Positions 1-32,000 of a stretch of DNA of 32,000 nucleotides are shown piece after piece (positions within the stretch are counted from its first letter, which is position 1; each line of letters opens with the position of its first letter). Location of the stretch: the NCBI GenBank assembly GCA_030549845.1, contig JAUQQN010000005.1, forward strand, positions 1,080 to 33,079, in the 5' to 3' direction. The notes beneath the pieces are model-generated. The model saw nothing but the letters and a program-made list of their open reading frames with translations, ran no database searches and was not told where the DNA came from. The DNA comes from Patescibacteria group bacterium. Lineage in GTDB: Bacteria > Patescibacteriota > Minisyncoccia > UBA6257 > HR35. The position numbers were made by a program, and so were the translations under genes.

Positions 1-94
1 CTCCCCCCTACCGCCAAATGGCTCCCAGATAAGTAAAAGCAATATAAGTAAAAGTTATAAATATAATAATATTAATAACAAACAAACCAACAAC

Positions 95-127
95 TTATCA
101 ACAGGGTTATCCACAGATTTATCCACA
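95..127 (+). promoter_or_regulatory. Tandem array of three DnaA-box-like 9-mers at 12-bp period
   Basis: TTATCAACA (95-103), TTATCCACA (107-115) and TTATCCACA (119-127) were read directly. They are separated by GGG and GAT. Two copies equal the canonical DnaA box. Confidence 0.55.
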
Positions 128-193
128 ATTAAATGTATTAACTGTAAAAAATATTTCAGAAAAAAAGATATAGTATTAATAATAAGAGGGGGT

Positions 194-220
194 GGAGTGT
201 GTAAAAAATGCTACACCTCC
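194..220 (+). promoter_or_regulatory. Stem-loop 9 nt upstream of the ATG at 230
   Basis: GGAG(T)GTGTA pairs with TACACCTCC, with one bulged T and an 8-nt loop. TAATCTAAT and then the ATG follow. Confidence 0.35.
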
Positions 221-229
221 TAATCTAAT

Positions 230-676
230 ATGAAAAACAATAATGAAAAAAAAGCAATTTTAATACTTATTATAATATTTTTAGTTTTAACATTTCTTAT
301 TTCAAATTCTTTAAAAATAAAAAATAAAAACCTAGAACAACTTAAAGAGGGTGAAAAACAAGAAATGATAAATAAAAAATTTGAAGAATTAATAAATTGT
401 GAAAGCTCTAATAATGAGTTGGCTATTAACAGAAAAGATAGTGATGGAACGGCAAGTTTTGGACTTTTACAATGGAAGCCCGAAACCTTTAGAAGGTTGG
501 CCATTAAATATGGAGTTATTGGAGAAAAAGCAGATTGGAACTGGACGATGACTTTAATTTTTGATAGGAGAGTGAATAAGAAGATTTTTACTGAAATTGT
601 AAACGATGCAGCAGAAAATCCATACAATTTATGGCCTATTTGTTGTAAAAAAATTGGGTGTAAATTTAAAAATTAA
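230..676 (+). CDS. Membrane-anchored Rpf-like transglycosylase-domain (lysozyme-like) protein
   Basis: There is an N-terminal hydrophobic helix (AILILIIIFLVLTFLI). INCESSNNELAIN..SFGLLQWKPETF plus the C-terminal LWPICCKKIGC fit the CES..GGLQF..TW...W.vC..KLG pattern of the resuscitation-promoting-factor transglycosylase-like domain. Confidence 0.65.
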   Translation: MKNNNEKKAILILIIIFLVLTFLISNSLKIKNKNLEQLKEGEKQEMINKKFEELINCESSNNELAINRKDSDGTASFGLLQWKPETFRRLAIKYGVIGEKADWNWTMTLIFDRRVNKKIFTEIVNDAAENPYNLWPICCKKIGCKFKN

Positions 677-680
677 CAAA

Positions 681-717
681 AACTACATTGCGGTTATTTA
701 TTTAATCGCGTGTAGTT
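681..717 (+). promoter_or_regulatory. Stem-loop 7 nt upstream of the ATG at 725
   Basis: AACTACAT(T)GCG pairs with CGCGTGTAGTT (one G-T pair, one bulge) around a 14-nt loop. AAAAATT and then the ATG follow. Confidence 0.4.
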
Positions 718-724
718 AAAAATT

Positions 725-895
725 ATGAAAAATGACAATCTAAACATATTTTTAATCATAATTCTTTCAATTTTTCTAATAAACTTGGTGATTAACATTT
801 CTATTTTGTTAAACATCAAAAACAAATACAAAGAATCAACTAAACAAATTAATACACCATATATTTTTAAAAAACTAGAATATTGCCCAAAATAA
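725..895 (+). CDS. Small single-pass membrane protein (56 aa, below the ORF-track cutoff)
   Basis: Own translation gives MKNDNLNIFLIIILSIFLINLVINISILLNIKNKYKESTKQINTPYIFKKLEYCPK, with the stop at 893-895. It is co-oriented with its neighbours and preferred over the antisense ORF 694..900. Confidence 0.35.
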   Translation: MKNDNLNIFLIIILSIFLINLVINISILLNIKNKYKESTKQINTPYIFKKLEYCPK

Positions 896-898
896 AAC

Positions 899-1018
899 AT
901 GACAAAAAGTATAATTTTGGCATTTATTTTATTTTTCTTACCAATACAATTTATGCCAGGATTTTTTTTCTGGCTATTTATTACTTATTTATTTTTTAGA
1001 ATAAGCCTAGATGAATAA
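899..1018 (+). CDS. Small hydrophobic peptide (39 aa)
   Basis: Own translation gives MTKSIILAFILFFLPIQFMPGFFFWLFITYLFFRISLDE. The ATG lies 3 nt after the previous stop. Confidence 0.3.
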   Translation: MTKSIILAFILFFLPIQFMPGFFFWLFITYLFFRISLDE

Positions 1019-1032
1019 CATTAAATATGGTG

Positions 1033-1109
1033 TTAAAATATATAAAGTAGCATTGAATATTAAAATTAAAAATATATCAACTCTTCGAGTTGATGATTAA
1101 AAAATAAAA
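1033..1109 (+). promoter_or_regulatory. Conserved upstream module, copy A (19-mer box, 8-bp/3-nt hairpin, A-rich leader)
   Basis: TTAAAATATATAAAGTAGC lies at 1033-1051 and a hairpin at 1076-1094 (ATCAACTC TTC GAGTTGAT). GATTAAAAAATAAAA then leads to the ATG at 1110. A near-identical module lies at 1634-1712. Confidence 0.55.
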
Positions 1110-1565
1110 ATGAATAAACATCTTAAAAAAAACACAAAAGTTTATATCTTTTTCTCAATTAGTCTTTTAACAATTAGAGATAGTGGTAAAAAAGCAATAC
1201 AAGAAAGAGAAATAATAAAAAAAAGAATTGAAAAAGGAAATAACTGTTTCCACAAAGTTATAATTTATGAAAATCTTGAAAAAACAAGTTATTACGTTTT
1301 TGAAAGTAAAGTAGGGTTTCATTTTAAACCCCTTGATATTAAAATTAAGGAAATGTTACCTCCCGCGCTAAAACAGCGGTTTGAGGTTTACGAAGCTTAT
1401 TTTCCTCGTCAAGCGGTTTTAAGATATGAATGTGTAAAAAATTTAGACCATAAAGATTTTAAAGAATTTTATTTATATAGTAATCGTAAAATACCGTGGG
1501 GATATTATTGGATATATGTAGATACTAGAAAAGTAAGTGTTCCCATTGATCTGAAAATGAGCTAA
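1110..1565 (+). CDS. Hypothetical early protein (151 aa)
   Basis: This is a long ORF preceded by conserved module copy A. No family was recognised. Confidence 0.55.
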   Translation: MNKHLKKNTKVYIFFSISLLTIRDSGKKAIQEREIIKKRIEKGNNCFHKVIIYENLEKTSYYVFESKVGFHFKPLDIKIKEMLPPALKQRFEVYEAYFPRQAVLRYECVKNLDHKDFKEFYLYSNRKIPWGYYWIYVDTRKVSVPIDLKMS

Positions 1566-1633
1566 TAAAACTAATGAGAGAAAATAAACAAAAATCAAAA
1601 AGGAAGCATAAAATGGTTGGAAATTAAATTGTA

Positions 1634-1712
1634 TTAAAATATATAAAGTAGCCACTAGGTGTAAATATAACATAATATATCCACTCTCTGGGTGGATGAT
1701 TAAAAAATAAAA
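1634..1712 (+). promoter_or_regulatory. Conserved upstream module, copy B
   Basis: The same 19-mer lies at 1634-1652 and a hairpin at 1679-1697 (ATCCACTC TCT GGGTGGAT). The identical GATTAAAAAATAAAA leader precedes the ATG at 1713. The distance from hairpin to ATG (15 nt) is the same as in copy A. Confidence 0.55.
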
Positions 1713-1970
1713 ATGAAAAAAATAAAATTGGGGAAGAAATATTTATATCCAATTTTTACAATTACAAAAATTTGTAATAATTTAGATATGGCGAATGAAG
1801 AGCTTAAAAAATTTTTAGAGAAAAAGAAAGATAACCGCCTAGCTAAACATACTAAGTATTATGACGAATATTTTTTGATTGTTAAAGATGAATTTTCTGT
1901 ATATAACCATCAATTTGGAGAGATTAAATTAACAAAGGGTTTGTATTATTTAAGTTTTTGGTTTGAATAA
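1713..1970 (+). CDS. Hypothetical early protein (85 aa)
   Basis: The ORF is preceded by conserved module copy B. No family was recognised. Confidence 0.5.
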   Translation: MKKIKLGKKYLYPIFTITKICNNLDMANEELKKFLEKKKDNRLAKHTKYYDEYFLIVKDEFSVYNHQFGEIKLTKGLYYLSFWFE

Positions 1971-1972
1971 AG

Positions 1973-1994
1973 TCAACAAAAAGATTTTTGTTGA
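1973..1994 (+). promoter_or_regulatory. Intercistronic stem-loop
   Basis: TCAACAAAA (1973-1981) pairs with TTTTGTTGA (1986-1994) around a 4-nt loop. It lies 3 nt after the TAA of the 1713..1970 gene and has no T-tract. Confidence 0.45.
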
Positions 1995-2011
1995 AGTAAT
2001 AAGAGATAAAA

Positions 2012-2422
2012 GTGAGAACCCCTATGATTTATGGGAAAATTGTTGCAGGAAAGTGGGGTGTAAAAAGGTCGGTAATTAAAAGAGAAAAGTTAAAAATGGA
2101 GAACATTGATAAAGAAGATTTGTTAATAAAAACCGTAAATATTTTACGTAATCGTCTTTTGGAGTTACACTCAAAAATAAATGAAGCAAGTATAAATAAA
2201 GATGAAGTAAACGCTCTTGTTTTAAATATTTTAGATGATTTTGAAAAATTGATGTCGTTGGTTAATGAAGCATTGTCTACGATACAATCATTAAACAAAA
2301 TGATTGATAGATTGGAAGATAGGGTTTCTAAATTAAACAAAGAACTAAATTTTATGGGGGAATTAGCAACAAAAATGTATTTTGGATGGGAAGATGAACA
2401 AACACCGCCAAAAAGGTTATAA
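2012..2422 (+). CDS. Coiled-coil protein, start uncertain (GTG 2012, ATG 2024 or ATG 2096)
   Basis: The protein is heptad-like and charged (LLELHSKINEASINKDEVNALVLNILDDFEKLMSLVNEALSTIQSLNKMIDRLEDRVSKLNKEL). Its 3' end overlaps the next gene. Confidence 0.5.
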   Translation: MRTPMIYGKIVAGKWGVKRSVIKREKLKMENIDKEDLLIKTVNILRNRLLELHSKINEASINKDEVNALVLNILDDFEKLMSLVNEALSTIQSLNKMIDRLEDRVSKLNKELNFMGELATKMYFGWEDEQTPPKRL

Positions 2423-2720
2423 ATTAGAACATTTTCTTGAGAAATTCTTTAACGAAAACGGAATTGAAGTAAAAAGACGAGGTTTGGCTTATGAAGAAGA
2501 CTTAATTTTCATCAAAACTGGTGAAAAAATGGAGGTTAAGAATAGAAAAAATGCAAATTTAAGCCAAATTTATGAATTTTTGGGTGAAAATGACTATTTG
2601 GCGATTAAACAAACAAGTAGAAAGCATAGAAATAGGCCTATTTTAATTGTTTTAAGATTAGAGAAGTTTTTGGAACTATTAAAAAATCAAATGAGTTGTC
2701 GTGTTTCTTGTGATGCGTAG
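2394..2720 (+). CDS. Hjc-like Holliday-junction resolvase (small PD-(D/E)XK nuclease)
   Basis: RQKGYKLEHFLEKFFNENGIEVKRRG..EEDLIFIKTGEKMEVKNRKN matches the archaeal-type Hjc pattern KG..E..l...L...G..V.R...DL......EVK..K. The ATG at 2394 is preferred to the TTG at 2382. Confidence 0.55.
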   Translation: MNKHRQKGYKLEHFLEKFFNENGIEVKRRGLAYEEDLIFIKTGEKMEVKNRKNANLSQIYEFLGENDYLAIKQTSRKHRNRPILIVLRLEKFLELLKNQMSCRVSCDA

Positions 2721-2735
2721 CATTATCAACAAATA

Positions 2736-2763
2736 AAATGGGGGGGCTAATTGCCCCCCATTT
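2736..2763. terminator. Bidirectional intrinsic terminator between convergent genes
   Basis: AAATGGGGGG(GC TAATT GC)CCCCCCATTT forms a GC-rich stem. A T-tract (TTTGTTT) follows on the + strand and ATTTTATTT follows on the - strand. It sits between the stops at 2720 (+) and 2766 (-). Confidence 0.75.
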
Positions 2764-2765
2764 GT

Positions 2766-3362
2766 TTAAAGCCTAATAGAATAAAGAGTTTTACTATCTA
2801 AATATCCAAATGAATTTACTGCCAAAAGATAATATTTCCCCGTACTAGTATCTTTAGCGTAAATACCGCCGCCAGATATTCCTGGTATAACAACTCCCTG
2901 GGTGATTATATATTTTTCATCTTTATTTATTATCCTTGGCCTCCACGATTTACCAAAAACAGCCTGCGGGCAACCAAATGCTACAGTAATTTCGCCAACA
3001 TTTTCAATATTCGGTGGTGGTAAATTACAAGGATTAAGGTGTTTGGGAGTTATTATCTGACAAAATGCTAAATCACTTTCAACGTTTAGTATAACATCTT
3101 TTATTGGAATAGTAGCTATTCTACAGTCATCTATGAAAAGCGTAGCATTTGCATCACTAAATGGAAAAGAAAAAAGGTGGGCGGCGGTTATTATGCCAAC
3201 TGGAGTAATAGTACCGGCACCGCAAACCATTCTTTCGCTGTTTTCTACAATAACAGAGCAAACAAATCTTTTAATTTCTTCATCGAAATACGGAAAAATC
3301 CATGGAAGAAATTCGAATAAGAGCCTATTTTTCTTAAACAAAACATATTTTGGGCGGAACAT
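2766..3362 (-). CDS. Trypsin/chymotrypsin-fold serine protease
   Basis: The catalytic triad motifs appear in order: ITAAHLF (His), ESDLAFCQI (Asp) and PGISGGGIY (GxSGG Ser). The ATG at 3362 is preceded by the G-rich SD AAGGGGGTGAGG, whereas the track start at 3371 is a GTG inside that SD. Confidence 0.7.
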   Translation of the reverse strand: MFRPKYVLFKKNRLLFEFLPWIFPYFDEEIKRFVCSVIVENSERMVCGAGTITPVGIITAAHLFSFPFSDANATLFIDDCRIATIPIKDVILNVESDLAFCQIITPKHLNPCNLPPPNIENVGEITVAFGCPQAVFGKSWRPRIINKDEKYIITQGVVIPGISGGGIYAKDTSTGKYYLLAVNSFGYLDSKTLYSIRL

Positions 3363-3386
3363 ATGCCTCACCCCCTTGTTTTGTTT

Positions 3387-4037
3387 TTAGATTATTAAAT
3401 TCTCGTGTTTCTTATCTCTACAAGAGCATCTTGGCGGCGTATCCATAACTAAAAAAGTATGAAGCATTTGTGCTCTTTGAATTAAATGCTCTAAATACCA
3501 ATCAGAGTAAAAGTGTGGGAATTCTTTAAGTTTTAAACCACCATCTAAATCATATCCAGCATACAATAGTACTCCTTTTACTCTTTTTAGCGCAGCTAAA
3601 TAAAAATTAAGCTGAAGTTTGTGCGCAAAATGTGGATTTGGCGGGACAGTTCTTACGTGTTTAAATTCCCACACCTCCTCATCAACTCCTTTTCCCCTAA
3701 TAGCATCTGCGTGTCCAATAATCTTTATTTTCTCGCCAGCAACATCAACGTCTATAGAGCACTCAACCTCAACCCTATCCCAGAAATTTTTTCCTTCCCT
3801 ATCTTTTAATGATTGGATCAGTCTATGAAAAACTACGCCACCAGCCAATAAAAGAACAATATCGTCTGGAATTTCTTCCGGCTTTTTACCATCAAAAAAT
3901 CGATAATAATTAAACTGCTTCCTTGTGCAGCTCCACGCCAAAACAGATGGTCTGTAAATTCCAATCTTCACTGGCTGATTATTCTCGCCGAAATACTTTT
4001 TTCTACAATAATCCGCGAGTAATTTTTGTATTGTCAT
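3387..4037 (-). CDS. Cas4/RecB-like PD-(D/E)XK exonuclease
   Basis: GHADAI...EVWEFKH...QLNFYL matches the D...ExK...QxxxY order. There are N-terminal C.RK.YF / SCTRKQF cysteines and a C-terminal PPRCSCRDKKH cysteine cluster, as in Cas4-type Fe-S nucleases. The SD AGGGGTGA lies 6 nt before the ATG. Confidence 0.6.
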   Translation of the reverse strand: MTIQKLLADYCRKKYFGENNQPVKIGIYRPSVLAWSCTRKQFNYYRFFDGKKPEEIPDDIVLLLAGGVVFHRLIQSLKDREGKNFWDRVEVECSIDVDVAGEKIKIIGHADAIRGKGVDEEVWEFKHVRTVPPNPHFAHKLQLNFYLAALKRVKGVLLYAGYDLDGGLKLKEFPHFYSDWYLEHLIQRAQMLHTFLVMDTPPRCSCRDKKHENLII

Positions 4038-4079
4038 GGCTTATCACCCCTGTTTTTGTTTTTTAGTTGCTATTTGAAA

Positions 4080-4127
4080 ATTATAAAACAATTTTTATTT
4101 TGTCAACAACTAAAGATATGATATAAT
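4080..4127. promoter_or_regulatory. Back-to-back divergent promoters sharing the -35 region
   Basis: On the + strand: TTGTCA (4100-4105), a 16-nt spacer, then TGaTATAAT (4119-4127). On the - strand: TTGACA (complement of 4101-4106), a 15-nt spacer, then TATAAT (complement of 4080-4085). Confidence 0.55.
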
Positions 4128-4133
4128 AATTTT

Positions 4134-4400
4134 ATGTTTTTCAAAAATATTAATAAAGATTCAAATGAGAATGAATTTTTTGAAACGGCAGACTTTGGAT
4201 TAATAGTTTACCTCACTTATTTGGGATATAAAATTGTTGAGATTAAAAAAACTAATAATAAAAGAAAAATATTTGTTTTTAAAAGAACTCCAAAAATAGA
4301 AATTGACATAAAACAATTTTGGGAAAGAGAGGCGATGGTTGAGCCACAGCAATTTTTAAACACCATAAAATACGTAAAAAGCAGAATATACAATTCGTGA
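4134..4400 (+). CDS. DUF5659-like small protein
   Basis: FETADFGLIVYLTYLGYKI..IFVFKR and FWEREAMVEPQQFLNTIKYVKSRIY match the remembered DUF5659 pattern (..YWKRELRVEPQAYFNQLKIIKTRLY). Confidence 0.6.
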   Translation: MFFKNINKDSNENEFFETADFGLIVYLTYLGYKIVEIKKTNNKRKIFVFKRTPKIEIDIKQFWEREAMVEPQQFLNTIKYVKSRIYNS

Positions 4401-4425
4401 AAAACGTATTTTAACTATATTTATT

Positions 4426-4557
4426 TTATTCTTCCTCTTCTATTTTTTCCCAGTCTTCTTCTTCCCAGCTCTCTTCTTCATTTTCTTCTTCGTCTTCTTC
4501 ATAATAAAAACCCTCTTTATAATATTCGTCTCCCTCACTTGAGGGAATATAGTTCAT
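4426..4557 (-). CDS. Hyper-acidic 43-aa protein (below the ORF-track cutoff)
   Basis: Own translation gives MNYIPSSEGDEYYKEGFYYEEDEEENEEESWEEEDWEKIEEEE. The ATG lies 6 nt after the stop of the holin-like gene, and a GGGGAG SD-like motif lies 10 nt upstream. Confidence 0.4.
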   Translation of the reverse strand: MNYIPSSEGDEYYKEGFYYEEDEEENEEESWEEEDWEKIEEEE

Positions 4558-4563
4558 TAATTT

Positions 4564-4827
4564 TTATCTCCCCAAGATTTTTTTTATAACAACAAAAAAT
4601 CCTTGAGGAGAGAATAAAAGTGGTAAAATTACATCCCAATCTAAATCAATTATATTAAAATATTTTAATGCAGCAATCGATAAACCAGCTAAAATTGAAT
4701 AAAATACATCTTTTACTCTTTCATTTAAACCAATTACTTTTTGTTCAATTATTTTTAAAATCTCAACACCAATAACAACAGAAAGTATAAAAGAAAAAGG
4801 AATTAATGATTGTGGTAATGTAATCAT
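4564..4827 (-). CDS. Holin-like small membrane protein
   Basis: The 87-aa protein has three hydrophobic segments (LIPFSFILSVVIGVEIL, FYSILAGLSIAAL, VILPLLFSPQGFFVVI) and lies directly downstream of the M23 lysin gene. Confidence 0.45.
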   Translation of the reverse strand: MITLPQSLIPFSFILSVVIGVEILKIIEQKVIGLNERVKDVFYSILAGLSIAALKYFNIIDLDWDVILPLLFSPQGFFVVIKKILGR

Positions 4828-4838
4828 GTTTTAAAATA

Positions 4839-4865
4839 CCCACAACACCTTTAAGTGTTTATGGG
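4839..4865 (-). promoter_or_regulatory. Stem-loop 11 nt upstream of the holin-like ATG
   Basis: In the minus-sense RNA, CCCATAAACAC / GTGTTGTGGG pair with two G-U pairs. On the + strand the same positions are C-A mismatches. A TGtTATAAT extended -10 (complement of 4872-4880) lies just upstream. Confidence 0.45.
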
Positions 4866-4888
4866 CATTTAAATATTATAACACACGA

Positions 4889-5866
4889 TTAACCATTCTT
4901 CCAAATCCTATTCCAAGCATAATTCAAAAATAAACCGATTACTGATTTAAACCACAAACCCAATGTTTTTTCTGTTTTTGAATAATTGTTATATTTTCTG
5001 ACCCAATCTAATTCTGTTAAAAGCCAATCACCTATTTTATCATTAAGAGAATTAAAACCACAAATTCTTATAAGATTTTCAGCGTATTTAAAAGGATTGT
5101 TCCCATCCTCCTTGGGAGCCCAAACCTTGCAAAATTCTAAAATTGTTGAATTTCCATTTAAACCAGTTCTTGTATTTCCTCTCGCCTTTTGTTCTAAATC
5201 CCATACGAGTGCCCTAAAACCATCTTCTGGAGTATTAAAAACAGCAAAACCACCCTTTTGTCCAATTTGAAATGGAGACCATCTTAAACCACCGGGATTA
5301 TTATTTTTAACTAAAATTTCTGATTTATTACCAAAATATCCCTCAATTTGGCCAATTGCTTTCGCTACCCTCACTAAAACCCTTTGACAGTTAATGTTCG
5401 GGTCTATAAAACCATCGAGCCCATTATCAACATCTTTATATTTATGACCATAATTCCAAAATTTCGCCGGCCCCCCATTATCGTCATCAATTTTTCTAAC
5501 AGCAAAATGAAGATGAGACCAATATGGTTTTAAAAATTCTTGTATAGATGCTCCCCGACTATCCTGATATCCCAAAAACGTTTCAAAAGATATTAAATCA
5601 CCACTTTGAACTCGAATATTTTTTAGATGAGCAAAAACATATTCCCAGTTATTAGTGTCTGATAAAACTATAGTTCCCTCGTCTTGAAGTGCTGGATTTA
5701 CTTTTTCTACTTTACAAGTGTCATCTACAAAAGAATAAACCGGGTCTCCATCACCAATTGAAATATCTATACCATTATGCCACGGTATTTCAGTTTTCAA
5801 ATCTTCTCTTTGTCCGTAATCAGCAAGTAAGAGTATTTCTTTAAGCTTAAAAGGAAATCTCCACAT
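4889..5866 (-). CDS. M23 (LytM-type) peptidoglycan endopeptidase with an extra C-terminal domain; probable endolysin
   Basis: The M23 metal ligands are WHNGIDI (HxxxD) and SHLHF (HxH). The C-terminal half carries NNNPGGLRWSPFQ...GFAVFNTPEDGFRAL, which is of unknown family. Confidence 0.7.
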   Translation of the reverse strand: MWRFPFKLKEILLLADYGQREDLKTEIPWHNGIDISIGDGDPVYSFVDDTCKVEKVNPALQDEGTIVLSDTNNWEYVFAHLKNIRVQSGDLISFETFLGYQDSRGASIQEFLKPYWSHLHFAVRKIDDDNGGPAKFWNYGHKYKDVDNGLDGFIDPNINCQRVLVRVAKAIGQIEGYFGNKSEILVKNNNPGGLRWSPFQIGQKGGFAVFNTPEDGFRALVWDLEQKARGNTRTGLNGNSTILEFCKVWAPKEDGNNPFKYAENLIRICGFNSLNDKIGDWLLTELDWVRKYNNYSKTEKTLGLWFKSVIGLFLNYAWNRIWKNG

Positions 5867-5868
5867 CC

Positions 5869-6102
5869 TTAAAGTTTTTGAATGTTAACATTGCACTTAT
5901 TAATTGACCCCCATATCCTCATTAATCTTCTTATAAGTCTTATATTTCTACCCCTTTTACCAACTAACATTGGTAGATTATTTTTATCGCAAACTATTTT
6001 TAAATCAATTCCTCTTTCATTTATATCACTAACAACATCTACAGAAAATCCCCATATCAACTCTATTAAATTTTTAATTGTTTTTTCCGCCCTCTCCCTC
6101 AT
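5869..6102 (-). CDS. KhpA/YlqC-like single KH-domain RNA-binding protein
   Basis: The 77-aa protein contains LVGKRGRNIRLIRRLMRIW, with the GxxG KH motif in the same position and context as the UPF0109/KhpA family (..IGKqGRiakAIRtl..). Confidence 0.55.
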   Translation of the reverse strand: MRERAEKTIKNLIELIWGFSVDVVSDINERGIDLKIVCDKNNLPMLVGKRGRNIRLIRRLMRIWGSINKCNVNIQKL

Positions 6103-6274
6103 TTTCCTTTTTTAAAATATTTAAAATTTCTTGATACCTTTCATTTAAATCACCAAAATCGTTCCAAAACTTATTTAAAATATGGGTTATTTCTTGAATT
6201 ACTTCATCTTTTTTCATTAATATTTTTCTTTCTAACTCTTCTTTTTTATTTTGGTAATATTCTTTATCAAACAT
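6074..6274 (-). CDS. Hypothetical charged helical protein (66 aa)
   Basis: The ORF lies in the operon and overlaps the KH gene by 29 nt. No family was recognised. Confidence 0.45.
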   Translation of the reverse strand: MFDKEYYQNKKEELERKILMKKDEVIQEITHILNKFWNDFGDLNERYQEILNILKKENEGEGGKNN

Positions 6275-6277
6275 TTT

Positions 6278-6508
6278 TTATTTTAATTTTTCAATATCTT
6301 TTAATAATTCGTCTATAGCCTCGACTTGTTTTTGTAAATGTTCTTTCATTTCTTTTAGCCAACCTATATTTATTGGTATAATCTCATCATCTATTTTTTC
6401 TCCTGTTTCTGAATCAAACCTTTTAATTGACATTAAATAAACATCATCTTGTTTTATTAACGATATTAATCCTTTTTGTTTTTTTTCCTTGTATCTTATT
6501 AAATCCAT
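6278..6508 (-). CDS. Hypothetical protein (76 aa)
   Basis: The ORF lies directly downstream of the fibre gene. No family was recognised. Confidence 0.45.
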   Translation of the reverse strand: MDLIRYKEKKQKGLISLIKQDDVYLMSIKRFDSETGEKIDDEIIPINIGWLKEMKEHLQKQVEAIDELLKDIEKLK

Positions 6509-6515
6509 TTTAATT

Positions 6516-6543
6516 ATTATACCACACTTCTACATTTTACCAA
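6516..6543 (-). promoter_or_regulatory. Candidate internal promoter giving a near-leaderless mRNA
   Basis: Read on the minus strand: TTGGTA (complement of 6538-6543), a 16-nt spacer, TGgTATAAT (complement of 6516-6524), then 7 nt to the ATG at 6508. Confidence 0.35.
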
Positions 6544-9332
6544 GTTTGTAAAGGAATTCTTTTCCATGTATTAGTATCAACACAAACATATAAATAATCA
6601 CTATCCCATGCTATATCGCCCTTATTACCAGAAGATCCAGATGTTGGTGGTGTTTTGGTATTTCTTAATCTAATAGTATCTGAATCTATATCTAATTTAG
6701 CCGTTGGGGAAGTTGTCCCAATTCCAACATTACCACTTGTATCAATTGTTAATCTTGAAGATGATGATGTCCTATCTATAATAATAAATTTACCCTGTCC
6801 CTCTGCGGCAGTACCCGCAGACGAAAATAATTCCCAAACCCTACCACCACTTAACGCTGTTGCATCTATAGAAATTTTAGCGCCATATAATCCACTTGGT
6901 CCTTGCTTGACTCGTAAATGTGTATTATCTCCAGCTATGTTTACGCTTTTTTCAATGTGTAGCGGTGAATTAGGTGACGTTGTTCCTACACCAACATAAC
7001 CAGATGGTAAAATAGTAAATACTTCATTCCAATACGATGAGTCATCTGGAGTAGAAATGTTTTGATTAGAAAAATAAAATCTTATACCACTATTATTTGA
7101 ACCTATTTTAATTCTACCATTATTAGCCGATCCTGATGTAGTAAAGGTTAAAATATCCAATCCTTTATTATTTTGACAAGATATAAATCCTGTTTTTTCA
7201 TTACCAACTTGCCATATTGGACCCCTAAAGAATAAACCATCATAAGTTACTCCAGAATTTGTGTTATAAATTCTAAGACTTATATCGCTTCCGTAGATAG
7301 TTAATTTATAATTAGGAGATGTTGTCCCTATTCCTACATTACCAGTTATTGCTGGATATAAATTACTTCCACTTACTACCCACGGATCCTGCGCGCCCAT
7401 AGCATGAATTGCTCTTGATAAAACTTGGAAACCAGCTATTTTAATTTCACTCTGATTTGGTTGAAATTCACTAACAGTTAGTTTTATATAACGAGCCATA
7501 ATCCAGCCAACATGGTGCTTAACTCTTGGATTAGTATTATTAGAAACAGAAACTAAAGTAGTCCAGTTAATATTATCTGTACTATATTCAATTGTATAAC
7601 TTTTTGGTATAAATTGATAGCCATCCTGCCAGTTAGTACCGAATGTTATATATGTTATAGCATCAATATTAGATCCTAAATCTACTGTCATACTAGCGGG
7701 AACACTTGTAACGTGCCACTGAGAACCATTGTTCCTGTAAGTTGGACCACCACCATATAAAACACCAGACGTTATTGTAGCCGATTTCCCCCTAGCAACA
7801 TCCCATAAACCAGATATTTGAACTAAACTATCAGATGTAATAATACCACTAACATCTAATTTGGATTGTGTATTAACTGTTCCTATTCCTATACTACCAT
7901 TAACAATAAGATTATTTGTTACCCTTGTATCTCCATTTACGTCAAGTTTATAAGATGGTGTCGTAGTTCCTATTCCTACATTACCAGTTGATGTAATTCT
8001 TAGTCTTTCGTTTAAACCATTGGAGTCTCGACTAGATATTGATAAAAAGCTGTTTGAAGAACCAGGAGATACGCTATTTCCTCCATATATTAATTCAATA
8101 CGCCCACCCATTCCAGCACCACCCCTATCTTGTGCGCTTAGAATTAATGCAGCCCCAGTAGTTGAGTCGTATCCACTGTACAAATCTAATGACCACGATG
8201 TATCTGACCTCCTTATTCCCCTGTTTGTTGAACCGCTACCCCTAACTATTATTCCGCCACCAATATCTAGTTTTTCTTCTGGTGTTATTACCCCAATACC
8301 AACATTACCATTTCCCAAGATAACCATAGCATCAATTTTATTTGTCCACCCATTTTGTAAATTTGTAATAAAATGATGGGCTATAGAAGTTCCTGTTTTA
8401 TCTGATGAGAGAACTAAGCGTTCATCGTTTGTTGGAATATTACCCCTTACCTGGCTAGCTGATTCCCCGCCACCTATTACTGTAAGACCACCAGAACCAA
8501 GAAATAATGAATTACCACCCTGATCTTCGTCAAAACTCATCCACGTAAAAGCATAATTTGTACCTTGGCTTATTAAATTACCACTATGTCTTATATCTCC
8601 AACAACATGAAGCCTAGAATTTGGTGTGTATGTGCCGATACCAAGTCTTTTATTTGTATTATCCCAAAATAAATTTTCGTTTCCACCTATAGTATTAGAA
8701 GATGTTCCAAATGCAATTTGACCAGAAGAAATTGATCCAATTATTGGCGGAATTTTCCAACTTACATTACCCTGGTCATCAGATGTTAAAACCTTACCAT
8801 TACCAGGATTACCACTTGTTATTTTTAGTTGATTAGAAATTATTAATGGCGATGAAAATATATATTCTCCCGGCGTACTATTTTTACCAAATTCACCACT
8901 AGATACATAATCAGCCTTCACATTAGTTGGTGGAACAATTCCCAAAACCTTAATATTGCTTATTTGAAATTTTAATTTGTCTATCAATTTTTTTATGTTT
9001 TCTATATCTTCTAAAATATCTTTTATTTTTTCATTTGAATCATTTTTTATTTTTTCAATTTCTTCTTGAATAGAAATAAGTAAATTATTTAAGGATAATT
9101 CAAGAGCATTTAATTTTATCTCTAGTTGTTTTTCGCTTTTTTCTTCTTGTTTTTTAAATTTTTCTCTATTTTCTTCAATAAAAACCTTAATAATGTTGTA
9201 AAGATTTTCTAAATCACTTTTTAGTGCCTCGCCATCTTTTATTAATTTATAAACACTGCCCTCATTTTCTTTCAGTTTTTTGTTGAGTTTATTAAATACT
9301 TCTTTTAGTTGATTTACAATAACCTCACTCAT
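6537..9332 (-). CDS. Tail fibre / receptor-binding protein with coiled-coil N-terminus, repeated G-N-V-G-I-G-T motifs and a discoidin (F5/8 type C)-like domain
   Basis: Seven copies of the (G)NVGIGTTxPxxKLxV motif are present. WHVTSVPASMTVDLGSNIDAITYITF...YTIEYSTDNINWTTL...ARYIKLTV fits the discoidin pattern. The C-terminal GDIAWDSDYLYVCVDTNTWKRIPL is a typical fibre end. Confidence 0.7.
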   Translation of the reverse strand: MSEVIVNQLKEVFNKLNKKLKENEGSVYKLIKDGEALKSDLENLYNIIKVFIEENREKFKKQEEKSEKQLEIKLNALELSLNNLLISIQEEIEKIKNDSNEKIKDILEDIENIKKLIDKLKFQISNIKVLGIVPPTNVKADYVSSGEFGKNSTPGEYIFSSPLIISNQLKITSGNPGNGKVLTSDDQGNVSWKIPPIIGSISSGQIAFGTSSNTIGGNENLFWDNTNKRLGIGTYTPNSRLHVVGDIRHSGNLISQGTNYAFTWMSFDEDQGGNSLFLGSGGLTVIGGGESASQVRGNIPTNDERLVLSSDKTGTSIAHHFITNLQNGWTNKIDAMVILGNGNVGIGVITPEEKLDIGGGIIVRGSGSTNRGIRRSDTSWSLDLYSGYDSTTGAALILSAQDRGGAGMGGRIELIYGGNSVSPGSSNSFLSISSRDSNGLNERLRITSTGNVGIGTTTPSYKLDVNGDTRVTNNLIVNGSIGIGTVNTQSKLDVSGIITSDSLVQISGLWDVARGKSATITSGVLYGGGPTYRNNGSQWHVTSVPASMTVDLGSNIDAITYITFGTNWQDGYQFIPKSYTIEYSTDNINWTTLVSVSNNTNPRVKHHVGWIMARYIKLTVSEFQPNQSEIKIAGFQVLSRAIHAMGAQDPWVVSGSNLYPAITGNVGIGTTSPNYKLTIYGSDISLRIYNTNSGVTYDGLFFRGPIWQVGNEKTGFISCQNNKGLDILTFTTSGSANNGRIKIGSNNSGIRFYFSNQNISTPDDSSYWNEVFTILPSGYVGVGTTSPNSPLHIEKSVNIAGDNTHLRVKQGPSGLYGAKISIDATALSGGRVWELFSSAGTAAEGQGKFIIIDRTSSSSRLTIDTSGNVGIGTTSPTAKLDIDSDTIRLRNTKTPPTSGSSGNKGDIAWDSDYLYVCVDTNTWKRIPLQTW

Positions 9333-10842
9333 GATTAAGTTTTGATTGGAATTCTTCTATTAGGCTTTGTATTGATAATATTTCTTTTTCTAATGATTTA
9401 ACCATATAAGAATTTATAAGCATTGATTTTATGGTGTGGTAATCATATAACGGCTTAAATTCAAATTTTTCTTCTAAAATATTTTCAAAAACCCACCCAA
9501 TTCTAGTGGCTATGTTATTTTTATAGCCTTTATCAATTATATCAAAAAAGCTTCTTTTATAAAAATCAACAAATTTAAAGTTAAAATCTATAAGACTGTC
9601 TGCTTTTAAAAAAGCTAATTGCCAATCATCATCTGATCCAGTTACTACAGCTAAATTTTTATCATATCCGCACGATACTAATTTATTACCAACTCTTTTA
9701 ACATCCCAAAGCCAGATGTCTTTATTTTTGATATCTGTTAATATGGTTGAATTTTGTAAGGATAATTTTGCATATTTTTTGTCTGGCAATATGTTAAAAA
9801 TTCTAAAACTTGCCCCAAATTTTAATGGTTTTAATTCATAAAAAGGAACACCATTTTTAATTGCTATAAAATAATCACCAACCCTAGAAAATGTAGATAG
9901 CTTATTAAAAACACTATTCCACCCCTCCCTATTTGGACAAAATTCGCTAAAGTAAAATTTATCTCTTGAGGGAGAATACATTACTCCAATATCCCAAATA
10001 ACAAACTCGTTATCTCCCCTAAGGAACATTTCTTCCATTGGCCTAAAAAACATATCATAAATTCTTTCTGCTTGTTCTTGTTTTTTAATCCAAAAAATAA
10101 CAGATGCCGCATCTCCGGTTTGAAAACCACTATTTGCTGGACCAATTGGTTTAAGTTCTATATCTATGCTCATACCAATTAATTTTCTATCCCTAATAAC
10201 TATTTCTGGGACAAACTCAATTAAATCATCTATTTTCTCTTCTAATATAAATCCACCATCTTCATATAATGTTTTATCTTCTTCTAAAATATTAATCACC
10301 TCGTCTCTTGCAATTAGTGGAATATCTGATAATGGAACAAATGTTTCTGCGTTTATATTTTTACCCTTTACAACCCATACCTTATCCGTATTTTTTAAAA
10401 ATTCTTTTGCTTCTTCTACTTTATTAAACTCATGAATTTCTTGTTTGGCAAATAAATTGTGATTCTTAAAGATGTATTCTTTTGCTATTTCTCTATTTGT
10501 TTCAAACAAAAAATCTTGTTTTGTTGGAAATAGACCGAAATAACCCATTTGTTTTATTTGATTAGCATAAGGATAAAGAAAATTAAAATCACAAAATATT
10601 AAATAATCATCTCTTTTTCTCTCCTTATTTAAAAAATTAATAACATCGTCAATTCTCTTTTTTTCTATTATTCCATCATAAAGCTGTAATCTTCTTTCTT
10701 TTTCCTCGGGAATTTCATCTGGTAAATCTTTTAATTCCTCTACTTGCCCAACTATTACATCCCATCCCTCTTGTTGCAATTTAAGAGCTATTGGCATACC
10801 ATGACCATCATATGTAATTAAGACAAATTTTGGCTTATTCAT
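9325..10842 (-). CDS. PurD (glycinamide ribonucleotide synthetase)-like ATP-grasp protein with an extra C-terminal region
   Basis: Blocks are collinear with remembered E. coli PurD: KFVLITYDGHGMPIALKLQQ (VLVIGNGGREHALAWK), FPTKQDFLFETNREIAKEYIFKNHNL..VWVVKG, GFILEEKIDD..FVPEIV, and FYFSEFCPNREGW (VIEFNCRFGDPE). The gene has 8-nt start/stop overlaps with both neighbours. Confidence 0.5.
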   Translation of the reverse strand: MNKPKFVLITYDGHGMPIALKLQQEGWDVIVGQVEELKDLPDEIPEEKERRLQLYDGIIEKKRIDDVINFLNKERKRDDYLIFCDFNFLYPYANQIKQMGYFGLFPTKQDFLFETNREIAKEYIFKNHNLFAKQEIHEFNKVEEAKEFLKNTDKVWVVKGKNINAETFVPLSDIPLIARDEVINILEEDKTLYEDGGFILEEKIDDLIEFVPEIVIRDRKLIGMSIDIELKPIGPANSGFQTGDAASVIFWIKKQEQAERIYDMFFRPMEEMFLRGDNEFVIWDIGVMYSPSRDKFYFSEFCPNREGWNSVFNKLSTFSRVGDYFIAIKNGVPFYELKPLKFGASFRIFNILPDKKYAKLSLQNSTILTDIKNKDIWLWDVKRVGNKLVSCGYDKNLAVVTGSDDDWQLAFLKADSLIDFNFKFVDFYKRSFFDIIDKGYKNNIATRIGWVFENILEEKFEFKPLYDYHTIKSMLINSYMVKSLEKEILSIQSLIEEFQSKLNHE

Positions 10843-13800
10843 GTTTAATCAAAACCCCCCTTTTTCTTATTTTTTTTATTTCTTTAATAACATCTTTAGT
10901 TAAAATTCCTTCTCTCCTTAAAATTTTAATATATTTTTTGATTTCTTCCTTATTCATTCCCTCTTCTTTTTGCTTATTAATCCAATTATTGATAAAATGA
11001 GCCCTTTCTTCTACTCTCCAATTTTTAATAGATAATGGAATGTCTGGCGGAAAAATTTTTCTTAATCTTCTTCTTTCTAAAATATCCATATAGACTTTTT
11101 TTAATTTTGGATTTTCTTCTAATTTTTCCTTAATTTTTTTAATTCTTTCTTCTTTTGGTATTTCTTTATTTTTTGAATATACAAAAAGAGACATTGCCTC
11201 TGTCTTAAGCGTATTTAATTCCTCTTTTTCTCTAACAGTTCGTGGTATGAGTTCTCCGCGATATTTTTCTCTTCTAGTTTCTTCTAAAACATCTTCATAA
11301 AGTTTTTGTAATTCTGGAACAAATTTACCCGGCTCCCACGGAAGCATCATTTGCCACCATCTTCTATGTGATAAACTTTTTTCTCCTTGTGGAGTTATTT
11401 CTAAAAATGGTTTTGGCATTAATTCTTTTATTTCTTCTGGTGATTTGCCGGTTGCCTCAAGATAAAGTTTATAATAAGCAGAAAATTCTTTCTTAATAGA
11501 ATCTGGAATTGTTTTGCCCGCCCTTCTATAAACTGGATCGAGGACCCTATTTATAGTTCTCCATATACCAGAAAATGGTATAAACTGACTACCAACAAAA
11601 GTAAGTGTTTGTGGTAATGTATAATCAATTTCCCCCCCTAGAGTTTTAAAGAATGAACTTAAACCAGTCAACGATGTTTGTTCGCTAATAAACCTTAAAA
11701 CACCCAATGTTGTCGCTATTATTTGTTGCTCTACTCCCTTGTCTGGATCTACTTTTAACTCCTTTGTTGACCAAGTAACTGCTGCTGGTATTATTAATGG
11801 TAATGCTAATGAACCAAAATACCAAACAGGAACATTTAATTCAATTCCTGGTATACGAATAGAAAATGGTTTATTTCCGGCACTGTACCATATTTCTTTT
11901 TCTTTAGGATCTGATGGGGGTAAAAATGTAGTTCTTCCATTAAAAGCAAACCAAGCACTAATTCCCATTGCCATAGAACCCAATAAAGCCTTGGCATAAC
12001 TTTCTGACGTTTTACTGCTGGCAAAAAGAATATCTGGAGAATATTCAAGTATTAATTTAGCAACATTAATAGGTGTTCTTACAAAAAGAATAAATGGAGA
12101 AAGTGCATAATAAGCGGCCGGCGACTTTTCTTTCATATGACTTTTAAGTTTTAAAAGATTATATCCTAAAATATCAAAAATTTGTGCTAGTGGTCCTAAT
12201 TCTTTTAATCTTTCCCCCTGACCCAATTTTTCTCTATATAAAAATCTTGTGGCAACCTCACCAGCTTTTTCTTCAATTTCTTCTAACAATCGTGGAGTAA
12301 TTTTTTTACCAGCATTTTTATACATATCAATCAGCCTCATTTTTTCTCCTTCCTTAATAAGGGCAGTAAAAAAAATATCGGTAGCCTCTAAAAAGTTAAG
12401 TGGCCATTTAGAAACGCGAGTCAAGAAATCATTTGTTCCAGCATATCTTCCCATTTCAATAATTTTTTCTATTCCCTCTTTAGTCATCGTTTCCAATATT
12501 TTTTCAGACGATGCCCCCCTTTTCATTGCTTCTAAAAAACTATCAAAAGCGAATCCCAGAGAACCAATCATGCTTTTATAATAAGAGGCTACGTTTGATA
12601 ATGTTATCCTTTCTATATCGGGATTTTTTAAAGACCTAAGATAATCAGTTATAATTTGAGTAGTTAGAGTTGCTGGTCTCAAAATAAAAGCCTGAAAAGC
12701 ATTTGAAAAAGCGTTTCTATAAGCACTCCAGGGATTAAATAACACCCCACCAGTTCTTATAATATCAAGTCTTTCTTTAAAAGAAAGGTTTGGTAAATAC
12801 TTTTTAGAAAATTCAAAAATAGTATCGGAGAGATATTTTTCAAATTCTTTATATCCCATTTGCGTTGATTTTTCCATCAAATTTTGTGTAATTTTATCAA
12901 GTTCTTTTATTGCCTCATCAGAAAGTTTAAGTCCGTATTTAGAAGCATAATCCAAAATTTGATTTTTAAAAGCGAATGGCTTTAGTTGTATTTTTACCGC
13001 CTCGGGAATTGCTTTGTAAATTTCTACACCCCTCCCCGCCCTTACCGCCATCATTGTAAGCTTTTCTGCTAATTGTGATGCCCTTATCCATTCCTTATTA
13101 TCAATAAAATGCTTAAATAATTTAATTCCCAACATTTCTAATTCGTCTTGTTCAAATTTTACCCTTTCCCTCGTCGTTTTATTCATAATACTTTTCCACT
13201 CATTCATAATCATTTTATAAAGTTGATCTACGCTTTTAAGGCCAGCTCTTTCTAATTTATTTTCGAGTTGACTCCAAAATTCCACCCTATTTCTTCTTAA
13301 ATATGTTCCACCACTTTCTCCTAAAATTTCTTTTAGGGTTGCTTCATCTATAACTCCTTTTTTTAAAACATTTTGCCATAGAGAAGACATAACCCTTTTT
13401 TCTTTTGGTTGAGAAATAAATCTTGCTATATCATCATTAGGAAAAGAAGTACCTATGGGAGGTTTTTTGGGTGGTTCAGGAGGAGGAACAGAGGGTCGTG
13501 TTGGTATTTTTTCTACCACTTCTTTTGCTTTAAAACCGCTCCTTAATATTCTCAAAACATCTTTTGATTTTTTAGCCTCAGCAATTTGAGGGGCAATTTT
13601 TTCTATAACTTCATCTGACAATTGGGGCACCTCTCTTTTAAGCACATCCTTAATGATATTTTCATTGGTTTCTTTTGCCAAAGTTTTAAGAACTGATTTA
13701 GAAACTAAAGATTTACCCGGCCAAATAGGAACTAAATCTAGTGCAAAAAACGCTAACCCACCCAAACCACCCACACCCGAGCTAATGTCTGTTGGTATTT

Positions 13801-14125
13801 TTATTCCATACCACTCTTCTAATTTTTTTGATGCCCCAACTCCAATTTCTTTTCCCCCTTTAAAATAGTAAGATGCTGGTGCGATTGGTTCTTTTCCAAA
13901 TATAATTTCTCCAATCTTTCCAAGTTTTTCTGTGCTTGCTGGCTCCCCAGTTAACCTTCCTTTTGTTATAAAATCACCGATATCTAACGCTAGACCAACT
14001 ACCGCCCTGGGAAAAGATCTTATTGCATCGACAATTAAATTTTTTCCAAATTTAATACCTTCTTTTACGTACTTAAATAAGGTTTTTTGCTCCTCTTTAT
14101 TTTTTTGATTTTTTTCCTCTTCCAT
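10835..14125 (-). CDS. Large (1096 aa) virion-associated protein with hydrophobic segments; possible ejection/internal protein
   Basis: The call rests on size, position between the LysM protein and the fibre region, and several hydrophobic stretches (GVGGLGGLAFFALDLVPIW, LLGSMAMGISAWFAF, VWYFGSLALPLIIPAAV). No family was recognised. Confidence 0.3.
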   Translation of the reverse strand: MEEEKNQKNKEEQKTLFKYVKEGIKFGKNLIVDAIRSFPRAVVGLALDIGDFITKGRLTGEPASTEKLGKIGEIIFGKEPIAPASYYFKGGKEIGVGASKKLEEWYGIKIPTDISSGVGGLGGLAFFALDLVPIWPGKSLVSKSVLKTLAKETNENIIKDVLKREVPQLSDEVIEKIAPQIAEAKKSKDVLRILRSGFKAKEVVEKIPTRPSVPPPEPPKKPPIGTSFPNDDIARFISQPKEKRVMSSLWQNVLKKGVIDEATLKEILGESGGTYLRRNRVEFWSQLENKLERAGLKSVDQLYKMIMNEWKSIMNKTTRERVKFEQDELEMLGIKLFKHFIDNKEWIRASQLAEKLTMMAVRAGRGVEIYKAIPEAVKIQLKPFAFKNQILDYASKYGLKLSDEAIKELDKITQNLMEKSTQMGYKEFEKYLSDTIFEFSKKYLPNLSFKERLDIIRTGGVLFNPWSAYRNAFSNAFQAFILRPATLTTQIITDYLRSLKNPDIERITLSNVASYYKSMIGSLGFAFDSFLEAMKRGASSEKILETMTKEGIEKIIEMGRYAGTNDFLTRVSKWPLNFLEATDIFFTALIKEGEKMRLIDMYKNAGKKITPRLLEEIEEKAGEVATRFLYREKLGQGERLKELGPLAQIFDILGYNLLKLKSHMKEKSPAAYYALSPFILFVRTPINVAKLILEYSPDILFASSKTSESYAKALLGSMAMGISAWFAFNGRTTFLPPSDPKEKEIWYSAGNKPFSIRIPGIELNVPVWYFGSLALPLIIPAAVTWSTKELKVDPDKGVEQQIIATTLGVLRFISEQTSLTGLSSFFKTLGGEIDYTLPQTLTFVGSQFIPFSGIWRTINRVLDPVYRRAGKTIPDSIKKEFSAYYKLYLEATGKSPEEIKELMPKPFLEITPQGEKSLSHRRWWQMMLPWEPGKFVPELQKLYEDVLEETRREKYRGELIPRTVREKEELNTLKTEAMSLFVYSKNKEIPKEERIKKIKEKLEENPKLKKVYMDILERRRLRKIFPPDIPLSIKNWRVEERAHFINNWINKQKEEGMNKEEIKKYIKILRREGILTKDVIKEIKKIRKRGVLIKHE

Positions 14126-14126
14126 A

Positions 14127-15965
14127 TTATTCTTCTATAATGTCCTCCTCAATCTCTTGTTGTTTCAGTTTTAGTTTTTCTCTTTCTATCTGTAATCGTT
14201 CTTCTTGCATTCTTTGTTGAGATATACTTCTTTGTATATCATTAATAATTTTTTGTTTTTCTATTTCTTCTCTTTCTCTTAAAATTCTCGCTGTTCTAAG
14301 AAGGGCGGCTATTTCTTCTGGGGTAACATCAGCGTAAAGCATACTACCAGGATTGGCAAAATTAGATAAAACATCTAAAGAAAGTTCTAAAATGGTGCCG
14401 TCTTTAACATAATTCATTAATTTAGTCCTATTTTTGTTTATTAAGTCTTTATAAAAGTCGTATCCCCACTGTAGGGCCTCTAAATTAAATCTGGAAATCT
14501 TTGATTTAATATCCAAAATTCTATCAAAATAATCGTTTAGTTGCTTTCTATCCATTTCTATATACTTTAGGGTTTTATCTATCATTTTTTCTTTTAATTC
14601 AACTAAATCAACGAGTGCTTCTAATTCGTCTCTCAACATCGAGGTTCTAAAATTAACAATAGCTTCAATTTGACTTTCTGTTACTATTCCGCCACTAGCA
14701 ATTGCTTCTCTTACAACATCATCTCTTGTTTTTTTTATAATTTTCTGTAAGTCAAAAATTCGTTGATAATCCTCACTTATTCCTGATTGTTCCAATAATC
14801 TTTGGTATTGCTCTTGATAATTAAGTGGCCCAATATTCTCTATTCTTTGAAGAATTTCCTGAAGAGAAGAAATTTGATCTTGAAATGTTTTTAAAAATAG
14901 ATTAGAAAATACGGATTCTGGTATTATTCCTGTTTTTAATTGATCTAAGGTTTGTGATATTTGTTGGTTAATTTGCTGAAGAGGTTTACCGCTAATACCA
15001 AATAATTGTTTTCTTATTTGATCTTCTGTTGTTGGTTCGCTTACTTTAAGGGGAATTCTTATTTGTTCTCCAGCAATTATTAAATCTGGACTTTTTATTG
15101 CAAGTTTATTGTCTTCATTAATTCTTAAAATTTCATCAACGGTAACACCATACTTTTTTGCTATTTTTGATAAGTTTTCTCCTGGTTGAATAAGATGGAA
15201 AAAAATAGGGGTTGATCCTCCTAATGGATCTTTATAAACCTCTATAGAAGTACCGGGTGGTGCATTTGTTTGTAATTGTTGGTTTTTTAAGAATGGTTCT
15301 AATTCTGAAAGAAATGCGGCCAATCCATCTCTTGTTAAACTAGGAAGTGTTGTTGGGGATGGTGTTGTTGGTGGTAATTTTTGTAGTGGTGATTGTTTAG
15401 TTGATGATGTACCATAATTACCCACAACAACGCCACCAACAATTTTTGTTGGTTGAGTAGATGCTGTTTGTGACAATTTTAGGAGTTGTTTAGCAACATC
15501 TTCTTTTTTTGTTGTTGGAGGCGTTGTCGCCCCACCAATTTTAGATATATTCTCTAATAGAGCTTGTTGAAGAAGAACATTTTGCTGTGGTGGAATATAT
15601 GGAGAATATTGACCAACTAATAATTGTGGCTGAAAAGATGTTTGTTGTGGTGGAGTATATGGAGAATATTGTCCACCAGTAATTTTTATTTGTTGTGATG
15701 ATGTTTGTGGTATAGATTGATAGACTGACATTCTTAATGTTTGTTGTGGATTTAGGCTTCTAATAACATCTGACCAATACATTAAATTTGCCCGAGAGAC
15801 GGCCTCTTTTAAAAAACCACCAATTAAATTTTGAATAGACTGAATAATACTTTGAGATTGAGTAGCGATCGACGGCGTTGTTACCGATTTTTGTGGAATA
15901 TTTACAGAAGTTGTTGTTTTAGATGTGGGTTGTGGTTGTGGTTTTATTTGTGGATTTATGGCCAT
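14127..15965 (-). CDS. LysM-domain protein with P/Q/T-rich N-terminus and coiled-coil C-terminus
   Basis: HLIQPGENLSKIAKKYGVTVDEILRINEDN..IIAGEQIRIP is a LysM motif. The N-terminal 220 aa are low-complexity P/Q/S/T with a duplicated GQYSPY(T/I)PPQQ unit. Confidence 0.65.
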   Translation of the reverse strand: MAINPQIKPQPQPTSKTTTSVNIPQKSVTTPSIATQSQSIIQSIQNLIGGFLKEAVSRANLMYWSDVIRSLNPQQTLRMSVYQSIPQTSSQQIKITGGQYSPYTPPQQTSFQPQLLVGQYSPYIPPQQNVLLQQALLENISKIGGATTPPTTKKEDVAKQLLKLSQTASTQPTKIVGGVVVGNYGTSSTKQSPLQKLPPTTPSPTTLPSLTRDGLAAFLSELEPFLKNQQLQTNAPPGTSIEVYKDPLGGSTPIFFHLIQPGENLSKIAKKYGVTVDEILRINEDNKLAIKSPDLIIAGEQIRIPLKVSEPTTEDQIRKQLFGISGKPLQQINQQISQTLDQLKTGIIPESVFSNLFLKTFQDQISSLQEILQRIENIGPLNYQEQYQRLLEQSGISEDYQRIFDLQKIIKKTRDDVVREAIASGGIVTESQIEAIVNFRTSMLRDELEALVDLVELKEKMIDKTLKYIEMDRKQLNDYFDRILDIKSKISRFNLEALQWGYDFYKDLINKNRTKLMNYVKDGTILELSLDVLSNFANPGSMLYADVTPEEIAALLRTARILREREEIEKQKIINDIQRSISQQRMQEERLQIEREKLKLKQQEIEEDIIEE

Positions 15966-15969
15966 GATT

Positions 15970-17526
15970 TTAAGATAATTGTGTGTAATAAATTACTATT
16001 CGTTTTAAATTTGTTATAAACGAGGTTGAGTTGCTGTAGTAAACTTTTATAACCAACTTATTACCAATAAGACCAAGATCAGTTGTTACAAAATAATAAT
16101 CGTCTTTTGAATTATCTATAACAACATCTAAACTATTTGTTTTATTTAATCTTTCATCTAATAAAGATAGATTTATTTTGATTTTATCGTTTATCGAATT
16201 GGGCTTTTTGCCATAAAAAACCTCGATTTTATCTATCTTTACTCTGTTAAAGAAATTAATCTTATTAGATACATAAAGCAAATCATCGGTTATTACCCTA
16301 AAAGAAGAACTACCATTTGTTTGAACATAACTATCTAAAGAAGTTGTGGGGTAAATTATTCTTTTATAAACGGTATCTATTATATCACTGGTGAAAAAAT
16401 AAAGTATATTTCCATTTAAATCGGCCGAAAGCGCACCACCTAAAACCTCATTACCACCACTAGTAGAAAAGTAAATAACCTCTTTCTCAAGAATATTATA
16501 CATCAAAAATCCATTAATGTTTAGATCCTTAATTTTTGCCGGAAAAACAATATAATTTCCCCAAACACTGAATCTTTGTTTTGGTAATAAGTTGGTTGGA
16601 ACCGAAATTGATGGGAAGCTATCTATATAAACTAATGAATATCCAGATAATTCATAAACTTTTAGATCAGAACCAACTTGAAGAAAAATCAAAAATGCCC
16701 CCATATAATTTACACTTCCAACATAATATCCTGGTAATTTTATGGCATGAAAATATCTATTTTGATAAGAACCATCCCACAAAAAAGCGTTTTGATTCGA
16801 TTTTATTCCTTGGGTTTGTGCGAAAACAACAATAAATTTGTTGTTGTTATTGACTATATCAAGAATATCCCAACTACTACCCAAATCAAAATTTCCTAAT
16901 AAACTAAAGGATGTTCCGTAAACCCTAACAAGCCTTCTATTAACATCAGAAGAATTATTTTTGTCGGCTAAATATAAGTAGATTGAAAAGGTTTCGGCGA
17001 GATATGGGGAATAAAGTCCCGTAATAGAACTCCAGGTTGTATTAGTTGTGTTTTCGTCTATATAATAAATTGATGAAGAAGATGGGTTGATAAAGAATAT
17101 TTTATTTGAATAAAGAATTAAAGACGTTTGATAATTATTGTTTAGGCTAATTGGTTGGCCAAGGTTTCTTGCAACCCCAGAAATAGATAATGCCCTAACC
17201 CTTCCACTATTAGTAACAACATAAATAACTCTATTATCATTTGTAATCGATGGTGATAAAAAAAATACTGGTTTACCATCGCCGGAATTTAATCCTATAG
17301 TTCCTTCTGGCAATGAAGAAATTAGCGGATATGTGGTATCCCCCATATCAGTCAAATAAGAACCATCAGCAATTTTAAAAAGATAGGTTGGGGAAATAAT
17401 TAAACGATGCAAAAATTCTTCATTAGGAGAGGATTCTCTAGAAAAAACAGTTCCCCTATTAAAATTTTCTAAAACTAAAACATTATTTTCTGTTCCCAAC
17501 ACTTTACTTTTTCTTCTTCTTGGCAT
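15970..17526 (-). CDS. Hypothetical virion protein (518 aa, beta-rich)
   Basis: This is a long ORF in the tail region of the late operon. No family was recognised. Confidence 0.5.
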   Translation of the reverse strand: MPRRRKSKVLGTENNVLVLENFNRGTVFSRESSPNEEFLHRLIISPTYLFKIADGSYLTDMGDTTYPLISSLPEGTIGLNSGDGKPVFFLSPSITNDNRVIYVVTNSGRVRALSISGVARNLGQPISLNNNYQTSLILYSNKIFFINPSSSSIYYIDENTTNTTWSSITGLYSPYLAETFSIYLYLADKNNSSDVNRRLVRVYGTSFSLLGNFDLGSSWDILDIVNNNNKFIVVFAQTQGIKSNQNAFLWDGSYQNRYFHAIKLPGYYVGSVNYMGAFLIFLQVGSDLKVYELSGYSLVYIDSFPSISVPTNLLPKQRFSVWGNYIVFPAKIKDLNINGFLMYNILEKEVIYFSTSGGNEVLGGALSADLNGNILYFFTSDIIDTVYKRIIYPTTSLDSYVQTNGSSSFRVITDDLLYVSNKINFFNRVKIDKIEVFYGKKPNSINDKIKINLSLLDERLNKTNSLDVVIDNSKDDYYFVTTDLGLIGNKLVIKVYYSNSTSFITNLKRIVIYYTQLS

Positions 17527-17529
17527 GGT

Positions 17530-17844
17530 TTAGTAAATTATTAATACATTAACTAAAGAATTATCTGACCCAGAGGAGCTAGTAATTACTGCATAACCAT
17601 TACCACACAAAACACTTAAAACACCAATTGTACCAGAAAAAACGGCATGACTAGCTATTCCAACAGATGTTGGAAAAATTTTACTATCATAAATTGTTGC
17701 TGAGCCATTAACTAATTGAACCTGAACTGCCGCAATAAAAGATTGTTTTAGGGCAGAAATATCTTCGTGATCTAACGGAAACGCTATTCCACCCCTTTGT
17801 TTTGGTCTTTGAATTGATAATTTTTCTTTATTCTCTTCATCCAT
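17530..17844 (-). CDS. Hypothetical protein (104 aa)
   Basis: The ORF is packed 2-3 nt from both neighbours in the late operon. Confidence 0.5.
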   Translation of the reverse strand: MDEENKEKLSIQRPKQRGGIAFPLDHEDISALKQSFIAAVQVQLVNGSATIYDSKIFPTSVGIASHAVFSGTIGVLSVLCGNGYAVITSSSGSDNSLVNVLIIY

Positions 17845-17845
17845 T

Positions 17846-18802
17846 TTAGAAAATTGGTTGGATTAAAAATGATCTTTTTATTATTGGTTCTTCTGCGCCA
17901 ACAACGGCAGAAAGGTTGGTATAAGCATTTTTAGCAACAAAAAGCCAATCAATATATAAAACCACATAATCAATGGCGTATGGCCAAGCCTGATAAGCCC
18001 CAGCACTTATTGGGAGGTTGCCCACCGTGCTTCCTGTTGTTGGATTTGCTTCCAAAATATAATTACGAAAATATTTTGATTGAACCCCAAATCTTTGAAT
18101 TTCAAAAATATTAGTTGCTCCCCTAAAATCATTCACAGCAACATAGGATGTGCTGTTATAAAAAAAACTTCTACCACTCCAACCAACATAATCTGCAAGA
18201 TATACTTGGGTGGAATAGCCGATTCTTTCCCACTCTCCAGAAGTTGAAGGAGTAGAAAAATAAGCTCTTACCCTCAAAATAGTATCGTCTCCAAAGGTGT
18301 TCAAGGAAGTAATTGTATCTGTAGTTGTATAATTTTCATCCGCCAAAGCAACATAACTATTACCATTTAAAACCGGAGTTCCTCCCAATGACCATTTAGA
18401 GGTATCTGGTATTGAACCAGCGGGACCATTAAAATCATCAAAAAGTAAAAAAACATTATCTGGTTTAGCAATATTGGGAAATTCTGGATCATTGTAATAA
18501 ACAAAAATTCTTATTGTAGAATTGGCCGAAATAGATGGTAATTTGGTCCAAATCCTTGAATTAGCCGTATTAAGAGTTTCCTTTTGTATCCAATGTGGCA
18601 AAAAATTTAAATTCTCATCAACAACAACAAAATCGCTCCCATCGCTTTTTAGTTTATTAGCAGTAATCAAGCTTGCAGTATCAAATAAAAACTCCACCTG
18701 AACATCGGTATAGTTATTGCTTGAATTATTCGTAATCAACACTTCTCTGCCGTATCTAAACCCCATAAATACTGGAACTTTTTTTGATGAATATACTGGC
18801 AT
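17846..18802 (-). CDS. DUF2341 + LamG/concanavalin-like domain protein (probable receptor-binding tail protein)
   Basis: FRYGREVLITNNSSNNYTDVQVEFLFDTASLITANKLKSDGSDFVVVDENLNFLPHWIQ...SRIWTKLPSISANSTIRIFVYYNDP fits the DUF2341 pattern, followed by VFLLFDDFNG. The ATG at 18802 overlaps the upstream TAA (TAATG). Confidence 0.6.
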   Translation of the reverse strand: MPVYSSKKVPVFMGFRYGREVLITNNSSNNYTDVQVEFLFDTASLITANKLKSDGSDFVVVDENLNFLPHWIQKETLNTANSRIWTKLPSISANSTIRIFVYYNDPEFPNIAKPDNVFLLFDDFNGPAGSIPDTSKWSLGGTPVLNGNSYVALADENYTTTDTITSLNTFGDDTILRVRAYFSTPSTSGEWERIGYSTQVYLADYVGWSGRSFFYNSTSYVAVNDFRGATNIFEIQRFGVQSKYFRNYILEANPTTGSTVGNLPISAGAYQAWPYAIDYVVLYIDWLFVAKNAYTNLSAVVGAEEPIIKRSFLIQPIF

Positions 18803-19275
18803 TATGGTGTTAAATCTCCCCCAAGAACCCACTCGTCGGATGCTATTTTAATCAAAAATGCTACACTATATTGCGCCCTAGTTTTGGTTCCTAGGGAAGT
18901 ATATAAAGAAACTTCGGTTGCTGGTGAAAAAATAATTTGACCATTGTTTTTTTGAAAAAAATAAATAACCGTTCCTATATTAAAAGATATGGACGAATTA
19001 GATGGTATTGAAATTGTAATGGATGATGTTGAATCACTAATTATAACTTTTCCCGCATCAGAAAGTTCAAGACTATAATTGGCATTAATTACTTTTGTTC
19101 CTATTAATTTAATTTCATTTTTTGTCTGATAAATCGTATCAAAAAAATTTTTTAGTTTATCCTTAATCGTCTGCCAAATTATTTTTTTAGTAACATTAGA
19201 ACCAACGTCAACAATAACAAATTCGTCATCATTTTGGGGGTTTATATAATTTGTGAGTTCAGATATTTTAACCAT
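18802..19275 (-). CDS. Fibre/spike-like protein, paralog B (shared N-terminal anchor domain)
   Basis: The N-terminus MVKISELTNYINPQNDDEFVIVDVGSNVTKKIIWQTIKDKLKNFFDTIY aligns with the N-terminus of 19530..20105. The C-terminus is unrelated. Confidence 0.5.
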   Translation of the reverse strand: MVKISELTNYINPQNDDEFVIVDVGSNVTKKIIWQTIKDKLKNFFDTIYQTKNEIKLIGTKVINANYSLELSDAGKVIISDSTSSITISIPSNSSISFNIGTVIYFFQKNNGQIIFSPATEVSLYTSLGTKTRAQYSVAFLIKIASDEWVLGGDLTP

Positions 19276-19510
19276 GATTATTAAAAATTTTAACCTCTAA
19301 TTTTGCTACCCTTTCTCTTAATTCTCCAATTTCTTCTTCGATTCTAGTAAGTCTCTTATCAATAGAATTCAAATGATTTTCTTCAATTTCTTTTATTTTT
19401 TTACTAATTCCGTTGTTTTTCTTTAAATAAGCAACAAAAATTGTCATTGCAATAATAACAGCTACAGCCCCCCCATATTCCAAAAGTTTTTGTAAAATTT
19501 GTTGTTCCAT
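19268..19510 (-). CDS. Small membrane-anchored coiled-coil protein
   Basis: There is one hydrophobic helix (GGAVAVIIAMTIFVAYL) followed by a heptad-like region, LTRIEEEIGELRERVAKLEVKI. Confidence 0.45.
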   Translation of the reverse strand: MEQQILQKLLEYGGAVAVIIAMTIFVAYLKKNNGISKKIKEIEENHLNSIDKRLTRIEEEIGELRERVAKLEVKIFNNHG

Positions 19511-19529
19511 TTTTAATTATTCAAAAAGT

Positions 19530-20105
19530 TTAATAATACTGAACTACATAAGAAACCAACCAATAATTATAATAATACCTAATTGTAAACTCCATTATTT
19601 TACCAGCCGTAGTTGATGATGGTAGTGGCTGTCCCATTCCTACATAAAAATTGCCCCAAATTAAAGATCTAGATGTGCCATCGTCCCTAATTAAAATTGT
19701 AATAGTATCTCCTAACGTTGGATTTCCTATTGGATTGTAAATTGTTAAATTATTTGAAAGAGAATTAATTTGATAAACATCGTATTGAGAAATGTCTGGG
19801 GTTATAGATGTGATTGATGTTGAAGTAGAATATACTCTTTTTTGTATTCGTTTATTGGTTAAAACTTGGGCGTCTGATGTTCCAACCACATTTCCAGATA
19901 CACCATGAATGCCAGAAATTGAGTTCTTATGATTATTAAAATCAGTTATAATAGGATCATAAATTGCATCGAAATAACTTTTTAATGCATTTTTAATTGA
20001 AGACCACGTTATCTTTTTGGTTTTACTATTATTAACATCCACAATAACAGTTAAATCATTATCTTGAGGATTTATATATTGTTCTAATTGTGAAATTTTA
20101 GCCAT
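19530..20105 (-). CDS. Fibre/spike-like protein, paralog A
   Basis: The N-terminus is MAKISQLEQYINPQDNDLTVIVDVNNSKTKKITWSSIKNALKSYFDAIY. The GTSDAQVLTNKRI motif is common in tail-fibre proteins. Confidence 0.5.
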   Translation of the reverse strand: MAKISQLEQYINPQDNDLTVIVDVNNSKTKKITWSSIKNALKSYFDAIYDPIITDFNNHKNSISGIHGVSGNVVGTSDAQVLTNKRIQKRVYSTSTSITSITPDISQYDVYQINSLSNNLTIYNPIGNPTLGDTITILIRDDGTSRSLIWGNFYVGMGQPLPSSTTAGKIMEFTIRYYYNYWLVSYVVQYY

Positions 20106-20361
20106 TCCAGTTAGTTATGGGTAAATTATTTTTTTCCCAGGTGGATAATGGAAATCTCAATTGAATATTGATTATTTCGTTGTCATTCGTTGTTATTTCT
20201 TCACCACCCTGGGTCTCTAACGAAGAAAAATAAAATCTTTCGTTCCAAAAAATCATATTATCATCTTGAAAAATAAAATCGCCATCTTCTGTTAATAATT
20301 CTTGATAATCTTCGGTATAAATATTTATTAAACCACGTTCTGTCCAATTTGTCATAGCCAA
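20098..20361 (-). CDS. Hypothetical acidic protein (87 aa)
   Basis: The ORF overlaps both neighbours by 8-10 nt in the late operon. Confidence 0.45.
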   Translation of the reverse strand: MAMTNWTERGLINIYTEDYQELLTEDGDFIFQDDNMIFWNERFYFSSLETQGGEEITTNDNEIINIQLRFPLSTWEKNNLPITNWNG

Positions 20362-21026
20362 CCACTATTGAAATAATTAGGAACGGATGTTTTAATTGGC
20401 TCAACAACCTCTGTTTTTAAATCCTCAATCATTTTACCCAAATAAAGCCTGTAAATCTCGAATCTTCTTTGAGCAAGTGGATGGCCTATTTCTTCAAGAT
20501 AATTATAGGCAGCGCCAAGGGCTAAAACCCTCCAATATTTATCAATTTGATAAGGAATGTCATCGTTGGGTGATGTAAAATCTGGTTGTTTTGGAATATA
20601 CCAAATTCTTAATCCTGTTGTTTTTGTTTCTGTTGGTCTTGGAAATATTGTAAATCCACCAGCAAAAAGATCCATTAATGGCTTTGATCGTGGTTGAGAT
20701 TTAAGAAGCCTAAACCATTCATATGGAATATTTGGTAAATCTGTTTCGTCGACTTTTTTCCACTTGTTTTCGTCGCTGGGATCATCGTAATTAACTTCTA
20801 GTCTTAAAATAGCTATCGCGTCTTGTGGTAAACCATAAAATTCTTGATTAGCAATTAAATCCGTGTATCTTATGGCCCCAAAAACATCAATACCCTCATT
20901 TGCTAATTCTGTCTGAATTTCTAAATAAGATTCATTTATTAAATCAATAATTCTATTATCATCCAAAACTGATTGTGATGCATTTACTAATTTTCTTACT
21001 TTTTGGATTATTTTATCTAATTTCAT
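20352..21026 (-). CDS. Virion structural protein, possible head-tail adaptor
   Basis: The call rests on position two genes after the capsid gene, the 224-aa size and the general adaptor-like pattern. This is a weak call based mainly on synteny. Confidence 0.3.
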   Translation of the reverse strand: MKLDKIIQKVRKLVNASQSVLDDNRIIDLINESYLEIQTELANEGIDVFGAIRYTDLIANQEFYGLPQDAIAILRLEVNYDDPSDENKWKKVDETDLPNIPYEWFRLLKSQPRSKPLMDLFAGGFTIFPRPTETKTTGLRIWYIPKQPDFTSPNDDIPYQIDKYWRVLALGAAYNYLEEIGHPLAQRRFEIYRLYLGKMIEDLKTEVVEPIKTSVPNYFNSGWL

Positions 21027-21038
21027 TTTTTATAATTG

Positions 21039-21503
21039 TTAGTTATAAAAAATATCGACATAAAAAGTAAAAGAATTTCCACCACTAATATCCCATTTAA
21101 TTCTCCAAACATTAGAAACCAATGGAAGTAGGGGGTTACCACTAGGAATGTTTTCGATATCTTCAGACGTAAAAAATTCATTTTTTGAACCGGCAACTAA
21201 AAATAAATAATGGGTGATTGGTTCAGCAATACCATGAAAATGGGCTGTGTTTATAAAAGTTTTACCACCATCTAAAGATTGTTGAAATATAACCTTCAAA
21301 TCTTCTCCCGGAGAAGAAGACATATCGCAATCAGTAACAGTTAATTTAACAACAACGTTTTCTATCTCCATATCGTTAACAACAATAATTCTACTTTCTC
21401 CGCTCTCTATTCTTGTTTCTAGAGGAACGATATTTATACAATTAAGGGACTTTTTTATTGCCATAGCATAAGTAAATGGCCGGGGTTTATCTCCCCCGGC
21501 CAT
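21039..21503 (-). CDS. Hypothetical head-associated protein (154 aa)
   Basis: It lies immediately downstream of the major capsid gene. No family was recognised. Confidence 0.45.
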   Translation of the reverse strand: MAGGDKPRPFTYAMAIKKSLNCINIVPLETRIESGESRIIVVNDMEIENVVVKLTVTDCDMSSSPGEDLKVIFQQSLDGGKTFINTAHFHGIAEPITHYLFLVAGSKNEFFTSEDIENIPSGNPLLPLVSNVWRIKWDISGGNSFTFYVDIFYN

Positions 21504-21513
21504 TAATTAAAGA

Positions 21514-22446
21514 TTAAAGAGTTGATGCGGCCGATTCAATTCTTACTAATCTTTCTTGTTGGGTAATTGCCACAGCCATATTAACCTTTGCACCAACCGA
21601 ACCCCTTTGACCAAGAGGATTATTAACAGAAAGATTGCTTTCTGGTGGCAAAACATAAGTTGCCACTTTTCCTGGAAGCCAGTAAGCAATCCTATAAGCA
21701 TCAGCACCAATTAAAGTGGTTGGATAAACGGTGACATTTGAAGAGAAAGTATCAACATTAGAGGTTTGAACAACTCTTGCGCCACCAACTGAACCAACCT
21801 CACCAGTGAAAATATTTTCTGGTGCGGCGTATTTTCTAATATCAAGCCATTGGCCAGTTGAGGGGTTGCTCATTAAATCGTGGGCAACGGCAGGATGCAT
21901 AACACAAGCATAACCACCACCAGGAAATTCTGGTGCATTATTTGCCCTCAATTTTTGTACAGCCCTTATGATTAATCGTACATCAATTAAATCTCCATCG
22001 GCCAAAGCATCTCTTGAATTTTTATTATTGGGATAAATAACATTTTCTCCGTTGTTATTAACAACTGTTTGAATTACGCTATCAATTTTTCTTGCTATTA
22101 CTTTACCAACCTCAACTAATGTAGAATTAATTAAGTCAAAAAATGATGTTAAAACAACTAAATCCGTTAGTTCAACATTAACACCGTACTGTGTTGGTGT
22201 TCTTTCAACGGTAGAAACACTCAAAGCAATTGATGTTGGCGGCGTTCCCTCGGTTAATGTTGAAACTGATGAAGTAGCAATTTTATTAACCACAACAAAC
22301 CTCGAGAAATAATTACCCTGACTTACATATTCTACTGTACCAAATTGCTCAAAATAAAGATATGGCTGAAGGCTTTCTACTACTTTTTTGTCGAAATAAA
22401 TACCAAGGGCCTGTGAGCCTAAAGAAGATGTGGTGGTTATATCCAT
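21514..22446 (-). CDS. Major capsid protein, HK97 fold, N4-gp56-like family
   Basis: The 310-aa protein shows YFEQFG, TLTEGTPP, the YG.NVELTDL block, GGYACVMHPAVAHDL, FTGEVGSVGGARVVQTSN and NPLGQRGSVGAKV, all typical of this capsid family. It lies downstream of a scaffold-like gene. Confidence 0.8.
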   Translation of the reverse strand: MDITTTSSLGSQALGIYFDKKVVESLQPYLYFEQFGTVEYVSQGNYFSRFVVVNKIATSSVSTLTEGTPPTSIALSVSTVERTPTQYGVNVELTDLVVLTSFFDLINSTLVEVGKVIARKIDSVIQTVVNNNGENVIYPNNKNSRDALADGDLIDVRLIIRAVQKLRANNAPEFPGGGYACVMHPAVAHDLMSNPSTGQWLDIRKYAAPENIFTGEVGSVGGARVVQTSNVDTFSSNVTVYPTTLIGADAYRIAYWLPGKVATYVLPPESNLSVNNPLGQRGSVGAKVNMAVAITQQERLVRIESAASTL

Positions 22447-22542
22447 TTATATAAAACCCTGGGAGGATTTAAAAATTTATAGAAAAACCAGAATTTAATC
22501 CATTTCTATCTTCTATTCACTTTTTTAGTCAAAAAACTAATA

Positions 22543-23037
22543 TTATTCTAAACCATAAATTTTTTTGAACTCCTCTCTGGCTCTTTTTTCAAGTTGATCC
22601 ATTGGCAAAGAAGATAAATCCTCCTCAAGGCTTGGTGAAATTGTTTTAGATCCCAAAGAAAATCCACTAATATTTTGATTTGTTTCGTTTTCAAGTATTT
22701 TTTTACCTATATATCTTGATACCGTGTCTTCTATGGGTTCTCCTTGTTTTCTTAAATTCCATATATCATCTATCTCGTTTGCTAGGTGTGGAAATTTTTT
22801 TAAAATAGTATTCTCAAAATCTAGTTTATCAACCTTCAATGCTAACTCATCTATATTCGCTATTCTCGAAACTGTTTTTAGATGCTTATTTTCTTCCTCT
22901 AATTCTTTTAATCTTTTAAGCGAATCCTCATATTTTTTTCTTAAAAGCTTAATAACATTACTCTCTACATCGTTTTTAACATTTTCTTGTTTATTTTCTT
23001 CTTTTTGTTCCTCTTGTTCTTTTATTTCTTCGCCCAT
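22543..23037 (-). CDS. Scaffolding protein (charged coiled coil)
   Basis: The protein is E/K-rich and helical and lies directly upstream of the capsid gene. The ATG at 23037 (MGEEIKEQEE) is preferred to the TTG at 23073 because a perfect hairpin occupies 23047-23074. Confidence 0.5.
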   Translation of the reverse strand: MGEEIKEQEEQKEENKQENVKNDVESNVIKLLRKKYEDSLKRLKELEEENKHLKTVSRIANIDELALKVDKLDFENTILKKFPHLANEIDDIWNLRKQGEPIEDTVSRYIGKKILENETNQNISGFSLGSKTISPSLEEDLSSLPMDQLEKRAREEFKKIYGLE

Positions 23038-23046
23038 TATTTTACG

Positions 23047-23074
23047 CTTGATTGGTCGGGAGCAACCAATCAAG
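23047..23074 (-). promoter_or_regulatory. Stem-loop 9 nt upstream of the scaffold ATG
   Basis: CTTGATTGGT / ACCAATCAAG form a perfect 10-bp stem around an 8-nt loop. Confidence 0.5.
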
Positions 23075-23091
23075 GATAATTAATTACTTTT

Positions 23092-23433
23092 TTAAAGATA
23101 AAAATTCAATATTTCTGGGTCTTGGTATCCCCCCATGTTTTCAACAAGTCTTCTACATGTTTCGGCATTACAAATCCACACCTCGAGCCTCTTCCAGTAT
23201 TTATATATACTTTGAGAAAATCTTTGTGGATTACTAGAGCCCCCACAAAGGCATTTAAATGTTTTGTTTTTAAATAAATAACCCAATTCTTCGCACTCGT
23301 CTACTTTTTTACCACAAAATTCACACCTACCACCAATAATTCTTAATGACTCAATTTTTTTATGCCCAACCGCGCTCTCTTCCCCACCATTATTTTGTTC
23401 AACTATAATTTCTTCTTTATTTTTTCTTGCCAT
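23092..23433 (-). CDS. Cysteine-rich (zinc-ribbon-like) protein
   Basis: The cysteine pairs are CEFCGKKVDEC, FKCLCGG and WICNAETC. No family was recognised. Confidence 0.4.
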   Translation of the reverse strand: MARKNKEEIIVEQNNGGEESAVGHKKIESLRIIGGRCEFCGKKVDECEELGYLFKNKTFKCLCGGSSNPQRFSQSIYKYWKRLEVWICNAETCRRLVENMGGYQDPEILNFYL

Positions 23434-23440
23434 AATTTTA

Positions 23441-23755
23441 TTATAAACCCTCTTTTTCTTTTGTCAAGAAAGAGGTATATAGGTCTATTTGTTTAATTAA
23501 TTCCGATGGTAAAGAAATTAAAAAATCAATAGCAACCAAACTTTGTTTATATGCATAAAAGTCGTCTATAGATCCTCTTGTATCCTTTTTAAAATTATCT
23601 AAAAGGTTCTCTCTAGCCTCAAGTAATATACTTTTTAAAACAGACCATTCTTCTGAACCCTCTAAAACCCTTAATTTGGTTAAAATTCTATGTGCTTTTT
23701 CTAAATCATCTCCTATTAATTTTTCTAATGTTTTTTGAAAATAAATATCCTGCAT
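23441..23755 (-). CDS. Hypothetical protein (104 aa)
   Basis: The ORF lies in the head module. No family was recognised. Confidence 0.45.
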   Translation of the reverse strand: MQDIYFQKTLEKLIGDDLEKAHRILTKLRVLEGSEEWSVLKSILLEARENLLDNFKKDTRGSIDDFYAYKQSLVAIDFLISLPSELIKQIDLYTSFLTKEKEGL

Positions 23756-23763
23756 ACCTTAAA

Positions 23764-23964
23764 TTATCTTTTTTTCTTTTTTCTTTGTACCCCGTGTTTG
23801 CCATAAGCAATGGCCGCGGCTTGTTTTAGTGCTTCTTCTTGTGTTTGGGGTTTATAAGTAGCCCTACTAGTTGTCATTTTTCCAGTTTCCTTCCATTCTC
23901 TCATTAATTTTTCTATTTCATTAGATATTTTTTCTTTTTTTTCTTTTGATATCTTTCTTGTCAT
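23764..23964 (-). CDS. Small basic protein (66 aa)
   Basis: The ATG overlaps the portal stop (TAATG). The motif EEALKQAAAIAYGKHG is present. The family is uncertain. Confidence 0.4.
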   Translation of the reverse strand: MTRKISKEKKEKISNEIEKLMREWKETGKMTTSRATYKPQTQEEALKQAAAIAYGKHGVQRKKKKR

Positions 23965-25922
23965 TATTTTATTTCGGTGGGGGTATTGGGTTCAATTGAT
24001 TTTAATAAACCCATAATACCCTCATTTAATATATTTTTTTCTTCTTCTTCTACTGAGGTTGGTTTGGGAAATTCTATATTTTCTATTTTTTCACCACCCT
24101 TCTTTCTTCTTTCTTCTTTCAAATTCTTAATTCCTCTCTTTTTTAAATAATTAAGATAATGAACGTAAATATGCGCATTTCTTGCTTCTGTTTCTGGTGA
24201 TTTATAATGTATTGATATGTGTTCTAAGTCGTCGTCTTCTTCCATAACATCAACATAGTTATTTTCTTTTAGTTCTTCATTTTCTAATTTTGCCTTCAAT
24301 TCGTGTGGTGTTGGGGGAAGTAAAATTTCAACTTGTTGCGGAGAGAGATCCATGTCGTATAGTAAAATTTTTAATGCCTCCTTTGGATTCCCGCCCAATT
24401 GTATTAAAAGTGGTAAAACCTCGGCCATCTCTCTTCTTCTAATTATTTTGTTTGGTTCTGTAAGAAGTGAAGAAACTATTTTAATGTCTGGATCAATTTC
24501 CGGGATAAAATCTGATTTTTTAACCTCACGAAAACTTTCTGCGCCGTAATAACCAACTACTTTTATAAGTTTTGTATCTCTTGGTTTTAAAAATCTTTTG
24601 TGTCTTTTGAGCCACCTATACCAAAAGTCTTTTTCACCATCTAAAATATTTCTCATAATACTTGAAATCTGTAAATCCTGCTTTGCTTTTGCTATGGCTA
24701 TTTCTGTTGCTGTTTTTTTGACTTGCGTTAGAGAGCCCCTTAAAATTCTTGATGCTCCAACGGCACCAACCGCTTCATTTTGAATAATATTCATAAATGA
24801 TATTGTATCATTAGAAACTACACCAGATTTCGGAAATGGAGTAATCTGACCTTGTGGGGGAACGTTAGTAAATATGTTTTTTCCTATTTCTCTTGTTAGC
24901 AAATCTTTTGGATTAACTAGGGCATTAACATTTACAAGAAACTGTGGAACGGCGTCCATTATTATTCCCTTTAATAGAAAGTTTTTAAGAATAACATCAA
25001 CCCTATGGTTGTCCTCAATAATATCTGGTAAACCTATGCCCCAACCAGAAATACTTGTTTTAATGAAATAATAAAATATAAATGGTATTTTGCTTTCATT
25101 GTTTCCTTTATCTCTATAATCTACCCTTCTAAATCCTAGTAAATTACTTATTCCGTTATCTGTCCAAACAACCCATAATTTGTTATTATTATAAAAATAC
25201 CACTCTAAAATCTCTTGGTAAGTACTATTCATTACTGGCTCAAAAGAATAATTGTCGCCAATTAGAATTTGTTTTGCTTCTTCTTCTTGCCTTCTTTCAT
25301 ATGTTAGTGATTGAGCTGATTTAAATAGAATACTTTTTACTTTTTTCTCGTCTAGATTTGGATTATTAAGAAGTTCTTCCGGTGTTTTATAAACGAACCT
25401 TCCAGCAAATCTCGCGTCCTCAATTGAGGTTGCTTTAGGATCCAAAAAGAATGTAAAAGGAGATTGAACCACCGGTAAGAGAATCTTTCGAGATGTATCA
25501 TATATAGAAACATCTAAAATTCCTGTTCCAAAAAAGATAATATCCCAGTTAAGCTCCCTTTGAATTTTTGCCATTCCCATTTCATCAAAATCAAAATCAG
25601 CAACAGCATTAGCAAATTTAACTTTTTCTATATCTTCTGGTTTTCTTTCTTTAAACTCTGTCCTTCTTATATCATTATCAATCGAAGAATAAAGCTCGTG
25701 AAATTGAGTGAAGGTAAGTTTTGAACCAATTTGAATATCTGAAATAGATTTTCTGAATTGATTTAGATATAATTTGAGTTCTTCTAACCAAACCCTTTTT
25801 CTATTTAACCAAGACTCGCGAGAATAATTAAATTGACTTCTAACAATTTGAAGTATTTCATCTTCCCTCCATTCGTTTAAATCCCTTGTTATAAGTTCAA
25901 TTAGTCTCTGTTGATTGATCAT
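23964..25922 (-). CDS. Portal protein
   Basis: The 652-aa protein lies between terL and scaffold/capsid and has an acidic C-terminal region. The call is mainly by size and synteny. Confidence 0.6.
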   Translation of the reverse strand: MINQQRLIELITRDLNEWREDEILQIVRSQFNYSRESWLNRKRVWLEELKLYLNQFRKSISDIQIGSKLTFTQFHELYSSIDNDIRRTEFKERKPEDIEKVKFANAVADFDFDEMGMAKIQRELNWDIIFFGTGILDVSIYDTSRKILLPVVQSPFTFFLDPKATSIEDARFAGRFVYKTPEELLNNPNLDEKKVKSILFKSAQSLTYERRQEEEAKQILIGDNYSFEPVMNSTYQEILEWYFYNNNKLWVVWTDNGISNLLGFRRVDYRDKGNNESKIPFIFYYFIKTSISGWGIGLPDIIEDNHRVDVILKNFLLKGIIMDAVPQFLVNVNALVNPKDLLTREIGKNIFTNVPPQGQITPFPKSGVVSNDTISFMNIIQNEAVGAVGASRILRGSLTQVKKTATEIAIAKAKQDLQISSIMRNILDGEKDFWYRWLKRHKRFLKPRDTKLIKVVGYYGAESFREVKKSDFIPEIDPDIKIVSSLLTEPNKIIRRREMAEVLPLLIQLGGNPKEALKILLYDMDLSPQQVEILLPPTPHELKAKLENEELKENNYVDVMEEDDDLEHISIHYKSPETEARNAHIYVHYLNYLKKRGIKNLKEERRKKGGEKIENIEFPKPTSVEEEEKNILNEGIMGLLKSIEPNTPTEIK

Positions 25923-26292
25923 TTTTTGTAGAATACGGATATGGTTCTATTTCCTTTAATTTTTCTTCAACTATTTTTATAAATTGTTCTCTTGTTATTG
26001 GTGGTGGTTTAAGCTCTTTTTCTTGTCTTGTGGTAAACCTAGGATAAGCTAGAGCAATCACACAAAATTCTTCTGGTAATTCTCTAATCATTATATCATC
26101 ATATAGATAATAATTTTCTTCTTTTGCTTTTTTAATTATTACACTTAAAAGCTCTTTTTTTAATCTTTCATCTATTCCTTCTTTTAAAAACCTTATAGAG
26201 CCAACTTTATATAACCAATCTGGATGCTTTTTGGCTATTTCATCTTTTTTAATCCTCGCATACAGAACCCTTACAAATTCTTTTTTAAACAT
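25897..26292 (-). CDS. Hypothetical protein (131 aa)
   Basis: The ORF abuts the terL stop and overlaps the portal start by 26 nt. Confidence 0.45.
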   Translation of the reverse strand: MFKKEFVRVLYARIKKDEIAKKHPDWLYKVGSIRFLKEGIDERLKKELLSVIIKKAKEENYYLYDDIMIRELPEEFCVIALAYPRFTTRQEKELKPPPITREQFIKIVEEKLKEIEPYPYSTKNDQSTETN

Positions 26293-27645
26293 TTAAATAT
26301 TATACCACTCTTTTTGAAAATTAAGAAGACTTTTTATTTTGTCTATATCAACAAAAAATGTTAGAGCAAGGGCATCGGCAACGTCTGGAGATGGAATACC
26401 CCTTTTCCTTAAAATGTCTTTTGGTATTATCATTATTTTTTTATCAGAATTTTTTTTATATTTAATGTTTAAAATTTGATTAAATGAATCATCTTTAATT
26501 AATTTTCCTCCCCCCAAAATCCAATTTCTTAACTTCCAGTATAGCTCCGCCCTAATATTTAAAAAATCTGGCTCAGATGATTTATTTCCCAAAACAATCG
26601 GAATTAAATTTAAAAAGCCGATTTCCCTTAATCTATCTACAACACCCCTTCCAACACCAATTGCATCTATACAAATTTTAATAATTGGATAAATTTTTGA
26701 TAAATTAAAAATTAAAGTAATAATTTGCATCGTATCTTCTAATTTTTGATTAAATACTACTTTTGCTAATAAATTATTTCTTAAAACTATTGCTGTTTTA
26801 TCTCCTCCGGCCCCAACATCAACACCAAGTATGTTTTCTGAGTTTTTAAAAATTTTTTCAAATTCCTCGCCAAATACAAATGCATTTTCTAGCTCTTTAG
26901 ATGTAATCAATGAAATAAAGCCCGACTCATCCATTTCACCCTCGAAAGCATACCAGTCACCATCCAAAAATGCCCCCCTTTCTTTTTCTGGTAAACTTTT
27001 AAGTTGCTCAAAATATTCATAATTCAAATATGGATTATCGTGTGGTAATGCCTTAATAAAAGCTATTTGATTCCTATATTTCTCAAACTCTGATGGAAGA
27101 TTTTTTTCAACAAAAAATTGCCTTACCCATAGCATATGTTCTCCAATTGGATTTGATGCGCAGATAAATTTTGTATCTTCAATACCAGGATATCTTAATC
27201 GAGTTAAAAGAATCTTAAAAGTTTCAAATGGTATTTGTGTTATTTCATCAATTGCCATTAAAGCAAATTCAGCAGAAAGATATTTTTCTGGTTCATCTAG
27301 GTTCCTAAAACTAATAATTGCTCCCCCATATTCTTCTTTTAAGTGAAATTCCTTTTTTTGCTCATAAAAGTCTCCTAACCATTCTGGAAATTCTTGTCTA
27401 ATATACTTTAAATGTCTGTCTTCTAATTCCTTATAAGTTTTACAAAATAAGCCAATATGAGTAGAAGCGCCATATTTTTTAGCATAATACAAAGCATAAT
27501 ATAAAGAAATCCATCTCAGTGCATAACTTTTTCCACTCCCAGCACTCCCCCCGTACAAAACAAATTTATTTTCTTTTGTAGCCCGTAAAAACTCAATCTG
27601 TTTTTCAAAAAAATTTGCTAACCGAAAAAAGTTTATTTTATTCAT
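26293..27645 (-). CDS. terL: Terminase large subunit
   Basis: It has Walker A (LYGGSAGSGKSY), Walker B-like (LMAIDEITQ) and C-terminal nuclease-domain acidic motifs (LGVDVGAGGDKTAIV, SPDVADALALT). The ATG at 27645 is preferred to the TTG at 27654. Confidence 0.85.
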   Translation of the reverse strand: MNKINFFRLANFFEKQIEFLRATKENKFVLYGGSAGSGKSYALRWISLYYALYYAKKYGASTHIGLFCKTYKELEDRHLKYIRQEFPEWLGDFYEQKKEFHLKEEYGGAIISFRNLDEPEKYLSAEFALMAIDEITQIPFETFKILLTRLRYPGIEDTKFICASNPIGEHMLWVRQFFVEKNLPSEFEKYRNQIAFIKALPHDNPYLNYEYFEQLKSLPEKERGAFLDGDWYAFEGEMDESGFISLITSKELENAFVFGEEFEKIFKNSENILGVDVGAGGDKTAIVLRNNLLAKVVFNQKLEDTMQIITLIFNLSKIYPIIKICIDAIGVGRGVVDRLREIGFLNLIPIVLGNKSSEPDFLNIRAELYWKLRNWILGGGKLIKDDSFNQILNIKYKKNSDKKIMIIPKDILRKRGIPSPDVADALALTFFVDIDKIKSLLNFQKEWYNI

Positions 27646-27875
27646 ATATACCAAATAAAAATTATATTAAATTTTTGCCCAAAATTGTCTTATAATTGAT
27701 GTTTTTTTTATTCCCTTGTACCACCCTACAAGAGATTAAATTAATCATAAATTATAACTCAAAATAAAAGAATTTTTCCAACTAGCTTAATCAAATTTCA
27801 CATATTTTTATTTTTAAAAACAAATCTAAACAGATTAGATTTTTAAAATCTAATTTTTATTTTTTTTTAAAAAAA

Positions 27876-28286
27876 TTAAATCTCAATTATTTTTTCCTCT
27901 TTATCTTTTTCCCCCTCTTCATTTTCTTTTTTAAATTTTTCTTTTGCTGGTTCGGTTAAATCTATAAGTAGCTGCTTTTGAATAACCTCCAGTTGTTCTG
28001 GTGCTTTCCCAAATAGTCTATCCATGAAATCCCGCCAAAATTGATAATCTCCTTTAAACATCCTTTTAAAACCCAATTTAATTATTTCAATTTTTGCTTT
28101 ATCCGGATTTTTGTTTAAATTCAAAGCTTCCGCTACTTCTTTCCAAGCTTCCCTAAAATAAGTTTCAAAATTTTTTCTTCCTTTTGGCCTACCGTGCGGA
28201 TTCCCCGAAACCCCGGGGGGAAATGGCCTCCCTCTTAAGATTTTTCCAGTTTTACTAATAATTTTGTTTTGATTTTGGCCCTCCAT
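27876..28286 (-). CDS. terS: Terminase small subunit candidate (DUF5681-like GNPxGRPKG motif)
   Basis: PPGVSGNPHGRPKGRKN is the signature seen in DUF5681 small-terminase-like proteins. It is the first gene of the late operon and lies upstream of terL. Confidence 0.55.
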   Translation of the reverse strand: MEGQNQNKIISKTGKILRGRPFPPGVSGNPHGRPKGRKNFETYFREAWKEVAEALNLNKNPDKAKIEIIKLGFKRMFKGDYQFWRDFMDRLFGKAPEQLEVIQKQLLIDLTEPAKEKFKKENEEGEKDKEEKIIEI

Positions 28287-28464
28287 TTAATTAATTTTTT
28301 TAATTTTCTCAGCCCCCCCTCCTGGGATTTTAATTCTTTAACTCCTTTTTCTGGTTAATTTTTTCCATTTTTACCCTTTTTTAATTTTACCATAATTTTT
28401 AATTTTTTTTAAGTCACCATAAAATTTAAATTTTTTATAAATCCTAGGAAAAATCCCCAAAAAT

Positions 28465-28630
28465 GTTTCCAATGAACTAGTGTAGGATTGAAAGACTTAT
28501 TTTTATTTTAATAATATAAAAAAATCTTTTGTTTCCAATGAACTAGTGTAGGATTGAAAGGAAATTAAAGCAAGTGTAGATAAAATTACACTAACACTAA
28601 GTTTCCAATGAACTAGTGTAGGATTGAAAG
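28465..28630 (+). CRISPR. Orphan mini-CRISPR array: 3 identical 30-nt repeats, 2 spacers (36 and 40 nt)
   Basis: The repeat GTTTCCAATGAACTAGTGTAGGATTGAAAG occurs at 28465-28494, 28531-28560 and 28601-28630. The spacers are 28495-28530 and 28561-28600. The 3' ATTGAAAG sets the orientation. No cas gene lies in the window. Confidence 0.7.
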
Positions 28631-28798
28631 ATGCTTGGAAGAGGTTAAAGATTTTATTTTCAAATGGTAAGGGGATTGATTTAACATTGAGCTAATCCTA
28701 AAACTAACATTATAGTAGAGCTTGCTTTTTTATCATGGAATTCTTTCTGTTTTTGCTCAAGATATTTTTACTTTAATTTTAATTTTCTAATCTTTAAG

Positions 28799-28845
28799 TT
28801 ATCCACAGTCCATGTGCTTGACAAAAAAAATTTGAGGAATATAAT
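28799..28845 (+). promoter_or_regulatory. Promoter P1: TTATCCACA box, 10 nt, TTGACA, 16 nt, TATAAT
   Basis: The box is at 28799-28807, the -35 at 28818-28823 and the -10 at 28840-28845. Both hexamers match the sigma-70 consensus. Confidence 0.65.
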
Positions 28846-28877
28846 TATTTAAAGTTAAAAAAATAAAAATTAAAAAA
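28799..28877 (+). repeat. Left arm of a 79-bp imperfect inverted repeat (partner 31099-31177)
   Basis: Hand alignment shows that the box, -35, -10 and a 32-nt post -10 block (TATTTAAAGTTAA[A/G]AAAATAAAAATTAAAAAA) are identical apart from one base. The spacers are partly diverged. Confidence 0.7.
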
Positions 28878-28920
28878 TTTGGCTGCCACATGGTATTTAA
28901 AGAATACCGAGGTGGCCAAA
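28878..28920 (+). promoter_or_regulatory. Long imperfect 5'-UTR stem-loop 4 nt upstream of the ATG at 28925
   Basis: The outer stem is TTTGGCTGCC / GGTGGCCAAA (two G-T pairs). The inner stem is GGTATT / AATACC with a 5-nt loop. Confidence 0.45.
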
Positions 28921-28924
28921 AAAT

Positions 28925-29320
28925 ATGAATGAAAAAGAAAGAAGAAAAATTAAAGTTGAAAAAATTAATTTTAGGGGCGAGGAAGTGTATACAATCAAAC
29001 TTAGAAGGTGGCTCTCTCACGGTAAGGAGTGGGCAGCCCTAATTGTAAACGGAGTAATAACTAGTGATGGTAAAAAAATAATAAATTTAGAATTTTGCCC
29101 GAAAATAATTTTTGAGTGGTCTCATTCAGGAAAAAACGGAACAACTATAGTGAAATTGTTAGGAGGAGGATTTTACAAAATCTCAAATCCTGATGGTGTT
29201 TACGGAAAAGACGCCATTGGCTATTATTTCTGGGATGGAAAAAGTGATGAAATGAAAGAAGTGGATGAAGACTTTGCAATTATTTACGCAGATACATGGT
29301 CTTATCACATCCAAAAATAA
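28925..29320 (+). CDS. Hypothetical protein (131 aa)
   Basis: The ORF is driven by P1. No family was recognised. Confidence 0.5.
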   Translation: MNEKERRKIKVEKINFRGEEVYTIKLRRWLSHGKEWAALIVNGVITSDGKKIINLEFCPKIIFEWSHSGKNGTTIVKLLGGGFYKISNPDGVYGKDAIGYYFWDGKSDEMKEVDEDFAIIYADTWSYHIQK

Positions 29321-29349
29321 CTAAGGTATAACTTAACTAAGGTATAACT
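29318..29349. repeat. Perfect 16-bp tandem direct repeat x2 (TAACTAAGGTATAACT) plus a partial third copy
   Basis: The copies are at 29318-29333 and 29334-29349, followed by CAGGTATC. The first copy contains the TAA stop of 28925..29320. Confidence 0.8.
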
Positions 29350-29412
29350 CAGGTATCTGCTTTATAACCGCTAACTGTTTTTGGCCTGTTTCTTTTATAT
29401 TTTCCAAAATTT

Positions 29413-29456
29413 TAAATTTTATTTTTTAAGATTCTAAATTTTATTTTTTAAGATTC
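29413..29456. repeat. Perfect 22-bp tandem direct repeat x2 (TAAATTTTATTTTTTAAGATTC)
   Basis: The copies are at 29413-29434 and 29435-29456. The second copy contains the stop and last codons of the minus-strand gene 29448..30578. Confidence 0.8.
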
Positions 29457-30578
29457 TGCTGTAAGATTTTTATATTCCTCTTCAGTAATTTTAAATTTCC
29501 AAGCAAATGCGGAATAGACACTATTTATATTTTTTGGAATAAATGAAATATATTCTTTCCCTGTGCTTATATCTTTATATTTTAAAAATTTAACAAAATC
29601 ATTTGTATTTTCATTTAAAACCATCCACAACTCCCCCCTCTCATTTTTATCTTTTAAAACAGCCAATTTTTCATACTCAAGTGCTTTTTCTAATCCGCCA
29701 ATAAATTTTGTAAATATAACTCTTTTTTCTACATTTCTTATTCCTAATAAATTATAAATACTAATATTTTTATTTAAAATAAGAGAAGACTCAAGCACCT
29801 CTTTGTCTGAGTTCTCATGTAATAATAAATATTTAAAATCTATTTTATTTTTTTCTAACAAATTTTTTAAAATGTTTAAATCATTAACATCTTGAAAGTT
29901 AAAATAAAAATAAAATGATTGCATAAAAAAATCTGAATTAGAATTAAATAAATTATATAAACTTTCTTTATTTATTAATAATTTCATAACCCCGCTTATG
30001 TGCATTTTTTTATTATTAATAATTTCTATTCCAAGCATGTCAACAACATCTACATTCTCAATAATTACTTCTTTTGTGCTTACTTTCTTTTTCTCTCTTA
30101 AAACCGGCAAAAATGATAAAACATTACCCCTTTTTATATTAATATTTTTAATTCTTTTATTTTTATTTTCAACAAAAAGCATTAAATTATCAAACCCCTC
30201 ACCCTCTATAACCTGAAAATTTGAGAAAACCTTAAAAGATTTTTTTATATTATTAAAAGAAAAATAAGTATATATTTTTTTATCGACCGTCAGCTGTGCA
30301 GTTTTTGAATAAACATCATTTAAATAAATTTTTAAATAGCTACTTAAAACAGGTAAATTATTATCTATTTTAATATCTAGCTCTCCTGTCTCTAGCCCCT
30401 GCACAACAACATTTTTAACATTTAAAAAATTACAATATAAAAACTCATTAACTTTTTCATTATAATTTTTCCCTGTTAAATAAACATCTTTTATATTTTC
30501 CTCATAAAATTCTAAAACTTTACTTTCTTTTTTACTTGTATAATTTTCATCTTTTATTAATATTTTTTTATCAAGCAT
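29448..30578 (-). CDS. Hypothetical protein (376 aa), N/K/I-rich
   Basis: This is a long ORF. The C-terminal GELWMVLNENTNDFVKFLKYKDISTGKEYISFIPKNINSVYSAFAWKF is reminiscent of a conserved domain I cannot name with confidence. Confidence 0.5.
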   Translation of the reverse strand: MLDKKILIKDENYTSKKESKVLEFYEENIKDVYLTGKNYNEKVNEFLYCNFLNVKNVVVQGLETGELDIKIDNNLPVLSSYLKIYLNDVYSKTAQLTVDKKIYTYFSFNNIKKSFKVFSNFQVIEGEGFDNLMLFVENKNKRIKNINIKRGNVLSFLPVLREKKKVSTKEVIIENVDVVDMLGIEIINNKKMHISGVMKLLINKESLYNLFNSNSDFFMQSFYFYFNFQDVNDLNILKNLLEKNKIDFKYLLLHENSDKEVLESSLILNKNISIYNLLGIRNVEKRVIFTKFIGGLEKALEYEKLAVLKDKNERGELWMVLNENTNDFVKFLKYKDISTGKEYISFIPKNINSVYSAFAWKFKITEEEYKNLTAES

Positions 30579-30586
30579 GTTTTTTT

Positions 30587-30621
30587 AATCCTTAAATCCT
30601 AATTTTTAGGATTTAAGGATT
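30587..30621 (-). promoter_or_regulatory. Perfect 16-bp stem-loop 8 nt upstream of the ATG at 30578
   Basis: AATCCTTAAATCCTAA TTT TTAGGATTTAAGGATT. On the minus strand it is followed by AAAAAAAC and then the ATG. It has no T-tract, so it is not a classical terminator for the upstream gene. Confidence 0.5.
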
Positions 30622-30635
30622 TAATTATTAATAAA

Positions 30636-31028
30636 TTAATCATTTATATTTTCCCAATCATCTGTCAAATAATTAAAATTTCTCTCACATAAAACAGCAT
30701 ATAAACCCTCCTCAACCTGTATATCTTTATGCTCTTCATGTTTTAAAATCCCCCTACAGTTTTCTAATTTTATAAAAATTATATTTTCATTTAATTTTAA
30801 ATCACTTCCCTCAAAAACATAAAAATTTTTATCACTTACTAAAATATGTTTATGCCCGCCCGCACCTTCCTTTATTACAAACTCATTTATCTTATTTACC
30901 ATTTTTTTAATAATAAATCTTTCCTCATTAAATCTTTCAAGTTTATCATTAGAAAATTCATTTTCAAAAATTTCATATAATAATACATCTCCATGCCTAT
31001 AAATTTTTCTTTTTTTTTCATTATTCAT
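30636..31028 (-). CDS. Hypothetical His-rich, possibly cupin-like protein (130 aa)
   Basis: The motifs are YRHGDVLL, GAGGHKHILV and KHEEHKDIQVEEGLYAV. The fold assignment is tentative. Confidence 0.3.
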   Translation of the reverse strand: MNNEKKRKIYRHGDVLLYEIFENEFSNDKLERFNEERFIIKKMVNKINEFVIKEGAGGHKHILVSDKNFYVFEGSDLKLNENIIFIKLENCRGILKHEEHKDIQVEEGLYAVLCERNFNYLTDDWENIND

Positions 31029-31035
31029 ATTTTTT

Positions 31036-31072
31036 TGGATTAATCAAAATGCTGAGCATTTTAATTAATCCA
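31036..31072 (-). promoter_or_regulatory. 17-bp 5'-UTR stem-loop 7 nt upstream of the ATG at 31028
   Basis: TGGATTAAT(T/C)AAAATGC arms surround a 3-nt loop. The single non-Watson-Crick position is a G-U pair only in the minus-sense RNA. Confidence 0.55.
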
Positions 31073-31098
31073 TTTTTTAATTATTTTCTTATTTTAAT

Positions 31099-31177
31099 TT
31101 TTTTAATTTTTATTTTCTTAACTTTAAATAATTATATTCTTAAAATTTTGCTTGTCAAGTACGGAGATTGTGGATAA
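31099..31177 (-). repeat. Right arm of the 79-bp inverted repeat (partner 28799-28877)
   Basis: The reverse complement aligns with 28799-28877, as described for the left arm. Confidence 0.7.
31131..31177 (-). promoter_or_regulatory. Promoter P2: TTATCCACA box, 10 nt, TTGACA, 16 nt, TATAAT (minus strand)
   Basis: The box is the complement of 31169-31177, the -35 the complement of 31153-31158 and the -10 the complement of 31131-31136. Confidence 0.65.
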
Positions 31178-31278
31178 CTTAAAAAGTTATTTTATATTTT
31201 TTTACCCCCTCTATTCACCCCCCACCAGTTTATAAATTTTTTTATTGCTTATAAGATATAAGATGGATACCGAATAAG

Positions 31279-31325
31279 TTATGCACAATTCAAAAACTTG
31301 ACAAATAAAAAATTGGAAATATAAT
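31279..31325 (+). promoter_or_regulatory. Promoter P3: TTATGCACA box, 10 nt, TTGACA, 16 nt, TATAAT
   Basis: The box (one mismatch) is at 31279-31287, the -35 at 31298-31303 and the -10 at 31320-31325. It is divergent from P2. Confidence 0.6.
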
Positions 31326-31340
31326 TTTTAAAATTAAAAA

Positions 31341-31379
31341 TTGTTGTTAGTTTGTTCGAGAAGAATAAACTAACAGCAA
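31341..31379 (+). promoter_or_regulatory. 13-bp (plus inner 3-bp) 5'-UTR stem-loop 2 nt upstream of the ATG at 31382
   Basis: TTGTTGTTAGTTT pairs with AAACTAACAGCAA (one G-T pair). An inner TTC/GAA stem is also present. Confidence 0.5.
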
Positions 31380-31381
31380 AA

Positions 31382-32000
31382 ATGAATATGAAAGACAAAA
31401 AAACAAATCAAATACTACCACTTACAGAATTTGGAACTAAAAATATAATTAAAAAAGCATCTATGCTAGCGAACGAGTTACAAAAAATAATAGAAAAACA
31501 AAAAATATATGTTATGATAGAGGGGAAGAAATTTATAACTGTAGAGGGGTGGAATACGCTTGGGGCCATGCTTGGTGTCTTCCCCGAGGTAACGAATACA
31601 GAGAAAAAAGTTGAAGAAGTCAATTTATTTTTAGTAAAAAGAACTAAAAAAAATGGGGATGTTGAAAAAATAATAACAGAAAATCCACTCTCTACCGATG
31701 AGGTAATAGATAAAATAGTCAAAAGAAAAATAACATACGAGGCTGAAGTTAGATTAAAAACTCTGGGCGGTGTGGAAATATCGAGGGCTAGGGCTATTTG
31801 TTCCAGTAGCGAGCGGGGTAAAGAAGATAAGCCAGAATTCATTTTAATGTCAATGGCCCAAACAAGAGCCACGGGTAAAGCTTTCAGACTTGCATTTTCT
31901 TGGATAGTAAAAATGGCTGGGTTTGAACCAACTCCAGCAGAAGAAGCAGAAGAATTTAATAATGAAGAAAAAAATAATCAACAAAAATTAACACTCCTAA
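31382..32000 (+). CDS. Red-beta/RecT-superfamily single-strand annealing protein candidate (3' partial, runs off the window)
   Basis: I translated the frame myself and it stays open from the ATG at 31382 to the window end. FITVEGWNTLGAMLGV and MSMAQTRATGKAFRLAFSWIVKMAGFEPTPAEEAEE resemble lambda Bet VGVDGWSRII and ..MIQCARLAFGFAGIYDKDEAE. This ORF is missing from the ORF track. Confidence 0.45.
   Translation, partial: MNMKDKKTNQILPLTEFGTKNIIKKASMLANELQKIIEKQKIYVMIEGKKFITVEGWNTLGAMLGVFPEVTNTEKKVEEVNLFLVKRTKKNGDVEKIITENPLSTDEVIDKIVKRKITYEAEVRLKTLGGVEISRARAICSSSERGKEDKPEFILMSMAQTRATGKAFRLAFSWIVKMAGFEPTPAEEAEEFNNEEKNNQQKLTLL

Follow-up and report, generated by a model that had tools for sequence, protein, structure and literature searches.

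The DNA analysed here, a 32,000-nucleotide stretch from a Patescibacteria group bacterium (the window), carries the DnaA-box 9-mer TTATCCACA and close variants in two settings: as a tandem triplet within a replication-initiator-like gene and as single copies placed exactly 10 nt upstream of the -35 hexamer of three promoters, P1 to P3. The promoter layout recurs in many phage contigs and in chromosomal promoters of Patescibacteria (CPR). Our results suggest that the boxes of the window are true DnaA-box-type sites that serve both promoters and an origin and that DnaA is their most probable reader, an interpretation to which we would give somewhat better than an even chance. DnaA boxes, the role of DnaA as a transcription factor, origins within initiator genes and the borrowing of DnaA boxes by mobile elements are all known. 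In contrast, we know of no description of a single R4-type box that keeps one orientation and one distance in over 100 Patescibacteria promoters as well as in numerous phage contigs; full-text searches of the literature gave no account of such a module, the coverage of which excluded Sanchez-Osuna et al. 2017, reportedly a study of the Patescibacteria SOS network.

The window belongs to the genome of a tailed phage with approximately 30% G+C and, very probably, a Parcubacteria-type (Patescibacteria/CPR) host. On the minus strand, the large terminase, portal, major capsid and tail genes fill the interval between about 28.3 kb and 4.5 kb; the plus strand has small early-type genes in two places, one at 230-2720 and the other beginning at 31382. 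The promoters P2 and P3 point away from each other. Between P1 and P2 lies a module of 2.2 kb, the three genes of which have no known function and gave no hits with PADLOC. Rfam and tRNA scans of the window gave no matches. The large terminase had distant matches only in the phage collection, and a tblastn comparison of the ORFs of the window with the gathered loci likewise returned only distant homologues.

Evidence for the host comes from a three-repeat CRISPR-like array located at 28465-28630, just 5' of P1. The 30-nt repeat of this array was found unchanged in two contigs of one metagenome, one with 12-13 repeats and the other with cas1-cas2 adjoining the array. A Cas1 relative with 78% identity is encoded on a 17.6-kb contig from the same SRR277300xx run series as a contig that overlaps the window. 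This 17.6-kb contig carries a complete type I-B cas operon, a repeat differing at 3 positions and secY, and the named proteins closest to its SecY, with 66-74% identity, come without exception from Parcubacteria or "Patescibacteria group" organisms. Because the repeat leads to the Cas1 relative and the latter to a Parcubacteria-like SecY, the host lineage of the phage is very probably Parcubacteria. This link is independent of the box-promoter evidence. Spacers of the host-type CRISPR array did not match the window, and box promoters were not found in the host-related contigs L350-L352, L221 and L222.

A re-reading of the sequence bore out every coordinate given for the triplet and for P1 to P3 in the initial annotation, including the exact 12-bp period of the three plus-strand boxes (Table 1). 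Five promoters of the form TTGACA-N15-18-TATAAT are present in the window, compared with 0.07 expected, and three of these five carry a box exactly 10 nt 5' of the -35; the remaining two, at 4080-4106 and 23440-23467 (minus strand), are without a box. Matches at 12 of 12 positions to the consensus hexamers suggest that P1 to P3 are functional promoters.

Table 1. Coordinates of boxes, promoters and associated features in the window
Feature	Position	Strand	Details
Initiator-like gene, 3' end	2..223	+	Last 73 codons and stop codon of a 198-aa gene
A+T-rich stretch	31..94		Very A+T-rich; adjoins the triplet on its 5' side; AAGTAAAAG present twice, at a distance of 15 bp
Box triplet	95..127	+	TTATCAACA (95-103), TTATCCACA (107-115), TTATCCACA (119-127); head-to-tail, 12-bp period; codes for LSTG-LSTD-LSTI
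Large terminase	26293-27654	-	
Inverted repeat, left arm	28793..28880	+	Holds P1 and start of leader; 88 nt, 88% complementary
P1	28797..28845	+	AAGTTATCCACAG; box 28799-28807, 10 nt, TTGACA 28818-28823, 16 nt, TATAAT 28840-28845
5'-UTR hairpin, P1 transcript	28878..28920	+	-21.1 kcal/mol, z = -4.6; then A-tract and AUG
P1 target	28925-29320		ORF
P2 targets	31028-30636 and 30578-29448		ORFs
5'-UTR hairpin, P2 transcript	31036..31072	-	-19.6 kcal/mol, z = -6.6; then A-tract and AUG
Inverted repeat, right arm	31096..31183	-	Holds P2 and start of leader; 88 nt
P2	31131..31179	-	AAGTTATCCACAA; box 31177-31169, 10 nt, TTGACA 31158-31153, 16 nt, TATAAT 31136-31131
P3	31277..31325	+	AAGTTATGCACAA; box TTATGCACA 31279-31287, 10 nt, TTGACA 31298-31303, 16 nt, TATAAT 31320-31325
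5'-UTR hairpin, P3 transcript	31341..31379	+	-21.3 kcal/mol, z = -8.4; then A-tract and AUG
P3 target	from 31382		Rightward operon

The initial annotation proposed comparison with shuffled sequence as a check on the 9-mer, and an excess was present for exact copies but not for one-mismatch copies. The exact box TTATCCACA occurs four times in the window, compared with 0.58 +/- 0.71 expected, and none of 100 shuffles reached four. With up to one mismatch, 13 sites were counted, compared with 10.8 +/- 3.5 expected, and 30 of 100 shuffles reached 13, so that there is no enrichment once a mismatch is allowed. What stands out is the number of exact copies and their placement. The identical gap at P1 to P3 had been presented as three cases of one spacing; the geometry holds, but P1 and P2 are the arms of a single 88-nt inverted repeat and must be counted as one event. 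As the spacers of P1 to P3 are also similar, the three promoters are not three independent events, and there are approximately two independent promoter events in the window. The support from within the window is therefore thin, and the argument rests on other genomes.

An exact-pattern scan of IMG/VR for GTTATCCACA-N10-TTGACA-N16-TATAAT detected 11 loci, and since their spacers are unrelated, these loci share an architecture and not homologous DNA. A second viral scan, in which the gap was free to vary from 0 to 30 nt, yielded at least 114 non-redundant sites; these box-promoter searches demanded perfect -35 and -10 hexamers. Among the matches listed, the gap peaked at 8, 9 and 10 nt (13, 18 and 13 sites, respectively), whereas gaps of 3-7 and 12-14 nt were hardly represented; minor clusters near 17-18 and 28-30 nt consist in part of families of related contigs. 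This distribution looks like helical phasing. The sum of gap and spacer, again among the matches listed, is most often 26, indicating that the box is fixed relative to the -10; assuming a start 7 nt after the -10, the 10-mer would lie at about -54 to -45. The flanks are also conserved, with A at -1 in 83-95% of sites, A at -2 in 60-65% and G at +1 in about 50%. These conserved flanks define an extended site, AAGTTATCCACAR, which P1 to P3 match exactly. The prediction that a bound factor acts at a fixed position was thus strengthened, as the geometry recurs with unrelated intervening sequence, a gap peak at 8-10 nt and conserved flanks.

Boxes in the reverse orientation (TGTGGATAAC) are also common 5' of consensus promoters, with peaks at gaps of 4-6 and 15-18 nt. 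Separate distance rules for the two orientations are as expected of an asymmetric protein that touches RNA polymerase. Some phage promoters (contigs L047, L019 and L075) have boxes between the -35 and the -10 as well. Neighbouring boxes on the same strand of phage contigs are 11 bp apart in 11 cases and 12 bp apart in 23, and arrays of three to six boxes are found, usually 5' of a promoter.

The same layout is present in bacterial chromosomes. We scanned one genome per species (185,579 species) for GTTATCCACA-N8-10-TTGACA-N16-17-TATAAT and found 98 bacterial loci, compared with 0.4-3 expected by chance on our own estimate. Seventy-two of these loci are in genomes named as Patescibacteria or CPR, including Parcubacteria, Saccharibacteria, Moranbacteria, Magasanikbacteria, Gracilibacteria and Nomurabacteria; 11 are named "bacterium" only and 15 have other names. 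Several of these 15 are from third-party MAGs, the LexA of which is almost the same as the one encoded by a single-cell genome of Patescibacteria. The genes downstream of the chromosomal box promoters encode LexA (8 loci), RecA (4), DUF3276 (4) and also NrdR, GreA, Phd/YefM antitoxins, HTH regulators, an SDH protease and a Bro-N protein. The remainder of the 709 kb of CPR loci holds 44 more exact boxes, about five times our estimate from base composition, and 13 of the 44 are followed, after 8-10 nt, by a hexamer resembling the -35. When the 24 unseeded consensus promoters of these loci were inspected, a box-like site turned up at just one of them; the box therefore marks out a subset of promoters, as the site of a factor would. 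The position of boxes next to promoters is non-random at P1 to P3 (10 nt), in the viral sites and for the unseeded boxes of the CPR loci. The element probably belongs to the host lineage. The initial annotation named host DnaA or a phage protein of the same specificity as the binding factor; a factor specific to this phage does not fit the presence of the module 5' of chromosomal lexA, recA, nrdR and greA, from which it follows that the reader of the box is host-encoded.

We lean modestly towards DnaA as this host-encoded reader, for several reasons. E. coli oriC boxes R1 and R4 have the same 9-mer, TTATCCACA. The extended motif, AGTTATCCACAG, is equal to R4 over 12 of 12 bases, and R1 shares with it both flanking G bases (-1 and +1). 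The DnaA-box consensus is TTWTNCACA. Besides the four exact copies in the window, the P3 box, with G at position 5, fits TTATNCACA, while TTATCAACA, the first box of the triplet, departs from it at position 6. Thirty-three variant boxes lying 11 or 12 bp from exact ones have 6, 2, 11, 1, 9, 8, 5, 4 and 0 mismatches at positions 1 to 9, respectively; 20 of the 46 mismatches fall at positions 3 and 5, and positions 2, 4 and 9 are almost fixed. This pattern agrees with the degeneracy of the E. coli consensus, with the exception that position 6 varies more than the consensus would predict. A dnaA-like gene or oriC was not found in the window or in approximately 2.5 Mb of gathered loci, either by tblastn with E. 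coli DnaA domain IV or with a signature regex, and hence a host protein is needed; CPR bacteria encode both dnaA and dnaN. The site is found both within a replication gene and in front of genes for DNA metabolism. Moreover, the head-to-tail arrays, with their period of 11-12 bp, may be likened to the DnaA oligomerisation arrays of oriC, whose low-affinity sites in E. coli have a 2-bp spacing. The boxes described here differ from those of oriC in being predicted DnaA sites of Patescibacteria and their phages, in which single boxes stand at a fixed distance from a promoter and no chromosomal origin is involved.

DnaA is known to act as a transcription factor at dnaA and nrdAB of E. coli, at dnaA and the sda regulon of B. 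subtilis and at gcrA and ftsZ of Caulobacter. These promoters have boxes at genes for replication or DNA metabolism, and the same theme is apparent in the CPR targets lexA, recA and nrdR. However, in the known cases the position is specific to each promoter, several boxes are often present and the effect is often repression, whereas the module of CPR and their phages has one box in one orientation with a gap of 8-10 nt at more than 100 promoters from many lineages and has been co-opted by phages. A broader proposal, that DnaA is a fixed-position global transcription factor in CPR and that phages have copied the module for their early promoters and origin, seems to us a serious possibility, if one that falls a little short of an even chance.

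A host-read site with a reader other than DnaA is the strongest of the alternatives, though we consider it rather unlikely. The reader might be a Patescibacteria-specific factor or a part of the polymerase, such as the alpha C-terminal domain or an extension of sigma region 4, and the site would then be a lineage-specific UP-like or activator element at about -50. Positions -54 to -45 are indeed within the classical UP-element zone, conservation extends to an A-rich 5' flank, the distance to the -10 is constant, and the promoters belong to unrelated regulons (SOS genes with a palindrome of their own, toxin-antitoxin operators and HTH genes). On the other hand, all 12 bases of the motif agree with E. 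coli R4, and if another protein had precisely the specificity of the universal DnaA box, DnaA would face competition from it wherever the box occurs. A contact with polymerase is difficult to reconcile with a site in only 1 of the 24 unseeded consensus promoters, and fits poorly with arrays of three to six boxes at 11-12 bp, with copies 17-30 nt upstream or within the spacer and with a triplet in a replication gene. UP elements, the sites of the alpha C-terminal domain (-59 to -38), resemble the box in promoter zone and A-rich 5' flank but differ from it in that the box has a G+C-containing core, is sequence-specific, accompanies a minority of strong promoters and occurs in arrays and in both orientations. 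A generic UP element was rejected because 4 of the 10 core positions are G or C, because of the 1 in 24 frequency at unseeded promoters and because of the arrays and the reverse orientation.

For the triplet, the idea that it is an origin gains strength from its place. The 5' part of the initiator-like gene lies upstream of the window start and is seen in a public contig (L337) that is 99% identical to window positions 1-997 (9 mismatches) and reaches 1,090 nt further upstream. The N-terminal half of the encoded protein has an HTH_36 winged helix (PF13730, E = 1.6e-9) at residues 28-82, and in PHROGs it matches, with E values of 5e-9 to 5e-7, the families "replication initiation protein", "O-like" and "DnaD-like helicase loader". 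A zinc ribbon of the form CxxC-N17-CxxC makes up the C terminus. The triplet is translated and does not lie in an intergenic spacer; LSTG-LSTD-LSTI stands at the end of a low-complexity Asn/Lys linker between the winged helix and the zinc ribbon. Direct repeats are thus present in the interdomain linker of an O-like/DnaD-like initiator gene, which suggests a putative origin. The 12-bp period keeps the reading frame; it is imposed by that frame and need not mirror protein spacing. If the triplet is an origin, positions 31-94 would be the candidate unwinding region. Both flanks of the triplet are very A+T-rich, but the whole region has about 25% G+C, so that this feature hardly discriminates, and the cumulative GC skew tracks gene orientation and gives no origin location. 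No promoter above background was detected 3' of the triplet, and boxes are missing from the gene and its surroundings in 11 distant relatives of the initiator (30% identity, probably from different groups of hosts). Taken together, these two results leave the origin reading attractive but unproven.

Origins of this kind have precedents. The ori of phage lambda is located inside gene O, and similar origins are found in the initiator genes of P22 and SPP1. The window resembles lambda in having direct repeats in the linker-coding part of an O-like gene, beside A+T-rich DNA; the lambda iterons are 19-bp sites for O, whereas the repeats of this putative origin are 9-mers with the sequence of the host DnaA box and a 12-bp period. 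Plasmid and phage origins such as those of phage P1 (oriR), F, pSC101 and RK2 use host DnaA boxes. As in these cases, a mobile element with its own initiator has consensus boxes at its replication region. The plasmid origins combine DnaA boxes with separate Rep iterons, whereas a second set of iterons was not identified here, and the phage differs from the plasmids in having the same box at its promoters.

It could be argued that, as in lambda, the boxes are iterons of the phage HTH_36 initiator, which would also bind at P1 to P3 and so couple early transcription to the initiator level, the likeness to DnaA boxes being mimicry or coincidence. The triplet is inside the initiator gene, where O-type initiators bind, and the initiator has a winged-helix DNA-binding domain. 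Yet dozens of CPR genomes have the same extended site in the same position 5' of lexA, recA, nrdR and greA, as do phage contigs whose genes are unrelated, and the initiator has no close relatives in viral_contigs, its distant relatives being boxless. We therefore think this explanation improbable.

Less probable still is the absence of any regulatory role, in which case P1 and P2 would be a duplicated cassette and P3 an older copy, each with a box merely inherited with a borrowed host promoter, and the triplet would be a translated (LSTx)3 repeat. The inverted repeat, the similar spacers of P1 to P3, the coding nature of the triplet and the lack of enrichment of one-mismatch boxes are all compatible with this. 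However, P1, P2 and P3 each have a different sequence in the 10-nt gap but the same box, gap length and hexamers, and the cross-genome gap peak and conserved flanks show selection on the element wherever it is found. Moreover, three near-perfect boxes are very unlikely to arise by chance from a peptide repeat when 0.58 exact copies are expected in the whole 32 kb. Finally, we reject as most improbable of all the reading of the box as part of the Patescibacteria LexA operator, with the phage promoters under SOS control, since, despite the boxes at lexA, recA and genes for DUF3276, the SDH protease and Bro-N in CPR genomes, these SOS genes are marked by a separate palindrome over the -10 (GTGA-TATAAT-ATCA) that is the likelier LexA operator and is missing from most box promoters (present in 15 of 99 CPR and 0 of 43 viral box promoters and in none of P1 to P3), and the box itself is asymmetric and single, unlike LexA sites, and lies 5' of the -35, a poor position for a repressor.

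With DnaA as the preferred reader, two modes of action may be envisaged. In the promoter setting, a host protein, most probably DnaA, would bind AAGTTATCCACAR at about -50 as a monomer, and, being held on a defined face of the helix beside RNA polymerase, would modulate initiation. We favour class-I-type activation for P1 to P3, the sign of the effect being inferred only; perfect hexamers should need no activator, so that the box could equally be a repressive or a titration site. A parallel may be drawn with MarA, SoxS and Rob, which are monomeric asymmetric activators with class I and class II sites. The box is likewise asymmetric and its distance depends on orientation (forward gap of 8-10 nt, reverse gap of 4-6 nt, with clusters about one helical turn away), but the protein family and the sequence are different, and the analogy is one of mechanism only. 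In the origin setting, the three boxes probably nucleate a short DnaA oligomer at the triplet, which, with the phage initiator or loader, would form the phage origin.

The significance of these observations lies in the biology of the hosts. Patescibacteria have very few transcription factors, few are cultivable, and almost nothing is known of transcription control in this group or in its phages. If our interpretation is correct, DnaA would read one R4-type box at about -50 in the promoters of lexA, recA, nrdR, toxin-antitoxin and regulator genes, and transcription and replication of the phage would both hinge on the replication-initiation potential of the host. The tie between infection timing and host replication state put forward in the initial annotation, like a titration role of the boxes, would be a speculative extension. 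The element may connect replication status with the DNA-damage regulon and with early gene expression of the phage. Whether the box is read by DnaA or by another protein, the 13-bp element offers a testable entry point to transcription control in CPR and, as a sequence signature, may help to assign uncultured phages to CPR hosts. For this phage, the boxes suggest the location of the origin and the promoters that start the infection programme.

The genes and leaders served by the box promoters merit a final comment. Each of the three predicted leaders has a hairpin (Table 1), and the P1 leader has no Shine-Dalgarno sequence. The P3 operon probably continues into the nuclease, small HTH and initiator genes seen in contig L337. 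A pattern scan of viral_contigs gave no relatives of the product of the first P3 gene; in one contig found by tblastn (L304), a distant homologue of this gene sits behind a promoter with a box in reverse orientation.

The window carries a mini-CRISPR array made up of three copies of the repeat GTTTCCAATGAACTAGTGTAGGATTGAAAG and two spacers of 36 and 40 nt, with no cas genes in its vicinity. An identical repeat is present in a cellular-type array adjoining cas1-cas2 (L221 and L222, two contigs of one metagenome) and is absent from IMG/VR. Spacer 1 (28495-28530) matches the phage's own ORF 29448-30578 (minus strand) at 35 of 36 positions (30234-30269), the sole mismatch falling at spacer position 11, and is sense-oriented with respect to the mRNA of this ORF. 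The role of spacer 1 may be self-targeting, regulatory or directed against competitors. Another CRISPR-related contig (L350; 17.6 kb, Logan SRR27730012) is Parcubacteria-like and carries, adjoining secY, a type I-B cas operon that is complete (cas6, cas7/DevR, cas3, cas4, cas1 and cas2). CRISPR-Cas systems are uncommon in CPR bacteria, which makes this a useful host-virus pair.

P1 and P2, two of the window's promoters with a DnaA box upstream of the -35, lie in the arms of an 88-nt inverted repeat, between which is a 2.2-kb module of three genes. None of these genes could be assigned to a family by Pfam or PADLOC, and comparison with PHROG gave a single weak match, of unknown function. The two outward-facing genes also resemble each other in their first codons. 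In its layout, the repeat together with the module resembles a cassette that has outward-in promoters.

Features of the window and their coordinates
Feature	Position	Strand	Description
Mini-CRISPR array	28465-28630		Between DUF5681 gene and P1
Inverted repeat, 88 nt	28793-28880 and 31096-31183		Arms 88% complementary; contain P1 and P2
Perfect hairpin, 16 bp	30587-30621		AATCCTTAAATCCTAATTTTTAGGATTTAAGGATT; between both P2-operon genes
Leader hairpin	28878-28920		Precedes gene
Leader hairpin	31036-31072	-	Precedes gene
Leader hairpin	31341-31379		Precedes gene
Leader hairpin	187-221		Precedes gene
Leader hairpin	1071-1098		Precedes gene
Leader hairpin	1673-1702		Precedes gene
Perfect TTGACA/TATAAT promoter	4080-4106	-	No box
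Perfect TTGACA/TATAAT promoter	23440-23467	-	No box
Perfect G+C hairpin	2741-2759		GGGGGGCTAATTGCCCCCC; T-runs on both strands; between convergent genes

Other arrangements of the box occur in other loci. A second promoter class, found in viral loci L223-L336, has the box in reverse orientation, as TGTGGATAAC followed by T-rich sequence, with gaps to TTGACA of 4-6 and 15-18 nt. In some phage promoters (L047, L019 and L075) boxes are located within the -35/-10 spacer, which suggests repression at those promoters. Of the two box-less promoters of the window, the first listed drives a PD-(D/E)XK nuclease gene (3387-4037), while the second is situated at the end of ORF 23441-23755, within the structural block.

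A palindrome over the -10, aGTGA-TATAAT-ATCAct, is common to the Patescibacteria promoters of lexA, recA, DUF3276, SDH-protease and Bro-N genes (CPR genome loci L128, L139, L142, L152, L165, L171, L185, L191, L196, L197, L199 and L211, among others), and these promoters often have an extra GTGAT directly after the -35. This palindrome is probably the CPR LexA operator.

Ahead of many window genes lies a stable hairpin (z = -4 to -8.4), followed by an A-tract and the AUG, and none of these leaders contains a Shine-Dalgarno sequence. The hairpin sequences differ from gene to gene; two of them, upstream of ORFs 1110 and 1713, belong to a 48-nt repeat. The hairpin between convergent genes is probably a bidirectional terminator. 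Finally, a 51-nt unit is present six times, in diverged form (6688-8313), within ORF 6537-9332, the 931-aa product of which looks like a tail-fibre protein; the repeats indicate that this product is internally repetitive.

Follow-up and report, generated by a model that had tools for sequence, protein, structure and literature searches.

Stable hairpins lie just 5′ of about one quarter of the genes of a podovirus of Patescibacteria (CPR bacteria), and they are real, selected RNA structures. The window (the whole 32,000-nt stretch of DNA analysed) comes from this phage, whose host was inferred to be a member of Patescibacteria from a phage-borne CRISPR repeat. One of the hairpins, 23047-23074, represents, as judged by sequence comparison, a previously uncatalogued RNA motif conserved across the whole phage group; Rfam gave no covariance-model match at E <= 1 anywhere in the window. 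To our knowledge, gene expression in Patescibacteria and their phages is almost uncharted, because neither is easily cultured. The window yields a concrete set of cis-acting RNA structures open to testing, with one well-supported new RNA motif (23 distinct instances, full covariation) at the gene pair setting capsid output.

Megablast searches, and tblastn with the portal protein as query, found no phage relatives, close or distant, in GenBank, and IMG/VR contained no relatives of the early 376-aa and 206-aa proteins. A single homologue of the 376-aa protein was present in the protein database. The phage genome is tightly packed, and the hairpins occupy its few untranslated gaps.

Hairpins upstream of start codons

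The sequence-only reading had placed hairpins before 11 genes, and folding recovered all 11 as single stem-loops at those positions, with minimum free energies of -7.6 to -21.3 kcal/mol. Compared with 200 dinucleotide shuffles, they gave z-scores from -3.1 to -9.6. Ten were unmatched by any shuffle, and the weakest, 1973-1994, was equalled by 4 of 200. Three further hairpins had been missed: 4566-4611, 23979-24023 and 21474-21504, all on the minus strand. The complete set is listed below.

187-222 (+), hairpin, 13 bp (3 G-U), ending 7-8 nt before ATG 230 (SLT-like gene); -17.2 kcal/mol, z -4.1, antisense -12.0; 5′ arm SD-like GGGGGUGGAG, 3′ arm anti-SD-like CACCUCCU
681-717 (+), intercistronic hairpin, 15 bp, 4 nt past stop 676 and 7 nt to ATG 725; -17.0 kcal/mol, z -5.4, antisense -9.0
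1076-1094 (+), short hairpin, 8 bp, 15 nt to ATG 1110; z -4.8
1679-1697 (+), short hairpin, 8 bp, 15 nt to ATG 1713; z -4.2
1973-1994 (+), weak A/U-rich hairpin, 9 bp, 2 nt past stop 1970; -7.6 kcal/mol, z -3.1
4566-4611 (-), extra hairpin in the 3′ end of gene 4564-4827, ~9 nt to ATG 4557; -19 kcal/mol
4833-4870 (-), hairpin, 16 bp (3 G-U), ending 5-6 nt before ATG 4827; -17.8 kcal/mol, z -4.3; not present in relative L126
21474-21504 (-), G+C-rich hairpin just 3′ of the major capsid gene, terminator- or attenuator-like
23023-23089 (-), conserved RNA motif with a 12-bp stem (23047-23074) and an invariant UG-CUCC-CG apex
23979-24023 (-), extra hairpin within the portal gene's 3′ end, 14-16 nt to ATG 23964
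28878-28920 (+), leader hairpin, 9 + 8 bp (4 G-U), 4 nt to ATG 28925; z -5.4
30587-30621 (-), intercistronic hairpin, perfect 16 bp, 14 nt past stop 30636 and 8 nt to ATG 30578; z -6.5
31036-31072 (-), leader hairpin, 17 bp (1 G-U), 7 nt to ATG 31028; z -6.7
31341-31379 (+), leader hairpin, 16-17 bp (2 G-U), 2 nt to ATG 31382; z -9.6, antisense -11.1

A sense-strand hairpin of -14 kcal/mol or lower, ending no more than 20 nt before the start codon, was present at 10 of 42 genes. The background rate, measured at 1500 random sense positions in coding DNA, was 0.33% and predicts 0.14 genes (binomial P ~2e-16). Moreover, 11 of the 26 local structures at or below -16 kcal/mol fell in non-coding DNA, which makes up 8% of the window. 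The enrichment and the shuffle z-scores together ruled out a chance origin. Because no second copy of any stem sequence turned up in the window or the fetched loci, repeat or mobile palindromes (REP/MITE-like) were rejected as well, and no loop sequence was common to hairpins other than 23047-23074. The start-proximal hairpins also lacked the combination of G+C-rich stem and U-run on the transcribed strand that marks an intrinsic terminator: a sense-strand U-run after the stem was mostly absent, an A-run standing in its place, and only 21474-21504 and 2741-2759 were terminator-like in sense.

The spacing of 2-17 nt first reported between stem and start codon held in general, with 2-9 nt between stem and AUG for the strong hairpins. 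For 23047-23074 the start had to be corrected, the real one being ATG 23037, 9 nt past the stem, and not a TTG within it; which start lies downstream of 1973-1994 is uncertain (GTG 2012, ATG 2024 or ATG 2096), and the same region contains a pseudo-duplicate of another gene's 3′ end. Hairpins 1076-1094 and 1679-1697 are paralogues with common flanks, and 4566-4611 arises in part from Phe-Phe and Lys-Lys codons, its outer stem not being conserved in L126. Every fold left the AUG unpaired, outside the stem and with single-stranded flanks. A ribosome standby site, one of the roles previously suggested, does not fit, since no hairpin sequesters a start codon or a Shine-Dalgarno (SD) sequence.

The A-rich linker and the missing SD had been treated, together with the hairpins, as one recurrent architecture. 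Both features are true of the hairpin genes but not specific to them. Positions -12 to -1 were 60% A in hairpin genes and 48% A in the others, SD-like 4-mers preceded 3 of 12 hairpin genes and 5 of 30 other genes, and 30 of the 42 genes start without a hairpin in an equally A-rich context. A-rich, SD-less starts were found genome-wide in the phage and likewise in the 6 genes examined on one contig from the inferred host, indicating that spacer and missing SD are not part of the motif. The single architecture was given up on these grounds, the hairpins themselves forming at least four classes with different conservation. A split SD brought near the AUG by the hairpin, as in T4 genes 25 and 38, was also rejected, as there was no SD upstream of any stem.

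Sense-strand selection and conservation in relatives

The relation between hairpins and coding strand was compared for sense and antisense folds. Among the 11 hairpins first noted, the sense fold was the more stable in 8 and tied in 3, with a mean margin of 4.2 kcal/mol, and the full set of 14 contained 21 G-U pairs and zero A-C 1x1 mismatches. A G-U asymmetry in two minus-strand hairpins had earlier been taken as pointing to function in RNA. It is true in detail but weak evidence alone, because coding-region hairpins were also sense-leaning (29 vs 16) and their difference from the start-proximal set was not significant (P = 0.115); the stability bias is partly compositional. Action at the RNA level on the sense strand was supported by three further lines, namely the covariation and U-G pairs of the scaffold-gene motif (next section), the changes in L017, and a compensatory change between paralogues. 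L017, a 92%-identical relative, covers two hairpins in full, the leader hairpin 28878 and the intercistronic hairpin 30587, and keeps both. The former folds at -20.0 kcal/mol in L017 vs -21.1 in the window, despite several substitutions and indels within it. In the latter, an A-to-G change gave a U-G pair in sense only and took the antisense fold from -19.0 to -14.5. Relative to its paralogue 1076-1094, hairpin 1679-1697 has C-G in place of one A-U pair, a compensatory change, and U-G in place of one U-A pair. The uniqueness of each stem, the unrelated stems of two otherwise similar promoter-leader cassettes, the changes in L017 and this compensatory pair all point to selection for structure and not for sequence.

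These observations bear on strand-independent or DNA-level elements, that is, antisense terminators or palindromic sites for protein binding or replication. The sense-strand DNA upstream of each hairpin is A-rich, so an antisense RNA would read as stem plus U-run; a simple scan did mark antisense terminator-like signals at 1094-1076 (-), 1697-1679 (-) and 30587-30621 (+), and DnaA boxes lie nearby. However, the sense fold is never the less stable one, the G-U pairs have no A-C counterpart, the L017 substitution leaves the sense stem in place while weakening its antisense counterpart, the invariant U-G pairs of the scaffold-gene motif are C-A mismatches on the other strand, and no antisense genes needing termination are present at the hairpin sites. 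We regard a DNA-level role as very improbable.

Homologous phages had been expected to carry hairpins at the same positions, which held clade-wide for 23047-23074 and in L017 for two others, but most hairpins lacked conservation beyond very close relatives, so that several may be dispensable. The lysis-region hairpins were not found at equivalent positions in L125 or L126 (~70% amino-acid identity). Hairpin 23979-24023 formed in the window, L006 and L007 but only weakly in L003, and more distant relatives had none.

The motif at the scaffold-like gene, and the capsid segment

In the conserved motif the stem is followed by GCGUA, a 3-6 nt A-rich spacer and AUGGGCGAAGAA, the start of gene 22543-23037, a putative scaffold gene so named from position and composition only. 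The 23 distinct instances were gathered with a pattern that does not require stem complementarity. All 276 of 276 cells were paired, with double changes at 10 of the 12 pairs, and slid controls showed 38-55% pairing. The distance to the AUG was 8-10 nt in every instance. Each genome has the motif singly or in tandem, and it is confined to the junction before the scaffold-like gene. In L008, L009, L020 and L032 the upstream member of the tandem repeats the whole order from hairpin through GCGUA and spacer to AUGGG, and the mini-ORF behind it is only 3-4 codons long; L024 likewise keeps AUGGG in its upstream copy, with no stop seen in the 10 nt extracted beyond it.

Among the hairpins, only 23047-23074 combines the features expected of a translational operator: an invariant apex (UGCUCCCG), covariation in the stem and a short set distance to the AUG. 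The invariant apex and fixed spacing indicate that it is probably read sequence-specifically, as an operator for a phage protein. Its closest counterparts are translational operators known from other phages (the T4 gene 43 hairpin, the MS2 coat-protein operator and P22 scaffolding-protein autoregulation), which it resembles in its covarying stem, invariant apex and short, fixed distance to the AUG of a gene for an abundant structural protein, and from which it differs in having no sequence similarity. Autoregulation by the P22 scaffolding protein offers a precedent, in a study that does not define the operator RNA (bioRxiv 10.1101/2022.12.13.520362). The genes neighbouring the motif yielded no candidate RNA-binding domain. 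A pseudoknot between the CUCC loop and AUGGG was set aside, with 3 bp at most and a linker that looks too short. A TTAATTA ~5-6 nt upstream of the scaffold hairpin could mark a late promoter ending there, a signal inseparable from coding constraints and AT-richness.

One operon, headed by the promoter at 23440-23467 (-), contains the motif together with the scaffold-like and capsid genes. The order is promoter 23467-23440, a 113-aa gene, hairpin 23047-23074, the scaffold-like gene, the major capsid gene and hairpin 21474-21504. The last hairpin keeps its position in L003, L006 and L007, and its energy across these three and the window lies between -23 and -31 kcal/mol. Hairpins 23047-23074 and 21474-21504 thus flank the scaffold-like and capsid genes, bracketing the two most needed proteins.

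Proposed roles in segment boundaries, initiation or processing

The reading we favour, plausible but still short of probable, is that the hairpins act as decay barriers that bound and stabilise mRNA segments, the scaffold hairpin serving also as a sequence-specific operator. Single-stranded A-rich leader or intercistronic RNA upstream would be exposed to endonucleases and to 5′-end-dependent or 5′-to-3′ decay, and a stable stem would halt this decay just before the start codon. The start codon would stay in an open A-rich landing pad, and the downstream cistron would thereby be retained and translated. The late operon, with the scaffold-like and major capsid genes between a 5′ and a 3′ stem-loop, would be the clearest case. 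Familiar examples of 5′-proximal or intercistronic stem-loops governing the stability of parts of an mRNA are the E. coli ompA leader, the T7 gene 10 leader with the T-phi terminator, and processing of B. subtilis cggR-gapA. These also have stable, unrelated stems in untranslated RNA 5′ of a cistron with the start codon uncovered, and the highly expressed capsid segment here likewise has a stem on its 5′ side and a terminator-like one on its 3′ side. In contrast to them, some of the hairpins here lie away from the predicted 5′ end, and the host is an SD-poor Patescibacterium. If the hairpins are decay barriers, this would be an ordinary solution in an unusual host.

The promoters related to the hairpin genes were as follows.

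4904-4875 (-), predicted promoter; hairpin 4833-4870 begins at its transcription start
23440-23467 (-), perfect TTGACA-16-TATAAT promoter, predicted transcription start on ATG 23433 (leaderless)
28799-28845 (+), DnaA box TTATCCACA and perfect TTGACA-16-TATAAT promoter, driving the 28878 leader
31131-31177 (-), DnaA box and perfect TTGACA-16-TATAAT promoter, driving the 31036 leader
31279-31325 (+), DnaA-like box TTATGCACA and perfect TTGACA-16-TATAAT promoter, driving the 31341 leader

Measured from these predicted promoters, the distance from transcription start to hairpin was ~0-2 nt for 4833-4870, ~9 nt for 31341, ~26 nt for 28878 and ~52 nt for 31036. By this measure the earlier suggestion of 5′ stabilisers may fit some hairpins, such as 4833-4870, but apparently not 28878 and 31036, where the leader would have to be cut first for a decay barrier to act. 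Each of the three leaders with a perfect promoter (50-96 nt) has its hairpin at the AUG end, not the 5′ end. A rough hand calculation of whether the hairpins lie nearer the AUG than chance predicts gave a combined P of ~0.13, significant in neither direction. Hairpins were not a general trait of leaders with DnaA boxes and consensus promoters, since only 4 of 46 other viral leaders carry one.

The position at the AUG end could instead indicate a role in translation initiation, in which the stem marks the 5′ edge of the landing pad and sets the choice or frequency of the AUG. In a host that seldom relies on SD pairing, hairpin, spacer and AUG would then work together as a single unit for loading ribosomes. 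Structure and A at upstream positions tune initiation in SD-less Flavobacterium, and the A-rich ("Kozak-like"), SD-independent initiation of Bacteroidia shares with the phage the A-rich, SD-less pre-AUG sequence and a sensitivity to structure; the Bacteroidia regions are open, with no stable abutting hairpin described, and the host here belongs to another phylum (PMC6847099). The short stem-to-AUG distances of the strong hairpins, the constant spacing in the 23 motif instances, and the tandem copies that keep AUGGG, four of them with a mini-ORF, also agree with such a role. On the other hand, spacing of an early hairpin differs between close relatives, the gap at 28878 being 4 nt in the window vs 11 nt in L017, a flexibility more in keeping with a barrier than with a device for positioning. 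Overall the gap ranges over 2-17 nt, most genes start hairpin-free in the same A-rich context, and the hairpins are mostly missing from relatives. Moreover, a stem 2-4 nt from the AUG would fall inside the 30S footprint and would probably hinder rather than help. An initiation role is possible, if somewhat unlikely; should the hairpins act on translation and not on stability, they would reveal how SD-free start-site choice works in a very large bacterial lineage. A stronger form, which we consider quite doubtful, is that in SD-poor Patescibacteria the stem replaces the SD helix or positions the start, making hairpin, spacer and AUG a self-contained ribosome-loading module. The UG-CUCC-CG motif would then be a version optimised for the most abundant capsid-assembly proteins. 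Coupling to an upstream ORF at 28878 was dropped, because the ATG inside that hairpin is gone in L017.

RNase III processing as in T7 and SP82 early mRNA, with cuts that separate cistrons or remove a leader, had also been put forward. The unrelated stem sequences agree with an enzyme that reads shape and not sequence, and the hairpins sit in early leaders and between early cistrons, as the T7 sites do. Stems ranged over 8-19 bp; 7 of the 14 hairpins have at least 15 pairs (15-19), with uninterrupted runs of 16-17 bp in 30587, 31036 and 31341. Cleavage by RNase III usually calls for a coaxial duplex near 20 bp long, or some two helical turns, and many sites have an internal loop where the strand is cut. 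Three of the 14 hairpins, with only 8-9 bp, and the scaffold-gene motif, with 12 bp, fall below that length. Most stems here, known from predicted folds, are shorter than the T7 and SP82 sites and are without the T7-typical internal loop, a clear one being present only in 28878. Shape recognition would leave the invariant apex of the scaffold-gene motif unexplained, and a cut within the stem would destroy the protective structure. As an account of the hairpins, RNase III processing is unlikely, and it is possible only for the longer stems.

Two of the promoter-leader cassettes are paralogous. They are ~88% identical up to the hairpin and reconverge at CCAAAAAA(A)TATG, with unrelated stems in between.

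Hairpins upstream of start codons

The sequence-only reading had listed 11 stem-loops, each followed by a short A-rich spacer and a start codon. All 11 folded as described, with minimum free energies of -7.6 to -21.3 kcal/mol, and comparison with 200 dinucleotide shuffles per hairpin, the proposed check, gave z scores of -3.1 to -9.6. Gaps to the start codon agreed with that reading, with two corrections. For 23047-23074, the true start is ATG 23037, 9 nt on, and not the in-stem TTG; for 1973-1994, the downstream start is uncertain. Both strands of the window were then scanned for structures with a span of 50 nt. Non-coding DNA makes up 8% of the window yet held 11 of the 26 structures at or below -16 kcal/mol, and the sense-strand structures of this non-coding set finished 2-8 nt upstream of a start codon. 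A sense hairpin of -14 kcal/mol or lower, ending no more than 20 nt from the start, was found for 10 of 42 genes, versus 0.14 genes expected from the 0.33% rate obtained when 1500 sense-strand positions were drawn at random from coding DNA (P about 2e-16). Three more hairpins, missed before, were located at 4566-4611(-), 23979-24023(-) and 21474-21504(-). The set is mixed, and its classes differ sharply in conservation.

Classes of hairpins other than the scaffold-gene motif (single numbers are start coordinates)
28878, 31036, 31341: leader hairpins of perfect TTGACA-16-TATAAT promoters, with a DnaA box before each
681, 30587, 1973: hairpins between cistrons
4833-4870: hairpin beginning at the predicted start of its own promoter
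21474-21504, minus strand: G+C-rich stem directly after the capsid gene, position conserved

The distance from the predicted transcription start to the stem was about 26 nt for hairpin 28878, about 52 nt for 31036 and about 9 nt for 31341. When homologous phages were compared at the same positions, as had been proposed, the scaffold-gene motif, the post-capsid stem and two hairpins in L017, a 92%-identical relative, were recovered, but the lysis-region hairpins were not found in relatives whose amino-acid identity is about 70%. The excess of pre-start hairpins in relatives was modest only, and such a hairpin was carried by only 4 of 46 leaders that share the DnaA-box/promoter layout but come from other viral contigs.

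The A-rich linker and the missing Shine-Dalgarno (SD) motif were present as claimed but are not specific to hairpin genes, since nearly all genes here start in this way. The A content at -12 to -1 was 60% for hairpin genes and 48% for other genes, and SD-like 4-mers preceded 3 of 12 and 5 of 30, respectively. Six genes read on the inferred host contig, from the 8 kb of host DNA covered, also had A/T-rich sequence before their starts, without a Shine-Dalgarno motif. In SD-poor Bacteroidia (PMC6847099), initiation depends on A at certain positions and on low structure, and the A-rich SD-less starts here agree with this. Several phage genes look leaderless, the clearest being the one starting at ATG 23433, on which the predicted transcription start of the perfect promoter 23467-23440(-) falls. 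A -10 box 6-7 nt before an ATG was seen at 23433-23467(-), 6508-6543(-), the 26292 region(-) and 4100-4136(+).

A conserved RNA motif before the scaffold-like gene

The scaffold-like gene, 22543-23037(-), so named from position and composition only, is preceded by the hairpin at 23047-23074, which recurred at this junction in all relatives whose sequence covers it. A search pattern in which the apex, GTA and ATGGGCGA were specified and the stem was left free retrieved 21 further viral contigs. Among 23 distinct instances, 276 of 276 cells were paired, with both-side changes at 10 of 12 pairs and two U-G pairs retained; slid controls gave pairing of only 38-55%. In a covariance-model search, each genome had one copy of the motif or a tandem pair, with no hits at other sites. 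The UG-CUCC-CG apex was invariant, GCGUA was conserved, the AUG lay 8-10 nt away, and an upstream AGUCG-UUAAUUA block was likewise conserved. The motif is a new, clade-wide and well-supported RNA family absent from Rfam, which gave no match at E ≤ 1 anywhere in the window.

Tandem copies were observed in five contigs (L008 4726-4859, L009 12791-12924, L020, L024 and L032), in which the upstream copy retains the hairpin, GCGUA, the spacer and AUGGG. This copy opens a mere 3-4-codon mini-ORF in L008, L009, L020 and L032 (e.g., ATGGGCGTTTAA); in L024 no stop occurred among the 10 nt extracted past ATGGG. Relatives also carry GGGGUUGCUCCCC in hairpins that follow the capsid gene or precede the adaptor gene (L006 about 16640-16680, L007 about 9920-9960, L011 8049-8086, L013 upstream of 14443). 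This sequence has UUGCUCCC in common with the apex of the scaffold-gene motif; the structural setting differs.

Sense-RNA structure and possible mechanism

G-U pairs forming in the sense RNA only had been taken as a sign of function at the RNA level. The observation was correct: 14 hairpins had 21 G-U pairs and lacked A-C 1x1 mismatches, and of 11 hairpins compared, 8 were stabler as the sense fold and 3 were tied. However, hairpins in coding DNA also leaned to sense (29 vs 16) and the two sets did not differ significantly (P = 0.115), so the asymmetry alone is weak evidence. The comparative evidence is stronger. In L017, hairpin 28878 folded at -20.0 kcal/mol, versus -21.1 kcal/mol in the window, through several substitutions and indels, and an A-to-G change in hairpin 30587 turned one pair of the sense RNA into U-G while the antisense fold went from -19.0 to -14.5 kcal/mol. 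The paralogous cassettes of 1076 and 1679 differ by one A-U to C-G double change and one U-A to U-G change. Two paralogous promoter-leader cassettes showed about 88% identity across 88 nt, then unrelated stems, rejoining at CCAAAAAA(A)TATG. No stem sequence recurred anywhere in the window or in the other loci compared, and such unrelated stems are indicative of a shape-dependent role. Function at the RNA level, on the sense strand, was in this way supported by the covariation, the L017 and paralogue changes and the non-repeated stems. Taken together, these comparisons indicate that the hairpins are sense-RNA structures selected for shape. Antisense terminators are contradicted by the wobble pairs that form in sense only, and intrinsic terminators in sense are ruled out because the A-runs come after the stems.

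In all folds the AUG lay outside every stem, in open sequence; a classical standby site, as had been suggested, or sequestration is therefore excluded. We favour boundary or barrier stem-loops that would guard downstream cistrons: exposed A-rich RNA upstream would be an entry point for decay, the boundary stem-loop would halt decay arriving from there, and the downstream cistron would be preserved. The late operon is the best illustration of this barrier logic: its promoter is followed by the 113-aa gene at 23092-23433 and the conserved hairpin, next come the scaffold-like and capsid genes, and a conserved 3′ stem closes the series. The main alternative is a direct role of the stems in translation initiation, with which the stem at the AUG end in all three perfect-promoter leaders would agree, as would the tandem upstream copies that keep hairpin, spacer and AUGGG, with a mini-ORF of 3-4 codons in four of five contigs; on the other hand, stem-AUG spacing is 4 vs 11 nt between close relatives, and the majority of genes have no stem at all. 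RNase III processing may apply to the longer stems, with 15-19 pairs, and is unlikely at the short ones of 8-12 bp. Besides the barrier role, the invariant apex and fixed spacing suggest that the scaffold hairpin may be read by sequence; a precedent is the P22 scaffolding protein, which is translationally autoregulated. The window hairpins are of a familiar type, the leader and intercistronic stem-loops that control stability, processing or translation in phage mRNAs; their setting in an inferred SD-poor CPR host is new.

Phage genome, promoters and inferred host

The window (G+C 25-34%) is a phage genome, in which no tRNA gene was found. Among GenBank phages there was no nucleotide match to the window and no match to its portal protein. 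The structural module, on the minus strand, extends over about 4.4-27.6 kb and also includes internal virion, tail and lysis proteins. Pfam SU10_portal, SU10_adaptor and Phage_capsid_4 were assigned to the equivalent genes of relatives, by which the phage is classed as a SU10-like podovirus.

Selected features of the phage genome
26293-27642, minus strand: large terminase, structural module
23964-25922, minus strand: portal, structural module
21514-22446, minus strand: major capsid protein, structural module
28465-28630, plus strand: mini-CRISPR array carried by the phage, with two spacers and three identical copies of the 30-nt repeat GTTTCCAATGAACTAGTGTAGGATTGAAAG
107-115, 119-127, 28799-28807, 31169-31177(-), 31279-31287: DnaA boxes TTATNCACA, all five of the window, in promoter regions

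Three of the five DnaA boxes precede, by about 10 nt, the -35 box of perfect TTGACA-16-TATAAT promoters, and this layout of box and consensus promoter occurred in 86 stretches in IMG/VR, versus roughly one expected by a rough hand estimate. The arrangement suggests that host DnaA may act at early phage promoters, or that the boxes may mark an origin. At the late promoter, the -35 box sits in a hairpin loop, 23448-23475(-) (CCTCTTTC-TTGACAAAAG-AAAAAGAGGG), which may be a terminator overlapping the promoter; the related contig L003 has the same arrangement with another stem sequence at 5041-5076. A canonical two-way terminator with T-runs on both strands (2741-2759, GGGGGGC-TAATT-GCCCCCC) lies between convergent genes, so ordinary G+C-rich terminators are in use in this genome. 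No clear terminator was found in the gap between convergent genes 28925-29320 and 29448-30578, where two direct-repeat pairs sit (29318-29349 and 29413-29457; TAACTAAGGTATAACT twice, TAAATTTTATTTTTTA twice). At about 2008-2076(+), frame 3, the C-terminus of the SLT-like gene recurs as a pseudo-duplicate (SENPYDLWENCCRKVGCKKVGN* vs AENPYNLWPICCKKIGCKFKN* at 230-676). Along with the cassettes duplicated at 1020-1112 and 1625-1715, this indicates that the left end was built through local duplications.

A 23-repeat array in one Patescibacteria genome bin has exactly the phage CRISPR repeat, which also matched a short array from a Saccharibacteria bin; by this sharing, the host is very probably a CPR bacterium. 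The inferred host contig has 28% G+C. Spacer 1 had a perfect 36/36 match to L017 773-808, within that relative's homologue of the 376-aa gene, and matched the phage's own target, 30234-30269, at 35/36 with one mismatch. This pattern looks like rivalry of related phages via the host's Cas machinery, in which a point mutation would give self-escape. In the related contig L126, an OrfB_IS605/Cas12f1-like TnpB gene was observed in the early region (10549-11601).

Follow-up and report, generated by a model that had tools for sequence, protein, structure and literature searches.

Short CRISPR arrays that lack cas genes have been described in viruses, where they use the Cas proteins of the host against related viruses (PMC6858448, PMC11656645). 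The Saccharolobus portogloboviruses SPV1 and SPV2 carry intergenic arrays of one or two spacers with host-type repeats; a spacer matches a close relative from the same habitat, the carrier itself is mutated at the orthologous site, and only a short distance separates array and target (Medvedeva et al., 2019, PMC6858448). Promoter-bearing, host-like leaders are present in the SPV arrays, for which reciprocal targeting and spacer turnover have been shown (PMC6858448). Leaderless phage mini-arrays were reported by Faure et al. (2019) and, as far as they are summarized in two later papers (PMC6858448, PMC11656645), their repeats are identical to those of the host and their spacers target nearby genes of related phages, not of the carrier. 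Host-type repeats on viruses without cas genes also occur as Racrs, which consist of a single repeat without a functional spacer placed right after a promoter (Camara-Wilpert et al., 2023, PMC10651486), and multi-spacer, cas-less viral Cracr arrays, with degenerate repeats and spacers that pair partly with host cas or toxin promoters, rely on host Cas proteins as well (Liu et al., bioRxiv 10.1101/2024.10.29.618823).

The cas-less, virus-borne mini-arrays directed against related viruses constitute the best-supported class for the locus presented here, which lies in a window of 32,000 nt (the whole stretch of DNA analyzed) from a source contig of 33,079 nt. Our preferred interpretation, to which we assign a probability of roughly 0.55, is that a phage carries a mini-CRISPR array without cas genes, with repeats originating from the type I-B locus of its ultra-small Patescibacteria host, and uses it against sibling phages. 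The features on which this interpretation is built are listed in Table 1. The sequence-only reading of this DNA had described three identical repeats separated by two unrelated spacers, and exact copies on the plus strand bear this out. No other copy with up to three mismatches was found elsewhere in the 32-kb window, and none of 100 shuffled sequences contained one. Both spacer lengths fall within the range of the host array (35–48 nt, median 37), so that the locus has the near-identical direct repeats of 23–47 nt, the regular spacing and the unique spacers of similar length that are expected of a CRISPR array. A degenerate fourth repeat at about 28658–28679 was considered and rejected, since 382 of 1000 shuffles align equally well; the array thus comprises exactly three repeats and two spacers. 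The search of Rfam gave no match at the gathering score, with CRISPR-DR families matching below threshold only, and the repeat RNA is predicted to be essentially unstructured. The repeat of Pyrococcus furiosus, in the form that we presume to be correct, agrees with that of the phage in about 24 of 31 alignment columns.

Table 1. Positions of the array and of related features in the window
Feature	Position	Strand	Remark
Cas4-family PD-(D/E)XK nuclease ORF	3387–4037	-	PHROG 1706, E = 2e-9; 4ic1_A, E = 5e-6
DUF5681 protein, putative small terminase by position	27876–28286	-	Opens the late operon, which diverges from the array
AT-rich, non-coding region of 178 nt preceding repeat 1	28287–28464	+	23% GC compared to 30% for the window
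Variable accessory module (array, ORF131, ORF376, ORF130 and their promoters)	28315–31321		Swapped in L017
CRISPR repeat 1, GTTTCCAATGAACTAGTGTAGGATTGAAAG, 30 nt	28465–28494	+	Same sequence as 23 exact host-array repeats and as the first repeat that follows cas2 in 8 host contigs
Spacer 1, 36 nt	28495–28530	+	36/36 to sibling phage L007, 35/36 to own ORF376
CRISPR repeat 2	28531–28560	+	Exact copy
Spacer 2, 40 nt, one open frame (EIKASVDKITLTL)	28561–28600	+	Target searches without match
CRISPR repeat 3	28601–28630	+	Exact copy; independent Logan contig L006 ends 29 nt into it
Perfect sigma-70 consensus promoter (TTGACA-16-TATAAT) of ORF131	28818–28845	+	Consensus match
ORF376, holding the spacer-1 protospacer	29448–30578	-	DUF6745-like C-terminal domain
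Own imperfect copy of the spacer-1 target	30234–30269	-	35/36, mismatch at spacer position 11, 5' flank TAT

The element carrying the array had been read as a phage, and the gene content agrees with this. A long operon on the minus strand encodes the DUF5681 protein, the large terminase subunit (TerL), an SU10-type portal and adaptor, the major capsid protein, an internal virion protein, lysis proteins with LysM and M23 domains and a tail fibre. The window has a GC content of about 30%, the tRNA search returned no match and no integrase was recognized in it. The array was correctly placed in the gap between the start of the late operon, i.e. of the putative terS, and the promoter of ORF131. 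The 5' part of the same putative terS contains a G/C-rich, partly palindromic stretch (CCCCGAAACCCCGGGGGGAAATGGCCTCCCTC, 28200–28235), which scores as a terminator-like hairpin on the plus strand and is the target of host spacer H02. Another side observation concerns the junction of the convergent ORF131 and ORF376, where an exact tandem duplication, TAACTAAGGTATAACT in two copies, is found at 29318–29349. With respect to ORF376, the C-terminal 110 or so residues align with a domain common to more than 100 proteins of varied length; Pfam DUF6745 is matched by 34 of 37 aligned members of this family, ORF376 itself scoring below threshold, and the function search gave nothing beyond this DUF6745-like domain.

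The claim that no cas gene is visible in the window holds in part. There is no gene for an effector, Cas6, Cas1 or Cas2, but one distant Cas4-family nuclease is encoded, and it is the only cas-like gene in a phage genome with a two-spacer array. Its PHROG match carries the annotation 'CRISPR/Cas system associated', the match to TIGR00372 stays below the cutoff, and the structural match 4ic1_A, named only 'Uncharacterized protein' in the PDB file, is presumably the Sulfolobus Cas4 SSO0001. The possibility that the phage protein is a copy of the host Cas4 was rejected, as the two have no sequence similarity. In the related phage contig L017 the two ends of the window are joined across about 1.5 kb, and this synteny suggests a complete genome with no room for a hidden effector module.

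Regarding the origin of the repeat, an exact-match scan of one genome per species located it 23 times on a contig of the MAG 'Patescibacteria group bacterium SRBZ-1.bins.45' and also at the edge of a contig of a Saccharibacteria MAG. In the former MAG, contig JAUQQM010000007.1 bears an array of 24 repeats, the last one degenerate, directly downstream of cas1-cas2, and ends inside cas4; its repeat is identical to that of the phage at 30 of 30 positions. Eight further host contigs end at the first repeat after cas2, and two additional host pieces were recovered by a metagenome scan. Contig L011, one of these eight, with a Cas2 99% identical to that of the MAG, displays the order cas7-cas5-cas3-(333-aa ORF)-cas4-cas1b-cas2-leader-exact repeat. 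Its cas7 matches TIGR02585 (type I-B) with 121 bits against a cutoff of 73, its cas1b matches TIGR03641 with 467 bits against a cutoff of 304, and its cas3 combines an HD domain with a helicase. Since an exact copy of the repeat follows this operon, and the 30/30 identity holds beside cas genes both in L001 and L008 (cas1-cas2) and in L011, the phage repeat is assigned on the basis of its sequence to a type I-B system. The orientation of the array in the host (cas2, leader, GTTTCC...GAAAG, degenerate last repeat) also fixes the transcribed strand.

The sequence-only reading, which had regarded the repeat as one of the Cas6-processed type I/III kind borrowed from a host, was right in kind. The accompanying cas genes are of type I-B; Cas6 itself falls outside the host contigs, which are truncated and start inside cas7, so that cas6 and cas8 are missing from the recovered gene set. 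The expected genome with this repeat beside cas genes exists in the same sequencing run as the phage: run SRR21619497 yields both a 100%-identical 2.8-kb phage piece and a host cas1-cas2 contig. The sample names SRBZ and Gxs refer, we assume, to the Tengchong hot springs. The 333-aa ORF between cas3 and cas4 (L011 3703–4704; also L012 2670–3671) has no Pfam or NCBIfam match, and this is an unusual place for a gene without assignment. The Saccharibacteria contig edge (L002, 50% GC) contains at positions 1–164 the end of an array adjoining housekeeping genes, with one exact repeat followed by two slightly degenerate copies ending in GAAAC. The repeat family could therefore span Patescibacteria lineages of very different GC content, through horizontal transfer, or the contig could be mis-binned.

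The CRISPR array of the host is heavily directed against this phage. Seventeen of the 23 spacers of the host MAG match the window at a minimum of 82% identity; five of them are perfect, two have one or two mismatches and the rest go down to 82%. The protospacers of the five perfect and the two near-perfect spacers are CA-flanked, and overall a 5'-CA flank on the spacer-sense strand is found at 14 of the 17 (P = 5e-16), with CT at only two. Such a flank is what a PAM-selecting type I system would leave, and it points to an active type I system that depends on a PAM and is aimed at this phage. All but one of the 17 protospacers cluster near the mini-array and the accessory module, in a segment (27272–31168) that makes up 12% of the window (P = 4e-14); the exception is at 459–497. 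The pattern resembles the outcome of primed adaptation, or of phage DNA entering preferentially from one end. The strand bias of the host protospacers was not significant either around the array or around the self-protospacer (P = 0.25 and 0.13). At several of the targeted sites two or three spacers coincide, either on opposite strands or as variants of one another. Other host spacers have better matches in the sibling and in more distant relatives than in the window.

Concerning the targets of the phage spacers themselves, that of spacer 1 was found in another phage, so that the expectation of protospacers came true for this spacer. The sibling phage L007, from another run of the series that also contains the host, carries the exact spacer-1 sequence and is 93% identical to the window by BLAST (91.9% with gaps) over 2.2 kb. 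Given the full match in L007 and the single mismatch in the phage's own copy inside ORF376, 1.7 kb from the array, spacer 1 is to be attributed to the sibling lineage and not to this genome. The flank of the own copy, TAT, differs from the NCA of the host's targets, which is the likely PAM. The flank in the sibling is TCT, which likewise differs from the NCA at 14 of 17 host targets, and thus L007 itself may resist cleavage; with a synonymous change to TCA, the flank would fit NCA. We also considered whether the differences in the flank and at position 11 argue for escape mutations. This argument was dropped, given that at least two differences occur in 51% of the 39-nt segments compared between the phage and its sibling, as the background of about 92% identity predicts; with two differences expected by chance, 'escape' is no more than consistent with the data. 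Searches of IMG/VR returned zero matches both for exact spacer 1 and for a degenerate repeat pattern. For spacer 2, no target was detected in the window, in the 26 loci or in IMG/VR (three exact sub-patterns and a back-translated peptide pattern), and comparison with phage and plasmid collections gave chance-level matches only.

The stretch upstream of the array had been called leader-like. It is indeed AT-rich, and any promoter of the array would have to lie in it; yet it shares no homology with the leader of the host, and no plus-strand promoter matching at least 9 of 12 consensus positions was found within it. The search for a host-like leader or trailer at the phage array gave only low-complexity matches of up to 14 nt, and the first repeat is thus not preceded by a promoter-bearing leader of the kind seen in CRISPR arrays. 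Transcription of the array is for these reasons an assumption of our interpretation. Besides the promoter of ORF131, which is downstream of the array and cannot drive it, two more perfect sigma-70 consensus promoters (TTGACA-16-TATAAT) are present at 31158–31131 on the minus strand and at 31298–31325 on the plus strand; neither of these drives the array. The promoters of ORF131 and at 31158–31131 are embedded in a cassette of about 80 nt, with 81% identity between the two copies, which is targeted by the host spacers H12, H13 and H23.

Neither the array nor any repeat-like sequence was found in 11 related phage loci (L003 and L017–L026), defined by a DUF5681 (putative TerS) protein 63–87% identical or by a TerL at 44%. 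In most of these relatives the DUF5681 gene follows a methyltransferase gene on the same strand. In L017 (29.9 kb), positions 7676–9977 hold an N6/N4 DNA methyltransferase and a 240-aa ORF in place of the accessory module, between flanks that are 85–92% identical. Methyltransferases are typical anti-restriction genes, and the site is a hotspot of accessory genes, some perhaps for counter-defence. Given this replacement and the absence from relatives, the array is part of a swappable module and appears to have been acquired recently. It is known from one phage genotype only, and with none of the 11 relatives carrying it there is no sign of conservation or spacer turnover.

If our preferred interpretation is correct, the array would be transcribed on the plus strand in the infected cell, and the host Cas6 would cut each repeat 8 nt before the spacer, releasing two crRNAs with the 5' tag AUUGAAAG. 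Both could then load into the type I-B Cascade of the host, which would direct Cas3 against co-infecting siblings that possess the protospacer together with the PAM, resulting in superinfection exclusion. The phage's own target would be spared by the missing PAM-like flank and the one mismatch. In favour of this scheme are also the co-occurrence of phage and host in one run, the fitting spacer lengths and the short distance between array and target, which other viral mini-arrays show as well (PMC6858448). Weighing against it are the missing host-like leader and promoter match, the TCT flank in L007, the chance-level differences in the own copy, the unmatched spacer 2 and the restriction to one phage genotype. 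The identity of the repeats, the type I-B genes and the phage-directed spacers of the host, the match of spacer 1 to a sibling and the lack of effector genes in the phage are the observations behind this scheme, from expression onwards a conjectural one.

A different use of the same crRNAs is conceivable, namely that the array acts at the RNA level as an anti-CRISPR or decoy, similarly to a Racr, with transcripts that soak up host Cas6 and Cascade and dilute the phage-targeting crRNAs. The content of the spacers would then be secondary, and this is compatible with exclusion of siblings. The phage was assembled from the host's own run in spite of the five perfect and two near-perfect CA-flanked spacers held against it, and under such heavy immunity some counter-defence is to be expected. 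Type I-F interference has been found to be reduced both by a Racr and by an ordinary non-targeting crRNA (PMC10651486), and the module that contains the array is the one holding a methyltransferase in L017. However, the Racrs described so far each consist of one isolated repeat unit directly behind a promoter, while the present array has three perfect repeats and full-length spacers, one of them phage-derived, and lacks a clear promoter; in addition, no known acr gene was recognized near the array. We regard this alternative as unlikely, though a plausible benefit, either in addition to exclusion or in its place. Equally unlikely in our opinion is the broader proposal that the main selected role is counter-defence, instead of or besides conflict with siblings, by means of multi-copy crRNAs outcompeting those of the host for scarce Cascade; if true, the phage could thereby maintain itself in a population of Patescibacteria with five perfect spacers against it. 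The near-self crRNA (35/36, no PAM) could also feed primed adaptation, which would fit the location of 16 of the 17 host protospacers within about 3 kb of the self site. Somewhat more doubtful is passive capture, in which a repeat-spacer-repeat-spacer-repeat fragment of the host, with spacers derived from siblings, would have recombined into the phage and persisted as a neutral or short-lived passenger. The full identity of the repeats to those of the host suggests recent acquisition, the array is leaderless and missing from all 11 relatives, and spacer gain by recombination with host arrays has been proposed for leaderless phage mini-arrays (PMC6858448). Spacer 1 moreover resembles spacers acquired by the host, three of which target the same gene. 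Against this, neither phage spacer recurs in the set of 37 spacers obtained from the host (L001, 23; L004, 11; L005, one; L002, two), and the flanks of the array match no host spacer, which leaves the crossover points unexplained by homology between spacer and protospacer. Passive capture would in any case be compatible with use of the array.

The other explanations appear far less probable than those above. A regulatory function of the Cracr type, in which a spacer pairs partly with a host cas or toxin promoter and makes Cascade repress the host's own immunity genes, would account for the missing target of spacer 2, and it has some precedent, given that viral multi-spacer arrays are known for types I-C, I-E and I-F and single Cracrs are predicted for type I-B (bioRxiv 10.1101/2024.10.29.618823). 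We nevertheless consider it highly improbable: the repeats are perfect and not degenerate, spacer 1 matches a phage gene along its full length, and the first 9 nt of neither spacer had a CA-flanked match in the recovered host DNA, in which the cas operon begins inside cas7. Hardly any credence is given to an assembly chimera, or to a role of the repeats outside CRISPR, for instance as a pac site or as iterons to which TerS binds. In favour of these, an assembler can be misled by CRISPR spacers that are identical to phage DNA, and the repeats are situated just upstream of the putative terS, a frequent location of pac sites. However, the independent k-mer assembly L006 runs through 2.8 kb of phage sequence without a branch into repeat 3, where it stops after 29 nt, and phage sequence is present on both sides of the array in the 33-kb contig. 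Moreover, an identity of 30/30 to the host CRISPR repeats cannot be coincidence. The conservation that pac or iteron sites would require was not encountered either, as such repeats are missing from all 11 relatives that share a homologous DUF5681 protein or TerL; this alternative had been named by the sequence-only reading as one that would overturn the CRISPR call.

To our knowledge, CRISPR-Cas is rare in bacteria of the Candidate Phyla Radiation (CPR), and their phages are known almost only from metagenomes. The locus provides an unusually complete picture at the level of sequence, with a host type I-B system selecting a 5'-CA flank, a heavily targeted phage and a family of siblings. The repeat, the two spacers, the TCA, TCT and TAT flanks and the cas genes of the host are reagents with which exclusion of competitors and/or blunting of host immunity could be tested. 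Our literature search retrieved no earlier report of such an array in a CPR phage, the contents of the catalogue of Faure et al. aside. The kind of system is already known, and the locus reveals no new kind.

When set against the systems described at the outset, the array resembles those of SPV1 and SPV2 in its small number of spacers, its host-type repeats, its intergenic location and the lack of cas genes, as well as in a spacer that matches a close relative in the same habitat and a target close to the array (PMC6858448); its own orthologous site differs too, though to an extent that background divergence predicts. It differs from them in that it has no host-like leader, is represented by one genotype and includes one spacer without a matched target; furthermore, it is carried by a tailed, SU10-like podophage of a bacterial host (Patescibacteria, type I-B). 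With Racrs it shares host-type repeats on a virus without cas genes, but it is regular, with full-length spacers and no clear promoter (PMC10651486). Cracr arrays are likewise multi-spacer and cas-less and use host Cas proteins; for their partial pairing with host cas or toxin promoters (bioRxiv 10.1101/2024.10.29.618823), no counterpart was found in the recovered host DNA. The nearest host-phage pair is that of the hot-spring Roizmanbacteria, also a CPR host with type I-B, whose podophages have 31–35 kb (~33% GC, ~33 kb) and in one case encode a Cas4-like protein, as is the case here; no phage-borne CRISPR array was reported in that study (Chen et al., 2019, PMC6509639). The leaderless mini-arrays of Faure et al. 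(2019), as far as later accounts describe them, have the same host-identical repeats, the same lack of a leader and what appears to be the same direction of targeting, toward nearby genes of related phages and not of the carrier (PMC6858448, PMC11656645), and are thus the best fit among known systems. By re-using the repeat of its host next to a spacer matching a sibling, the present array extends the virus-borne mini-arrays to a phage of the CPR.
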